The position numbers and the translations under genes were made by a program. From IMG/VR virus record IMGVR_UViG_3300012940_000008, positions 1 to 47,723 of that record: a stretch of DNA of 47,723 bases; one strand, given 5' to 3'. This document shows, in pieces, positions 1 through 47,723 of this stretch (positions are counted from its first letter, which is position 1; every line of letters begins with the position of its first letter). Source of the DNA: a virus. Lineage: Duplodnaviria; Caudoviricetes. The notes beneath the pieces were generated by a model. The model had not been told where the DNA came from and made no database searches. It saw only the letters and a list, made by a program, of their open reading frames with translations.

Positions 1-123
1 AAGGCCTGATCGTCGTTGGCGTCCCGCTCGAGGCCGACGACCCGCCCGATGGTGTCGAGCTGCTCTCCGGAGGAGGTGTCCAGCCATCGTTCGGTGAGGA
101 GCTGCCAAAGCGCATCCTCGAGC
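1..123. repeat. Left copy of 123-bp terminal direct repeat (circular assembly overlap)
   Basis: 1-123 (aaggcctgat...catcctcgagc) is identical to 47601-47723, and an ORF reads in frame across the junction. Confidence 0.97.
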
Positions 124-338
124 TGCTGGATCTCGTCGAGCTGGACGACGAGCGCCCCCTCGAGGAGCGGCTTCCGCTTGAATTGCTCGAGGAGCCGGTC
201 GACGCCCTCGAGGGCGTGAAGCCGCTTGTGGGCGAGCTCCTCGCCGACGCGGGGCGTCTCCGGGTCGTAGTCCTGGGTCCCACCGTCTCCGCCGCCCAGG
301 CCGACGAAGAGCTCGTCGAGCTCGTATGCGAAAGGCAT
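1..338 (-). CDS. 5' part of baseplate wedge protein (DUF2612-like), continues at 47600-47222
   Basis: ATG at 338: MPFAYELDE...RLLEQFKRKPLLEGALVVQLDEIQQLEDALWQLLTERWLDTSSGEQLDTIGRVVGLER; the GxQLDxIGxxVG motif is typical of this family; in frame across the junction. Confidence 0.8.
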   Translation of the reverse strand, partial: MPFAYELDELFVGLGGGDGGTQDYDPETPRVGEELAHKRLHALEGVDRLLEQFKRKPLLEGALVVQLDEIQQLEDALWQLLTERWLDTSSGEQLDTIGRVVGLERDANDDQA

Positions 339-350
339 CCCGTCCTCCGG

Positions 351-1457
351 TCAGGGGGCGATGTTGTAGGCGACCTCGATTCCCGCGGCGAGGACCTCGA
401 AGTCCATCGCCTTCGAGCCCGCCGCTTCGATCCAGATCCGCGTGAAGGTGTCCTGCTTGGCGAAAGCCCCGTCGAGCTTCGCCCATTCGCTTTTGACGAG
501 GTTCCCCATCGGACCGTAGGAGTCGCCGCCGCCGATCTCGAGGTGGGCCATCGGGGCGGGGCCGCCGCCGTCCGCGGGGAGCCAATTGTTCCCGTAGTCG
601 TCGGAGCATTCGACCCACCCGAAGACCTCGTCGCCGGGGCTCGTGTAGAGGATCATCCAGAAGCGGATCGCCGTTGCGTTCTCGAGGTCGACGAGGGTCC
701 GGAAGCCTTCGTGCCCATTGTAGCCGGGGGAGCAATCGGGGAATTCACCGGAGCCGTTGGAGACCTTCACCATGAAGGGGGAGCCGCCGTGCTGGTGATC
801 GGCGGTCCAATGGGCAACGGTCCGCGCCCGGGCAAATTCGGTGTCCGTCGTTCCGCCGCCTCCGGTGGCGTAGAGCCGCCCGAAGCCGTCGAGGGCGAGA
901 CCGATCCCGTAGTCGACCCGGATGTAGTTCCCGCTCATGTAGAGGCCGCCGCCGGAGACGGCGACGCCGCCCACGTTGGAGCTCGAGGCGAGATCCAGGG
1001 CGTGCTTGTGGTCGGAGCGAGAGAAGGCGAGGGAGGTCCCCGCGCTGTTGGAGGAGCCGCCCGCGGAAGTCGGGGCACCCCAGGCGATCAAATGCTTGTG
1101 GTCGTAGCGGGAGGCCTCTCCGCCGGTGCCCGGTGTCGCCGCGACGCCCGCCTGGAGCGTCGAGGGGGTCTGATTCGAGAGGACGACGCCGCCACCGCCG
1201 CCCGCGGCGAGCTGGGCGAGGGTGTAGGAGGTCCCCGCCGCCATCGTGGCGTCCCGGAAGCGGAGGGCGCCGGTCTCCCGCCAGATCACCACCTCCTCGT
1301 CGTCCGTCCCCGCCTCCTGGAAGAAGACGCCCGCCACGTCGATCCCGTCTTCCTGGGGAGTGAGGGCCTTCGGGAACGGGCGCCGCTGGCCCGCCTGCCC
1401 GCCGGTCGTCGAGTCTTCGTGCTTGTAGGGCCGAACGCGATCCGCCGGAGGTGCCAT
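351..1457 (-). CDS. Fibre-like structural protein
   Basis: 368 aa, Gly-rich, repeated SRxDHKH motifs (ASRYDHKH, FSRSDHKH) and GGGL/GIGL beta-repeats typical of phage fibres; within late operon. Confidence 0.6.
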   Translation of the reverse strand: MAPPADRVRPYKHEDSTTGGQAGQRRPFPKALTPQEDGIDVAGVFFQEAGTDDEEVVIWRETGALRFRDATMAAGTSYTLAQLAAGGGGGVVLSNQTPSTLQAGVAATPGTGGEASRYDHKHLIAWGAPTSAGGSSNSAGTSLAFSRSDHKHALDLASSSNVGGVAVSGGGLYMSGNYIRVDYGIGLALDGFGRLYATGGGGTTDTEFARARTVAHWTADHQHGGSPFMVKVSNGSGEFPDCSPGYNGHEGFRTLVDLENATAIRFWMILYTSPGDEVFGWVECSDDYGNNWLPADGGGPAPMAHLEIGGGDSYGPMGNLVKSEWAKLDGAFAKQDTFTRIWIEAAGSKAMDFEVLAAGIEVAYNIAP

Positions 1458-1514
1458 GCTCGAGGAGCTCCCAGGGCCCGGCGGAGCTCGAGGCGCCGCC
1501 GGGCCGGAGAGGGG

Positions 1515-3098
1515 TTAGATCGCGCCGAAGTCGGCGATCTGGACGTGGAGGTTGTTCGCCGCGTTGCCGAAGTGCTGGCATCCGAAGCCGACGCGGACGA
1601 CGCGACCGCTCGAGGGCGGGGTCGTGGCGAGGGCTCCCGCGGTGGCGGAGAGGAAGTATTCCGGGCCCGCGGTGACGCCGCTCTTCGTGGCGATGCCCTG
1701 GGTTACGACCTTGACCCGGGCGCCGCTGGCCGCCGCCTCCTGGGCGATGCCGACGACGTTCGCCCGGGCCTCCGCGGTGGAGGCCTTGACGACCTGCCCG
1801 GAGCCATTCAGGGCGACCACGTCGTAGGCGGCGAGGGCCTCGCCCGCGGTGAAGTCCTCGAGGGTGGCGTAGGAGAAGAGACCGGAGCCGCCGCCGCCGC
1901 TGATGCCGTGCTGGGTCAGGACCTCGAGCCCGCCTCCCGGGGTGGCGTAGAGGGTTTGGCCCTTCTTGACCTGGAGCTTGCCCCCGACGCCCGCCGCGTC
2001 GAATTCGAGGGAGCCATCGCCGGAGAGCTCCACGTCGAGGGTCGCCGCCGCCCCGTTGGCAATCGCGCCACCGCCGGAGAGACCGGCGCCCGCGGTGACG
2101 GTGTGGGCGTGCGAGCCCTCCGCCACCGATCCGCCGATGGTCCCGAAGATGACGCCGAGCTGCTTCGCGTTGCCCGTCCCGGCGAGCTCGAGGCCCGGAT
2201 TCAAGCTCTTCAGCTCGACGTGCAGGGTCACGTCCCCGGAGAGAGCTCCGCCACCGGAGAGGCCCTCGCCCGCGATCACCTGCCGGGAGGTCGGGACCGC
2301 GCCGACGTTCGCCGCGGTGTGCGTGTGGTTGCCCGCGGCGACCTGGGTCGAGCCGGTGCCAATGTCCGCCGAGAGGGTGACGCTCCCGCCGTTGGCGACG
2401 GAGCCGCCGCCGGAGAGGCCGGTCCCCGCGGTGATCGTGTGGGCGTGGTTGCCCGCCGCCGCCGTCGAGGAGGTCGTGCCGAGCTGGACGTTGAGCGTGT
2501 TCCCGGAGCGGGAGAGGGCGGTCCCGGCGACGATGCGATCCGCGCCGGTGAATTCCGTAAACTGGATCGCCGTCGTCCCGGGCGTGATCGCCGTGTCCGG
2601 CGAGGTGAGGACCCACGTCGAATTCGCCCGGGCCGCCGCGCCCTCCCGGACGTGGTACGAGGCGCCGGAGATCAGGTCGTCCTCCGCCCGCACCATGGGG
2701 ACCGCGGCCCCCTTCCACAAGTAGATCCCATTGTCCGCGTGCGCCGCCCCGCCCGCGCCCGCCTGATGGAAGACGCCCACGCGGTCGTTGAGGGCCATCG
2801 CCACGCCGTCGACGTTCGCGCCGGGGGCGGCGAGGTTGATCGCTGCCTGGGGCGCCATGACGCGGACGGGCTCCCGGACGGCGAAGCCGGAGAGCTTCCC
2901 GTCGACGTAGGCCTTCGTCGCCGCGTGCGCCCCCTGGGTCGGAGCGCCGACGTTGGAGATCGGGAGGTTGTTCGCGTCGAAGGCGGAGCCGGACGCATTC
3001 GAGGCCTTGAAGCTGGGGGCCTCGAGGGCGTCCGCGCTGTCGATTTCGGTCGGGTATCCGCGCGTCGAATGCCGGACGAGGGGCTTCACGTTTGCCAT
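1515..3098 (-). CDS. Head/tail fibre protein with HxH repeats and C-terminal cement-like domain
   Basis: 527 aa; AATKAYVD motif, three AGxGLSGGG repeats with GNHAH/GNHTH/GSHAH; C-terminal AGEALAAYDVV...VVGIA...VKVVTQG domain. Confidence 0.7.
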   Translation of the reverse strand: MANVKPLVRHSTRGYPTEIDSADALEAPSFKASNASGSAFDANNLPISNVGAPTQGAHAATKAYVDGKLSGFAVREPVRVMAPQAAINLAAPGANVDGVAMALNDRVGVFHQAGAGGAAHADNGIYLWKGAAVPMVRAEDDLISGASYHVREGAAARANSTWVLTSPDTAITPGTTAIQFTEFTGADRIVAGTALSRSGNTLNVQLGTTSSTAAAGNHAHTITAGTGLSGGGSVANGGSVTLSADIGTGSTQVAAGNHTHTAANVGAVPTSRQVIAGEGLSGGGALSGDVTLHVELKSLNPGLELAGTGNAKQLGVIFGTIGGSVAEGSHAHTVTAGAGLSGGGAIANGAAATLDVELSGDGSLEFDAAGVGGKLQVKKGQTLYATPGGGLEVLTQHGISGGGGSGLFSYATLEDFTAGEALAAYDVVALNGSGQVVKASTAEARANVVGIAQEAAASGARVKVVTQGIATKSGVTAGPEYFLSATAGALATTPPSSGRVVRVGFGCQHFGNAANNLHVQIADFGAI

Positions 3099-3107
3099 GG
3101 GGTCCTC

Positions 3108-3572
3108 TTACTTCTGCGGGGCCTTCTGGACGAGGCGCCCCGCGTCTTCGTGGAAGGTGTACGCCAGCGGGTCGATCTTGTGTTTGGCGGCGAGCTCCTC
3201 GAGGAGCCGCCGCTCCTTGCCCTTCTCCTCGCCGACGACGCGGACGAGATCCCGGACCTGCCTCCCCAGCTCCGCGATCTGCGCGTTCGCCTGGGCGGCG
3301 ATCAGCTCCGTCTCCTGCTCGAGCTTGGCGATCCGGAGCTCGCCCAGGGCCCGCCGGGAGACGAGGCGCGAGAGGCGAAGGGCGTCGAGCTCGTCGAGCT
3401 GGACCTCCGCGGGGGCGGGCGCCGGGAGGATCGTCGCCTCCTCGCCGCCGATGGGCGCCGCGGGCTCGAGCTCGCCGCGCCGCTGGGCTTCGATCTGCGC
3501 GGCGATGTGCGGCGGGATCGTCGGCGGGAGCTTCTTCGGCCTGGGCTTCCTGGTCTTCTTCGTCTCTGCCAT
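3108..3572 (-). CDS. Hypothetical coiled-coil protein (possible fibre chaperone)
   Basis: 154 aa, tightly packed in operon, heptad-like helical segment. Confidence 0.6.
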   Translation of the reverse strand: MAETKKTRKPRPKKLPPTIPPHIAAQIEAQRRGELEPAAPIGGEEATILPAPAPAEVQLDELDALRLSRLVSRRALGELRIAKLEQETELIAAQANAQIAELGRQVRDLVRVVGEEKGKERRLLEELAAKHKIDPLAYTFHEDAGRLVQKAPQK

Positions 3573-3576
3573 GGTT

Positions 3577-4170
3577 CTACGTTCCCCGGTGGATGAAGAT
3601 CGCCGTCGAAGGGGCGACCCGGAGCGCCGTCGTCGAGACGGCGATCCCGATTGTCTGATGGTCGACCTCGACGCCCGGGAGGGCGGTCGGCGGAGTGTCC
3701 GAAGGTCGACCGTTGGCGCCGACGTAGTAGACCTTACCCGGAATCAAGCCCGAAAGGACGCTCCGGAGGATCAAGCCGCTCCGGACCCGCGCCGTCGACC
3801 CGTCGACACTCTCGACGATGCCGACCGCTGGCATCCTGGCGGGGTTCGTCGGGTCCGCCCGGGCGATCAAGCCGTCCGGGAGGACGCAAGCGGCATCCCC
3901 CGCCAGCACGCCGACCTCGCACGCTCCGGAGAAGGCGGAGAGGTCGCCCGCCTCGAGCTCGTCGGAGAGGTCCCGGACCCGTTGCTCGAGGCTTCCAGGA
4001 GTCGACCCATCGGCGAGGCCCACCGCCCGGCAAACGGCGATCAGGGCGTCCGCCAGGACGTTGTATTCCTGGGCCCGGAGGTAGTTGACCAGATTCTCCG
4101 CGGCCCGGAGGTCCGCCTTGACCCGTCCGATGCTGTCGTCGGTGCGTGTCGGGAGCCGGACGAGGGCCAT
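3577..4170 (-). CDS. Structural protein with cement/fibre-like C-terminal domain
   Basis: 197 aa; C-terminus (ARAD...AVGIV...GLIPGKVYYV...TPP...IGIA) resembles the C-terminus of 1515-3098. Confidence 0.6.
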   Translation of the reverse strand: MALVRLPTRTDDSIGRVKADLRAAENLVNYLRAQEYNVLADALIAVCRAVGLADGSTPGSLEQRVRDLSDELEAGDLSAFSGACEVGVLAGDAACVLPDGLIARADPTNPARMPAVGIVESVDGSTARVRSGLILRSVLSGLIPGKVYYVGANGRPSDTPPTALPGVEVDHQTIGIAVSTTALRVAPSTAIFIHRGT

Positions 4171-4174
4171 CGGG

Positions 4175-5395
4175 TTAGACCTCCACCGTGATCCGCCCGG
4201 AGTCCAGGTCGATCAGGTCCCGCACGTCGGCGGGGAGGTTGACGGTCCCGGTCGGGTTGGCGGCGAAGCCTGCCCGGATCTCGAGCACGTCGACGACGCC
4301 CGCGACCTCGAAGATCGGGACGTGGAGGTGGGAGAGGCGCAAAGGGGCGCCGACCCGGAGCTCCCGATCACCCCAGGCCGCCACCGCGTCCCGGACGAGC
4401 TGGGGCGAGACGAAGGGGTCCCACCCCTTCGTCGCGTCGACCTCGAGGGAGATCCGGAGGTAGGCGGCGAGGACGTTCGGGCGGGAGAAGCGGACGGTCC
4501 GATCCTGCCCGGTGGAGTCCTGGACGGTGACGACCTCCGAGCCATGCGACCGGATGCCCGCGGGCTTCGTCCGCCAGATCACCGCGCCGATCTCCTCCGC
4601 CGGGACCGCGGAGCCGTCGAGCGTCCCGTCGTGGACGAGGGCCTCGAAGGAATGCGGCGGGAGGCCCAGGGCGTCCGGGAGGTCCGTCTCGTTCTCGAAG
4701 AGCGTCGCCGAGACGACGCCCACGCCATCGGGCGAGTCTTCGCCGATGCGGAGGAGGGCGACCCGGATCGCGTCCAGGGTGGAGCCGCTCGAGAGCGTCA
4801 GCTCCTCGAGGCGCCGCCGCCGGAGCTCCTCGTCGGTCTCGACGGCGAGGCCCTCCACCGCGTCCGCCGCGTTGACGACGGAGGTCCACCCGGAGACGGG
4901 GGTGGCGATCACCGTCAGGGTCCCCGCCGCCGCCGGGACCGGGCCGGTCGCCTCCGCCTCGAAGAGTGCGGGGATCGTCGCCGCGGAGCTCGTCGCGTTG
5001 ACCACCTCGTCCCGATTCCGGAAGCGGACGGAGGGCCGCCCGGAGACGGAGGCGACGAGGGCGCCCGCGGGATAGGTCCCGGGCTGGACGGTGATCGTGG
5101 CGGTGACGACGGAGCGGGTCGCCGGGCGGCGGAGCGTGCCCGTCAGGGAGGCGAGAGCGGTCAGGGCCTCGTCCGATGCCCGGTCCGGGTCCGTCGAGGC
5201 GTAGACGCTCGAGGCGAGCTCCCAAAGCTCCCGGATCTTCGAGGCGGTGATCCCGATGATCTGCCCGAAGACGGAGGCGCTCGAGAGGTTGATCGAGGGC
5301 CCGAAGACCTCCCGGTAGTCCGCCTCGAGCTCCGCCTTGATCTCCTCGAGCGTCTTCGCCCGGAAGCCGGAGGGGGTGAGTCCGTAGGTTGCCAT
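4175..5395 (-). CDS. Baseplate J / Mu gp47-like wedge protein
   Basis: 406 aa; YGLTPSGF start, GW..V.N, ETDEELRRRR, GLPPHS, KPAGI..G and VRFSRP motifs. Confidence 0.9.
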   Translation of the reverse strand: MATYGLTPSGFRAKTLEEIKAELEADYREVFGPSINLSSASVFGQIIGITASKIRELWELASSVYASTDPDRASDEALTALASLTGTLRRPATRSVVTATITVQPGTYPAGALVASVSGRPSVRFRNRDEVVNATSSAATIPALFEAEATGPVPAAAGTLTVIATPVSGWTSVVNAADAVEGLAVETDEELRRRRLEELTLSSGSTLDAIRVALLRIGEDSPDGVGVVSATLFENETDLPDALGLPPHSFEALVHDGTLDGSAVPAEEIGAVIWRTKPAGIRSHGSEVVTVQDSTGQDRTVRFSRPNVLAAYLRISLEVDATKGWDPFVSPQLVRDAVAAWGDRELRVGAPLRLSHLHVPIFEVAGVVDVLEIRAGFAANPTGTVNLPADVRDLIDLDSGRITVEV

Positions 5396-5398
5396 GCG

Positions 5399-5776
5399 CT
5401 AGACCTCGACGATGAAGGGCCCGTCGTTCCGCGTGGAGACGATCCCCCCGTCCTCGAGGACGGCGGAGAAGTCGAGGCGGAGGGTCCGGGAGGTGGGGTC
5501 GAAAGAGCTCGAGAGCTCCGGGACGGAGGAGATCCCGGGCGTCTCGAGGGCGATCCGCCGATACATGCTCGAGAGGACGAGGGGGTTCGGTCGCTTGATC
5601 CCCAGGATCTCCCGGAAGTAGGGGATGCCCTCCCGCTGGTCCAGGAACCATTCGCCCAGGAAGAAGCGGAAGCGGGTCCGGAGGTGCTGGGCGACCGCCT
5701 CTCCCTCCCGGACGACGGCGAGATCCCCGTCCTCGAGGACGAGATCGCCGGTCTCCGCCGAAATTGCGAGGTCCAT
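5399..5776 (-). CDS. Baseplate wedge / sheath initiator (gp25- or gp46-like)
   Basis: 125 aa; AVAQ..RTR...FLGEWFLD..EGIPY...ILG motif; between spike and baseplate J. Confidence 0.85.
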   Translation of the reverse strand: MDLAISAETGDLVLEDGDLAVVREGEAVAQHLRTRFRFFLGEWFLDQREGIPYFREILGIKRPNPLVLSSMYRRIALETPGISSVPELSSSFDPTSRTLRLDFSAVLEDGGIVSTRNDGPFIVEV

Positions 5777-6457
5777 CTAGTCCGCCTTCACCTTCGAGGA
5801 GCCCAGGGAGCCGGGCCAGCTCGAGAAAAGGGTGCCGAGGGCGGTCTTCAGGGCGGCCCCGCCGTCGTTGGCGATGGGCGTCCATCCCTGGATCGCCGTT
5901 TTCAGGTCGTCGAGGGCCTTCTCCACCTTCGAGGCGAGGGCCACCGCGTCCGCGGGCGCCTCCGACCCCAGCCGGACCTCGCCCGCGGTGACGTGGATCT
6001 CCGCCCCGCCCTTCTTCCCCAGGACGAGGTGATCGGGGTGGGCGCCGCTGGCCTCTTCGGTGAGGAGCCCGGGGATCGCCACCGCGCCGCCGAGGTGATG
6101 AAGCCGCGTGTCGCCCGGGTCGGCGACCTCTCCGGTCCGCCTCCATTCCGCATGGGCCCGCATCGTGAAGAGGACGAGGACCGGGTCGCCCTCGAGGACC
6201 GGAAGCGTCAAGCGGAAGCCGCCCGCGGCGAGGAAGACGAGGGGGACCGCGGGGAGGATCGGGAGCTCCTCGAGGACGGTCCCTCCGTCCGCGGTCCGGA
6301 TCGGGCGCTTCAACGTCGGGAGCACGTCGGCGACCTGCTTCGTCGCGTCGTAGCGGACGACCCGCCCGGGCAGGGCGGTGTAGAGGCCCTCGAGCCGGGC
6401 CTCCATCGCCGCCCGGACGACGCCCGCGAGCGTCTTCTCCTCGAGCCTTCCGGACAT
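5777..6457 (-). CDS. Baseplate central spike (Gp138-like)
   Basis: 226 aa; TALPGRVV.YD, VP..F...GGF.LT.PV..GD.VLV.F and R.HHL..AVAIPG motifs. Confidence 0.85.
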   Translation of the reverse strand: MSGRLEEKTLAGVVRAAMEARLEGLYTALPGRVVRYDATKQVADVLPTLKRPIRTADGGTVLEELPILPAVPLVFLAAGGFRLTLPVLEGDPVLVLFTMRAHAEWRRTGEVADPGDTRLHHLGGAVAIPGLLTEEASGAHPDHLVLGKKGGAEIHVTAGEVRLGSEAPADAVALASKVEKALDDLKTAIQGWTPIANDGGAALKTALGTLFSSWPGSLGSSKVKAD

Positions 6458-6466
6458 CCTGGCCTC

Positions 6467-7324
6467 CTATCGGGCGAATCGGAGGACGAGATTCGAGTGC
6501 CAATCCGCGCCGTGCGTGTCCCCACGGTACTCGACGCGGAAGGTCCGGAAAAGTCCGCTGATGAACTCCGATTCTAGCTGTACGAGGCGCCCGGGAACGA
6601 TGTCGGGATGGAGCTTGCTCGAGCAAGTGACCTCCCGCGGCGGGGCGAAGACGGAGCCGCCGAAACCTGCGGGCGTGTTGATCGAGGGCGAGCCGACGAG
6701 GCCGGTCGACGCGGAGAGCTTGACCGCCGTCCCCTCGAGGGCGCCGCCCTTCGGGATCACCTGCAGCGCCCCGTCCTGGATCGAATGCTCGAGACCCACC
6801 GCGTCGAGGAGGCGCCGGAGCTCGTCCGCGGTCTGCCCGGAGACGACGGTCCCGCCGGTGAAGACGCGGAGATTCCCGGAGAGCTTCCCTCCCAGGGCTT
6901 TGTCCAGGTTGCCCAGGCCGACGCCCAGGTTCTCCGCCAGGAAGCGGAGCACGTCGGCGACGGGCGTCCCCGGGGCGAAGCTCCTCGAGGTCCTCGAGCT
7001 CCGGAAGGAGGCGAGACCGTCGCCGCTCGAGACGATGGCGACGACCTGGGGGCCTTCCCGCTCCCAGCGGACGTAGCGGAGATCACCGTGGTAGAGCTGG
7101 GAGACCGCGCCCTGGTAGCCCGCCTCGAGGCGGACCGGGACCTGCCGCCGGGCGTCGAAGGCCTCGAGCTCCGCCTGATGCTTCTTCGAGAGGTTGTAAA
7201 TCCGGATCTCCGCCCGATTCGGACGGGGGAGGAGGTCCCGCTCCACCTGGAATTGCACCCGGAGGCCCGTCACGCGGAGGGGCCCGATCACCACGTCGGA
7301 GACGCGGCGGAAGAGCGTCGTCAC
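6467..7324 (-). CDS. Baseplate hub protein
   Basis: GTG start overlapping upstream TGA; PNRAEIRIYNL, LEAGY, SIQDG.LQ, TGLVGSP and GDTHG..W motifs. Confidence 0.85.
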   Translation of the reverse strand: MTTLFRRVSDVVIGPLRVTGLRVQFQVERDLLPRPNRAEIRIYNLSKKHQAELEAFDARRQVPVRLEAGYQGAVSQLYHGDLRYVRWEREGPQVVAIVSSGDGLASFRSSRTSRSFAPGTPVADVLRFLAENLGVGLGNLDKALGGKLSGNLRVFTGGTVVSGQTADELRRLLDAVGLEHSIQDGALQVIPKGGALEGTAVKLSASTGLVGSPSINTPAGFGGSVFAPPREVTCSSKLHPDIVPGRLVQLESEFISGLFRTFRVEYRGDTHGADWHSNLVLRFAR

Positions 7325-7659
7325 GATGCCAGCTCCTCGAGCTCGTCGGCGGGGACGTAGAGGAGGCGGAAGCGGGCGCCGAGCTCGCCGAAGCCCGGGT
7401 CCCTCCCCTGGCCCTCGAGGTCGACGACGAGGAAGTCGCCGGGCGGGAGCCGGGGATCGGTCTTCCGGCGGAGGAGCCGGGCGCCGACGACGAGCTTCAC
7501 GCCGCACGCCAGGGGCTCCTCTTCGTTGTCGAGGAGGTCCAGGAACCAACGTCCCTCCCTCTCCCGGAAGTCGAAGACGAGGAGGTAGTCCCGCCCCTCG
7601 AGCTGGGTCCGCTGGGAGTAGGAGACGAGCTCCGTCGACGTAGGGATCTCGAGGGCCAT
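7321..7659 (-). CDS. Baseplate plug-like protein
   Basis: 112 aa; L.G..Y.L.F....R...W.LD and G.KLV.G motifs; position between tube initiator and hub. Confidence 0.75.
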   Translation of the reverse strand: MALEIPTSTELVSYSQRTQLEGRDYLLVFDFREREGRWFLDLLDNEEEPLACGVKLVVGARLLRRKTDPRLPPGDFLVVDLEGQGRDPGFGELGARFRLLYVPADELEELAS

Positions 7660-7662
7660 CGG

Positions 7663-8337
7663 TCAGTCTCCGCCGGTGAAGTGATCGAAGAGCTTTTTCG
7701 CCATGCTCGAATTCGGCGGGACCTCCTTCGGGGCCTGGACGCCGCGGGAGCTCTTCTTCTGGCCGCGCCGCTCGAGCGTCGGGATCTCGACGATCTCCGT
7801 CTCGACGAGCCGCACCTCGACGGCGGAGGCGGAGAAGGCGAGGGCGTTCCCGGTGGAGGCGTCCCGGGTCGGCGAGAGCTCCCGGATCACCATCGAGGGG
7901 TACTCCCGGAAGCCCGTCACGATCCGGACGATCACCCCCTCGCGCACGATGCGCCGGAGCTCCTCGAAGACGGTCCGCGGGCGGTCGAAGGCACCCGACC
8001 ATCCGAGGACCGTCGCCGAGACGGGCTTCGGGCCGCCGGTGATCTGATCGTAGAGCTCGCCGACGACGTTCCCCGCTCGAGGCGAGGGCGTCGGGAGCTC
8101 CACCGGGATCGCCTGCCCGACGACGCCCGGGGTGTTGGACCGCTCGAGGGGGTGATTCGAGACGAAGCCCTGGATCGTCCAAGTGTCGGGGTTCGGGATA
8201 ACGTGGTCGGTGATCGCCGCGCCCTTCTCCACCGGGTCCGTCGTCACCTCCGCCGAGACGGTGACGCTCTCCGAGATCACCGCGTCGACGTGAATCGAGG
8301 TCTCCTCCCCGCTGGGGAGCTGGTAGACGATCTCCAT
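7663..8337 (-). CDS. Baseplate / tail tube initiator (Dit-like)
   Basis: 224 aa; DAVISE...S.EVT..PVE.GA.ITDH motif; directly after tape measure. Confidence 0.8.
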   Translation of the reverse strand: MEIVYQLPSGEETSIHVDAVISESVTVSAEVTTDPVEKGAAITDHVIPNPDTWTIQGFVSNHPLERSNTPGVVGQAIPVELPTPSPRAGNVVGELYDQITGGPKPVSATVLGWSGAFDRPRTVFEELRRIVREGVIVRIVTGFREYPSMVIRELSPTRDASTGNALAFSASAVEVRLVETEIVEIPTLERRGQKKSSRGVQAPKEVPPNSSMAKKLFDHFTGGD

Positions 8338-8338
8338 C

Positions 8339-9925
8339 CTATCCTCCGACCGGGACGAGATCCCCGTAGGCCGCTTCTAGGTCCGCTTCCTGCTGCGCCC
8401 GGAGCTTGTCCTGGACCGCCTGGGCGACCGCCTCCGGGTCCCCCGCGCCCTGGACGACGATCTGGCCGACCTCCGTCCGCTGGTTCACCTGCCGGACCGC
8501 CTGGGTCGTCGCCTGGACCGCCTTCGTCCCGACGCTGTAGGTGGCCTCGAGGCCCGCCGCGGCGAGCCGGGCCGCATCCTTCGCGCCCTCCTTCACGTCC
8601 TGCCAGTCGATCCCGAAGAAGTCGGCGACCTTCTGGACGAGCTCGCCCATCGCTCCGAGCTTCTCCCGAATCGAATCGACAACGTAGCCCCAAACGCTCG
8701 AGAGGGCGGTCCGGAGGAGCTTCGCCACCTCGAGGCCCAGGTCGAGGAGGCTCGAGAAGAAGCCCTTGGCCGCCTCGAAGGCGGGCCCGAAGGTCTCGCC
8801 GAGGAAGGCGGCGATGTCGCCGAGGACCTCGAGGAAGATCGCCCCCCATTCCTTCGAGGTCTCCCAGGCCTTCCCCAGCCATTCGACGAGATCGGCGACG
8901 AGCTCCTTCGTCCCCTCGACGAAGGCCGCGGCGGAGCCGACGCCGAAAAGCTGATCGATGAAGTCGCCGATCACACTCTCGCCGCCGGTGAAGAGGGCGA
9001 TCAGGTCGTCGACGATCAGGACGACGGCGGCGATGGCCGCGGCGATCAGGGCCGCTTTCAGAATCAGGGGCGCCCAGGCGAGAGCGATCCGGATGCCCGC
9101 CTGGACCATGCTCCGGGCGAAGATCGCGATCACCGGGATCAGGACGAGGAAAGCCGCCTCGAGGGCGTGCGTCCCCGCGGTGAAGTCCCGGAACCATGCG
9201 ATGCCGCGGGCGACCGCGGAGATCATGGCGGAGAGGGCGGGGAAGAGGGCGAGGCCCAGGCGCATCTTCAGGGATTCGATTGCGAGCCCGAAGCGCGTCA
9301 GGGAGGAGCGGAGCTCCGAGGAGGCCTCTCCGAAGGCGGTCATGTCCGCGGAGGCGAGGCCGCGGACCTCGCCGCGGAGGCGGGCGATCCCGTCCGCGCC
9401 CTGGCGGAAGAGACCGTGGAGGTTCGCCGCGGAGCCGCCGAGGAGGGCGTTTGCGATCATCGCCCGCTCCGTCTCGTTGGAGACGTTCCCCAGCTTCCCG
9501 GCGACCTCCTCGAAAACGTCCGCCGCCGACCGCTGCCAGATCCCGGACGTGGAGACGCCCAGGCGGGCGAACATGCGGATCGCCTCCTCGCCGCCGGTGA
9601 GGACGCTCTTCATTTGCCCTTGGAGGCCCTGGATCGCGCTCGTCACGTCCTGGCCGGAGGCGCCGGAGAGCTCCGCCGCCGCCTGCCATTCCCGGAGCTC
9701 CTCCGCGGAGAGGCCGAGCATTTTCGAGACGTGATCCAGCTCCGCGCCCATGCGGGAAACTTCGTCGACGAAGCGGGAGATCCCGACGACGACGGCGGAG
9801 CCGACGATCACCTTCCCCAGCGTCCGGAGCTTGCCGATCATGCCCTCGAGACCGGCGGAGCCTGCCTCGAGCTGCTTGTCGTCGAAGTCGATCCCGAACC
9901 TTGCGAGGAGCTCCCGGACGACCAT
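8339..9925 (-). CDS. Tail tape measure protein
   Basis: 528 aa Ala/Gly-rich helical protein with VDDL....GGESVIG motif; follows tail assembly chaperone. Confidence 0.85.
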   Translation of the reverse strand: MVVRELLARFGIDFDDKQLEAGSAGLEGMIGKLRTLGKVIVGSAVVVGISRFVDEVSRMGAELDHVSKMLGLSAEELREWQAAAELSGASGQDVTSAIQGLQGQMKSVLTGGEEAIRMFARLGVSTSGIWQRSAADVFEEVAGKLGNVSNETERAMIANALLGGSAANLHGLFRQGADGIARLRGEVRGLASADMTAFGEASSELRSSLTRFGLAIESLKMRLGLALFPALSAMISAVARGIAWFRDFTAGTHALEAAFLVLIPVIAIFARSMVQAGIRIALAWAPLILKAALIAAAIAAVVLIVDDLIALFTGGESVIGDFIDQLFGVGSAAAFVEGTKELVADLVEWLGKAWETSKEWGAIFLEVLGDIAAFLGETFGPAFEAAKGFFSSLLDLGLEVAKLLRTALSSVWGYVVDSIREKLGAMGELVQKVADFFGIDWQDVKEGAKDAARLAAAGLEATYSVGTKAVQATTQAVRQVNQRTEVGQIVVQGAGDPEAVAQAVQDKLRAQQEADLEAAYGDLVPVGG

Positions 9926-9934
9926 CGTTCCCTC

Positions 9935-10195
9935 CTACCGTTCCGCGGCCCGCTTGGCGGCGAGCCGCTCCGCTTCTTCGTAGGCGTCGAGGACGCGATT
10001 CGCGTCCCACAAGTCGACGATGCTCCACCGCGATTCGATCTCCTCGAGGCTCGAGGAGTAGCGGGGCGAGCTGGCGACGCGGTGGATCTCCCAATCCACC
10101 GCGTCCGGGAGCTTCACCGAGACGGAGCCGTCGTCGGCGCCCGCTTCCCCATGAGACCCGCCAGGAGGGCGCCACCCGTCGAGTCGCCGAAAAAA
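9935..10195 (-). CDS. Frameshifted extension of tail assembly chaperone (G-T type)
   Basis: -1 frame from slippery T-TTT-TTC at 10195-10189 gives ...SLEEIESRWSIVDLWDANRVLDAYEEAE; no obvious independent start. Confidence 0.6.
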   Translation of the reverse strand, partial: FFRRLDGWRPPGGSHGEAGADDGSVSVKLPDAVDWEIHRVASSPRYSSSLEEIESRWSIVDLWDANRVLDAYEEAERLAAKRAAER

Positions 10196-10620
10196 TCCCG
10201 GTAGTTGACGGTCAGGGCGAAGGCGAGCCAGCCGAAGAGCTCCCGGTACTTGCCCGCGAAGTGCAGATCGAAGACCTGGGAGAGCCGGAGGACCCGCTCG
10301 CCGCCTTCCAGGACGACCTCCGTCCGGTCGGCGAGGGTGTCGCAAAGGTAGGCGAATTCCTGCTCCGAGATCCTCGAGGCGAGCTCCTCGAGGGCCCGGG
10401 CGACGGCATCCATCCCCAGGTCGCCCAGGCTGAAACCGAGCCCGCCGAGCTCCGCGCCCTTCTTCGGGTCTTTCGTCCCCTCGAGGCCCTCGAGGAGCTC
10501 GCCGAGGACGGGCCCGGCGATCTTGAAAAGGCGGACGAGGAGATTCCGCCCCGCCTTCGCGCCGAGCATGGTCACGCGGTAGGTCGTCTCGCCGATCTGC
10601 TTCTCTTCGTGCTGGATCAT
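10114..10620 (-). CDS. Tail assembly chaperone
   Basis: 168 aa between tube and tape measure; FDLHFAG.Y..L..WL.FAL.VNY.DFF motif. Confidence 0.8.
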   Translation of the reverse strand: MIQHEEKQIGETTYRVTMLGAKAGRNLLVRLFKIAGPVLGELLEGLEGTKDPKKGAELGGLGFSLGDLGMDAVARALEELASRISEQEFAYLCDTLADRTEVVLEGGERVLRLSQVFDLHFAGKYRELFGWLAFALTVNYRDFFGDSTGGALLAGLMGKRAPTTAPSR

Positions 10621-10643
10621 CGTGTCGTTCCCCTGAAAGTGAA

Positions 10644-10674
10644 CGGGCCCGGCGGGGAGCTCCCACCGGGCCCG
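10644..10674. terminator. Strong intergenic hairpin between tube and chaperone genes (attenuator or RNA stabiliser)
   Basis: cgggcccgg...ccgggcccg inverted repeat. Confidence 0.5.
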
Positions 10675-10685
10675 CGTTGCCTACC

Positions 10686-11135
10686 TTACAACGGCAGGCC
10701 CCCCGCCGGTCCAACGTTGCCGCCGTCGAAGGGGAGGAGCTTCGCGCAGCGGATCTTCCACTCGCGGGTCCCGCTCTCCTTCCCGAACGTCACGCTGGGC
10801 CGCTTGGCGATCCAGGCCTGCCCGGCGGTGTAGATCGACCGACCGTTCCGGTCCCGGATCAGGAGGGCGCCGACGCCGAGCCCGTTCGGGCTGTTGGCGT
10901 CGAGGGTGTAGATCCCGGAGAGCACGTCGTTGGAGTCGGAGCTCTGTTGCAGGATGATCGTCACCGTCGCCCGGCGGTCGTTGCTCTTCGAGCGGACCAC
11001 CTCGCCATCGGCGCCGACCTGATCGGAGAAGCGATCCGCGTCCTCTTCGATTCGGCAGAAATCCCCGTCCGCGTACCCGGAGAGCGGGACGCCGCCGAGG
11101 GAAACCGTTACTTCGCTTGCGTCGTAGACCTTCAT
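10686..11135 (-). CDS. Tail tube protein (DUF3277-like)
   Basis: 149 aa; YD...V.V, GYADG, VGADG, L.Q.S.SN..L and REW.I motifs; follows sheath. Confidence 0.85.
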   Translation of the reverse strand: MKVYDASEVTVSLGGVPLSGYADGDFCRIEEDADRFSDQVGADGEVVRSKSNDRRATVTIILQQSSDSNDVLSGIYTLDANSPNGLGVGALLIRDRNGRSIYTAGQAWIAKRPSVTFGKESGTREWKIRCAKLLPFDGGNVGPAGGLPL

Positions 11136-11147
11136 GGTCGGACCTCG

Positions 11148-12461
11148 TTACGGGAGGAGGTTCCCGCGGACGGTGATCTGGTGGATGGCCCCCGCCAGCG
11201 GGGCGGAGAAGGAGAGGCCGGGGTAGGTGCGGGCCGCCCGGTCCACCGCGTCCACCTGGGCGACGGGGAGAGCCGTCACGGTGTAGCCGGGGGCCAGGAA
11301 GCCGACCGTCTCGCCCGCCTCGAGCTGGGCGAAGAGCTCGCCGCGGAGCACGTCGACCCCCTTGTCGGTGTAGGGGATCTTCGGGTTGTTGGCGAGGACG
11401 AAGACGACCCGCTCCTGCATCCTGGCGCGGAGCCAATCGATCCCGCGGGTCGTGTCGGCCCATTCGCCCGCCGAGCTCCATCCCCAGCGGGTCATACCGA
11501 TCCCTCCGATCAGGGTGTAGACGTTGCCCTTCTTCGCCTTGATCGCCTGCTCCTCCGTCCCGGTGAGGCGGTAGGCGGCGACCGCGGCGAGCCGCTTGTA
11601 GGCCCAGGAATCGGAGCCCGCGTCGGCGACGAGGCGCCCGGCGAGCCAGGACGCGGCGAAGCCCTCGCCCACGTCGGGGTGGTAGCAGGGGACCGTCCGG
11701 GCGTAGGCCTGGGCGGCGAGCTGGGCGAGCGTGTCCGTCGAGGAGAGCGGGTCGGTCGCCGAGGTGTCCGCGGTCTGGACGACGAGGAGGACCTGCCGGG
11801 TCTCCGCCCAGGCCGCCGCCGCCAGGATCGCCGCCTTCTCCTGGCCGCCCAGGGGCTCGAGCAGAATCCCGTAGAAGTCCGGGTCCTCGAGCTCGAAGGC
11901 GGAGAGGTCCGCGTCGAGGCCCGTCGAGGCGAGCTCCGTCCGGTCCTCGAGGGCGAGCTCCTTCGAGCGGTAGGAGACCTCGAGGAAGCCGCCCGCGGCG
12001 GGCGCCTCCGCGTCGACGTGCGTCCCGGAGCTCGAGTCGGCGACGAAGCCCGCGCCGTCCAGGAGGGCCTCGAGCGCCGTGCAGATCGAGGCGACGGTCG
12101 CCGCCGCCGGGACGGTGTAGGAGAGCTCCTCGCCGTCGACGGTGATCTTGTAGGTGAAGCCCTCCGCCGTCTCCTTCGGGATGAAGCGGAGGAGCTGGGT
12201 CGGCGCCGTCGTCCGGCGGCCCACCTTGACGACCTGGGGCCGCGGGTTCTGCGAGAAGACCGCGGCGAGGACGAGGTGGAGGGAGGGGAAGGCCGCGGCG
12301 GTGATCCCCGCCTCCTCCGCTTCGGCGAGCGAGCGGAAGGCCTGGACCTTCGGGCCGGGGAGGGTGTGGTACCCGACGACGAGAGGGGTCCCGAAAGACG
12401 CCCGCGACGGAGTGACCGTCGAGGCGGAGATCGTGATATCGGCGATGCTTGCGAGGCTCAT
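11148..12461 (-). CDS. Tail sheath protein (DUF3383-like)
   Basis: 437 aa; FG.PL, FSQ.P.P..V.VGRR, WAYK.L..V, GEW.D..RG.DWL and KIPYTD.G motifs. Confidence 0.9.
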   Translation of the reverse strand: MSLASIADITISASTVTPSRASFGTPLVVGYHTLPGPKVQAFRSLAEAEEAGITAAAFPSLHLVLAAVFSQNPRPQVVKVGRRTTAPTQLLRFIPKETAEGFTYKITVDGEELSYTVPAAATVASICTALEALLDGAGFVADSSSGTHVDAEAPAAGGFLEVSYRSKELALEDRTELASTGLDADLSAFELEDPDFYGILLEPLGGQEKAAILAAAAWAETRQVLLVVQTADTSATDPLSSTDTLAQLAAQAYARTVPCYHPDVGEGFAASWLAGRLVADAGSDSWAYKRLAAVAAYRLTGTEEQAIKAKKGNVYTLIGGIGMTRWGWSSAGEWADTTRGIDWLRARMQERVVFVLANNPKIPYTDKGVDVLRGELFAQLEAGETVGFLAPGYTVTALPVAQVDAVDRAARTYPGLSFSAPLAGAIHQITVRGNLLP

Positions 12462-12494
12462 CGATTGCTCCTCTTGGGGGCGTGGAGCCCCATC

Positions 12495-13022
12495 CTAGCG
12501 AGTGATCGTCCCCGGGGGGACGGGGGCGGTGGCGATGGTATCCCGGGCGAGAGCTTCCTCGACGACAACGGAGACCGTCCGCCACCGGATCGGGACCTCC
12601 GCCCTCGAGACCATGCGCTGATCCCGTTCGTAGTTGGCGACCTGGGCGTCCCCTACGTCGACGAGGGCGAGATTGACCGCCTTCGTCCTGGCGACGATCT
12701 CCTCGAGGCCGCCGCGGGTCCGGAGGAGCTCCCCGTAGTGCAGGGCGAAGAGCCCGGGCCGCTGGGAGTCGCTCTCGAAGGCGAGCGTCGTCACGAATTC
12801 GCGCACGCCGCGGCGGACGGGGATCAGCTTCTCCGTTGCCTCGTCGTAGACCTCGCCGGTCCAATCCATCCCGATCCGCGTGACCGGGCCCATGACGATC
12901 AGGCAATAGAGGGCGTCGAGGAAGGGGCGCTCCTCGTCCTCGAGGATCACCATCCCTTCCTCGAGGCCCGTCGCCTCCGCCGCCCAGGCCTTGATCGCCT
13001 CGAGGATCTCCGTCCAATTCAC
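12495..13022 (-). CDS. Tail terminator / neck protein
   Basis: GTG start overlapping upstream stop (VNWTEILEAIK...), 175 aa, immediately upstream of sheath. Confidence 0.7.
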   Translation of the reverse strand: MNWTEILEAIKAWAAEATGLEEGMVILEDEERPFLDALYCLIVMGPVTRIGMDWTGEVYDEATEKLIPVRRGVREFVTTLAFESDSQRPGLFALHYGELLRTRGGLEEIVARTKAVNLALVDVGDAQVANYERDQRMVSRAEVPIRWRTVSVVVEEALARDTIATAPVPPGTITR

Positions 13023-13561
13023 CGGGCACCCCCGAAGAGCGAGCCGTTGACGATCCGGAAGGCGACGGAGCTCCGAAGCTGCCCGGTGTTGATCAGGGGC
13101 TTGGAGCTGCCCTTCCGGGCGATGGTGCTGTCCGCGTTCGGCGGGGCCCATCCCGCCGCCATGCGCTTTTGAATCCCGCCCTGGGCGTAGGCGCCCATCT
13201 TCTTCAGGCTGCCTTCGTAGGTGTCGGCGCCGAGAAGCCGCTGCTCCGCCAGCTTGCGGGCGAAGCGCCGGTTTGCCTCTCGATTCTCGTCGAACCATCC
13301 CGAAATGAACGGGCGGGCGGGGATCGTCGAGGTGCCTTCATGTAGGAAGGTCGCCACGTCGGCGACGGTCGCCCGGGCGCCCGCGGGAGCGGCGGGACGC
13401 TTGTCCCGCTTCTTCATCCCTCGAGGGGCGGGGGCGTGGCCCTTCGCCGTGAGAGCCTTCGGGCCCAGGATGCCCACCTCGACGTAGGCGCCGCGGCGGA
13501 GAGCTTCCCGGAGGAGCTTCTTCCAACCGCGATCAATGTCCCGGATCTGATGGACCGCCAC
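13019..13561 (-). CDS. Neck / tail completion protein (HK97 gp10-like)
   Basis: HEGT..IPARPF and PPNA.STI.RKGSSKPLI.TGQL motifs. Confidence 0.85.
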   Translation of the reverse strand: MAVHQIRDIDRGWKKLLREALRRGAYVEVGILGPKALTAKGHAPAPRGMKKRDKRPAAPAGARATVADVATFLHEGTSTIPARPFISGWFDENREANRRFARKLAEQRLLGADTYEGSLKKMGAYAQGGIQKRMAAGWAPPNADSTIARKGSSKPLINTGQLRSSVAFRIVNGSLFGGAR

Positions 13562-13573
13562 GGCGGGGACCTC

Positions 13574-13849
13574 CTAGATCACGCGGGGACCGGAGGCGAC
13601 CTCCCGCTTGATCTGCTTGTACGTCTCTTCGTACACGGTCCCGCCGTCCTTTGCTACGAGGCGGGCCTGCTGGCCGAAGGGGGAGACGGCGAGGAGGTGG
13701 GCGGCGAGGTAGCCGATCCCGTCGTCCGTCTTCTCCTTCCAAACGTCGGGGGCGATGCGCCGGGCCGCCTCCGCCAGCTTCGCGTCGACGAGCTCCGGGG
13801 ACGCTTTGGCGAATTCCGGAAACGATACGAGGAAGGCGGCCCGGTCCAT
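13574..13849 (-). CDS. Head-tail adaptor (DUF4054-like)
   Basis: 91 aa; F...FPEF, YLAAHLL and T.Y motifs. Confidence 0.8.
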   Translation of the reverse strand: MDRAAFLVSFPEFAKASPELVDAKLAEAARRIAPDVWKEKTDDGIGYLAAHLLAVSPFGQQARLVAKDGGTVYEETYKQIKREVASGPRVI

Positions 13850-13852
13850 CGG

Positions 13853-14305
13853 TTAGGCCTTTCCGAGCCCGGCGAGCCGGACCTCGAGGAGAGCCTTGAC
13901 GCCCTTCCGCTTCTCCGCCTCGAGCCAGCTCGAGAGGATGGCGGGGTCCGTCTCCGCGTCGATCAGCTCCTTCGCCTCGTCGGCGGTGAACGTCGAGAGG
14001 TCGACGGTCTCGCCGGTCGGGGCCGGGGGCGTCGAGAGCGGGGCGACGGGCGCCGGAGGGGCGGTCGGGGCCGGGGGCTCGCCGGTGGAGCTCGAGGGCG
14101 GGGCGACGGGCGCCGAGCTGCCTCCCCATGCCTCCGCGGGGACGAGCTTCCCGCTTTCCGCCCAGCGGGCCAGGGTGCGATTCCCGGCGAGGCTCTCGAG
14201 CGTCTTCTCGTCGTGCTCCGAAATGCCGGGAGGGAAGTCGATTGCGGGGCGCTTCTCCCCCGCGGGGATCGTCAGGAGCTTGGCGGTCGTGTTCCGGATC
14301 TTCAT
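13853..14305 (-). CDS. Hypothetical capsid-associated protein
   Basis: 150 aa directly after the capsid gene; two domains joined by a Pro/Ala linker. Confidence 0.65.
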   Translation of the reverse strand: MKIRNTTAKLLTIPAGEKRPAIDFPPGISEHDEKTLESLAGNRTLARWAESGKLVPAEAWGGSSAPVAPPSSSTGEPPAPTAPPAPVAPLSTPPAPTGETVDLSTFTADEAKELIDAETDPAILSSWLEAEKRKGVKALLEVRLAGLGKA

Positions 14306-14377
14306 GGTCGGTGTTCCCCTAGTGCGAGCCCGGGGGCCCAGCCGAAGCCGAGCCCCCGGGGAAGGAGACCGCGCCGA

Positions 14378-15316
14378 TTAGGCGAGGTCCATGTAGGCCG
14401 CGGCGAGCGGGCGGTAGAAGAGCACGCCGCCGACGCGGGCGAGGCAGTTGACGACGTAGCTCATGTTCCGCTGCTGGGGCGGGAGCTGCTCGAATTCCTG
14501 GGGGATCTGGAATTCGACGACCTCCGGGGTCCGGGCGTAGGCCACCGCCCGCGGAGCTCCCGCGTCGCCCGCGGTGTTGAGCTTGCTCCACTTGTCCACG
14601 TTCTTGATGCTCTGCGCGTTCTCGAGGAAGTAGCGCAGGATCGTCCGGTCGCTGTTGGCCCCGTAGGACGTGGTGGCGATCTTGCCGTAGAGCGGCACGG
14701 GGAGGAGGAGCGTATCCGCCTCGTGGACCTCGAGGGTCTGGTTGATCACCGCCTGCTCGAGAGCGAAGAGGTCGGCGAGGATCTGATCGGGGGTCGTGGC
14801 CGGGTTGAGCCAGTCCCCGTTCACCGCGGCGATCTCCGGGACGTTCGGGTGGTTGAGGAAGCCCGGGAGCGCCTTCTCCGGGAGGCCGAAGGCGGCGATG
14901 TCGTCGATCTTGCGCTCGAGGACGTTGCGGGCGGCCTGGGCCTTCTTCGCGTCCAGGGGGATGCCACCGAAGGCCGCACGCTTGAGATCGCGCACGGTCC
15001 AGGAGTAGGCGTCGCCCAGGTCGGTGAAGGTGACCATGTGCTCCTTGGCGAGAGCGTCGACCATCGGCAGGTCGTCAGCGTAATCGCTGATGACCTTCGC
15101 CATGCCGGTCTCGTCCCAGGAGCGATAGACCATCGCTTCGGCGCCTTCGGGAACCTCGTTGCTGATCGGGATGAATTCCCGGGCCTTCAGCTTCGAGTAT
15201 TCGATGTCGTAGGTCTGCGCCTTGACGTATTCGAGCTGCCTCGAGAGGACGGCGGTCATGGCGTCGTCCATACGGACGCCGTTCGCCTCGAGGAGCTGGC
15301 GGAGGAGCTGGTTCAT
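14378..15316 (-). CDS. Major capsid protein (DUF2184-like, HK97 fold)
   Basis: 312 aa; G.AK.I.DYADDLP.VD, GFLNHPNVP and R.GGV..Y.P motifs; strong RBS (GGAG). Confidence 0.92.
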   Translation of the reverse strand: MNQLLRQLLEANGVRMDDAMTAVLSRQLEYVKAQTYDIEYSKLKAREFIPISNEVPEGAEAMVYRSWDETGMAKVISDYADDLPMVDALAKEHMVTFTDLGDAYSWTVRDLKRAAFGGIPLDAKKAQAARNVLERKIDDIAAFGLPEKALPGFLNHPNVPEIAAVNGDWLNPATTPDQILADLFALEQAVINQTLEVHEADTLLLPVPLYGKIATTSYGANSDRTILRYFLENAQSIKNVDKWSKLNTAGDAGAPRAVAYARTPEVVEFQIPQEFEQLPPQQRNMSYVVNCLARVGGVLFYRPLAAAYMDLA

Positions 15317-15349
15317 TTCACGATCTCCGAATCTCGCCCTCGAGGGGCG

Positions 15350-15871
15350 TTAGGCGGGGAGGTTGATCTCGACGATGGCGAGGGCGCCCGCGGCGCCGGT
15401 GGAGCGGACCACCGCGCCCTTCACCTCGACGGCGGTCGCCGTGTCGGCATCGGTGCGGGAGGCGCCGAGGACGGTCCCGCCCGCGCCCGCGGCGACGCGG
15501 ACGAAGAGCGGATCGCCCGCGGTGTGGGCGTCCTCCATCTTCACGAAGATCCGACCGCGGCGGAGGACGGAGACCGTCTCCTTGTCCGCGAACGGGACCG
15601 CGCCGCCGGAGACGACGCCCTGGAAGCCGTTGTAGCCGTTCCGGATCTGCTCGCGGGTCGGCGAGTAGATCACGAAACCGAGCTGGAGCCCCTGGGCCGC
15701 CTGGGCGGCGGAGGCCGGGACGCGGGCCTGCTGGTCCCCGGTGCCCTGGACGACGAAGAGGCCCGCCGAAGCGGCGCCCTCGAGGATGGCGGAGTCGACG
15801 TGCTTCACCGACGAGTCGGCGAGAGCACCTTCGATGGAAGCCGCGGGAGCGTGCGAATAGCTGGTCTGCAT
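15350..15871 (-). CDS. Capsid decoration / cement protein
   Basis: 173 aa upstream of capsid; V.V.RRGRI.V and GD..FVR motifs. Confidence 0.8.
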   Translation of the reverse strand: MQTSYSHAPAASIEGALADSSVKHVDSAILEGAASAGLFVVQGTGDQQARVPASAAQAAQGLQLGFVIYSPTREQIRNGYNGFQGVVSGGAVPFADKETVSVLRRGRIFVKMEDAHTAGDPLFVRVAAGAGGTVLGASRTDADTATAVEVKGAVVRSTGAAGALAIVEINLPA

Positions 15872-15919
15872 GGGGGGATTCCTTCCCTCCCGGCGCCGTT
15901 CGGCCCGGGGCTTGCTGGT

Positions 15920-17239
15920 TTACTTGCGGACGGTCGACGCGGCGAGGGGCTTCCTGTAGGCCTCCCGGCTCGCCTTGCGGGCCTTCTCCCGGAGCTCGTC
16001 CGCGTCCATGCGCTCCTCGCCGCCCGCGGGCGGGGTGACGACGGTCCGGAGGTCGCCGACGCCGCCGTCGACGCGCTTCGAGCTCGAGGAGACCGGGAGC
16101 GAGTAGAAGACGCCGCGGACGAAATCCGGGCTGGTCTTCGAGTCGAGCTTCATGGTCGGGGCGGCGACCTTGATCGCCTCCTCCATGATCTCCCGCTCCT
16201 TCTTCCCGTCGAACTTCGCCGCCGGGGCGAGCTGCTTCGCACGCTCGAGGAGGGCGAGGCGCTTCGAGACGAGGGAGTCCAGGACCTCTTCCGAGACCTT
16301 CTTCTCCGCCTCCTCCTCGTCGGTGATCTGCTCCTCGTCGTCCTCGTCGGCGGTGGGCGCCGCGGGCTCCGGATTCGCCGCGGCGATGGCCGCCGCCATG
16401 AGCTGCTGCTGGGCGCCCGCGACGATGCCCATCGCCTCCTCGAGCGCCGACGCGACCACCGCCTCGTCCGCATCCTTGCGGGGCTGGGCCATGGTGCGGG
16501 AGATCGCCGCCTCGAGGGCGCTCTTCGCCTGGGCGCGGCCCTTCTCGTCGCCGCGGAGCTGGTACTCGACGCCATCGATCCGGACGGTGGCGAAGCCCTC
16601 GCCGAACGTCACCTGCGGAAACTTGATCTTCATCGTGTCGGTCCTCTTCGCCCGGGGAGCGGGCCGCTTTGCCGGAGCTCGAGGCCCGGCGGGTTCCTGC
16701 TGGATTGCGTCCGCCGAGTCGAGGCGGAGCCGCACGTCGGGGCCTGCCCGACCCCAATCGACCGGGCCCAGGGCGACGTGGTTGTACCGAATCCGACGCT
16801 GGATCGCGTCGTAGGGCTCTCCGTTGAAGACGCCCGGGGTCGGGTCAATCGTCGCGTCGTAGCCGCACGAAATCTCGACGAGCTCCCCGCCCTCCACCTT
16901 CGCCACCGTCTCCGCCGCCTGGACGTAGAGATCGCCGCCGAGGAAGTCTCCCGCCTCCTGGCGAACGTCCTCGCCCATGTTGCCGCGGGCGTAGGTCTGC
17001 CAATTCTCCGCGTTGATCAGGACCGGCGGGTGGAGCTCCGTCACCGGAGCCCCTCGAAGGCTCGCCATGCTCTCCGGGGAGAAGACCTCTTCCGGCGGGC
17101 GGAGCTCCCGCGATTCCGTTCCGTCCGCCCGCTTGTAGACGAAGATCCCCGTCCGCGTGAGGAACGCGGGGACCCGGAGCCCGCCCTGGGGCGTTCTCTC
17201 GACGGTGCGAACCTTCCCGAAGTCGAGCCGGATTGCCAT
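15920..17239 (-). CDS. Prohead protease-scaffold (DUF2213-like)
   Basis: TPQG.L, RTGIFVY, RPPEEVF...S.ASL.G.PVT..HP, EISCGY, NHVAL and GRAG motifs; acidic helical C-terminal scaffold. Confidence 0.9.
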   Translation of the reverse strand: MAIRLDFGKVRTVERTPQGGLRVPAFLTRTGIFVYKRADGTESRELRPPEEVFSPESMASLRGAPVTELHPPVLINAENWQTYARGNMGEDVRQEAGDFLGGDLYVQAAETVAKVEGGELVEISCGYDATIDPTPGVFNGEPYDAIQRRIRYNHVALGPVDWGRAGPDVRLRLDSADAIQQEPAGPRAPAKRPAPRAKRTDTMKIKFPQVTFGEGFATVRIDGVEYQLRGDEKGRAQAKSALEAAISRTMAQPRKDADEAVVASALEEAMGIVAGAQQQLMAAAIAAANPEPAAPTADEDDEEQITDEEEAEKKVSEEVLDSLVSKRLALLERAKQLAPAAKFDGKKEREIMEEAIKVAAPTMKLDSKTSPDFVRGVFYSLPVSSSSKRVDGGVGDLRTVVTPPAGGEERMDADELREKARKASREAYRKPLAASTVRK

Positions 17240-17246
17240 GCATCGC

Positions 17247-17275
17247 ACACTAGCGGGCTAGAAGGCCCTCGACAA
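17247..17275 (-). promoter_or_regulatory. Sigma70-like promoter, probably leaderless transcript for the protease-capsid genes
   Basis: - strand TTGTCG-N17-TAGTGT, then 7 nt to ATG at 17239; no Shine-Dalgarno. Confidence 0.5.
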
Positions 17276-17283
17276 GTCGCCTG

Positions 17284-18165
17284 CTAGGTGTCCTCGAAGT
17301 CGAAGACCGGGATCGCAACGCATCGGCATTGAAAGTCCTCGCCCGGATGGTGGCGGCGATTCCGCTTGCGGTCGACGACCGGAGGATCGTCCCACCGCTG
17401 GATCGTCCCGTTCAACGCCGCGTGCTCCTCCCGGACCCGCTCGTCCTGGGAGGTGCTCCATTCGTAGCGTTCGACCCCCGCCTCTTTGTGCCGAAGCTGG
17501 GTTAGCTCGCCGTTGTATTTGAGGACCTGATCCCGGGCGACGAGCTGGGCCCGGCTCTTCGAGAAGCCTTGCTGCTCCATGAGCTCCCGGCGGAGGTCCT
17601 CGACGCGGGCGCCCTGGCGGGAGCGCCGCTCGAGCGTCTCCTGGATCTTGTCCAGGGCCTCCCGGGTCATGCGTGTGATCAGGTTGACGTTGGAGCTCCG
17701 GAAGGCCTCCATTTGCAGGGCCACCGCCTCGCCCGGCTCCGGGAGGTCGACGGAGACCACCGCCTTGAATTGCTTGGCGACCTCCGCCCGATTCCACTCC
17801 GCCGCCCTCTTCCCGAAGCGGAGGGCCATTTGCGAGATCCGGCTCTCCGGGAATCGCTGCCCGTAGGCGACCGCAATATCCTTGACGATCCGCCCGATCA
17901 GCTTCGGCGAGTCCTGGCGGACCTCCCTCGAGTCGAGGTGCGCCGGTGCGGCGATCTCCTCGAGGTGGGGCTCGAGGAGCTCGAGGGCGAGATCGTAGAG
18001 CTCGCCGATCATGCCGCGGAGCTCCCGCTGGTAGTCGACGGCGACGCCCATCGGCGGGCGGGGGTCGGCGACCTTCCTCGAGCGGCGCCGCGCCGCGCTC
18101 CTCGAGGTGATCGCCTTCCGCGCCCGGAGCTGGGCGGCGAGGCGGTCCCGCTGGCGGGTTGCCAT
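17284..18165 (-). CDS. Head morphogenesis protein (SPP1 gp7 / Mu F family)
   Basis: RAQLVARDQ, Y.W.T..DERVR..H..L.G and HPGEDFQCRC.A.P motifs. Confidence 0.93.
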   Translation of the reverse strand: MATRQRDRLAAQLRARKAITSRSAARRRSRKVADPRPPMGVAVDYQRELRGMIGELYDLALELLEPHLEEIAAPAHLDSREVRQDSPKLIGRIVKDIAVAYGQRFPESRISQMALRFGKRAAEWNRAEVAKQFKAVVSVDLPEPGEAVALQMEAFRSSNVNLITRMTREALDKIQETLERRSRQGARVEDLRRELMEQQGFSKSRAQLVARDQVLKYNGELTQLRHKEAGVERYEWSTSQDERVREEHAALNGTIQRWDDPPVVDRKRNRRHHPGEDFQCRCVAIPVFDFEDT

Positions 18166-18168
18166 GGG

Positions 18169-19674
18169 TTAGACCCCCGGGCGCTTCGGCGGAGCGGGAG
18201 GAGCGGCGGGCGGGACCGGGGGCTCGTCCGGCTCCGGCGGCGGAGGCAGGGCGCCCAGGTCTCCCTCGCCGGTGGCGAGCTTCTCCTGGTAGGCCTCGAC
18301 GGCGAGGCTCCGGGCCTCGAGGTCGATCCCGTCGATCTCGTCGGAGTAGCCCTCCGGACGGAAGCGGGCGAGCGCCACCTCCTCCGCGGAGAGGACGCCG
18401 CTCGAGATCCGGACCGCATCCGTATCGGCCTGGACCTTGCGAATGTCGGCGAGCTCCTTCGGGGTGGGCTGCCACAACGGCGGGAACCGGACGTTCCAGC
18501 TCGAGGGCTCGACGCCGCCGGTGGGGCCCTTCTTCGCCCGGAAGAGAATCCGGAGGAGGCGGTCGAGGCGGGGGCGGAGGCGGTGATTCCGCTCCGCGTC
18601 CAGGGTGTCGTACCAATTCCGGATGTCGCTCTCGCCGGTGGCGTTGAGACCGGCGGGCTCCCTGCCCATGAGGACCGCGACCGGCATCCGGGCCGCCGCG
18701 GCGAGTCGGAGCATGGTCCGATCCAGGAGGTCCGGGAGGCCGCTCATCGTGGTGTCGCGCCGCTCGAAGCTCTCCGTCTCCGCGTCGAGGAGGAGGGAGC
18801 GGGCGACGGAGCGGGAAACGTCGACGAGCTCGAGCCGCTCGAGGAGGGCCTGCTTGTTCCCGCTGGCGATCATGTCGACGAGGCCCTGGACCTTGAAGAC
18901 GCCCTGGCTTGCGTCCTGCAAGATGTTGCCCACCGCGCCCCAATTCGCGTTGTAGGCCTGCAGCGCGTTGTAGGCCCGCTCGAGCTCCGAGAGGCCCCAG
19001 CCGTTGTTCTCCTGGGCCTTCCGCCTCGAGGTGCGGAGGCCGGGGAAGACGATCAGGCGGGAGGCGTGGACGAGGATCTCCGCGGGCGGGATTCGCTCCG
19101 CCTCCCGCTTCGCCCGCATCCCCGGATTCCAGGTCCGGAGGATCTTGTAGGTCTCCGGCTCCCCGTATTTCGAGGCCTGGGGATCGGTGTACCACGTCCA
19201 GGGGATCACGTCCCGGCGGTCCAGGACGGTGAGGAAACGGACCTCCGCGATGGCGTCGAGGTCCAGGGGCTCCGCCACCGGACGACCGTCGTCGGCGCCG
19301 ACGAGGATCACCGACCCGCCGAAGAGCCGCTCCCAAACGAGGGCGGAGAGGAAGGCGTCCCGGGCTTTCAGGTCGTCGAGGAGGGCGAGCGTCTTCGTCT
19401 CCACGTCGGCGCCGGAAATGCCCCCCGCCTCGAGCGTCGGGTCGGAGACCTGGATTCCGATCCAGGGGCGGAGCATGTGTTCCGGCGCCGCATCGCAGAT
19501 CCGGGCCGCCGCGTCGTCTTCGTGGTAGAGGCCCTCGAGGGCTTCGGGGTCCATGACCCCCAGCCGCCGCTGGAAGCGGAAGGCGGCGAGCTTGTCCCGC
19601 TGGGTCCCGATCCCGGTGATCGCGTTGATCCAGGAGTCGAGGCGAGCCGCGGCGGTCTTCAAAGGGTTAGCCAT
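18169..19674 (-). CDS. Portal protein (DUF1073-like)
   Basis: RL.GG, DP....YGEP, HASRL, WG.S.L and L.G..P.GLNATGESD.RNWYD motifs; follows TerL. Confidence 0.92.
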   Translation of the reverse strand: MANPLKTAAARLDSWINAITGIGTQRDKLAAFRFQRRLGVMDPEALEGLYHEDDAAARICDAAPEHMLRPWIGIQVSDPTLEAGGISGADVETKTLALLDDLKARDAFLSALVWERLFGGSVILVGADDGRPVAEPLDLDAIAEVRFLTVLDRRDVIPWTWYTDPQASKYGEPETYKILRTWNPGMRAKREAERIPPAEILVHASRLIVFPGLRTSRRKAQENNGWGLSELERAYNALQAYNANWGAVGNILQDASQGVFKVQGLVDMIASGNKQALLERLELVDVSRSVARSLLLDAETESFERRDTTMSGLPDLLDRTMLRLAAAARMPVAVLMGREPAGLNATGESDIRNWYDTLDAERNHRLRPRLDRLLRILFRAKKGPTGGVEPSSWNVRFPPLWQPTPKELADIRKVQADTDAVRISSGVLSAEEVALARFRPEGYSDEIDGIDLEARSLAVEAYQEKLATGEGDLGALPPPPEPDEPPVPPAAPPAPPKRPGV

Positions 19675-21202
19675 TGGACAAAGCCTCCATGGCGGCAACG
19701 TACCGGCTCCCGCTCTTGACGTGCAAGCGGAGGAGCGCCTGGGTCATGGCGTCGACCTGATCGTCGTGGGCCGCCTTCGGGAACGCGATCAGCTCCGCGA
19801 CGAAATCGGAGAGCCAAGGGGCCTCGTCCGGGAGGAGCACGTTCCCTGCCTCCCACAAGCCCGAGACCGCATTCGCCCGGGCGAGCTTCCCGCCTTCGGG
19901 CTCGACGAGGAGGAGCCCGGGGATCTCCCGTTTCAGGGCGGAGACCACCGCGGGGCCGTTCGCTTTGTTTTCGATCAGCTTGAGCCGGGCGGCGGGCCAC
20001 TTCCTCGAGAGCTCCCGGATCGCCGCCACCGTCTCGACGTAGCCCCACCGTCCGCGGAGCTGGTCGACGAGGAAGAAGTCCGCGCCGCGGAGCCCCCAAA
20101 CCTGCCCGACGACCCAATCGCCGGAGCTCGCCTCTTCCTTGAAACGGCAGTCCCAGGATTGGATCAGGTAGATGGACGACGGGAGCTCCCGCCACCGCCG
20201 GAGCGTCCATCCCTTTTGGAAGACCGCGCCCGCCGCGGGGACGGGCCGCTGCTGTAGCTGGGCCGCCGCGCCCATCGGGCCCAGGGCGATCTCGAGGGTG
20301 CGGACCGCGTCTTCGGGGTAGCGGTCGGGAACGAGCAGATCCCCGTCCTCCGTCCGCCAATCGCCGCCGACCTTCGTCCGGCAGGGGTGCGCCGCTTCGT
20401 AGCGCATCGGCAGGCGGAGGTGCTCGTATTCCCCGGTTTTGACCATTTCCCCGGCGAGGTCCGCCGCGTGCAACCGCTGCATGATGATCACGCGGGCGGT
20501 CTTCTCCGGGTCGGTTTGCCGGGTCGACATGGTGACGTTCCACCATTCGAGGCATTCGGCGAGGGCGGTCGTCGTCGCCGCGTCGCCGCTGGCGTCGAGG
20601 GGCTTCACCGGGTCGTCGACGATCTGGAAGTCGGCATGAAAGCCGAGGACCTGCCCGCCGACGCTCGTCGAGAGGCGACCGCCGCCCCGCCTGTTGACGT
20701 AGTGCGTCGCCGTCCAGGGGGTCGAATCGTCCAGCGGGCGAAGGTCGCCCCACCGCTCCCGGTACCAATCGCTCTCGACGAGGAGGCGGGAGCGGAGGGC
20801 GTCGCGCCGGGAGAGCGTCGCCGAGTAGCTCGAGCCGATGAACTTCGCGTCCGGGCGCCGGGTCCAGATCCAGGCGGGCCAAAGGACGGAGACGATGGAG
20901 CTCTTCGAGGTGCCCGGGGGGACGTTGACGATCAGGTTCCGGAAGGCGTCGTCCGGGTCGGCGAGGAGCTCGAGGAAGTCGCCGCCCAGGACGAAAGCCG
21001 TCACCGCCTCGAGGTGGCGGCAAATCTCCTCCATGTGCCGACCCCAAACGAGGGGCCGGGGCTCGACGATGGGCCACGCTTCCCGGACGAATTCGGCGAG
21101 GGAGGGCTTCGGCTTCTCCGGCGGGTTAGTCGCCTCGAGCTCCCGGAGCCGCTCCGCCAGGAGCCGCTGCAGCCGCGGCCCGCAAGACCTGGGCGAAGAC
21201 AT
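19667..21202 (-). CDS. terL: Terminase large subunit
   Basis: Walker A variant NVPPGTSKS, IVDDP, IIMQRLH..DL.G, QQRP, SWD, IENKANG, HDDQVDA; exact start uncertain. Confidence 0.95.
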   Translation of the reverse strand: MSSPRSCGPRLQRLLAERLRELEATNPPEKPKPSLAEFVREAWPIVEPRPLVWGRHMEEICRHLEAVTAFVLGGDFLELLADPDDAFRNLIVNVPPGTSKSSIVSVLWPAWIWTRRPDAKFIGSSYSATLSRRDALRSRLLVESDWYRERWGDLRPLDDSTPWTATHYVNRRGGGRLSTSVGGQVLGFHADFQIVDDPVKPLDASGDAATTTALAECLEWWNVTMSTRQTDPEKTARVIIMQRLHAADLAGEMVKTGEYEHLRLPMRYEAAHPCRTKVGGDWRTEDGDLLVPDRYPEDAVRTLEIALGPMGAAAQLQQRPVPAAGAVFQKGWTLRRWRELPSSIYLIQSWDCRFKEEASSGDWVVGQVWGLRGADFFLVDQLRGRWGYVETVAAIRELSRKWPAARLKLIENKANGPAVVSALKREIPGLLLVEPEGGKLARANAVSGLWEAGNVLLPDEAPWLSDFVAELIAFPKAAHDDQVDAMTQALLRLHVKSGSRYVAAMEALSNG

Positions 21203-21809
21203 CGGGGGGTAGCCTTTCCTCGAGGGCCGCGACGAAGGCCTCGAGCTCGTCGGTCACGATCTGTGTGATCTTCATGCCCCATCGGGCGGGGTTCCGCCGC
21301 TCGAGATACCACGCGCTCGCCCGCCAATCCTCCGCGGCCCAGGCCGGGCTGGTGATGTTCTCGACGGCTCGATTCTCCGCGGCGACGAGGGCGGCCCGAA
21401 CGTCCCGCGTGAAACGGGCGAGGTGCTCGAGCTCCTCCCGCGGCGGGGCTCCCGCCTCCTGGGCCTCGAGCTCCCGGGCGCCCTCCTTCATCCACCGCCG
21501 AACGGTGTCAACGTCGACGCCCGCCGCGGCGGAGGCGGTCTCGAGGAAGACCCCCGTCTCGAGGAGGCGGACGATCTCGCCGTGCATCCGGGGGGTCAAC
21601 CGGGCGCCGATGGCGGGCCCAGGTCGACCGGGGATCTTGCCCTGGGCGGCGGGCGCCTTCGGCTTCGCCTTCGAGCTCGAGGGCGGGGGCGCCTTCGCCT
21701 TCGGCGCCGCGGGCTTCTTCGCCTTCGGCTTCTCCACAACCTGTGGGCTGCCTGTGGATTTCGAGAGACGCGCCCGGATCTCCGCGGGCGTCCTGGGCTT
21801 CGTCGCCAT
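21126..21809 (-). CDS. terS: Terminase small subunit
   Basis: HTH-like segment (ETASAAAGVDVDTVRRW) and DWRASAWYLERRNP..W motif; upstream of TerL; RBS GGAGG. Confidence 0.8.
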   Translation of the reverse strand: MATKPRTPAEIRARLSKSTGSPQVVEKPKAKKPAAPKAKAPPPSSSKAKPKAPAAQGKIPGRPGPAIGARLTPRMHGEIVRLLETGVFLETASAAAGVDVDTVRRWMKEGARELEAQEAGAPPREELEHLARFTRDVRAALVAAENRAVENITSPAWAAEDWRASAWYLERRNPARWGMKITQIVTDELEAFVAALEERLPPDVFAQVLRAAAAAAPGGAAPGARGD

Positions 21810-21827
21810 GGTGCGGGCCTCCGTCGC

Positions 21828-22235
21828 CTAGCGTACACGCGAAACGGCGAGGGCCGCGACGAAGCGCCCGCCGAAGAAGGGCCGGAGCTCCTCGAGCGGT
21901 CCCCAGCGGAGAGCGGTCCCCTCCGGGCCGACGACCGGGAGGGCCTCCGGGATTCCGCCGAAGCGGAGCTCGAAGACGTGGAGATCCCGGGGCTCCCGCC
22001 CGGGCCAATCCGGCTCCGGGACGCCCTCGCCGACGTGGAGGAGCTCGAGGACCTTCGCCTCGAAGCCCGTCTCCTCGAGGAGCTCCCGCGCCGCGGTCTC
22101 CGCGGGGGCCTCGCCTTCCTCGAGCCGCCCGCCCGGGAGAGACCATCGCCCGGTCCGGCGATGCCAAACGAGGAGGACCTGGGAGCGGTCGGAAGGGCGG
22201 CGGGCCAGGACGAAGCACGCGGGGGAAGGAGGCAT
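21828..22235 (-). CDS. NUDIX hydrolase
   Basis: Nudix box W.LPGGRLEEGEAPAETAARELLEETGF. Confidence 0.9.
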   Translation of the reverse strand: MPPSPACFVLARRPSDRSQVLLVWHRRTGRWSLPGGRLEEGEAPAETAARELLEETGFEAKVLELLHVGEGVPEPDWPGREPRDLHVFELRFGGIPEALPVVGPEGTALRWGPLEELRPFFGGRFVAALAVSRVR

Positions 22236-22257
22236 AGCTCCGTGCTATACCGAACAA

Positions 22258-22659
22258 ATGCACGACGCAAGCCGTCTCGCCGTCCGCCTCGAGGGAGGGC
22301 GCCTCGTCCTCCTGGCCCTGACGCTTCGCCAGCGGTCGGCGATCATCCGGACCTCCGCCGCCCTCGAGCTCTCCGCGTCCGCCTTCGTCCGATGGGCCGC
22401 GGCGGAGGCCTCCCAGGGAAAGCCGCTCGAGCTCGCCGCCGCTCTCGCCGGGCTCCCGCTCTCGAGCTGGCTCCGGGAGGTGGCGTCCGCCGCGGCGGGG
22501 GCGTCGCCGTTGAAGGGCCAGCTCTCGAAGGCTCGCCGAGCGGTGCGACGGCGGAAGAAGGAGCTCCGGGCGTCGCGCACGCGGGAGAGACGGGCCGCGA
22601 GATCGGGGGCGGGGGCCTCGAGGTCGAGTACTCGACCGTCCGCCCGCTCGAGGTCCTAG
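22258..22659 (+). CDS. Putative ribbon-helix-helix DNA-binding protein
   Basis: High GC3 in this frame; two RHH-like helix pairs (SAALELSASAFVRWAA, AAALAGLPLSSWLREVA). Confidence 0.5.
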   Translation: MHDASRLAVRLEGGRLVLLALTLRQRSAIIRTSAALELSASAFVRWAAAEASQGKPLELAAALAGLPLSSWLREVASAAAGASPLKGQLSKARRAVRRRKKELRASRTRERRAARSGAGASRSSTRPSARSRS

Positions 22660-22976
22660 TCACCGCTAGTCACTTCTAGCCCGATGCCCTGGGCATGTGA
22701 CTAGAGGGGCAAGCCCGCGAAATCACTAGAAAAATCCGCCTCTCTAGTTACTTAGTCCGATCTTCTCTCTATTGCCCGCATAGACCCCATTTCTTGATCA
22801 ATTGTCATTTTTTAGTCAATAAACGGGCCTCGTATAGCAAACCGGGATTCGTAGACTAACGGACTAGACCGCCCCCTCCTGGGCGTGAAAAGGTGAACGA
22901 TCCCGAAGATTTGAGGTCTTAGTCACTTTCGGACTATCCGAGCCCCCTCCTAGTCACCGCCCCTGCCCGATAGTCC
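22656..22976. other. Putative replication origin with iterons
   Basis: Only AT-rich noncoding stretch; about 11 TAGTC/GACTA-core repeats (CTAGTCAC at 22656, 22666, 22950; GTGACTAG at 22697; TTAGTCAC at 22919); upstream of primase-helicase. Confidence 0.7.
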
Positions 22977-22981
22977 GGAGC

Positions 22982-23010
22982 TTGACGGTCAATCCCTGGG
23001 CTGGTATCCC
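22982..23010 (+). promoter_or_regulatory. Sigma70-like promoter for HTH-primase operon
   Basis: TTGACG-N17-TATCCC upstream of RBS GAGGA and ATG at 23042. Confidence 0.5.
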
Positions 23011-23041
23011 CTTTCTGGTCAATCGCACGAAAGAGGACACC

Positions 23042-23338
23042 ATGGCCCGATCCGCCGCCGACCTCTCGCATTGGGAGGAGGAGATCCCCGCGTCCGCGCT
23101 CTCCTCGCCCTGGTACGAGACCTTCTCCGAATGGTTCGCCGCCTTCCTCTCCTGGTCCGGAATGACGAAGAAGAAGACGGCGGAGCGCCTGGGCGTCTCC
23201 GCTGAAAACGTCTCCCGGGTCTCGAAGCGGTCCATGTGCCCGCCCTCCTTCGCCGCGAAGATCGCCGAGGTCTTCGGGCCCGAAGGCGTCGAGGTCCCCG
23301 CCCGTCTCGTCTCCGAAGAGCAGCGGGGGCGCCGGTGA
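23042..23338 (+). CDS. XRE-like helix-turn-helix protein
   Basis: GMTKKKTAERLGVSAENVSRV...IAEVFG pattern. Confidence 0.75.
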   Translation: MARSAADLSHWEEEIPASALSSPWYETFSEWFAAFLSWSGMTKKKTAERLGVSAENVSRVSKRSMCPPSFAAKIAEVFGPEGVEVPARLVSEEQRGRR

Positions 23339-25635
23339 TCCGCGTCTCCCTCTACGCCCACAAGCGAGACAACGAGCCCCTCGTCCGGGAGCTCGAGAGC
23401 TTCGCCGAGCTCGCCGCCGAGCTGGGCCCCCATGCCTTCCGCGTCGAAAAGGACGGGCCGCTCTTCTCGCCCGCCGAGCTCGCCGAAGGGAGCGTCCGCG
23501 CCAACAAAAACACGCTCCGCGTCCACTTCGGGGTCCTGGACCTCGACGACCTGACGGACGACGATCTCGCCCTCGTCCTCGAGCGCCTCGAGGGCCTCCA
23601 TTGCGTCCTCTACACGACCTGGAAGCACGCGGAGGCCCAGCGGAGCGGGCTCCATCGCTACCGCGCCGTCCTCGAGCTCTCGAGGCCGGTCCGGATCGAT
23701 GAATGGGCGGATTTCTGGCCTCGCATGGTGACGCGCTTCGGCGCCTCCCGCGACGAGGCGTGCAAAGACCCCAGCCGCATGTATTACGGTCCGGCGATGC
23801 CGGTCGGCGACGAGGAGCTCGCCGTCTTCGAGATCCAGGCGGGGGCTCCCCTGGACGTTGACGAGGTGCTCACCGACCCGGACCCGGGCATCCCCATGGG
23901 CAAGCGGCGGACGAGCTCCGCCCTCCGCTCGCCGATCACCGCCGCCAACCGTCGCCGCCCCGCGAGCGAGAAGGCGAAGCGGTGGGCCCGCGCCCGCCTC
24001 GAGGAGCACGCGAAGATCGTCCGGGAGGCCCCGCCGCCGCCCGCGCCGATCTACCCGATCCTCAACCGGGCTGCCTTCATGGTGGGCCAGCTCGTCCCCC
24101 ACCTCCTCGACGAAGAGGAGGCCGCTTGCGCGATCTTCGACGCGGCGGTCGACCGCAACCCGAATCCGGGCGATGCGGACCGCTACGCCGAGATCATCGA
24201 AAAGGGGATGGAGGACGGAGCCGCCGATCCCTACTGGCCGGAGCCCCGCTACCCGCTCACCGATACCGGGAACGCGGAGCGCCTCGCCGACGCCCAGGGC
24301 CACCGCCTCCGCCACGTCGAGGGCTGGGACAAATGGCTGGTGTGGGACGGGAGCCGCTGGGTCCTCGAGGGCGCCCAGGCCTTCGTCGCCCAGCTCGTCA
24401 AAGAATCGATCCGGTCGATCAAGCTCGAGGCCTCCCGCGTCGAGGACCTCGAGGCGAAGAAGGCCCTCTACTCCTGGGCGACCTCTTGCGAGTCGGCGGG
24501 CCGCCGCCGGGCGTGCGAGCAGCTCGCCGCCGTCGAGGAGGGGATCGCGATCTCCCATGCCGTCCTCGACGGGGACCCCTGGCTTTTCTGCTGCGCGAAC
24601 GGGACGCTGGACCTCCGGACCGGGCTCCTCCTCGAGCATGATCCGGAGCACCTGATCACAAAGCGGAGCCCGGTCGTCTACTCGCCCGATGCCGATTGCC
24701 CGACCTGGGAGCGTTTTCTCCTCGAGGTCATGGGCGGGGATCGGGAGCTCGTCGATTGGCTACAGCGGGCGGTGGGCTACTCCCTGACGGGGCGGGTCTC
24801 CGAGCAGGTCCTCTTCTTCCTCTACGGGGTCGGGTCCAACGGAAAAAGCGTCTTCGTGAAGACGCTCCTCGAGGTCCTGGGCGACTACGGGGTCGTCGGC
24901 GCCCCCGATCTCCTCCTGGCGAAGAATGGGCAGGCCCACCCCACCGAGCAGACCGACCTCGCCGGGGCCCGCCTCGTTTCCTGCCAGGAGCTCGAGCAGA
25001 ATCGGAGCTGGGCGGAGGCGACCGTCAAGCAATTGACGGGCGGCGACCCGATCAAGGCCCGGCGAATGCGGGAGGATTTTTGGACCTTCCTCCCGACCCA
25101 CAAGTTTTGGATCTCCGGCAACCACAAGCCCCACGTCCGCGGGACCGACCGCGGGATCTGGCGTCGTATGCGCCTGATCCCCTTCACCGTCTCCTTCGAG
25201 GGCCGGGAGGATCGGGAGCTCGAGGCGAAGCTCGCCGCGGAGGCGCCGGGCATCCTGGCCTGGGCCGTCCGGGGCTGCCTCCGCTGGCAGGCCGAAGGCC
25301 TCGCCCCGCCCGCCGCGGTCGTCCAGGCGACGGAGGCCTACCGGGAGGAGCAGGACACCCTGGGGCTTTTCCTCGAGGAGCGTTGCGAGCTGGACGAGGA
25401 GGGGCGGATCTCCCGCGCCCAGCTCCGTCTCGCCTACGACGCATGGTGTCGGGATCAGGGCGAGAAATTCCAGCTCACGCCCCGCCAGATGGCGGCCCAG
25501 CTCCGGGAGCGGGGGATCAAGGAGATCTCCGTGCAGATGCCCGGCAAGCCCCACCCGGAGAAGGGATGGCGGGGGATCAAGCTCCGCCCGATGGGCGGCG
25601 GGGTCGGCGCCGGTGCGCTTCGGAGCATCGCGTGA
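23335..25635 (+). CDS. Primase-helicase (AEP-like N-terminus, P4/D5-type SF3 helicase)
   Basis: GTG overlapping upstream TGA; LDLDD, YTT..H, RYR.V..LSRP, KDPSRMYY; TDTGNAERL; Walker A GVGSNGKS; KQLTGGD.I.AR; IWRR...IPF. Confidence 0.93.
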   Translation: MIRVSLYAHKRDNEPLVRELESFAELAAELGPHAFRVEKDGPLFSPAELAEGSVRANKNTLRVHFGVLDLDDLTDDDLALVLERLEGLHCVLYTTWKHAEAQRSGLHRYRAVLELSRPVRIDEWADFWPRMVTRFGASRDEACKDPSRMYYGPAMPVGDEELAVFEIQAGAPLDVDEVLTDPDPGIPMGKRRTSSALRSPITAANRRRPASEKAKRWARARLEEHAKIVREAPPPPAPIYPILNRAAFMVGQLVPHLLDEEEAACAIFDAAVDRNPNPGDADRYAEIIEKGMEDGAADPYWPEPRYPLTDTGNAERLADAQGHRLRHVEGWDKWLVWDGSRWVLEGAQAFVAQLVKESIRSIKLEASRVEDLEAKKALYSWATSCESAGRRRACEQLAAVEEGIAISHAVLDGDPWLFCCANGTLDLRTGLLLEHDPEHLITKRSPVVYSPDADCPTWERFLLEVMGGDRELVDWLQRAVGYSLTGRVSEQVLFFLYGVGSNGKSVFVKTLLEVLGDYGVVGAPDLLLAKNGQAHPTEQTDLAGARLVSCQELEQNRSWAEATVKQLTGGDPIKARRMREDFWTFLPTHKFWISGNHKPHVRGTDRGIWRRMRLIPFTVSFEGREDRELEAKLAAEAPGILAWAVRGCLRWQAEGLAPPAAVVQATEAYREEQDTLGLFLEERCELDEEGRISRAQLRLAYDAWCRDQGEKFQLTPRQMAAQLRERGIKEISVQMPGKPHPEKGWRGIKLRPMGGGVGAGALRSIA

Positions 25636-25853
25636 CCCCCGCCGAGCTCCGGAAGCTCGCCGAGGACGCCATCGCCGGGCCGTGCGGGCTCGTCCGCCTC
25701 GTCGTCCGGGACCGGAGGCCGCCTCGAGGCGAGCGGCTCCGTCTGTGGAAGGGAGGGCCTCTCGCCGAGGTCCTGTGCGTCAATTCGGACCGGGAGATCG
25801 TGGTCCTCGTCGACGCCCGGAAGCTCCTCGACGCCCTCCGGTCCGTCTCCTAG
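25632..25853 (+). CDS. Hypothetical protein
   Basis: GTGA coupling to primase stop; high GC3. Confidence 0.55.
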   Translation: MTPAELRKLAEDAIAGPCGLVRLVVRDRRPPRGERLRLWKGGPLAEVLCVNSDREIVVLVDARKLLDALRSVS

Positions 25854-25907
25854 CCAACCATCCGGGGGACGTGATAGGACCTTCCGAAACGTCCCCCGGG
25901 AGACACC

Positions 25908-26693
25908 ATGGCCGATTTCGAGATCAGTTGCGGCGACGCCCTCTCCTTCCTCCGGGAGCTCCCGGACGAGTCGGTCGACGCCATCGTCACCGACCCGCCC
26001 TATTGCTCCGGCGCCTCGAGGGAGGCGGGCCGCGGGCGGGCGAAGGAGCAGGGCTCCATCGGTGTGCGCCGCGGCACGGTCGAATGGTTCACCGGGGACA
26101 ACATGACGACCCCCGGGCTCGTTTGGCTCCTCCGCTCCGTCGCCTTCGAGGCGGCCCGGGTCCTCCGGGACGGTCACTCCCTGGTGGTGTTCTGCGATTG
26201 GCGCATGTGGGCGAACCTCGCCCCCGCCCTCGAGTCCGCGGGCTTGAAGCTCCAAAACATGATCGTGTGGGACAAGGGGCACGCCGCCCTGGGGACGGGG
26301 TTCCGCTGCCAGCATGAGCTGGCGATCCACTTGTGCAAGGGGACGACGGGCCGCTTCTACTCCGTCCGCGGGTCCAACGTGATCGGGGCGAAGCGGGTCA
26401 CGCAGCGCAAGCGGGAGCACGCGACGCAGAAGCCCGTCGAGCTCCTCCGGGAGCTCCTCGAGGTCGTCTCCCCGCCGGACGGCTTCGTGGTCGATCCCTT
26501 CATGGGCTCCGGGTCGACGGGCGTCGCCGCCCTCGAGCTGGGGCGCAACTTCCTGGGATGCGACCGGGCCGCCGCCTACGTCGAGGTCGCCCGCCGCCGC
26601 CTCGAGAGAGCGGCCCAGGGCCTCGAGGACGCGCCGCCCACCGCGGAGGAGCTCGCCGCCCTCGAGGCCGCGGGCGAGGAGCTCTCCGCCTGA
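25908..26693 (+). CDS. DNA methyltransferase (N6-A/N4-C, beta class)
   Basis: TDPPY, IVWDK, H.TQKP.EL and DPFMGSGST motifs. Confidence 0.95.
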   Translation: MADFEISCGDALSFLRELPDESVDAIVTDPPYCSGASREAGRGRAKEQGSIGVRRGTVEWFTGDNMTTPGLVWLLRSVAFEAARVLRDGHSLVVFCDWRMWANLAPALESAGLKLQNMIVWDKGHAALGTGFRCQHELAIHLCKGTTGRFYSVRGSNVIGAKRVTQRKREHATQKPVELLRELLEVVSPPDGFVVDPFMGSGSTGVAALELGRNFLGCDRAAAYVEVARRRLERAAQGLEDAPPTAEELAALEAAGEELSA

Positions 26694-26759
26694 TTTCACC
26701 GCGGGGACGGTCGCCCGGCGCCGTCTCCGCTCGAGCTCGCCGGGCAAGGGGAACGCACG

Positions 26760-27170
26760 ATGCTGGACAACCTGGGGAAGCGGACCGTCGAGGACGTGAT
26801 CGGCGAGCTCCGCAAGATGAACGCTGCCACCGCGGAGATCAGCGGGCGCAAGGCGGACGGGACGCCGGTCTTCGCCGTGATCTTCGTCCAGGGCGAGCCG
26901 TCGACCGCCGAGGTCCTCGAGCTCCTCGCCAACTACTCCGACGACGACGCGGAGGAGCTCGAGAAGCGCCGCGCCGCCGTCCTCGAGGCCGCGGGCGTCG
27001 TCACCGACACGACCGACACGCTCGAGCGGGGGCTGCGCCTCGAGGAGCTGGGCTTCGCCGTCGCCGAGCTCCGGGAGCTCGAGGACCGGAAGGCCGCCCG
27101 CCTCGAGGCTCTCGAGGCCCGCCGCCGCGCCGAGGAAGAGGACGACGAGGGCGACGGGGAGGAGGACTAG
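26760..27170 (+). CDS. Hypothetical acidic protein
   Basis: 136 aa ORF, high GC3, operon context. Confidence 0.65.
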   Translation: MLDNLGKRTVEDVIGELRKMNAATAEISGRKADGTPVFAVIFVQGEPSTAEVLELLANYSDDDAEELEKRRAAVLEAAGVVTDTTDTLERGLRLEELGFAVAELRELEDRKAARLEALEARRRAEEEDDEGDGEED

Positions 27171-27362
27171 GTGGAGACGATCAAGCTCGAGACCCGGGAG
27201 GGGGCGCACGTCGCCAACGGCGAGATCCTCCCCTACATGACCCCGCCGACCGTCGTCCGCTGGGGCGACCGGACCTTCCTCGCCCACGACCTCGAGGCGA
27301 AGCCCCCCGTCTACCGGGAGGCCTTCGTCGGCTACGTCGTCGCCACCGTGGAGATCGCCTAA
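27171..27362 (+). CDS. Hypothetical protein
   Basis: 63 aa, RBS GGAGG, abuts both neighbours. Confidence 0.6.
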   Translation: METIKLETREGAHVANGEILPYMTPPTVVRWGDRTFLAHDLEAKPPVYREAFVGYVVATVEIA

Positions 27363-27601
27363 TGCACGACCCGAACCGCCCGCCCATCGTCGACGAGCCC
27401 GCCCAGGAGGAGCGCCCGAAGCTCCCGCCGGGGACCGACCGCGTCCTCCGCCGGATGGAGAAGCTCGCCAACCCGACCCCCATCGAGAAGCGCCTCGCGT
27501 GGTTTGACCGCCGGAAGAAGAAGGTCCGGAAGGTCGTCCGCGAGTTTCAAGCCCTGGGCCTCCCGGCGGAGCTCGAGGAGGGCGACGGGGGCGAGGGTTG
27601 A
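27362..27601 (+). CDS. Hypothetical protein
   Basis: TAATG coupling; MHDPNRPP... Confidence 0.55.
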   Translation: MHDPNRPPIVDEPAQEERPKLPPGTDRVLRRMEKLANPTPIEKRLAWFDRRKKKVRKVVREFQALGLPAELEEGDGGEG

Positions 27602-28086
27602 CGCCCTACCTCGAGGCCTCCGCGGAGATCGAAGGGGCCTACCGCTACCGGCTCCGGCGGCGGTGGGCTCCCTCCCGCCCCTTCGATACGGTCGCCTTCG
27701 TGATGCTCAACCCGTCGACCGCGGACGGGACGGAGGACGACCCCACGATCCGGAGGTGCGTCGGCTTCGCCCGCCGCTGGGGCTTCGGCGCCCTCGAGGT
27801 CGTCAACCTCTACGCCATCCGGGCGACGGACCCCATGCAGATCCAGCTCGCCCGCTTCGACCCGGTGGGCCCGCGGAACAACGCGGCGATCCTCGAGGCG
27901 GTCCGGAAGGCTGATCGGCTCGTTTGCGCCTGGGGTGCCCATCCCGCGGTCCAGGGGAGAGACCTCGAGGTCTTCGATCTCCTCCTCGAAGCGGGCGCCG
28001 TCCCGCGGGCCCTGGGAATCACGAAGACCGGATACCCCCGCCATCCCCTCTACGTCCGGGCGGACGTGGAGCTGGTCGACCTGTGA
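27598..28086 (+). CDS. DUF1643-family protein
   Basis: YRY.L.R.W, FVMLNPSTAD...DDPTIRRC..FA..WG, NLYA.RATDP, AWG and PRHPLY motifs. Confidence 0.92.
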   Translation: MTPYLEASAEIEGAYRYRLRRRWAPSRPFDTVAFVMLNPSTADGTEDDPTIRRCVGFARRWGFGALEVVNLYAIRATDPMQIQLARFDPVGPRNNAAILEAVRKADRLVCAWGAHPAVQGRDLEVFDLLLEAGAVPRALGITKTGYPRHPLYVRADVELVDL

Positions 28087-28352
28087 TCCCTCCGATCCTC
28101 GAGCTCGAGGGAGCAACCGAAGAGGAAAACCGGGCCGCGGAGGTCATGGTGGGCGAATGCGCGAAAGCGGTCGCCCTCCTCCTCCGCTCCCGGCGCCGCG
28201 GGGTCAAGGTCCGCGGGCTCCCGGAGAAGGGGGTGATCCAGCTCATCGCCCTCTCCGCGGTCGTCGAGAGGACGCTCGAGCTCTACCCGCCGGAGGTCCA
28301 GGAGGAGATCCGCGCCCTGGGCCTCGAGGTGGCGAAGGTGATCGCCCGATGA
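28083..28352 (+). CDS. Hypothetical protein
   Basis: GTGA coupling; high GC3. Confidence 0.55.
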   Translation: MIPPILELEGATEEENRAAEVMVGECAKAVALLLRSRRRGVKVRGLPEKGVIQLIALSAVVERTLELYPPEVQEEIRALGLEVAKVIAR

Positions 28353-28876
28353 AGAAGACCCCCGGGGAGAGCCGGGCCCTCTTCGCCAGGATGCACGAAT
28401 GGGAGGCGGAGCAGCGCCGCCGCCTCGCCCGGACCGTCCGCCGGGTCACGCCGACCCGCCGCGCCCTCGAGGCGGAGAAGCGCATCCGGGACGCAGCTCG
28501 AGCTCGAGGGGAGCGGGTCCGCTGGGATGCCGCGGTCGCCGAGCTGGCGAAGACGGACCCGAAGGCCGCCGCCGTCCTGGGCAAGCGGATCGCCGCCATG
28601 CGCGAATGGCAGAAAGCGAAGCGGCGGGAGGAGTACGCCGCCCTCGACGCGGAGGGCCGCCGGGCCCGCTCGAAGGTCGTCGAGGCCCAGCGGAAGGAGC
28701 GTCTCCGGAAGGAGGCGAGGAAGGCCCCGCCGGTCTCCTGCGCGTGCGGCTGTGGCGTCTCCTGGTGCAACCTACCGGCGCCCGGCGATGCGCGGACGCT
28801 CGCCTCCGCCGCCTGCAAGCATCGTCTCTACCGGAGGCGGGCGAAGGCCTCGAGCTCGAGCGCCTCGAGCCCGTAG
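28349..28876 (+). CDS. Basic protein with C-terminal zinc-binding motif
   Basis: ATGA coupling; CACGCG...C...ASAACKHRLYRRR. Confidence 0.6.
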   Translation: MKKTPGESRALFARMHEWEAEQRRRLARTVRRVTPTRRALEAEKRIRDAARARGERVRWDAAVAELAKTDPKAAAVLGKRIAAMREWQKAKRREEYAALDAEGRRARSKVVEAQRKERLRKEARKAPPVSCACGCGVSWCNLPAPGDARTLASAACKHRLYRRRAKASSSSASSP

Positions 28877-29436
28877 ACCCGCCGCCCCTCGAGCTCCTCG
28901 CACGCCCCGCCGACGCGACGCCACGCCCGCGGGAGCTCCTCGAGGACCCGGAACCACGTCCCGCCCCCGCATCCCTCGAAGGTCCGCGCCACCGCGGGCG
29001 GGCCGCCCCTGCAACCGTCCTCGAGGAGCTCGAGGGCGGGCTGGGTGCATCCCGCGTCGGCGAAGGCCTGGGGGACCCCGTAGCTCGTCGGGAGGCACCG
29101 GGTCGTCCCGGTCCCGTCGTCCTGGGGGATGCACGCCACCTCGAGCACGCGGTCGTAGAAGCCGCGATCCTGGACGAAGCGGGAGCCGTCGTCGCCCTCG
29201 AGGACGACGCGGTGGAGCTCGAGCCGGGAGCCGCTCGAGCTCGAGGGCCCGGAGGACCCTGTGCTCTCGCCCCCTGGTCCCGGCGGCCCAGGAGGGCCCG
29301 GAGGCCCCTGTGGTCCGGGCGGCCCCTGGGGTCCGGCGAGGGCCCCTCCGGAGCTCGAGGACGACGCGGTGGGCTCCTCCGCCGCGGAGCAAGCGGCGAG
29401 GGCCAGGAAGAGGGCGGCGGAGATCGTGGTCTTCAT
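28828..29436 (-). CDS. Lipoprotein with collagen-like repeat and Cys-rich domain
   Basis: MKTTISAALFLALAA-C lipobox; (GPx)n run; SGSRL...DG...FYD..L...C.....DG...RCLP domain. Confidence 0.8.
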   Translation of the reverse strand: MKTTISAALFLALAACSAAEEPTASSSSSGGALAGPQGPPGPQGPPGPPGPPGPGGESTGSSGPSSSSGSRLELHRVVLEGDDGSRFVQDRGFYDRVLEVACIPQDDGTGTTRCLPTSYGVPQAFADAGCTQPALELLEDGCRGGPPAVARTFEGCGGGTWFRVLEELPRAWRRVGGACEELEGRRVYGLEALELEAFARLR

Positions 29437-29500
29437 GCTCTCGAGATACGCCCCCGGGCGGGATTTTCCTCCAACCCGCAAGGGGCGGTCGCTTTTCCTC

Positions 29501-29555
29501 TTGCAATTGTGCTCCGCCGGGCGCACTATCCGAATCGTCGCCGCAACGAAGCGGC
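29501..29555 (+). promoter_or_regulatory. Early promoter/operator/hairpin cassette, copy 1
   Basis: TTGCAA-N17-CACTAT; GTGCTCC-N4-GGCGCAC at 29509-29526; hairpin GCCGC-AACGAA-GCGGC at 29540-29555. Confidence 0.8.
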
Positions 29556-29577
29556 ACCGAACGAAGGAGCGGGCGAA

Positions 29578-30018
29578 ATGGAAACCACCTGGAACGCGGA
29601 CGGGATTTGCTCGAAGCATGGCGTCACCCCGAACGAGCGCGGGAATTGCTCCTGCTGCGAGCTCGCCGTCCCGGTCGACGGGGAGCCGAATTGCCCGCAC
29701 CTGATCTCCGGGACCTGCCTCCGCTGTGAGAGCCGCCCGGTCTACGTCGCATGGAAGCGCCGCCAGGAGGCGCAGAAAGCGGGCGAGTCCGCCGGGCGCC
29801 GCTGCCAGCCTGCCGAGGAGCCCCGCTTCAACGAAAACGCCCACGGCTTCCGCCAGGACAACGGCGAGGAGATCAAGGCCTGGAAGGCGGGCTACGAATA
29901 CGGGAAGCGGCTCCGGATCGCCGCGGCGAAGGAAGCCCGGGCCGCCCGCGCCGCCGCGGCCCCGCCGATGGACGAGTGCGCGGTCCATATGGTCCCGGGC
30001 TGCCTCTCCTGCCTCTAA
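29578..30018 (+). CDS. Cys-rich early protein
   Basis: RBS AAGGAG; CSKH, CSCC, CPH, CLRC, CAVH and CLSC motifs. Confidence 0.7.
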   Translation: METTWNADGICSKHGVTPNERGNCSCCELAVPVDGEPNCPHLISGTCLRCESRPVYVAWKRRQEAQKAGESAGRRCQPAEEPRFNENAHGFRQDNGEEIKAWKAGYEYGKRLRIAAAKEARAARAAAAPPMDECAVHMVPGCLSCL

Positions 30019-30042
30019 CCCACCGCCCCGCGCCCGGACGAT

Positions 30043-30077
30043 CCTCAAAGGATCGCCGGGCGCCTCAAAGGATCGCC
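30043..30077 (+). repeat. 15-bp direct repeat upstream of gene at 30081
   Basis: cctcaaaggatcgcc at 30043-30057 and 30063-30077. Confidence 0.85.
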
Positions 30078-30080
30078 ACC

Positions 30081-30389
30081 ATGGCCCGCCGCCGCCCCAC
30101 GAAGACCGTCCGCCTCGACAACTACCGGATCGCCGTCCGCCGCGCCGAGGAGCTCGAGCGGGAGGAGCTCGCCGAGATCGAGCTCGAGCGCCGCCGCGCC
30201 CGGGACGAATTCGAGGCCGCGATGGACGCCGCCGACCTGATCCCCGACGACGCCGCCCGCTCCGCTGCGATGGACGAGGCCCTCGCCGCTGGCAACCGGG
30301 CGGACCTCGAGAGGTTCCTCGCCGTCGAGGCGGTGAAGGCCCGCAAGCTCGAGCGCATCGCCGCCGCGGCGAAGGAGCACCTCTCTTGA
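30081..30389 (+). CDS. Hypothetical helical early protein
   Basis: RBS AAAGGA; 102 aa; high GC3. Confidence 0.65.
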   Translation: MARRRPTKTVRLDNYRIAVRRAEELEREELAEIELERRRARDEFEAAMDAADLIPDDAARSAAMDEALAAGNRADLERFLAVEAVKARKLERIAAAAKEHLS

Positions 30390-30613
30390 CCCCGCGGACG
30401 TGCGAGAGGTGCGGCGAGGAGCTGATCAAGCCACGGCCCGGGGCGAAGTTTTGCGACGCCGCGTGCTACGCCCGGACGGACGCCGAGACGCTCCTCGAGC
30501 TCTACGACCGCGGGCTCTCCCTGGGGCAGATCGCCCGCCGGATGAAGGTCACGCGGCAAGCGATCCACCAACGGCTGCGGACGCTCACCCGGGAAAAAAC
30601 GACGGAGGGGTGA
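30386..30613 (+). CDS. Zinc finger plus HTH DNA-binding protein
   Basis: TTGA coupling; CERC...FCDAAC then GLSLGQIARRMKVTRQAIHQRL. Confidence 0.7.
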   Translation: MTPRTCERCGEELIKPRPGAKFCDAACYARTDAETLLELYDRGLSLGQIARRMKVTRQAIHQRLRTLTREKTTEG

Positions 30614-30623
30614 TCTTTCCCTC

Positions 30624-30678
30624 TTGCAATCGTGCTCCGGCTGGCGCACTATCTCTCTTGTCGCCGCAACGAAGCGGC
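30624..30678 (+). promoter_or_regulatory. Early promoter/operator/hairpin cassette, copy 2
   Basis: TTGCAA-N17-CACTAT; GTGCTCC-N4-GGCGCAC at 30632-30649; same hairpin at 30663-30678. Confidence 0.8.
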
Positions 30679-30699
30679 CCCGCTCGAAAGGTTCCCGCC

Positions 30700-31083
30700 A
30701 TGAAGAAGACCGCCGCCAAGAAGACCCCCGTCGCCAAGTCCGCCGCCGTCGAGATCCTCGTCCAGAAGTGCGAGGGCTTCACCGCCGAGTGCAAGCAGAT
30801 CGCCTTCCCCACCTGGGCGACCGCCACCGCCTACGTCCGCGGGCTCGCCCTCTCCACCGTCCCGGCGGGGTACGAGAAGACGGAGATCCGGATCGGCTGG
30901 GAGGACGGGACCCGCTACGTCTTCCGCCTGGACCTCACCCGCGACCACGCGAAGAAGGAGGACCCCATCGGCGACGACCTCCGCGCCGTCCTCGCCTGGG
31001 CGGAGAAGAGCGGGCTCCGCGCCCACGTCCGGGTCCCGGACCTCGAGGGCCTCGAGCTCCTCGCCGACGAGCTCGCCCGCTGA
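30700..31083 (+). CDS. Early protein, resembles large-polyvalent-protein domain (LPD25-like)
   Basis: GYEKTEIRIGWEDGTRYVFRLDL resembles the GYDKT...W.DG..Y..R.DL pattern as I recall it. Confidence 0.55.
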   Translation: MKKTAAKKTPVAKSAAVEILVQKCEGFTAECKQIAFPTWATATAYVRGLALSTVPAGYEKTEIRIGWEDGTRYVFRLDLTRDHAKKEDPIGDDLRAVLAWAEKSGLRAHVRVPDLEGLELLADELAR

Positions 31084-31142
31084 TTCCGCCACCGGGGGCG
31101 GGCCTCGAGCCCGCCTCCCCTCCCGCCTGAAAGGACCCGCCC

Positions 31143-31535
31143 ATGTCCCGCCGGACCCCGATCTCCGCGAAGCAGCTCGCCGCCCGCGGCTGGACCCGCA
31201 CCGACCCCCGCCCCTGGCGGAAGACCACCGCCCGCTTGTCTCACCCCTCCGGATGGCGCCTCGAGCATTGTGGGCACCCCACCGCACACTGGCCCTGGGC
31301 GCTCTACTCGCCGGAAGGGGAGCTCGTCCTCCGGGGCGTCGCCGGGATCTACCGGGAGCCCGTCTTCGGGACCGCCTTCGCCGACCTCGAGGAAGCGACC
31401 GCCGCCGTCGAGAAGATCCTCGAGGCGGGCGGTCTCGAGGCCTGGATCAAGGGAGCGCCGCTCCCGCCCCTCGAGGCCTTCACGGGCCGCGGGGACCTCT
31501 ACGAAGAGAGCAAGCGGCGCCGCCTCGCCGCCTGA
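31143..31535 (+). CDS. Hypothetical early protein
   Basis: RBS GAAAGGA; H.SGW.L.HCGHPTA.WPW motif. Confidence 0.7.
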   Translation: MSRRTPISAKQLAARGWTRTDPRPWRKTTARLSHPSGWRLEHCGHPTAHWPWALYSPEGELVLRGVAGIYREPVFGTAFADLEEATAAVEKILEAGGLEAWIKGAPLPPLEAFTGRGDLYEESKRRRLAA

Positions 31536-31560
31536 TCACCCCCCACGAAAGGACCGCACG

Positions 31561-31956
31561 ATGAACGCAACCGAAACCCGCCGAGAGCTCCGCCGGAAGG
31601 AGCTCCGGGAGAGGGCCGCCTTTGTCGCCCTCGCCGCCCTCTCCCCCGAAATAACGCTAGGCCAGGACGTGATCGCCCGGTCGGCGAAGAGGTCCGTCGA
31701 GCTGGGCGACCTCTTCGCCCAGGAGCTCCTCGCCCTCGAGGACAAGCGGGCCGCGGAGCTCTCCCTGGGGGCGCCGCCCCCGGTCCCGCTCCCGCAGGGC
31801 GTCCTCGAGAGCTGGGCCGCCCGCCTCGAGGCGGAGGGCGCCGAGGGGGCCCGGAAGGTCGCCCGGGCGATCCGGACCCGCCTCGAGGGGGAAGAGGAGC
31901 GCCCGAAGCCGCCGCCGACGCTGGTCCCCGGACCGGGAAGGAGCCGGACGCCGTGA
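31561..31956 (+). CDS. Hypothetical early protein
   Basis: RBS GAAAGGA; MNATETRRELRR... Confidence 0.65.
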   Translation: MNATETRRELRRKELRERAAFVALAALSPEITLGQDVIARSAKRSVELGDLFAQELLALEDKRAAELSLGAPPPVPLPQGVLESWAARLEAEGAEGARKVARAIRTRLEGEEERPKPPPTLVPGPGRSRTP

Positions 31957-32672
31957 AGCTCTCCCTCCTCGAGAAGCTCCTCCCGGGCTTCCCTGCCTAC
32001 CATTGGACCCCCGCCCAGCTCATCGCCGCGTGCGAGCGCCTCGAGCTCCTCGAGGGCATAACCGAAGCGGCCCGCGCCCTGGACGCCCAGGGCGTGACCT
32101 CGCCGCGCCTCCGCTACGCCCTCCGCCAGCTCGACAAGCTCGAGGCCCAGGAAGCCCCGCCGCTCCACGTTGTCCCCCTCGAGGACCTGGGCCTCGCCAC
32201 CGCCTACGCCCTCGAGGCCGCCTCCGCTGCAGCGGACGCTCGAGCGGCGGGCGTCCGCTTCGAGCCCATGGACCCGGAGCTCGCCGCGGCGATCCTCCAC
32301 CTCGAGCCGGTCGACGAGCGGAAGGCCCTCCGTGCCCAGGCGAAGCCGTCCGCCGCCGAGGTCGTCCGCATGTGGCGGGAGCGATTCCCCGCCGCGGCGG
32401 AGACCGCGGACTACTGGACCCGCCAGCTCGAGCCGCGCCCGCCCCGCTCCCGCGACCTCGAGATCGGATGGCCCACCTTCGCCACGAAGGAGGTCGGCGA
32501 CGCGGGCCGCCAGGAGCTCGAGGAGCTCGCCCGCTGGTGGCTCCTGGGGTGCGGGCTCGAGCCGGGCGAGCTGGCGACCTGCCTCCCCGCCGTCGCCCGC
32601 TACTCCTCCGCCCCCTATCCCTACCGCTCCGCCCTGACGTTCAATCGCCCGATCTGGACGGTGCTCCGGTGA
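31953..32672 (+). CDS. Hypothetical protein
   Basis: GTGA coupling; 239 aa; high GC3. Confidence 0.65.
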   Translation: MKLSLLEKLLPGFPAYHWTPAQLIAACERLELLEGITEAARALDAQGVTSPRLRYALRQLDKLEAQEAPPLHVVPLEDLGLATAYALEAASAAADARAAGVRFEPMDPELAAAILHLEPVDERKALRAQAKPSAAEVVRMWRERFPAAAETADYWTRQLEPRPPRSRDLEIGWPTFATKEVGDAGRQELEELARWWLLGCGLEPGELATCLPAVARYSSAPYPYRSALTFNRPIWTVLR

Positions 32673-32758
32673 CGCCCTGCCAGCGGATCGGGGCCCTTCC
32701 CTCGAGCTCCGCCGCTGGTGGGATACCGGGCCGCCTGACAACCGAAGGAGACCAACCG

Positions 32759-33250
32759 ATGTGGGATGATGGATGGACGGACACCTGCTCCCGCTGCGGT
32801 CACGAACGCGGGGATCACCTCGTCGGTCGCTACTTCCGCTGTACCGTCGAGGGATGCGATTGCGACGAATTCCAGGAGGAGGACGAAAAAACCTCTTGCG
32901 ATTGTGCTCCGGCGGGCGCACTATCGCTCCCGTCGCCGCATGAAGCGGCCCCGCTCGAAAGGACCCCCGCCATGGCCCGCACGAAGAAGACCACCGCCCC
33001 CGCCACCGTCTCCGCCGCCCTCGTCGACGTTGGCGGCGATCCGACCGTCGACCTCTCCCGCTTCGAGGAGCTCGAGCCGGGCGTCTTCGCCCTCCCGGAT
33101 TTCCTCGAGGGCGTCGACTACCGCGACCTCTCCCGGAAGACCGGCGGCGGGGCGTGGAGCATCGGGCGCAACGAAGCGGGCGAGGTCCGCGCTGCTCTCG
33201 ACGGGCGCTTCTATCAGGCGGCGGGCTGGACCTGCCTCTGGCTCCGGTAG
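32759..33250 (+). CDS. Zn-binding mini-domain in frame with downstream early gene (second start at 32972)
   Basis: RBS AAGGAG then MWDDGWTDTCSRCGHERGDH...C..GCDC..F; no stop before MARTKK at 32972, which has its own promoter and RBS. Confidence 0.6.
   Translation: MWDDGWTDTCSRCGHERGDHLVGRYFRCTVEGCDCDEFQEEDEKTSCDCAPAGALSLPSPHEAAPLERTPAMARTKKTTAPATVSAALVDVGGDPTVDLSRFEELEPGVFALPDFLEGVDYRDLSRKTGGGAWSIGRNEAGEVRAALDGRFYQAAGWTCLWLR
32896..32949 (+). promoter_or_regulatory. Early promoter/operator/hairpin cassette, copy 3
   Basis: TTGCGA-N17-CACTAT; GTGCTCC-N4-GGCGCAC at 32904-32921; hairpin GCCGC-ATGAA-GCGGC. Confidence 0.8.
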
Positions 33251-33258
33251 TTTCCCTC

Positions 33259-33313
33259 TTGCGTGCTCCGCCGGGAGCACGTTACAACCCCAGGCGAGCG
33301 GGCGAGAGCCCGC
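33259..33313 (+). promoter_or_regulatory. Early promoter with perfect operator, copy 4
   Basis: TTGCGT-N18-TACAAC; GTGCTCC-GCCG-GGAGCAC at 33263-33280; GNRA hairpin GCGGGC-GAGA-GCCCGC at 33298-33313. Confidence 0.7.
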
Positions 33314-33341
33314 CGCCCACCGAACGAAAGGACCCGCCACG

Positions 33342-33689
33342 ATGGAACCGATCAACGTTTCGCAGATCCAGGAGAGCCTCCCCGCCCTCCGCCGGGAGTA
33401 TCAGGCCGCCGTCCGGGAGCTGGCGGAGGCCGCCCGCGCCGATTCCCCCGTCGGCGCCGACGCCCTCGACGAGCTCGTCCGCCAGCGGGCCGCGGTCTCG
33501 CCCTGGGTCGTCGAGGCCCACCGCGCCGCGGTCGTCGTCCTGGTCTCCTCGAGCTCGAAGACGGTCCCGGTGGAGGTCGTCGGGCCGCTCCCGAAGATCC
33601 TCGAGCTCGCCGCCTTCGAGGCCCTCTCCGCCGACGCCTTCGATCTCGCCCAGGTCCTCGAGACGAAGGAGAGGGGGATCGCGCTGTGA
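33342..33689 (+). CDS. Hypothetical early protein
   Basis: RBS GAAAGGA; MEPINVSQ... Confidence 0.65.
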   Translation: MEPINVSQIQESLPALRREYQAAVRELAEAARADSPVGADALDELVRQRAAVSPWVVEAHRAAVVVLVSSSSKTVPVEVVGPLPKILELAAFEALSADAFDLAQVLETKERGIAL

Positions 33690-34384
33690 AGAAGCTCTCG
33701 AAGCACGTCCGCGATCAGGCCGCCCAGCTCGCCAACGAAGCCGGACACGGCGAGCTGCTCTTCACCGTCGACGAGGAAGGGACGCTGCTCGAGGTCCCGG
33801 GCTTCGCCGGGCTCCGCTTCGAGCGAGAGGGAAGGGACGTGCAGGGCGTCCTCCGGGACCTCGCCGAAGCCATGGGGCCGCCGCCCGCCCCCGACGCGGA
33901 GGAGCTCGAGCTGCTCCGTTCCATCGGAGGGGGCGCCGACGTTTGGGAGAGAGGTCCCGCCCGCGTCGCCCGCCAGCTCGAGAAGAAGGGCCTCGTCAAA
34001 ATCGTGGAGGCGATGGCGAATCCCCCGGGGCATGAGAGGCAGCCTTACTTCGGATGCGTCCCGACCGCGGCGGGGAAGAAGGCCCGGAGGGGGAGCCCGC
34101 CGTCCCGCCTGGACCCCGCCCTCCGCGTGAATTGCCCGATCTGCCGGGTCGACCCGGGCGCCCTGTGCGTCGAGAAGAAGGAGAGCGGGCGCTACTCCAC
34201 CCGGGAGCCGCACCCGGGCCGGGTCGACGAAGCGAAGGCCCAGGCAAAGGTCGAGCTCCTCGAGGTGGCGACGAAGCTCCTCGAGGCCTTCCCCGTCTTC
34301 GGGACGCGGGACCGGGTCCTCGTCGAGATCCCCCGGGACCTCTTCCTCGAGCTCCGGGACGCGGTGGACGCCGCCGCACGTTGA
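33686..34384 (+). CDS. Protein with phage zinc-finger motif
   Basis: GTGA coupling; CPICRVDPGALC...PHPGR. Confidence 0.65.
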   Translation: MKKLSKHVRDQAAQLANEAGHGELLFTVDEEGTLLEVPGFAGLRFEREGRDVQGVLRDLAEAMGPPPAPDAEELELLRSIGGGADVWERGPARVARQLEKKGLVKIVEAMANPPGHERQPYFGCVPTAAGKKARRGSPPSRLDPALRVNCPICRVDPGALCVEKKESGRYSTREPHPGRVDEAKAQAKVELLEVATKLLEAFPVFGTRDRVLVEIPRDLFLELRDAVDAAAR

Positions 34385-34388
34385 ACGG

Positions 34389-34418
34389 TTGACGGATCGG
34401 AGCCGGAGGGCGTACAAA
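34389..34418 (+). promoter_or_regulatory. Promoter for RHH regulator and nuclease
   Basis: TTGACG-N18-TACAAA; spacer ends in operator-like half site GGCGTAC. Confidence 0.55.
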
Positions 34419-34451
34419 ACCCACCGGCTCCAACCGGAGGACAATCCCCCC

Positions 34452-34676
34452 ATGAGCGAGACGAAGAAGAGGGCCCCGAAGGTGGGGCGCGAATACGCAA
34501 CCGACGCAAGCGAGAAGAGGACGGAGCGCATCCAGATGCGCCTCCGCCGGGACGAGCGGGAGCTCTTCGACCGGGCCGCGGAGCTCTCCGCCGACCTGGA
34601 CGCCTCGAGCTGGGCCCGCCGGATTCTCGTCCGGGAGGCGAAGAAGATCATCGCCGCGGCGGGCGCCTCCAAGTGA
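34452..34676 (+). CDS. Ribbon-helix-helix transcriptional regulator
   Basis: RBS GGAGG; RTERIQMRL...ERELFDRAAE....DASSWARRIL pattern. Confidence 0.75.
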   Translation: MSETKKRAPKVGREYATDASEKRTERIQMRLRRDERELFDRAAELSADLDASSWARRILVREAKKIIAAAGASK

Positions 34677-36196
34677 TCGCCACCGCGCCGATCCAGCTCG
34701 TCACGCTGGGGACGAAGCCCGTCGATCCGAAGGGCGGACCGCGGCGGGCGAAATGGAAGAGCGCCTCCCAGGTCGACACCTTCGGTCTTCTCGACGATCC
34801 GAATTCGACGAGCTCCTGCCAACGCAAATGGGGCTTTCGGACAATCGAGGGGCTCAAGGCCTCCAACCAATTCGCCCAGGCCGGGACCGCCTACCATGAG
34901 CTGATCGATCCCTGGCTCCGGAGCGGGACGCCCCTCCCGGACGATGATACGGGGAAGCGCATCCTCGCCGGGCTCCACTTCCTCCCGCCCCCGGGCGTCG
35001 CCGAGGTGGAGCGGGAATTCTGGCTTCGCTCGCCGGTCGCCGTCTACAACGGCAAGGTGGACTGGGCCTTCCGGGAGGACGCCTCGAAGCCGTGGCCCAC
35101 CGGACCCGGATCGGGCCTGTGGGTCGTCGGCGACAACAAGAGCACGTCGGATCTGAAATGGGCGAAGACGCCCGCCCAGCTCCTCGAGGACGTGCAGGCG
35201 ATGATCTACGCGACGGAGGCCTTCGTCCGGTTTCCGGAAGAGGACCGCCTGGAGCTCCGTTGGACCTACTTCCAGCGGAAGGGCGCCCGGAAGTCGATCC
35301 AGGTCCGGAACAAAGACGGGAGCCCCGTCGTCGTGACCCGGGCCCATGCCTTCGAGCAATTCGCCCGGATCGATGCGACCGCCGCCGAAATGTGCAAGAT
35401 CGAGCTCTCCGGAGCTCGAGCCCATGACCTCCCCCCGAACGCTTCCGCGTGCGACGCCTTCGGGGGTTGTCCCTATCGGGACGTTTGCAATCTCACCCCG
35501 CAAGAAAGGATGAAATCGATCATGGCCCAGGAATCGCTGCGCGAGAGGATGCTGAAGCGGAACGCGGAGAAGGGCGGAGCCGCCCCCGCCGCCACCGCTC
35601 CCGCCGCGTCGACCCCCGCTCCCACCGCCGCCGCCGCGGCGCCGAAGAAGCCCGCGGGCTTCCCCGTCCGCAAGGCAGGGACGGACGGGATCAACCCGCC
35701 GGAGGCGCCGGAGGTGATCGCCCCCACCGGCGAGGCGGAGGCGCCGAAGGCCTCGAGCTCCGGGAAGGAGAAGGGCACCTGCTCTTGCGGTGCCGTCGTC
35801 TTCCTGGACGCCGCCGGGAAGCTCGAGGAGCACAAGCGGAAGGGCGGCTTCCGCTGCCCGGGGACCGGCAAGGCCCCGCTGCCGGAGGAGGCAGCCGCCC
35901 AGCTCGAGGGCGAGGAGACGATCACCGACCCCGCCGCGGTCGCCGCGGTCCAGGCGGAGGCCGCCGCCGTCCAGGAGGAGAAGAAGCCCGCCACCGTGAC
36001 CCGCTTCCCCACCGCGAAGACGAAGCCCGCGGAGGAGGAGGAGCGCCGGGAGGTCCGTCCGCCGGAGGTCGCCGCGGAGCCGGGCGAGCTCTCCACCGCC
36101 GAGGAAAACGCGATGATCGTCGCTCTCCTCGAGGAAATGGACGCGGGCGTGGTCCGCGCCGCCCGGAAGGCGATCAAGCGTCTCCGGAGCATGTAG
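34673..36196 (+). CDS. PD-(D/E)XK nuclease (RecB/Cas4-like) with long low-complexity C-terminus
   Basis: SASQ...CQRKW, GT..H, GKVD, DNKS, Q..IYA and C..FGGCPY...C motifs; C-terminal CSC...H...C knuckle. Confidence 0.85.
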   Translation: MIATAPIQLVTLGTKPVDPKGGPRRAKWKSASQVDTFGLLDDPNSTSSCQRKWGFRTIEGLKASNQFAQAGTAYHELIDPWLRSGTPLPDDDTGKRILAGLHFLPPPGVAEVEREFWLRSPVAVYNGKVDWAFREDASKPWPTGPGSGLWVVGDNKSTSDLKWAKTPAQLLEDVQAMIYATEAFVRFPEEDRLELRWTYFQRKGARKSIQVRNKDGSPVVVTRAHAFEQFARIDATAAEMCKIELSGARAHDLPPNASACDAFGGCPYRDVCNLTPQERMKSIMAQESLRERMLKRNAEKGGAAPAATAPAASTPAPTAAAAAPKKPAGFPVRKAGTDGINPPEAPEVIAPTGEAEAPKASSSGKEKGTCSCGAVVFLDAAGKLEEHKRKGGFRCPGTGKAPLPEEAAAQLEGEETITDPAAVAAVQAEAAAVQEEKKPATVTRFPTAKTKPAEEEERREVRPPEVAAEPGELSTAEENAMIVALLEEMDAGVVRAARKAIKRLRSM

Positions 36197-36268
36197 CCTC
36201 GAGCTCGAAGGGAGTCCGCCCCCTCGAGCTCCACGGAGTCCCCCCGTCCGGTTATCCCCGGGGGATCT

Positions 36269-36299
36269 GGCCCTCGCCGTCCGCGGCGGGGGCCTTTTT
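36269..36299 (+). terminator. Rho-independent terminator
   Basis: ggccctcgccg-tccg-cggcgggggcc stem-loop followed by T5. Confidence 0.8.
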
Positions 36300-36354
36300 C
36301 GTTCCTGGCGTCCGCCGCCGGACGGGCCGCCTCGAGGAGCTCCCGGGAGAAATT

Positions 36355-36407
36355 GTGCGCCGGAGGACGCACTAGGCTTGACGGGGGGCCTCCGCGTGGC
36401 GTACAAC
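36355..36407 (+). promoter_or_regulatory. Operator plus promoter for helicase operon
   Basis: GTGCGCC-N4-GACGCAC at 36355-36372 just upstream of TTGACG-N18-TACAAC. Confidence 0.65.
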
Positions 36408-36459
36408 GTTCGGGCAGTAAACGAGAGCGAAAGCGATAGCGAAACAGAAGGAGAGAGCG

Positions 36460-36849
36460 ATGGCAGACAAAACGCCCATGGAGGAGCTCGTCGAAAAGCG
36501 GGCCGCCCGGCTCCGCCTCGAGAAGAGGCTGGATCTCCTCCTGGAAGACTTCCTGGAGCTCGAGGACCACGAGCTCGCCGACGAGCTCGAGCGCGAGGGC
36601 GCCGCCCTCCGGGAGCTCGAGGGTCGGCTCGAGAGCCTCCTCGCCGTCCTGGACCCCTGGGAGCTCCGCCGCTACAACCGCGCCGCCGACGAGGCGGAGG
36701 GCGGGGGCGAGCTCCGTCCCGCCGCGGACGCCTTCTTCGAGCGTTTCCGCGCCGAGCTGGGCGTCGTCACCGTCCGGGACGCCCACAACCTGTGGGAGCT
36801 CGAGAAGGCGGCGGACGAGCTCGAGAAGGTGATCGGGAAGCTCCCGTAA
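36460..36849 (+). CDS. Hypothetical acidic helical protein
   Basis: RBS AAGGAG; 129 aa. Confidence 0.7.
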   Translation: MADKTPMEELVEKRAARLRLEKRLDLLLEDFLELEDHELADELEREGAALRELEGRLESLLAVLDPWELRRYNRAADEAEGGGELRPAADAFFERFRAELGVVTVRDAHNLWELEKAADELEKVIGKLP

Positions 36850-36850
36850 C

Positions 36851-38725
36851 ATGCCCTCCGCCCTCGATATGATGCTTGCCCTCCGGGGCAAGACGCGGGC
36901 CGATTTCCACCCCGCGAGCAAGGTCGGGAAGCTCCTCCGGGCCCAGGGCGTCCAGCGGACGCCGGAGCTCGAGCGGATCGTCTCCCTCCCTCGCCGCCGG
37001 TGGCAGGACGAGGACCTCGCCGAGCTCTCCGAGCTCCTCGAGAGCGTCCTCCGGCTCCCGGGGTCGACGATGCGCCTCCGCCCGATCCAGGCGGTGACGC
37101 TCCGCGACGCCTTCGATTTCGGGGGCTGCCTGGGCCCGATCCGCGTCGGGGGCGGGAAGACGCTCGTTAGCTTCCTGGCGCCCTCCGTCCTCGAGGTCTC
37201 CCGCGCCCTCCTCGTCGTCCCGGCGAAGCTCCGGGAGAAGACGCGGCGGGAATTCGCCAAGCTCGCCCGGGAATGGGTCTCTCCGCCCCGCCTCGAGCTC
37301 GTCTCCTACGAAGAGCTGGGCCGCACCCGCGGTGCCCAGCTCCTCGAGGAGCTCGAGCCGGAGCTGGTGATCCTGGACGAAGCGCAGAAGGTGAAGAATC
37401 CCCGGGCCGCGGTGACGAAGCGCCTCGCCCGCCACTTCGAGGCCCACCCGGAGACGCGGTGCATCGCCCTCTCCGGGACGATCACCCAGCGGAGCCTCCG
37501 GGATTTCGCCCACATCGCCGCGTGGTGCCTCCCCCGGGCGAACCCCGTCCCCCAGGTCTACAACGTCCTCACCGAATGGGCCCAGGCGGTCGACGAGAAG
37601 CTCCCGCCGGAGGCGACCCGTCTCCGCCCGGGCGCCCTCGAGGTCCTCTACAACGAAGAGGAGAGGGCCCTCGCCGCCACCTCGAGCCAGGACCCGAACG
37701 AAGTCGAGGAGGCCCAGCTCGCCGCGGTCCGCCGGGCCTTCCGCCGTCGCCTCGTCGAGACGCCGGGCGTCGTCGCCACCGAAGACGGGCGGGGCTCCCT
37801 CCCGCCGCTGATCCTCGAGGCCCTCGAGGCGCCGGAGCGCCCCGCGGAGATCGAGCGGGCCTTCGCGGGCCTCCGGGACCGCTTCGAGCTCCCGGACGGT
37901 CAGCTCGTCGTCTCCCCCGCGGACGCATGGCGTCACGCCCGGGAGCTCGCCCTGGGCTTCTACTACCGCTGGAAGGTCCCCGGGCCGCCGGATTGGATGG
38001 AGGCCCGCCGCCGCTGGGGCGTCGCCGTCCGCCACGTCCTCGCCCACAACCGGCGGGGCCTCGATTCGGAGGCGCCGGTCGCCGCCGCCGCCGCGGCTGG
38101 GGACCTCGACGAGACCTTCGTCACCGACAACGGGATGCGGGTCCTCGCCGAGCCGGTCGGCGAGGTCTACCGCGCCTGGGCGGAGATCCGCCCGACCTTC
38201 GTCCCGGAGACGGAGGCGGTTTGGCTGGACGATTCGATCCTCGAGCTCGTCGCCCGGTGGATGGAGGAGGCCCCCGGGATCGTGTTCTGTGATCTCGTCG
38301 CCTTCGCCGCGGAGCTCTCCCGGCGGACGGGCCGCCCGTACCACCGCCAGGGCGGGCGGGACGCGACGGGCGTCCTCCTGGACGCCGCGGCGCCGGAGGC
38401 CGGATCGGTCGTCGCCTCCCTCCATTCCTCCGTCGAGGGCTGGAACCTCCAAGCGTGGAGCCGGGCCCTCGTCGTCTCCGCCCCGCCGAAGGGCGACGTG
38501 TGGGAGCAACTCCTGGGCCGCCTCCATCGGGACGGCCAGGAGGCGGAAGAAGTCACGTTTTCGGTCCTCGTCGCCTGCCGGGAGCACGTCCGCGGCTTCG
38601 CCCAGGCGGTCGACGATGCCCGCTACATTCAGGACGCCATCGGCCAGGAGCAAAAGCTCTGCTACGCCGACCGCCTGATCCCTCCCCCGGAAGAGCTGGC
38701 GTCTCGTCCGGGGTCCATGTGGTGA
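36851..38725 (+). CDS. Superfamily 2 (SNF2-like) helicase
   Basis: VGGGKT, ILDEAQ, LSGT, EGWNLQ and EQLLGRLHRDGQ motifs. Confidence 0.9.
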   Translation: MPSALDMMLALRGKTRADFHPASKVGKLLRAQGVQRTPELERIVSLPRRRWQDEDLAELSELLESVLRLPGSTMRLRPIQAVTLRDAFDFGGCLGPIRVGGGKTLVSFLAPSVLEVSRALLVVPAKLREKTRREFAKLAREWVSPPRLELVSYEELGRTRGAQLLEELEPELVILDEAQKVKNPRAAVTKRLARHFEAHPETRCIALSGTITQRSLRDFAHIAAWCLPRANPVPQVYNVLTEWAQAVDEKLPPEATRLRPGALEVLYNEEERALAATSSQDPNEVEEAQLAAVRRAFRRRLVETPGVVATEDGRGSLPPLILEALEAPERPAEIERAFAGLRDRFELPDGQLVVSPADAWRHARELALGFYYRWKVPGPPDWMEARRRWGVAVRHVLAHNRRGLDSEAPVAAAAAAGDLDETFVTDNGMRVLAEPVGEVYRAWAEIRPTFVPETEAVWLDDSILELVARWMEEAPGIVFCDLVAFAAELSRRTGRPYHRQGGRDATGVLLDAAAPEAGSVVASLHSSVEGWNLQAWSRALVVSAPPKGDVWEQLLGRLHRDGQEAEEVTFSVLVACREHVRGFAQAVDDARYIQDAIGQEQKLCYADRLIPPPEELASRPGSMW

Positions 38726-38759
38726 ACGAGCGCAAGAGCGCGAGAAAGAGAGCGAGAAA

Positions 38760-39251
38760 ATGGGTCTGTTTTCGGGAGTCGGTCAGGCGAAGGTGACGCA
38801 GGGCGGGATCTACTTCGAGCCGGGGAACTACCTCGTCGAGATCCAGCGGGTTTGCGCCATCCGGAGCCAGAAGGATCGCAAGGACTATTTCATCGTCGAG
38901 GCGAAGATCCTCGAGTCGGATTGCCCGACCCGGAAGCCCGGGACCGTCGCCTCCCAGGCAATCGACATTTCCAACGTCATGGGGCCGGTCAACATCAAGG
39001 CCTTCCTCGCCGCCGCCATGGGCATCGACCCCGCCGATCAGGACGCGGTGGAGGAGGCCCTGGGCGTCGAGCTGGACGCCCGCGGCAAGGTGGCGAAGGA
39101 CAAGGGGGAGGAGGCCGCCGAATACGCCACCTCCGAGGAGAATCCCCTCGAGGGCCTGAAGCTCCGCCTCAACTGCGCGGAGATCCGCACGCAGAAGGGA
39201 AACCCCTTCACGAAGCACAACTGGAGGCCCCTCGAGGAAGCCGCCGCCTAG
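38760..39251 (+). CDS. Putative single-stranded DNA-binding protein
   Basis: 163 aa beta-rich protein between helicase and polymerase; function inferred from position and composition only. Confidence 0.5.
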   Translation: MGLFSGVGQAKVTQGGIYFEPGNYLVEIQRVCAIRSQKDRKDYFIVEAKILESDCPTRKPGTVASQAIDISNVMGPVNIKAFLAAAMGIDPADQDAVEEALGVELDARGKVAKDKGEEAAEYATSEENPLEGLKLRLNCAEIRTQKGNPFTKHNWRPLEEAAA

Positions 39252-39266
39252 TCGACGCTTCACCGG

Positions 39267-39302
39267 AGCCCCCGGAGGCCGCCGCGCCGCCGGGGGCTTT
39301 TT
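39267..39302 (+). terminator. Rho-independent terminator
   Basis: agcccccgg...ccgggggct stem followed by T-run. Confidence 0.7.
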
Positions 39303-39325
39303 CCCGCCTCGAGGAGCTCCGTCCG

Positions 39326-41464
39326 ATGGAAAACCTACCCGCCCCTACCGTGGCCCCCCATGTGGCCTTCGATTGGGAGACCTTCCTCATGCGCCCGGGC
39401 CTCCTGGCCCCGCCGCCGGTGTGTCTCACCTGGGGGACGGAGGCCGATCACCGGATCGCCCATGCCCGGGACCTCTCCGCCTACGACGTGGCCTCCGCCC
39501 TCGAGCTCGAGGGGGAGAAGCGGATCGTCGGCGCCCACCTCGCCTTCGATCTCGCCGTCGCTTGCGCCCGGTGGCCGGAGCTCGTCGAGCCGGTCTTCGC
39601 CGCCTACGAGGCCGGGCGATGCCGGGACGTGCTGATCGATCAGAAGCTCGTCGACAACGCCCACGGTCGGCTGGGTGGGTTCAAGCGGTCGGATGGCGTC
39701 TTCGTCGAGTATCGCTACTCCCTCGCCGACGTGGAGCGCCGGGTCCTCGAGCGGGACCGCTCCGCGGAGAAGAAGGGGACCGACGCTTGGCGCGTGCGCT
39801 ATGCCGAGCTCTTCGCCGTCCCGCTCGAGCTGTGGCCCCCCGACGCCCGCCGCTACGCCCTCGAGGATACGGAGGGCGCCTCCGCGGTCTACACCCGCCA
39901 GGAGGAGGCCTACTCCGCCGTCCTCGTCGACGCCCCGCGGCAGGCCTACGCCTCCTGGGCCCTCTACCTGATCACCTGCTGGGGCCTCCGGACGGACCCG
40001 GACAACATCGAGGTCTTCCGCCGGGAGGTGGAGGACGAATTTCACCGCTGCCGGAAGCTCCTCGTCGAAGCGGGGCTGGTCCGCGACGGGATCAACCCGA
40101 AGACCGGGCGCCCCTTCCCGAAGAGCCAGCAAGGGAGCCGGGACACGAAGGCGGCCCAGGCCCGCATGGCGGCGGTCATGGCGGCCCAGGGGAAGCGCCC
40201 GAAAATGACGGACGGCGGGGAGAAGAGCGAGCCGCAGATCTCCCTCGACGCGGACGCTTGCGCCGATTCCGGGGACGAGATCCTCGAGGCCTACGCCGAG
40301 CTCTCGAGCATCGGGAGCGTCGTCAAAGACCATATCCCCGCGCTTCTCCGGGGCGTCGAGGCGCCGATCCAGCCTGATTTCAACTCGCCGCTTGAAACCG
40401 GGCGGACGAGCTGCAAGGGACCCGACACGGGCCGAAACAAGCCGCGGACGTGGTGCCCGAAGCAAGGCCTCGAGTGCATCGCCGTCGACGCGGAGCGCCG
40501 ATGGTGTATCCGTTGCGGCGAGCTCCTCCCGAAGTCCTACGGCTTCCAGGTCCAGAATCCGCGGAAGAAGGGCCCCCTCCGGGAATGCTTCGTCGCCCGC
40601 CCGGGGATGGTCTACGTCGACGCGGACTATACGGGCCTCGAGCTCTGCACGGTCGCCCAGGTCTGCATCCTGGCGGTCGGCTTCTCCGAGCTGGGGAACG
40701 CTCTCAACGGGGGGCTGGACGCCCACCTCGCCCTCGCCGCGGAGCTCCTGGGGATCTCCTACGAGGAGGCGAAATATCGGAGGGGCCAGGGCGACAAAGA
40801 GGTCGGGAACGCGAGGCAGACGGCGAAGGTCGCCAACTTCGGATTCCCCGGGGGCCTGGGCGTCGACGGCTTCCTCGCCTTCGCAAAAGCGCAATACGGG
40901 GTCGTCCTCTCCTACGAAGAGGCCGCCGCCCTGAAAGCGGGTTGGAAGCGCCGCTGGCCCGAATTCGACGCCTATTTCGATTGGATCAAGGGGCTGGGGG
41001 AGCCGATCCACCTCGTCCAGTTTTTCACCGGGCGGGAGCGGGGGATGTGCTCCTTCACCCAGGCCGCCAACGGCTTTTTCCAGGCTCTAGGCGCGGACGT
41101 GGCGAAGCGCGGTCTCTGCGCCGTCTCCCGGGCCTGCTACGCCGACCGGAGCTCCGTCCTCTTCGGGACCCGCCCGGTCAACTTCATCCACGACCAGATC
41201 GTCGCCGAGACGAAGGAGGAGAGGGAGCACGCCCACCGCGCCGCCTTCGAGCTGGCCCGGATCATGGTCGACGCGGGGAACGAGCTCCTCCCGGACGTGC
41301 CGGTCCGGTGCGTCCCCGCCCTCTCGAAGCATTGGACAAAGGACGCCGCCGCCGTCTTCGACGCCCCTCCCGCGGACGGCGGGCTCCTCGTCCCCTGGGA
41401 TCTCGCCCACGCGGGACGCTGGAAGGTCTGGAACGAGGACGGGGAGATCGTGAAATGGAAGTGA
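39326..41464 (+). CDS. DNA polymerase, family A, with 3'-5' exonuclease
   Basis: Exo FDWET, HLAFD, YALED; ETGRTS; motif A DADYTGLEL; motif B RQTAKVANFG; motif C FIHDQ. Confidence 0.92.
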   Translation: MENLPAPTVAPHVAFDWETFLMRPGLLAPPPVCLTWGTEADHRIAHARDLSAYDVASALELEGEKRIVGAHLAFDLAVACARWPELVEPVFAAYEAGRCRDVLIDQKLVDNAHGRLGGFKRSDGVFVEYRYSLADVERRVLERDRSAEKKGTDAWRVRYAELFAVPLELWPPDARRYALEDTEGASAVYTRQEEAYSAVLVDAPRQAYASWALYLITCWGLRTDPDNIEVFRREVEDEFHRCRKLLVEAGLVRDGINPKTGRPFPKSQQGSRDTKAAQARMAAVMAAQGKRPKMTDGGEKSEPQISLDADACADSGDEILEAYAELSSIGSVVKDHIPALLRGVEAPIQPDFNSPLETGRTSCKGPDTGRNKPRTWCPKQGLECIAVDAERRWCIRCGELLPKSYGFQVQNPRKKGPLRECFVARPGMVYVDADYTGLELCTVAQVCILAVGFSELGNALNGGLDAHLALAAELLGISYEEAKYRRGQGDKEVGNARQTAKVANFGFPGGLGVDGFLAFAKAQYGVVLSYEEAAALKAGWKRRWPEFDAYFDWIKGLGEPIHLVQFFTGRERGMCSFTQAANGFFQALGADVAKRGLCAVSRACYADRSSVLFGTRPVNFIHDQIVAETKEEREHAHRAAFELARIMVDAGNELLPDVPVRCVPALSKHWTKDAAAVFDAPPADGGLLVPWDLAHAGRWKVWNEDGEIVKWK

Positions 41465-41931
41465 TCCACAAGCTGATGGCAATCGACCCGGGGACGAAGG
41501 CGACGGGCTGGGCTCTCTTCCGCCTGCAGCGCCTCGTCGCCGCTGGGCTCTACCGGGGGAAGCACGCCGCCGAGACCATCGGCCAGATCCAGGCCGCCCC
41601 GATCTACGACCTCGACGTGCTGATCGTCGAGCGCCCCCAGGTCTACGACCGCCACCGGACGAAGGGCGACCCCAACGCCCTGATCCCCCTCGCCATGATC
41701 GGCGGGGCCGCGGCGGGCGTGCATGGGTGGGCGGAGCTCCGGGCCCCGCACCCGAACGAATGGAAGGGGGCGATCTCGAAGGAGATCCACCACCCCCGCA
41801 TCCTCGCCGAGCTCCGCCCGGAGGAGCTCGCCGTTGTGGAGGCGATGAAGGGCGTCCCCGCCTCCCTCCGCCACAACGTCCTCGACGCCATCGGCCTGGG
41901 CCTGTGGGGCCTGGGAAGGAGCCCGCGATGA
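41455..41931 (+). CDS. RuvC-like Holliday junction resolvase
   Basis: AIDPG...TGWA, IVE.P, P.EWK and HN..DAIG.G motifs. Confidence 0.8.
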   Translation: MEVIHKLMAIDPGTKATGWALFRLQRLVAAGLYRGKHAAETIGQIQAAPIYDLDVLIVERPQVYDRHRTKGDPNALIPLAMIGGAAAGVHGWAELRAPHPNEWKGAISKEIHHPRILAELRPEELAVVEAMKGVPASLRHNVLDAIGLGLWGLGRSPR

Positions 41932-42692
41932 AGTGTCCCGCCTGCCATTCTCTCACCGTCAACGCCCGGACCGGCGAGTGTTCCACCTGCTACGGATCGA
42001 ACGGGGTCGACCTCGAGGCCCGCCGCCGCGAGTCCCAGGCGATCCGGGATCGGCTCCTCGAGGGCTTCGGCGAGGTCCCCCGGGTCTACTCCGGGCGGGT
42101 CTGCGGGGCGTGCGAGGGGCGCCGGACCGTCTACGGGGAGCGGTGCGAAAACTGCGACGGGACGGGCCGCCATCCGAAGGAGCCCGCCGCCGCGGCGAAC
42201 GAGGCGCCGAAGAAGCCGGGCGTCTTCGCTGGCCTCGAGCTCCTCCGCTCCTCCTTCGAGGAGCCGACCGGCGAGGAGCTCCGGCGCCTCGAGCTCGAGG
42301 CCGCGGCGGACGAGCTCGCCCAGCTCCGCGCCGAGGGCGAGACGATCCTGGTCCTCGTCGAGAGCCCCTTCGCCGGGAAAAACCGGGACGAGCTCGAGCG
42401 GAACCAGCTCTACCTCCGCGCCGCCCTCCGCGATTGCCTCGAGCGTGGAGAAGCCCCCTTCGCCTCCCATGGGCTCTACACGCTCCCGGGCGTCCTGGAC
42501 GACACGAAGCCCGACGAGCGGCGGAAGGGGATCGAGGCGGGGCTGGCCTGGGGCCGCCGCGCCCACCTCTCCGCGGTCTACGTCGACCTGGGGATCTCCC
42601 CCGGGATGATGGAGGGGATCGCCAGGGCGGAGAAGGAAGGCCGCCCGGTGGAGCGCCGATCCCTCCTCGAATGGGCCCGCCGCCTCGCCTGA
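41928..42692 (+). CDS. Zn-ribbon protein fused to nucleoside-deoxyribosyltransferase-like (DUF4406-like) domain
   Basis: CPAC, CSTC, CGAC, CENCDGTG; C-terminal VESPFAG...EAPFASH.LY...LDD...ER..G...G..W...VY.D.GIS.GM. Confidence 0.7.
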   Translation: MKCPACHSLTVNARTGECSTCYGSNGVDLEARRRESQAIRDRLLEGFGEVPRVYSGRVCGACEGRRTVYGERCENCDGTGRHPKEPAAAANEAPKKPGVFAGLELLRSSFEEPTGEELRRLELEAAADELAQLRAEGETILVLVESPFAGKNRDELERNQLYLRAALRDCLERGEAPFASHGLYTLPGVLDDTKPDERRKGIEAGLAWGRRAHLSAVYVDLGISPGMMEGIARAEKEGRPVERRSLLEWARRLA

Positions 42693-42718
42693 TTTCGGAC
42701 AATCGGACCGATCACCCC

Positions 42719-42747
42719 TTGTGCTCCGGGCGGAGCCTCGTTAGGCT
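42719..42747 (+). promoter_or_regulatory. Promoter with degenerate operator
   Basis: TTGTGC-N17-TAGGCT; GTGCTCC-N4-GGAGCCT at 42721-42738. Confidence 0.6.
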
Positions 42748-42780
42748 CCCCCGGTTTTCGTTGCTCGAAAGGAGCCTGCC

Positions 42781-43872
42781 GTGAACGTGAAGAAGGAGAG
42801 GGCGCCGGAGGTGTGCGCCGCCCTCCGCTGCAAAGACGAGCCGAGCCATACCGTCCCGGGCCTGTGCTGGGATGGCGTCCCGGAGGACGAGCGGGTCCAC
42901 CTCTGCCCGCGTCACGCGGAGGTCGCCCGGGTCGATTTCGGTCTGGACGAGGTTCCGGGCTCCCTCCGCCCGCTCCGCGGGAGCATCCCCGCCGACGAGG
43001 CCGCGGAGCTGATCGCCCAGGGGACGAAGGGTTGCGGGGGCGACGCTTGCGGGCTGCCCTGTACCCGCTGCGGGTCCGAATACGGGGGGAGGTGCTCCGT
43101 CCCCGATTGCGACGGCGAGCGCCGTTGCGAGTGTCCCCCGGGCAACGGCGAGGACGAGATCGTCAATCGCGCCGTCGCCGCCAACTTCGGCGAGGCCCAC
43201 AAGCCGAAGGAGGAGCCGAAGGGGAACGCCCTCGACGAGCTCCCCGCGGAGGCCCTCGCCGTCGTCGAGGAGACGACGGGGGAGACGCCGATGGGCGTCC
43301 CCGCCGCCGAGCTCGCCCAGGAGGCGGAGGAGGCCCGCGGCGCCCTCGAGGCCGCCCGGGAAATGCAGATCGAGACCCAGGACGATCTCGAATTCGCCGC
43401 CACCGTCCTGGGCGAGACGAAGAAGAAGGCGAAGGAGCTCGAGGCCCGGCTGAAGGAGATCACCGCGCCGCTTCGGGCCGCGGAAAAGAGCGTCCGCGAT
43501 CTCTTCCGCCCCGCCCTCGATTTCTACGGGACGCTGGAGAAGGAGCTCAAAGCCCGGATCGGCGAGGTGAAGCTCCGCCAGGAGGAGGAGAATCGCCGGG
43601 CGATGGAGGCCGCCGCCGCGGCCCATGCCGCGGGCGACGCCGCCGGGACCTCCCAGGCCCTCGCCACCGTCAAGAATCTGGCGAGCGTCAAGGGTGTGGG
43701 CGCCCGTCTCGCCTGGGATTTCGAGATCGAGGACGAGAGCCAGCTCCCCCGGGACTACCTGATGCCCAACGTCCGGGCGATCTCCGACGCGGCGAAGGGC
43801 GTCGAGACGCCCCCGGCGATCCCGGGCGTCCGCTGGTTCCAGAAGCCTATTGTCTCCGCCCGGTCTTCGTAG
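42781..43872 (+). CDS. Cys-rich N-terminus plus coiled-coil protein (Gam/Gp157-like C-terminus)
   Basis: RBS AAGGAG; many Cys/His; coiled coil; WDFEI.D...LPR.YL.P...IPGV motif common in phage recombination-region proteins. Confidence 0.65.
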   Translation: MNVKKERAPEVCAALRCKDEPSHTVPGLCWDGVPEDERVHLCPRHAEVARVDFGLDEVPGSLRPLRGSIPADEAAELIAQGTKGCGGDACGLPCTRCGSEYGGRCSVPDCDGERRCECPPGNGEDEIVNRAVAANFGEAHKPKEEPKGNALDELPAEALAVVEETTGETPMGVPAAELAQEAEEARGALEAAREMQIETQDDLEFAATVLGETKKKAKELEARLKEITAPLRAAEKSVRDLFRPALDFYGTLEKELKARIGEVKLRQEEENRRAMEAAAAAHAAGDAAGTSQALATVKNLASVKGVGARLAWDFEIEDESQLPRDYLMPNVRAISDAAKGVETPPAIPGVRWFQKPIVSARSS

Positions 43873-43921
43873 GACACTCGAGGCGGGTTGTCCCTGGCAG
43901 GCGGCCCTCCTTTCGTGCGGG

Positions 43922-43952
43922 GCCCCCGGAGCGATCCTCCGGGGGCTTTTTT
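43922..43952 (+). terminator. Rho-independent terminator
   Basis: gcccccgga-N7-tccgggggc followed by T6. Confidence 0.85.
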
Positions 43953-43966
43953 ATTTGGGAGCGAAC

Positions 43967-44368
43967 ATGCGAGCCGTCCTCTCCGTCCTGGCCTTCCTGT
44001 GGGCCCTGCCGATCACCGCCGCGGGCTTCCTCCTCGCCGTCCTGGGAGGATGCCGCCTCCTGGGGCTCCGGGAGGGTGCCCTCGATTTCCTCGCCCCGCG
44101 CCGCGGCCCCTGGGCGTGGTTTTTCGCCCGCCGCTGGGCCGCTGTGAACCTGGGCGACGTGATCGTCTACGGGACGCCCGAAGAGGCCGCGGACCCGGTG
44201 ACGCGGGCCCACGAAAGGGAGCACCAGCGGCAGGTCCGCCGCCTGGGTCTCCTCCACCTCGTCCTCTACTTCGTGATCTGCCCCCTGGCGTGCTGGGCCT
44301 ACGGGGTCGGGGTCTACCGGGATCAACCGGCGGAGCTCGCCGCCCGCCGCGCCGCGGGCCAGGAGTAG
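43967..44368 (+). CDS. Membrane protein with HExxH metallopeptidase-like motif
   Basis: N-terminal hydrophobic helix; A.NLG.VI, AHEREH.RQ, then second hydrophobic helix and distal E..A. Confidence 0.7.
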   Translation: MRAVLSVLAFLWALPITAAGFLLAVLGGCRLLGLREGALDFLAPRRGPWAWFFARRWAAVNLGDVIVYGTPEEAADPVTRAHEREHQRQVRRLGLLHLVLYFVICPLACWAYGVGVYRDQPAELAARRAAGQE

Positions 44369-44390
44369 AGCTCCTCGAGCTCGAGAAAGA

Positions 44391-44429
44391 CGAAGGGCCC
44401 GGCTCTCTCGAGTCGGGCCCTTCGCTTTT
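44391..44429. terminator. Terminator between convergent arms (probably bidirectional)
   Basis: cgaagggcccggctc-tctc-gagtcgggcccttcg hairpin with flanking T/A runs. Confidence 0.8.
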
Positions 44430-44459
44430 CCGGTGGGGGGTGTACCGGCGCCGGAGAGT

Positions 44460-44885
44460 CTACTGCAGGACGAGGGCGAGAATCAACGCGACGACCGCTC
44501 CGCCCCCGGCGCCGACCGCTCCCCAGGTCCAGCGGTCGCCGCGGGCCTCGAGGAGCTCGAGCTGGGTCTCCGACCGCTCCCGGCTCTCCCTGGCGAGGGC
44601 GTCGGCGAGGCGGGCGGCGGAGGCCTCCGCCTCGAGGTGGAGGGCCTTCGTCTCCTCGAGGGCCTGGGTCCGTAGCTCGAGCTCCTGATCGGCGAGCTCG
44701 AGCCGCTCGAGGAGCTTCGGGCGGGTCTCGAGCGCCTCGAGGGCCTTCCGGGAGGTCTCGAGGTCCAGCCAGATCCCCTTCTCGCCGGTCGACGGATGGA
44801 GGAGGAGCGTCGGCGGGGACGCCGCCAGGGCCGCGGAGGGCGTCAGGAGAGACGCCAGGACGACGAGGGAGAGGAGCCGGGTCAT
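44460..44885 (-). CDS. Spanin-like protein (signal peptide, coiled coil, C-terminal TM)
   Basis: ATGA coupling; MTRLLSLVVLASLLTPSAALA; Leu/Glu coiled coil; C-terminal GAVVALILALVLQ; last gene of lysis cassette. Confidence 0.6.
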   Translation of the reverse strand: MTRLLSLVVLASLLTPSAALAASPPTLLLHPSTGEKGIWLDLETSRKALEALETRPKLLERLELADQELELRTQALEETKALHLEAEASAARLADALARESRERSETQLELLEARGDRWTWGAVGAGGGAVVALILALVLQ

Positions 44886-45244
44886 TCCTTCGTCTCCGCC
44901 ACGAAGGCCCGCCAACGGGCCTCGAGCTCTTCGTCGGAGAGGTTCCGGATCTCCTCCTCGAGCGCCTTCGTCTCCGCCTCGAGGACCTTCCGCCCCTGGG
45001 CCGCGGTGCGGGCGTGCTCCTCGAGCTCCCGGACCTTCGCCGCTCGAGCTGCCCGGTCCTGGGCCTCCCGCTGGGCCGCCTCGAGCTCCTCGAGGACCCG
45101 GGCGTCCTGGGCCCGCCGCTTCTTCCGGAGCCGCTCCTGGGCGGAGCTGTGGCCCAGGAGAGCGAAGGCGAGGACGGCGAGCCCGACGAGGACCGCCCAG
45201 GTCCCCGCGCCGAGCTCCCGGAGCTTCTTCCAGATCGCCTTCAT
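44882..45244 (-). CDS. Inner-membrane spanin-like protein
   Basis: N-terminal TM (TWAVLVGLAVLAFALLG) then long charged coiled coil. Confidence 0.65.
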   Translation of the reverse strand: MKAIWKKLRELGAGTWAVLVGLAVLAFALLGHSSAQERLRKKRRAQDARVLEELEAAQREAQDRAARAAKVRELEEHARTAAQGRKVLEAETKALEEEIRNLSDEELEARWRAFVAETKE

Positions 45245-45582
45245 GGCGTCCCGCCCTGGGGCGGAGCTCCGGCGGCGACCGCCTTCGTCTTCGCGGCGAT
45301 GTACGCCCGCACCCCCTTGTAGATCGCCGCCGAGAGGCCGCCCGCCAGGGCGAACCAAATCAGGCGACCGGCGAGGCCCGTCCCCATGCCCACCGGGACC
45401 GGGAGGTCGTCGGCGAAGCCGAAGAGGGCGCCGACGAGGATCGGATGGGCGAGGATGGTCCGGTGGTAGAAGCGACGCCACCCGGACCGGGAGGGGCCGA
45501 CCCCCCGGGCGATCACCTCGCCGACGATGGCGAGGAAGCAACCGACCGCCAGGAAAGAGAGAAGGTCCGAAAGCGTGACCAT
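45241..45582 (-). CDS. Putative holin
   Basis: 113 aa with three hydrophobic segments and basic C-terminus, right after endolysin. Confidence 0.65.
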   Translation of the reverse strand: MVTLSDLLSFLAVGCFLAIVGEVIARGVGPSRSGWRRFYHRTILAHPILVGALFGFADDLPVPVGMGTGLAGRLIWFALAGGLSAAIYKGVRAYIAAKTKAVAAGAPPQGGTP

Positions 45583-45590
45583 GGCGTGAC

Positions 45591-46079
45591 CTACCTTCCC
45601 GCCCGCTGCAAGCGGGCCCGAACCTGCCGCCGGAGCTCGTCCATATCGAGGTCCGGGCAGGTCTTGTGTTTGCCGTGCTCCGTCTCCCGGTGGCCCAGGA
45701 CGTTTTCGACCGGGACCCCGTAGGCGAGAGCCTTCCCGACGATCCAGTCGATCAGGGTGGAGAGCTGGCGCGTCGAGTATTTGCCGCCCTTCCCGATCAG
45801 GCAGATCCCCAGGCCCGAAGCGTTGAAGCCGTAGGCATGGGCGCCGACCTCCTCGTCGGTGTTCCCGTCGCCGTCGAGGTCTCGCCCGGGGAGGAGCTTC
45901 CCGTCGTGCTCCGGGTCGGGGCCGGTCCGGAGGTGGGCCGCGGTGGGGTAGGCGTTCCCGACGACCGCGTTGTAGCCGATCCCGTTCATCCCCCGCTCCC
46001 GATGCCAGGAGTCGATCAGGGCGACGTTGCCGAAGGGCGAGTCCGAACAATGGACGACGATGTGGGTGATCTTCCGCAT
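45591..46079 (-). CDS. Endolysin, N-acetylmuramoyl-L-alanine amidase (Amidase_2, T7 lysozyme-like)
   Basis: IVVHCS, I..WH..RG...IGY, GAHA.G.N, GICLIG, GHRE and K.CP motifs. Confidence 0.93.
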   Translation of the reverse strand: MRKITHIVVHCSDSPFGNVALIDSWHRERGMNGIGYNAVVGNAYPTAAHLRTGPDPEHDGKLLPGRDLDGDGNTDEEVGAHAYGFNASGLGICLIGKGGKYSTRQLSTLIDWIVGKALAYGVPVENVLGHRETEHGKHKTCPDLDMDELRRQVRARLQRAGR

Positions 46080-46176
46080 GGGGTCGAGCTCCTCTCGAGA
46101 AGAAGGCTCCCCGCGGCGGGCCCGGCGGGAGTGCCGGGGGAACGGTCGGGCCCGCCTGGGCCCGCCGGGGGAAGGG

Positions 46177-46440
46177 CTATGCCGCGTTCCGGCGGAGGGC
46201 GTCGGCGATCTCTTTGCCCAGGTCGTCCCGGGCTTCGAGGCGAACGATCCGCCGGTCGTGGTCGGCGAGGACCTCCGGGATCTTGTCGAGCTTCGAGAGC
46301 TCCCGGCGGACGATGCCGACGATCAAGGTCCCCAGGAGGCCCAGGGAGCCGAAGACGGCGAGAAGGATCAGGCCGACAAACCATCCGGGGATGGCGTTCG
46401 GGTCGACGGAGACGGACGCGAGAAGGGCGAGCGGTCCCAT
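46177..46440 (-). CDS. Small single-TM coiled-coil protein (holin/antiholin-like)
   Basis: TAATG coupling to fibre gene; TM followed by DHDRRIVRLE. Confidence 0.55.
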   Translation of the reverse strand: MGPLALLASVSVDPNAIPGWFVGLILLAVFGSLGLLGTLIVGIVRRELSKLDKIPEVLADHDRRIVRLEARDDLGKEIADALRRNAA

Positions 46441-47201
46441 TAGTGCAGGTCCACCCACGCGGTCCCGTTGTAGACGCGGACCTTCTTTGTGGTGCGGTCG
46501 AAGTAGATCGCGCCCTCGTCCGCGGTGGCGGGCTGGTCCTGGGGGATCAGGCGGAAGGCCGCCTTCTGCGGGTTGTTCGTCGGGAAACCCGCTTCGGCCT
46601 GGACGCCATAGCCGCCGCTCGAGAAGCCGCGGACGCCGGGACCGTTGACGCCCGACCCCTGGACGCCGGGGCCCGTCCCCTTCCCGATGCCATGGGCGCC
46701 GAGTCCGTTCGTCCCGCCGCCGGTGAAGCGACCGCCCTCGCCCCCGTTGCCGGAGCTCCCGCCCTGCCCGGTGACGCCGATCCCCGCCGCGGTCCCTCCG
46801 GTGCCGAAGACGCCGGTCGCTCCGTTCGTCCCGGTGCCGTAGACGCCGACGCCGGTATCGGTCCCGTCGCCCGACCCGCGGACGCCCACGCCGCCGCCGT
46901 TCCCGACGCCATGGATACCGTCGTGATCGGCGATTTCCGCGGAGGAGTAGAGGCCGCGGAAGGCGATTTCAGGCGAAGCCCGGGAGGCGAAATTGATCCG
47001 CGCCTCGAGGTCCGTCCGACGCTCGTCGATCCAGCGAATCCACCGACCGACGAGGTTCTTCCACCAATTGAAATTCTGCGCGGGAGGGGCCTCCGCGGGG
47101 GACCAACCAGATTCCACGCGAGAGGCGGGCGGGGCGACGATGGCGGAGGCAGGGTCCGCGGGGTTCGTCGCCCAATCGGGGTATTCGCTGGGCTGGGGCA
47201 T
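46440..47201 (-). CDS. Baseplate-attached tail fibre
   Basis: N-terminal P.WA...SGW...E.PPAQ.FNW anchor motif; Gly-rich GVxG repeats; follows DUF2612-like gene. Confidence 0.75.
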   Translation of the reverse strand: MPQPSEYPDWATNPADPASAIVAPPASRVESGWSPAEAPPAQNFNWWKNLVGRWIRWIDERRTDLEARINFASRASPEIAFRGLYSSAEIADHDGIHGVGNGGGVGVRGSGDGTDTGVGVYGTGTNGATGVFGTGGTAAGIGVTGQGGSSGNGGEGGRFTGGGTNGLGAHGIGKGTGPGVQGSGVNGPGVRGFSSGGYGVQAEAGFPTNNPQKAAFRLIPQDQPATADEGAIYFDRTTKKVRVYNGTAWVDLH

Positions 47202-47221
47202 GGCGAGCGCCTCCTTACCTG

Positions 47222-47723
47222 CTAGGCGGTGACGCCCCCGAACCTACCACCGATTGTGGGATCGGTGACACTCCCGAAGCCGTGCGCCGGGTCGACCTCC
47301 ACCGCCGCCGAGCTCGAGAAGGTGAACGTCGTCGCCGGGTCGACGGCGAGGTACTCGAGGAGGACCCGGACGCCCGCCGCCGCCGCCCGCCGGAAGAGCC
47401 GCATGTAGAACGCGGGCGGGAGGGGGAGCGCCCGATCCAGGACCCGGATCAGGGCGGTGGCGTGCGTCGAGGGGCCCAGGTCGTCCGCGTCGAGGAGCTC
47501 GAAGCCCCCGGCGCCGAAGAGCTGGGTCGCCATGACGAGGAGCTGCTCGCCGGTCCCGCTCGAGCGGAGGGAGAGGATCTCCACCGCCAGGAGGAGGCGG
47601 AAGGCCTGATCGTCGTTGGCGTCCCGCTCGAGGCCGACGACCCGCCCGATGGTGTCGAGCTGCTCTCCGGAGGAGGTGTCCAGCCATCGTTCGGTGAGGA
47701 GCTGCCAAAGCGCATCCTCGAGC
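47222..47723 (-). CDS. 3' part of baseplate wedge protein (DUF2612-like), starts at 338
   Basis: In-frame continuation DDQAFRLLLAVEI...AAAGV...FTF...GFG...GG.F. Confidence 0.8.
   Translation of the reverse strand, partial: LEDALWQLLTERWLDTSSGEQLDTIGRVVGLERDANDDQAFRLLLAVEILSLRSSGTGEQLLVMATQLFGAGGFELLDADDLGPSTHATALIRVLDRALPLPPAFYMRLFRRAAAAGVRVLLEYLAVDPATTFTFSSSAAVEVDPAHGFGSVTDPTIGGRFGGVTA
47601..47723. repeat. Right copy of 123-bp terminal direct repeat
   Basis: Identical to 1-123. Confidence 0.97.

What the first reader, a model, noticed from the sequence alone, without database searches (positions are those of the whole stretch)
1..47600. Complete strand polarisation of CCGAG: no CTCGG found on the + strand
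Seen: I checked CTCG occurrences across the whole + strand and found none followed by G, whereas CCGAG is common in both arms (e.g. 2155, 5835, 10436, 13863, 23265, 23405). Base composition predicts roughly 110 per strand. Codon bias cannot explain it because the arms are transcribed in opposite directions and the codons switch accordingly: + strand genes write Leu-Gly as CTG/CTA-GG (23421, 26289, 31667, 41087) but use GCC-GAG freely, while - strand genes write Ala-Glu as GCG-GAG or GCC-GAA (12311-12326) but use CTC-GG freely. Established: Type III restriction enzymes cut only with two inversely oriented asymmetric sites, and T7 escapes EcoP15I because its CAGCAG sites all point one way. CCGAG, like CAGCAG, has adenine on one strand only. 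Inference: the genome has been purged of one orientation to escape an orientation-dependent host defence (Type III or Type ISP R-M, or an unknown system) targeting CCGAG. This predicts the specificity of a host system.
Basis: partly seen in the sequence, partly recalled or inferred. Interest (0 to 1): 0.88.

Follow-up and report, generated by a model that had tools for sequence, protein, structure and literature searches.

The report
Phage keeps restriction sites facing one-way
This uncultured 47.6-kb phage carries the word CCGAG 85 times on one DNA strand and never on the other, whichever way its genes point, and does the same for more than a dozen other short words, most likely to escape host restriction enzymes that cut only between oppositely oriented sites.

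Summary
Confirmed. CCGAG occurs 85 times on the + strand and CTCGG never, against 108 expected from synonymous-codon shuffles (minimum 88 of 300). The zero holds where genes run on either strand, so the bias acts on DNA, not on codons or RNA. The window is a complete myovirus-like phage with 19 one-strand-purged 4-7-mers (0 in 20 of 20 shuffled genomes; 5 in T7, 0 in Mx8) and 13-14 purged palindromes. Its closest relative (L006, about 72% nucleotide identity) keeps the CCGAG polarity (21:1) although most sites have turned over, and lacks several of the other purges. A published methylome lists ccgAg (m6A) as a tentatively assigned Type III specificity in Clostridium josui. Best reading: the T7/EcoP15I escape from enzymes that need inverted site pairs, repeated against many host specificities. 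Not shown: the host (Myxococcota is only a lead), the enzyme, or any cleavage. Type ISP and MANTIS-like systems give the same signature. The mechanism is known, and this scan has noted the same pattern in four reports on other phages. What this case adds is a clean DNA-level control and a motif matching a listed Type III site.

The parts
1..47600 (+). Genome-wide polarity: 85 CCGAG on +, 0 CTCGG; first site 2155, last 47308
1..47600 (.). 18 further one-strand-purged words (absent or nearly absent on + : reverse complement count): ACAG 2:36, AGAAC 1:13, CATCA 1:17, CGACT 2:43, GACTC 0:34, GACTT 1:28, ACCAGG 0:10, ACCCTC 0:15, CAGCCC 0:25, CCGGCC 0:25, CGGCGT 0:49, CGTGGG 1:18, TCGCGG 4:38, CGGCCTC 0:34, CGGCGCG 0:42, CGGCGCT 0:17, GCCCCGG 0:14, GCGGCCT 1:37
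1..47600 (.). 13-14 six-base palindromes at or near zero (e.g. CGGCCG 0/105, GCCGGC 0/82, GCGCGC 0/64, GACGTC 0/32, CGATCG 0/20) and 45 asymmetric word pairs depleted on both strands
351..22235 (-). Virion-morphogenesis block on the - strand (terminase, portal, protease, major head 14378-15316, sheath 11148-12461, tape measure, baseplate): 41 CCGAG and 0 CTCGG on + in 1-22300
23042..44368 (+). Early/replication block on the + strand (primase 23335-25635, exonuclease, helicase 36851-38725, family A DNA polymerase 39326-41464): 40 CCGAG and 0 CTCGG on + in 22301-44400
44460..47584 (-). Lysis block (amidase 45591-46079) and two further genes on the - strand: 4 CCGAG and 0 CTCGG on + in 44401-47600
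25908..26693 (+). Phage-encoded N6/N4 DNA methyltransferase (DPPY motif), 29% identical to Mx8 Mox; specificity unknown; not shown to be linked to the polarity
47601..47723 (+). 123-base repeat of 1-123 (circular assembly overlap); left out of all counts except

Best explanation
The phage lineage has lost every CTCGG from one strand by synonymous codon choice, so that all 85 CCGAG sites lie in direct repeat, which likely blinds a host Type III-like enzyme that methylates CCGm6AG on one strand and would cut only between inverted unmethylated sites. Shown: the polarity, its independence from gene direction, its persistence through site turnover in a relative, and a published Type III assignment of this motif in another bacterium. 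From established knowledge: Type III enzymes need inverted pairs, and T7 escapes EcoP15I this way. Inferred: that the host carries such an enzyme; and that the other polarised words record further orientation-dependent specificities (m6A or m4C) met in different host strains over time, each purged in whichever orientation was rarer or cheaper to lose, while palindromes and orientation-blind asymmetric sites had to be removed from both strands.
For: 0 observed vs 100 expected even when the null keeps all other purged words (minimum 88 of 25 samples; 55 and 45 expected in the two gene orientations). The same pipeline recovers the textbook control: T7 CAGCAG 0 vs 11 expected, reverse complement 36. 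No polarised word in 20 of 20 shuffled window genomes. L006: CTCGG 1 vs 24.9 expected (minimum 13 of 200), with only 5 aligned CCGAG sites shared, 13 private to L006 and 9 private to the window. Blow 2016 S3/S4 rows: ccgAg, Type III, m6A, 83.9% detected, M.Cjo17888ORFDP, match in brackets; ccgAgc Type III in two other species. Two more polarised words match Type III rows there, cacAg (CACAG 0, reverse 21) and accAgg (0, reverse 10); they read on the - strand while ccgAg reads on +, as expected if direction is arbitrary. The longer word CCCGAG, listed there as a Type IIG site, is gone from both strands (1/39 and 0/27). The genome is under heavy restriction pressure in general (13-14 palindromes purged). 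Adenine-free polarised words have a precedent in m4C Type III systems (PMC8259958).
Against: No host, no cognate mod-res locus and no cleavage data. The only ccgAg row is a tentative match in a clostridium, while the host lead is Myxococcota, where the Type III-associated nuclease domain PF19778 was found in only 12 of 301 genomes (one family, MAGs incomplete). Rusinov 2018 found no systematic strand-asymmetric avoidance of Type III sites, so a dozen or more Type III purges in one genome is not the usual outcome. The kept orientation is also depleted (85 vs 148), which a strict inverted-pair rule does not need; about 50 of the 63 missing sites are CCCGAG and ACCGAG. Ten further search strings drawn from the polarised words (agtc, gactc, ccgcga, cagccc, cccacg, gactt, agaac, tgatg, accct, and cgact) gave no Type III row in Blow S4. 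CGGC is only partly depleted on + (363 vs 596 expected), which looks graded rather than all-or-none. L006's genes are all on one strand, so it cannot by itself separate DNA from RNA effects.
Confidence: 0.68

Rival explanations
1. The same one-strand purge, but driven by a non-Type III hemimethylating system that prefers inverted pairs: Type ISP, or a MANTIS/BREX-related system with graded preference. This would suit the 6-7-base words and the partial loss of the kept orientation.
For: MANTIS preprint (10.64898/2026.09.23.753747, passages and section 10): inverted pairs restrict strongly, direct repeats weakly, and about 40% of virulent Pseudomonas phages show one-strand depletion of MANTIS sites. 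ISP enzymes also need inverted sites. 12 of the 19 polarised words are 6-7 bases; the kept CCGAG orientation is at 57% of expectation.
Against: The MANTIS sites described are 6 bases, whereas all eight one-base extensions of CTCGG are zero, so this motif is 5 bases, the length of the Type III row in Blow S4.
Confidence: 0.17
2. A direction-sensing process: sites are harmful only in one orientation relative to unidirectional replication, packaging or DNA injection (a polar block, or a defence that reads one strand as the DNA enters). One fixed direction, not site pairing, would then set the polarity.
For: Polarity never switches along the genome and has the same direction in L006. Many of the words missing from + share CGG.
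Against: The three words with literature Type III top strands point in both directions. The kept orientation is depleted, not enriched, unlike Chi-type signals (Chi behaviour recalled). The sets of polarised words differ between the window and L006, as expected of variable host specificities rather than of the phage's own machinery. Shared CGG can follow from overlapping words being cheaper to purge in the same direction (inference).
Confidence: 0.07
3. A single-strand-methylating Type IIG/IIL enzyme (MmeI/DrdV kind) with this or a longer specificity.
For: GCCGAG makes up 66 of the 85 sites and is recalled as the NmeAIII site (memory, not checked). Blow S4 lists cccgAg as IIG.
Against: The DrdV preprint states that Type IIL enzymes cut without regard to site orientation, which predicts loss from both strands; TCCGAG is polarised too (14 vs 0, 12.8 expected).
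Confidence: 0.05
4. Codon or codon-pair bias, mRNA-level selection (such as an RNase site), strand-specific mutation, or an assembly artefact.
For: I could not compare the assembly with independent reads, so a read-level check is open.
Against: The avoided sense-strand word flips with gene direction; cumulative GC skew follows gene direction and ends near zero; 91% of the genome is in intact reading frames; an independent assembly (L006) shows the same polarity.
Confidence: 0.02

Closest known systems
Phage T7 and EcoP15I (Type III): 36 CAGCAG sites all head-to-tail (PMC12707154, passages; recomputed)
   Same: An asymmetric, adenine-on-one-strand word is absent from one strand and common on the other in a lytic phage.
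   Different: About 100 missing sites instead of 11; genes run on both strands, so codon and RNA effects are excluded, which T7's one-strand layout does not allow; 19 polarised words against 5 in T7 by the same rules; host and enzyme unknown here.
M.Cjo17888ORFDP of Clostridium josui JCM 17888: Type III, m6A, ccgAg (Blow et al. 2016, PMC4752239, supplement rows)
   Same: Identical 5-base motif with the adenine at position 4, classed as Type III.
   Different: A tentative motif-to-gene match in a bacterium that is unlikely to host a 70% G+C phage; no link to this phage's host was tested.
MANTIS (BREX-related type 2) of Pseudomonas aeruginosa (bioRxiv 10.64898/2026.09.23.753747)
   Same: One-strand depletion of an asymmetric hemimethylated site in virulent phages.
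   Different: 6-base sites and a known host system there; a 5-base site, complete absence and many words here.
m4C Type III systems (Murray et al. 2021, PMC8259958)
   Same: Asymmetric 4-6(7)-base motifs without need for an adenine, a precedent for the three purely G+C polarised words.
   Different: None of the three purely G+C words appears in the two tables read; CAGCCC (0:25) fits the listed CARCCC.

Membership tests
T7-type one-strand escape from Type III R-M | Asymmetric 4-6-base word absent from one strand and present on the other, beyond codon bias | tested here: met
   85:0, expected 100-108; T7 control recovered; 0 of 20 shuffles give any such word
T7-type one-strand escape from Type III R-M | Bias is tied to the DNA strand, not to gene direction | tested here: met
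   0 vs 55 expected where genes are on -, 0 vs 45 where genes are on +
T7-type one-strand escape from Type III R-M | The word is a Type III specificity methylated on one strand | tested here: inconclusive
   ccgAg listed as Type III m6A, tentative match, other host; REBASE itself not available
T7-type one-strand escape from Type III R-M | The host encodes the cognate mod-res pair | tested here: inconclusive
   Host not identified: no exact spacer-like match among the listed hits for window 3001-22000 in 401 genomes of one phylum (only 2 candidates per genome scored, 345 weaker matches not listed); PF19778 in 12 of 301
T7-type one-strand escape from Type III R-M | Inverted pairs are cut, direct repeats are not | not testable with these tools
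   needs the enzyme
MANTIS / BREX-related type 2 escape | 6-base hemimethylated site | tested here: not met
   for CCGAG the unit is 5 bases; not excluded for the 6-base words
MANTIS / BREX-related type 2 escape | Graded effect: direct repeats weakly restricted, so the kept orientation is also thinned | tested here: inconclusive
   kept orientation 85 vs 148, but most of the deficit lies in longer words cleared from both strands
Type IIG/IIL (MmeI, DrdV) site avoidance | Orientation-blind cutting, hence loss from both strands | tested here: not met
   85 sites kept; orientation-blindness from passage
Chi/KOPS-type polar signal | Over-representation of the word in the favoured orientation | tested here: not met
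   85 vs 148 expected

The most novel reading that the evidence does not exclude
The 19 polarised words, including purely G+C 6-7-mers and a graded one-strand loss of CGGC, are the footprint of one undescribed family of orientation-sensing host defence with fast-changing specificity (m6A and m4C) in an uncultured, probably myxobacterial, lineage. The phage genome would then be a readable catalogue of that family's specificities, while sister phages that clear asymmetric words from both strands face orientation-blind systems instead.
Probability: 0.15. Interest if true: 0.8.

Novelty: new member of a known kind. Interest (0 to 1): 0.5.

Why it matters
It is an unusually clean natural case of site-orientation escape: two opposed gene blocks act as a built-in control that T7 lacks, and the effect is about ten times larger. 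A survey of phage genomes found no systematic one-strand avoidance of Type III sites (PMC6286503), so complete purges of a dozen or more words show that the strategy can dominate in some lineages. Practically, polarised words predict the specificities, and the orientation dependence, of defence systems in a host nobody has cultured, and give a fingerprint for matching this phage to a host methylome.

Tried and rejected
Degenerate-motif greedy discovery merged unrelated words and was dropped for exact words. CGGCCTC loses most of its signal once overlapping words are held fixed (expected 4.2), and the three GACT words may be one motif (GACTA is not depleted, 11/11), so 19 words are not 19 systems. 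A distant locus with reversed skew (L230, 12:1) is within its codon null (1 vs 4.4, minimum 1) and was rejected as a case of opposite polarity. L061 and L063 (0:6 each) were not tested against a null. No closer relative than L006 was found in 5 scans of viral contigs, 1 of metagenome contigs and 1 of genome contigs; L178 is the window's own contig. Isolated phages are distant (major head at most 36%, polymerase at most 28%). The endolysin search gave no usable host name. PADLOC scan of 26 small or early proteins found only the methyltransferase and a weak NUDIX hit; PHROGs and Pfam named no anti-restriction protein among 64 proteins. Literature searches for CCGAG with methyltransferase terms gave 0 papers and no listed paper containing the word (30 of 148 listed); a Myxococcus methylome search gave 1 unrelated review. 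A systematic comparison of the window with a full panel of published Type III and Type IIS/IIG sites was not completed, and neither was a read-level check of polymorphisms; both remain open.
Full report
What the window is. The window is a whole virus record of 47,723 bases classed as having direct terminal repeats, 100% complete, with bases 47601-47723 repeating 1-123. It is 70.6% G+C. A self-trained gene model genes covering 91%. PHROGs and Pfam show a contractile-tailed phage: terminase, portal, head and sheath genes on the - strand (351-22235); primase, methyltransferase, exonuclease, helicase and family A polymerase on the + strand (23042-44368); lysis genes on the - strand again. No integrase was named among the 64 proteins scanned, so it is probably lytic (inference).

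The observation. CCGAG occurs 85 times on + and CTCGG never. Shuffling synonymous codons among all genes, which keeps proteins and codon usage, gives 108 CTCGG (88-134 in 300 shuffles) and 148 CCGAG. The zero holds in all three blocks (expected 54.5, 47.7, 6.4). On the sense strand the avoided word flips: genes on + never write CTC-GGN (0 of 40 Leu-Gly pairs) although CTC is the main Leu codon (1094 of 1431), and genes on - never write GCC-GAG (0 of 60 Ala-Glu pairs) while genes on + do so 31 of 80 times. This excludes codon bias and any mRNA-level cause. Every one-base extension of CTCGG is zero, so the unit is the 5-mer. The kept orientation is also low (85 vs 148); most of that deficit is CCCGAG (1 vs 39) and ACCGAG (4 vs 16), and the gapped word GNCCGAG is low too (2 vs 50).

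It is one of many. With fixed rules (at most 7% of an expectation of 10 or more on one strand; at least 10 sites and 45% of expectation on the other; palindrome zeros held fixed), the window has 19 polarised words of 4-7 bases, T7 has 5 including the EcoP15I site (0 vs 11, reverse 36), Mx8 has 0, and 20 of 20 shuffled window genomes have 0. Holding all other purged words fixed, 18 of 19 keep an expectation of 8.5 or more with at most 4 observed, and 13 of 19 have an expectation of 5 or more in both gene orientations. Some overlap, so the number of underlying specificities is smaller, perhaps a dozen (inference). Three contain neither A nor T. In addition 13-14 palindromes are at or near zero and 45 asymmetric word pairs are depleted on both strands, while CTCGAG, GAGCTC, CCGCGG and GATC are above expectation.

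Relatives. The only close relative found is L006 (10.8 kb of the structural block; 71-73% nucleotide identity). It has CTCGG 1 vs 24.9 expected and CCGAG 21 in the same orientation; in the aligned part 5 CCGAG sites are shared, 13 are private to L006 and 9 to the window, so the polarity has survived turnover of most sites. L006 also lacks CGACT (0/6.8) and GACTT (0/4.5) but not ACAG (10/10.8), AGAAC (7/7.3), TCGCGG (17/15.8), CCGGCC (10/12.8) or CGGCGT (9/13.6), and it retains three palindromes that the window has lost: a shared old core plus lineage-specific purges. Among 21 more distant relatives analysed whole or nearly whole (major head 34-55% identical), none is polarised for CCGAG; 16 have no polarised 4-6-mer and the others 1, 1, 1, 3 and 6, against 13 for the window; five instead clear 27-46 asymmetric words from both strands. 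Of 80 loci only L006 is strongly skewed at 10 or more sites; of 51 further loci with 10 or more sites one was skewed and fell within its codon null.

Host. Not identified. Relatives lie in genome bins titled Myxococcaceae and Sorangium, but also Rickettsiales, Nodosilinea, Fibrobacter and Cellvibrionaceae (10 loci). The two Myxococcaceae bins also hold polymerase relatives at 46-47% over part of the protein, and five more genomes of that phylum hold head-gene relatives at 33-40%. No exact spacer-like match appeared among the listed hits for 19 kb of the window in 401 genomes of that phylum. Myxococcota is therefore a lead only. A Type III-associated nuclease domain was found in 12 of 301 of those genomes.

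Mechanism. Type III enzymes methylate one strand of an asymmetric site and cut only when two unmethylated sites are inverted; T7 escapes EcoP15I with 36 head-to-tail sites (PMC12707154, passages; PMC8259958, passages). Type ISP enzymes share the rule, and MANTIS has a graded form of it, with one-strand depletion in about 40% of virulent Pseudomonas phages (preprint, passages and section 10). Type IIL enzymes are said to cut regardless of orientation (preprint, passages); Type I BREX also methylates one strand (PMC11842806, passages), with orientation dependence untested. In the methylome survey of Blow et al. (PMC4752239; supplement rows only) ccgAg is a Type III m6A motif of Clostridium josui (83.9% detected, match given in brackets), and cacAg and accAgg, both polarised here, are Type III motifs of other species; ten other search strings gave no Type III row. 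The three matched motifs read on opposite strands (ccgAg on +, the other two on -), which fits pairing-dependent enzymes, for which either direction can be fixed, better than one polar process. m4C Type III systems (PMC8259958, tables) can account for adenine-free words. I therefore read the genome as the product of repeated purges: palindromes and orientation-blind sites from both strands, pairing-dependent sites from one. The polarity and its DNA-level nature are shown; the enzymes are inferred.

What does not fit neatly. Rusinov et al. saw no systematic strand-asymmetric avoidance of Type III sites (PMC6286503, passages). One strain is unlikely to carry a dozen Type III systems (own knowledge), so the reading needs exposure to many strains or a system with fast-changing specificity. 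CGGC is down to 363 of 596 expected on + and up on - (933 vs 803), partly but not wholly through the zeroed longer words, which hints at graded selection or older, decaying purges.

Novelty. The strategy is textbook, and four earlier notes of this scan describe it in other phages, one with about forty words (unchecked AI notes, not support). Searches turned up no paper on CCGAG polarity in a phage; the library lacks most subscription journals and REBASE, and bioRxiv supplements are closed, so the MANTIS site lists could not be compared. Verdict: real, strong and well controlled; a new member of a known kind; interest 0.5.

Noticed in passing
window 25908-26693 (+): Phage N6/N4 methyltransferase, 29% identical to Mx8 Mox. 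CTCGAG (316 vs 200 expected), GAGCTC (212 vs 155) and GATC (458 vs 269) are abundant here, whereas CTCGAG and GAGCTC are purged in several relatives; self-methylation could be why, or simply compensation for other purges.
   Followed up: partly
G012, G006, G014, G004, G005 (whole records): Related phages that clear 27-46 asymmetric 4-6-mers from both strands with almost no one-strand purge: the mirror-image strategy, pointing to hosts rich in orientation-blind systems.
   Followed up: no
G023 (whole record): Six polarised 5-6-mers, but 99% of its coding lies on one strand, so DNA-level and RNA-level causes cannot be separated.
   Followed up: no
G009 (whole record): TAATC 0 vs 12 expected, reverse complement 24: a single clean polarised 5-mer.
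   Followed up: no
L176 (phage T7): Besides the EcoP15I site, four more words pass the polarity rules in T7: CTGTTG 0:23, GAGCTT 0:17, GATTAC 0:13, GCAGCT 1:15; all T7 genes are on one strand, so codon-pair effects are not excluded.
   Followed up: no
window 1-47600: Runs of seven C or seven G are absent (0 vs 27 and 0 vs 14 expected).
   Followed up: no
L086 / G030:C1 462378-464177: A related provirus inside an 854-kb contig titled uncultured Myxococcaceae; its polymerase match comes in two pieces, as it does in G031.
   Followed up: no
window 28877-29577 and 22236-23041: Stretches without a called gene in my model; the second lies between the divergent gene blocks and may hold promoters or the origin.
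   Followed up: no
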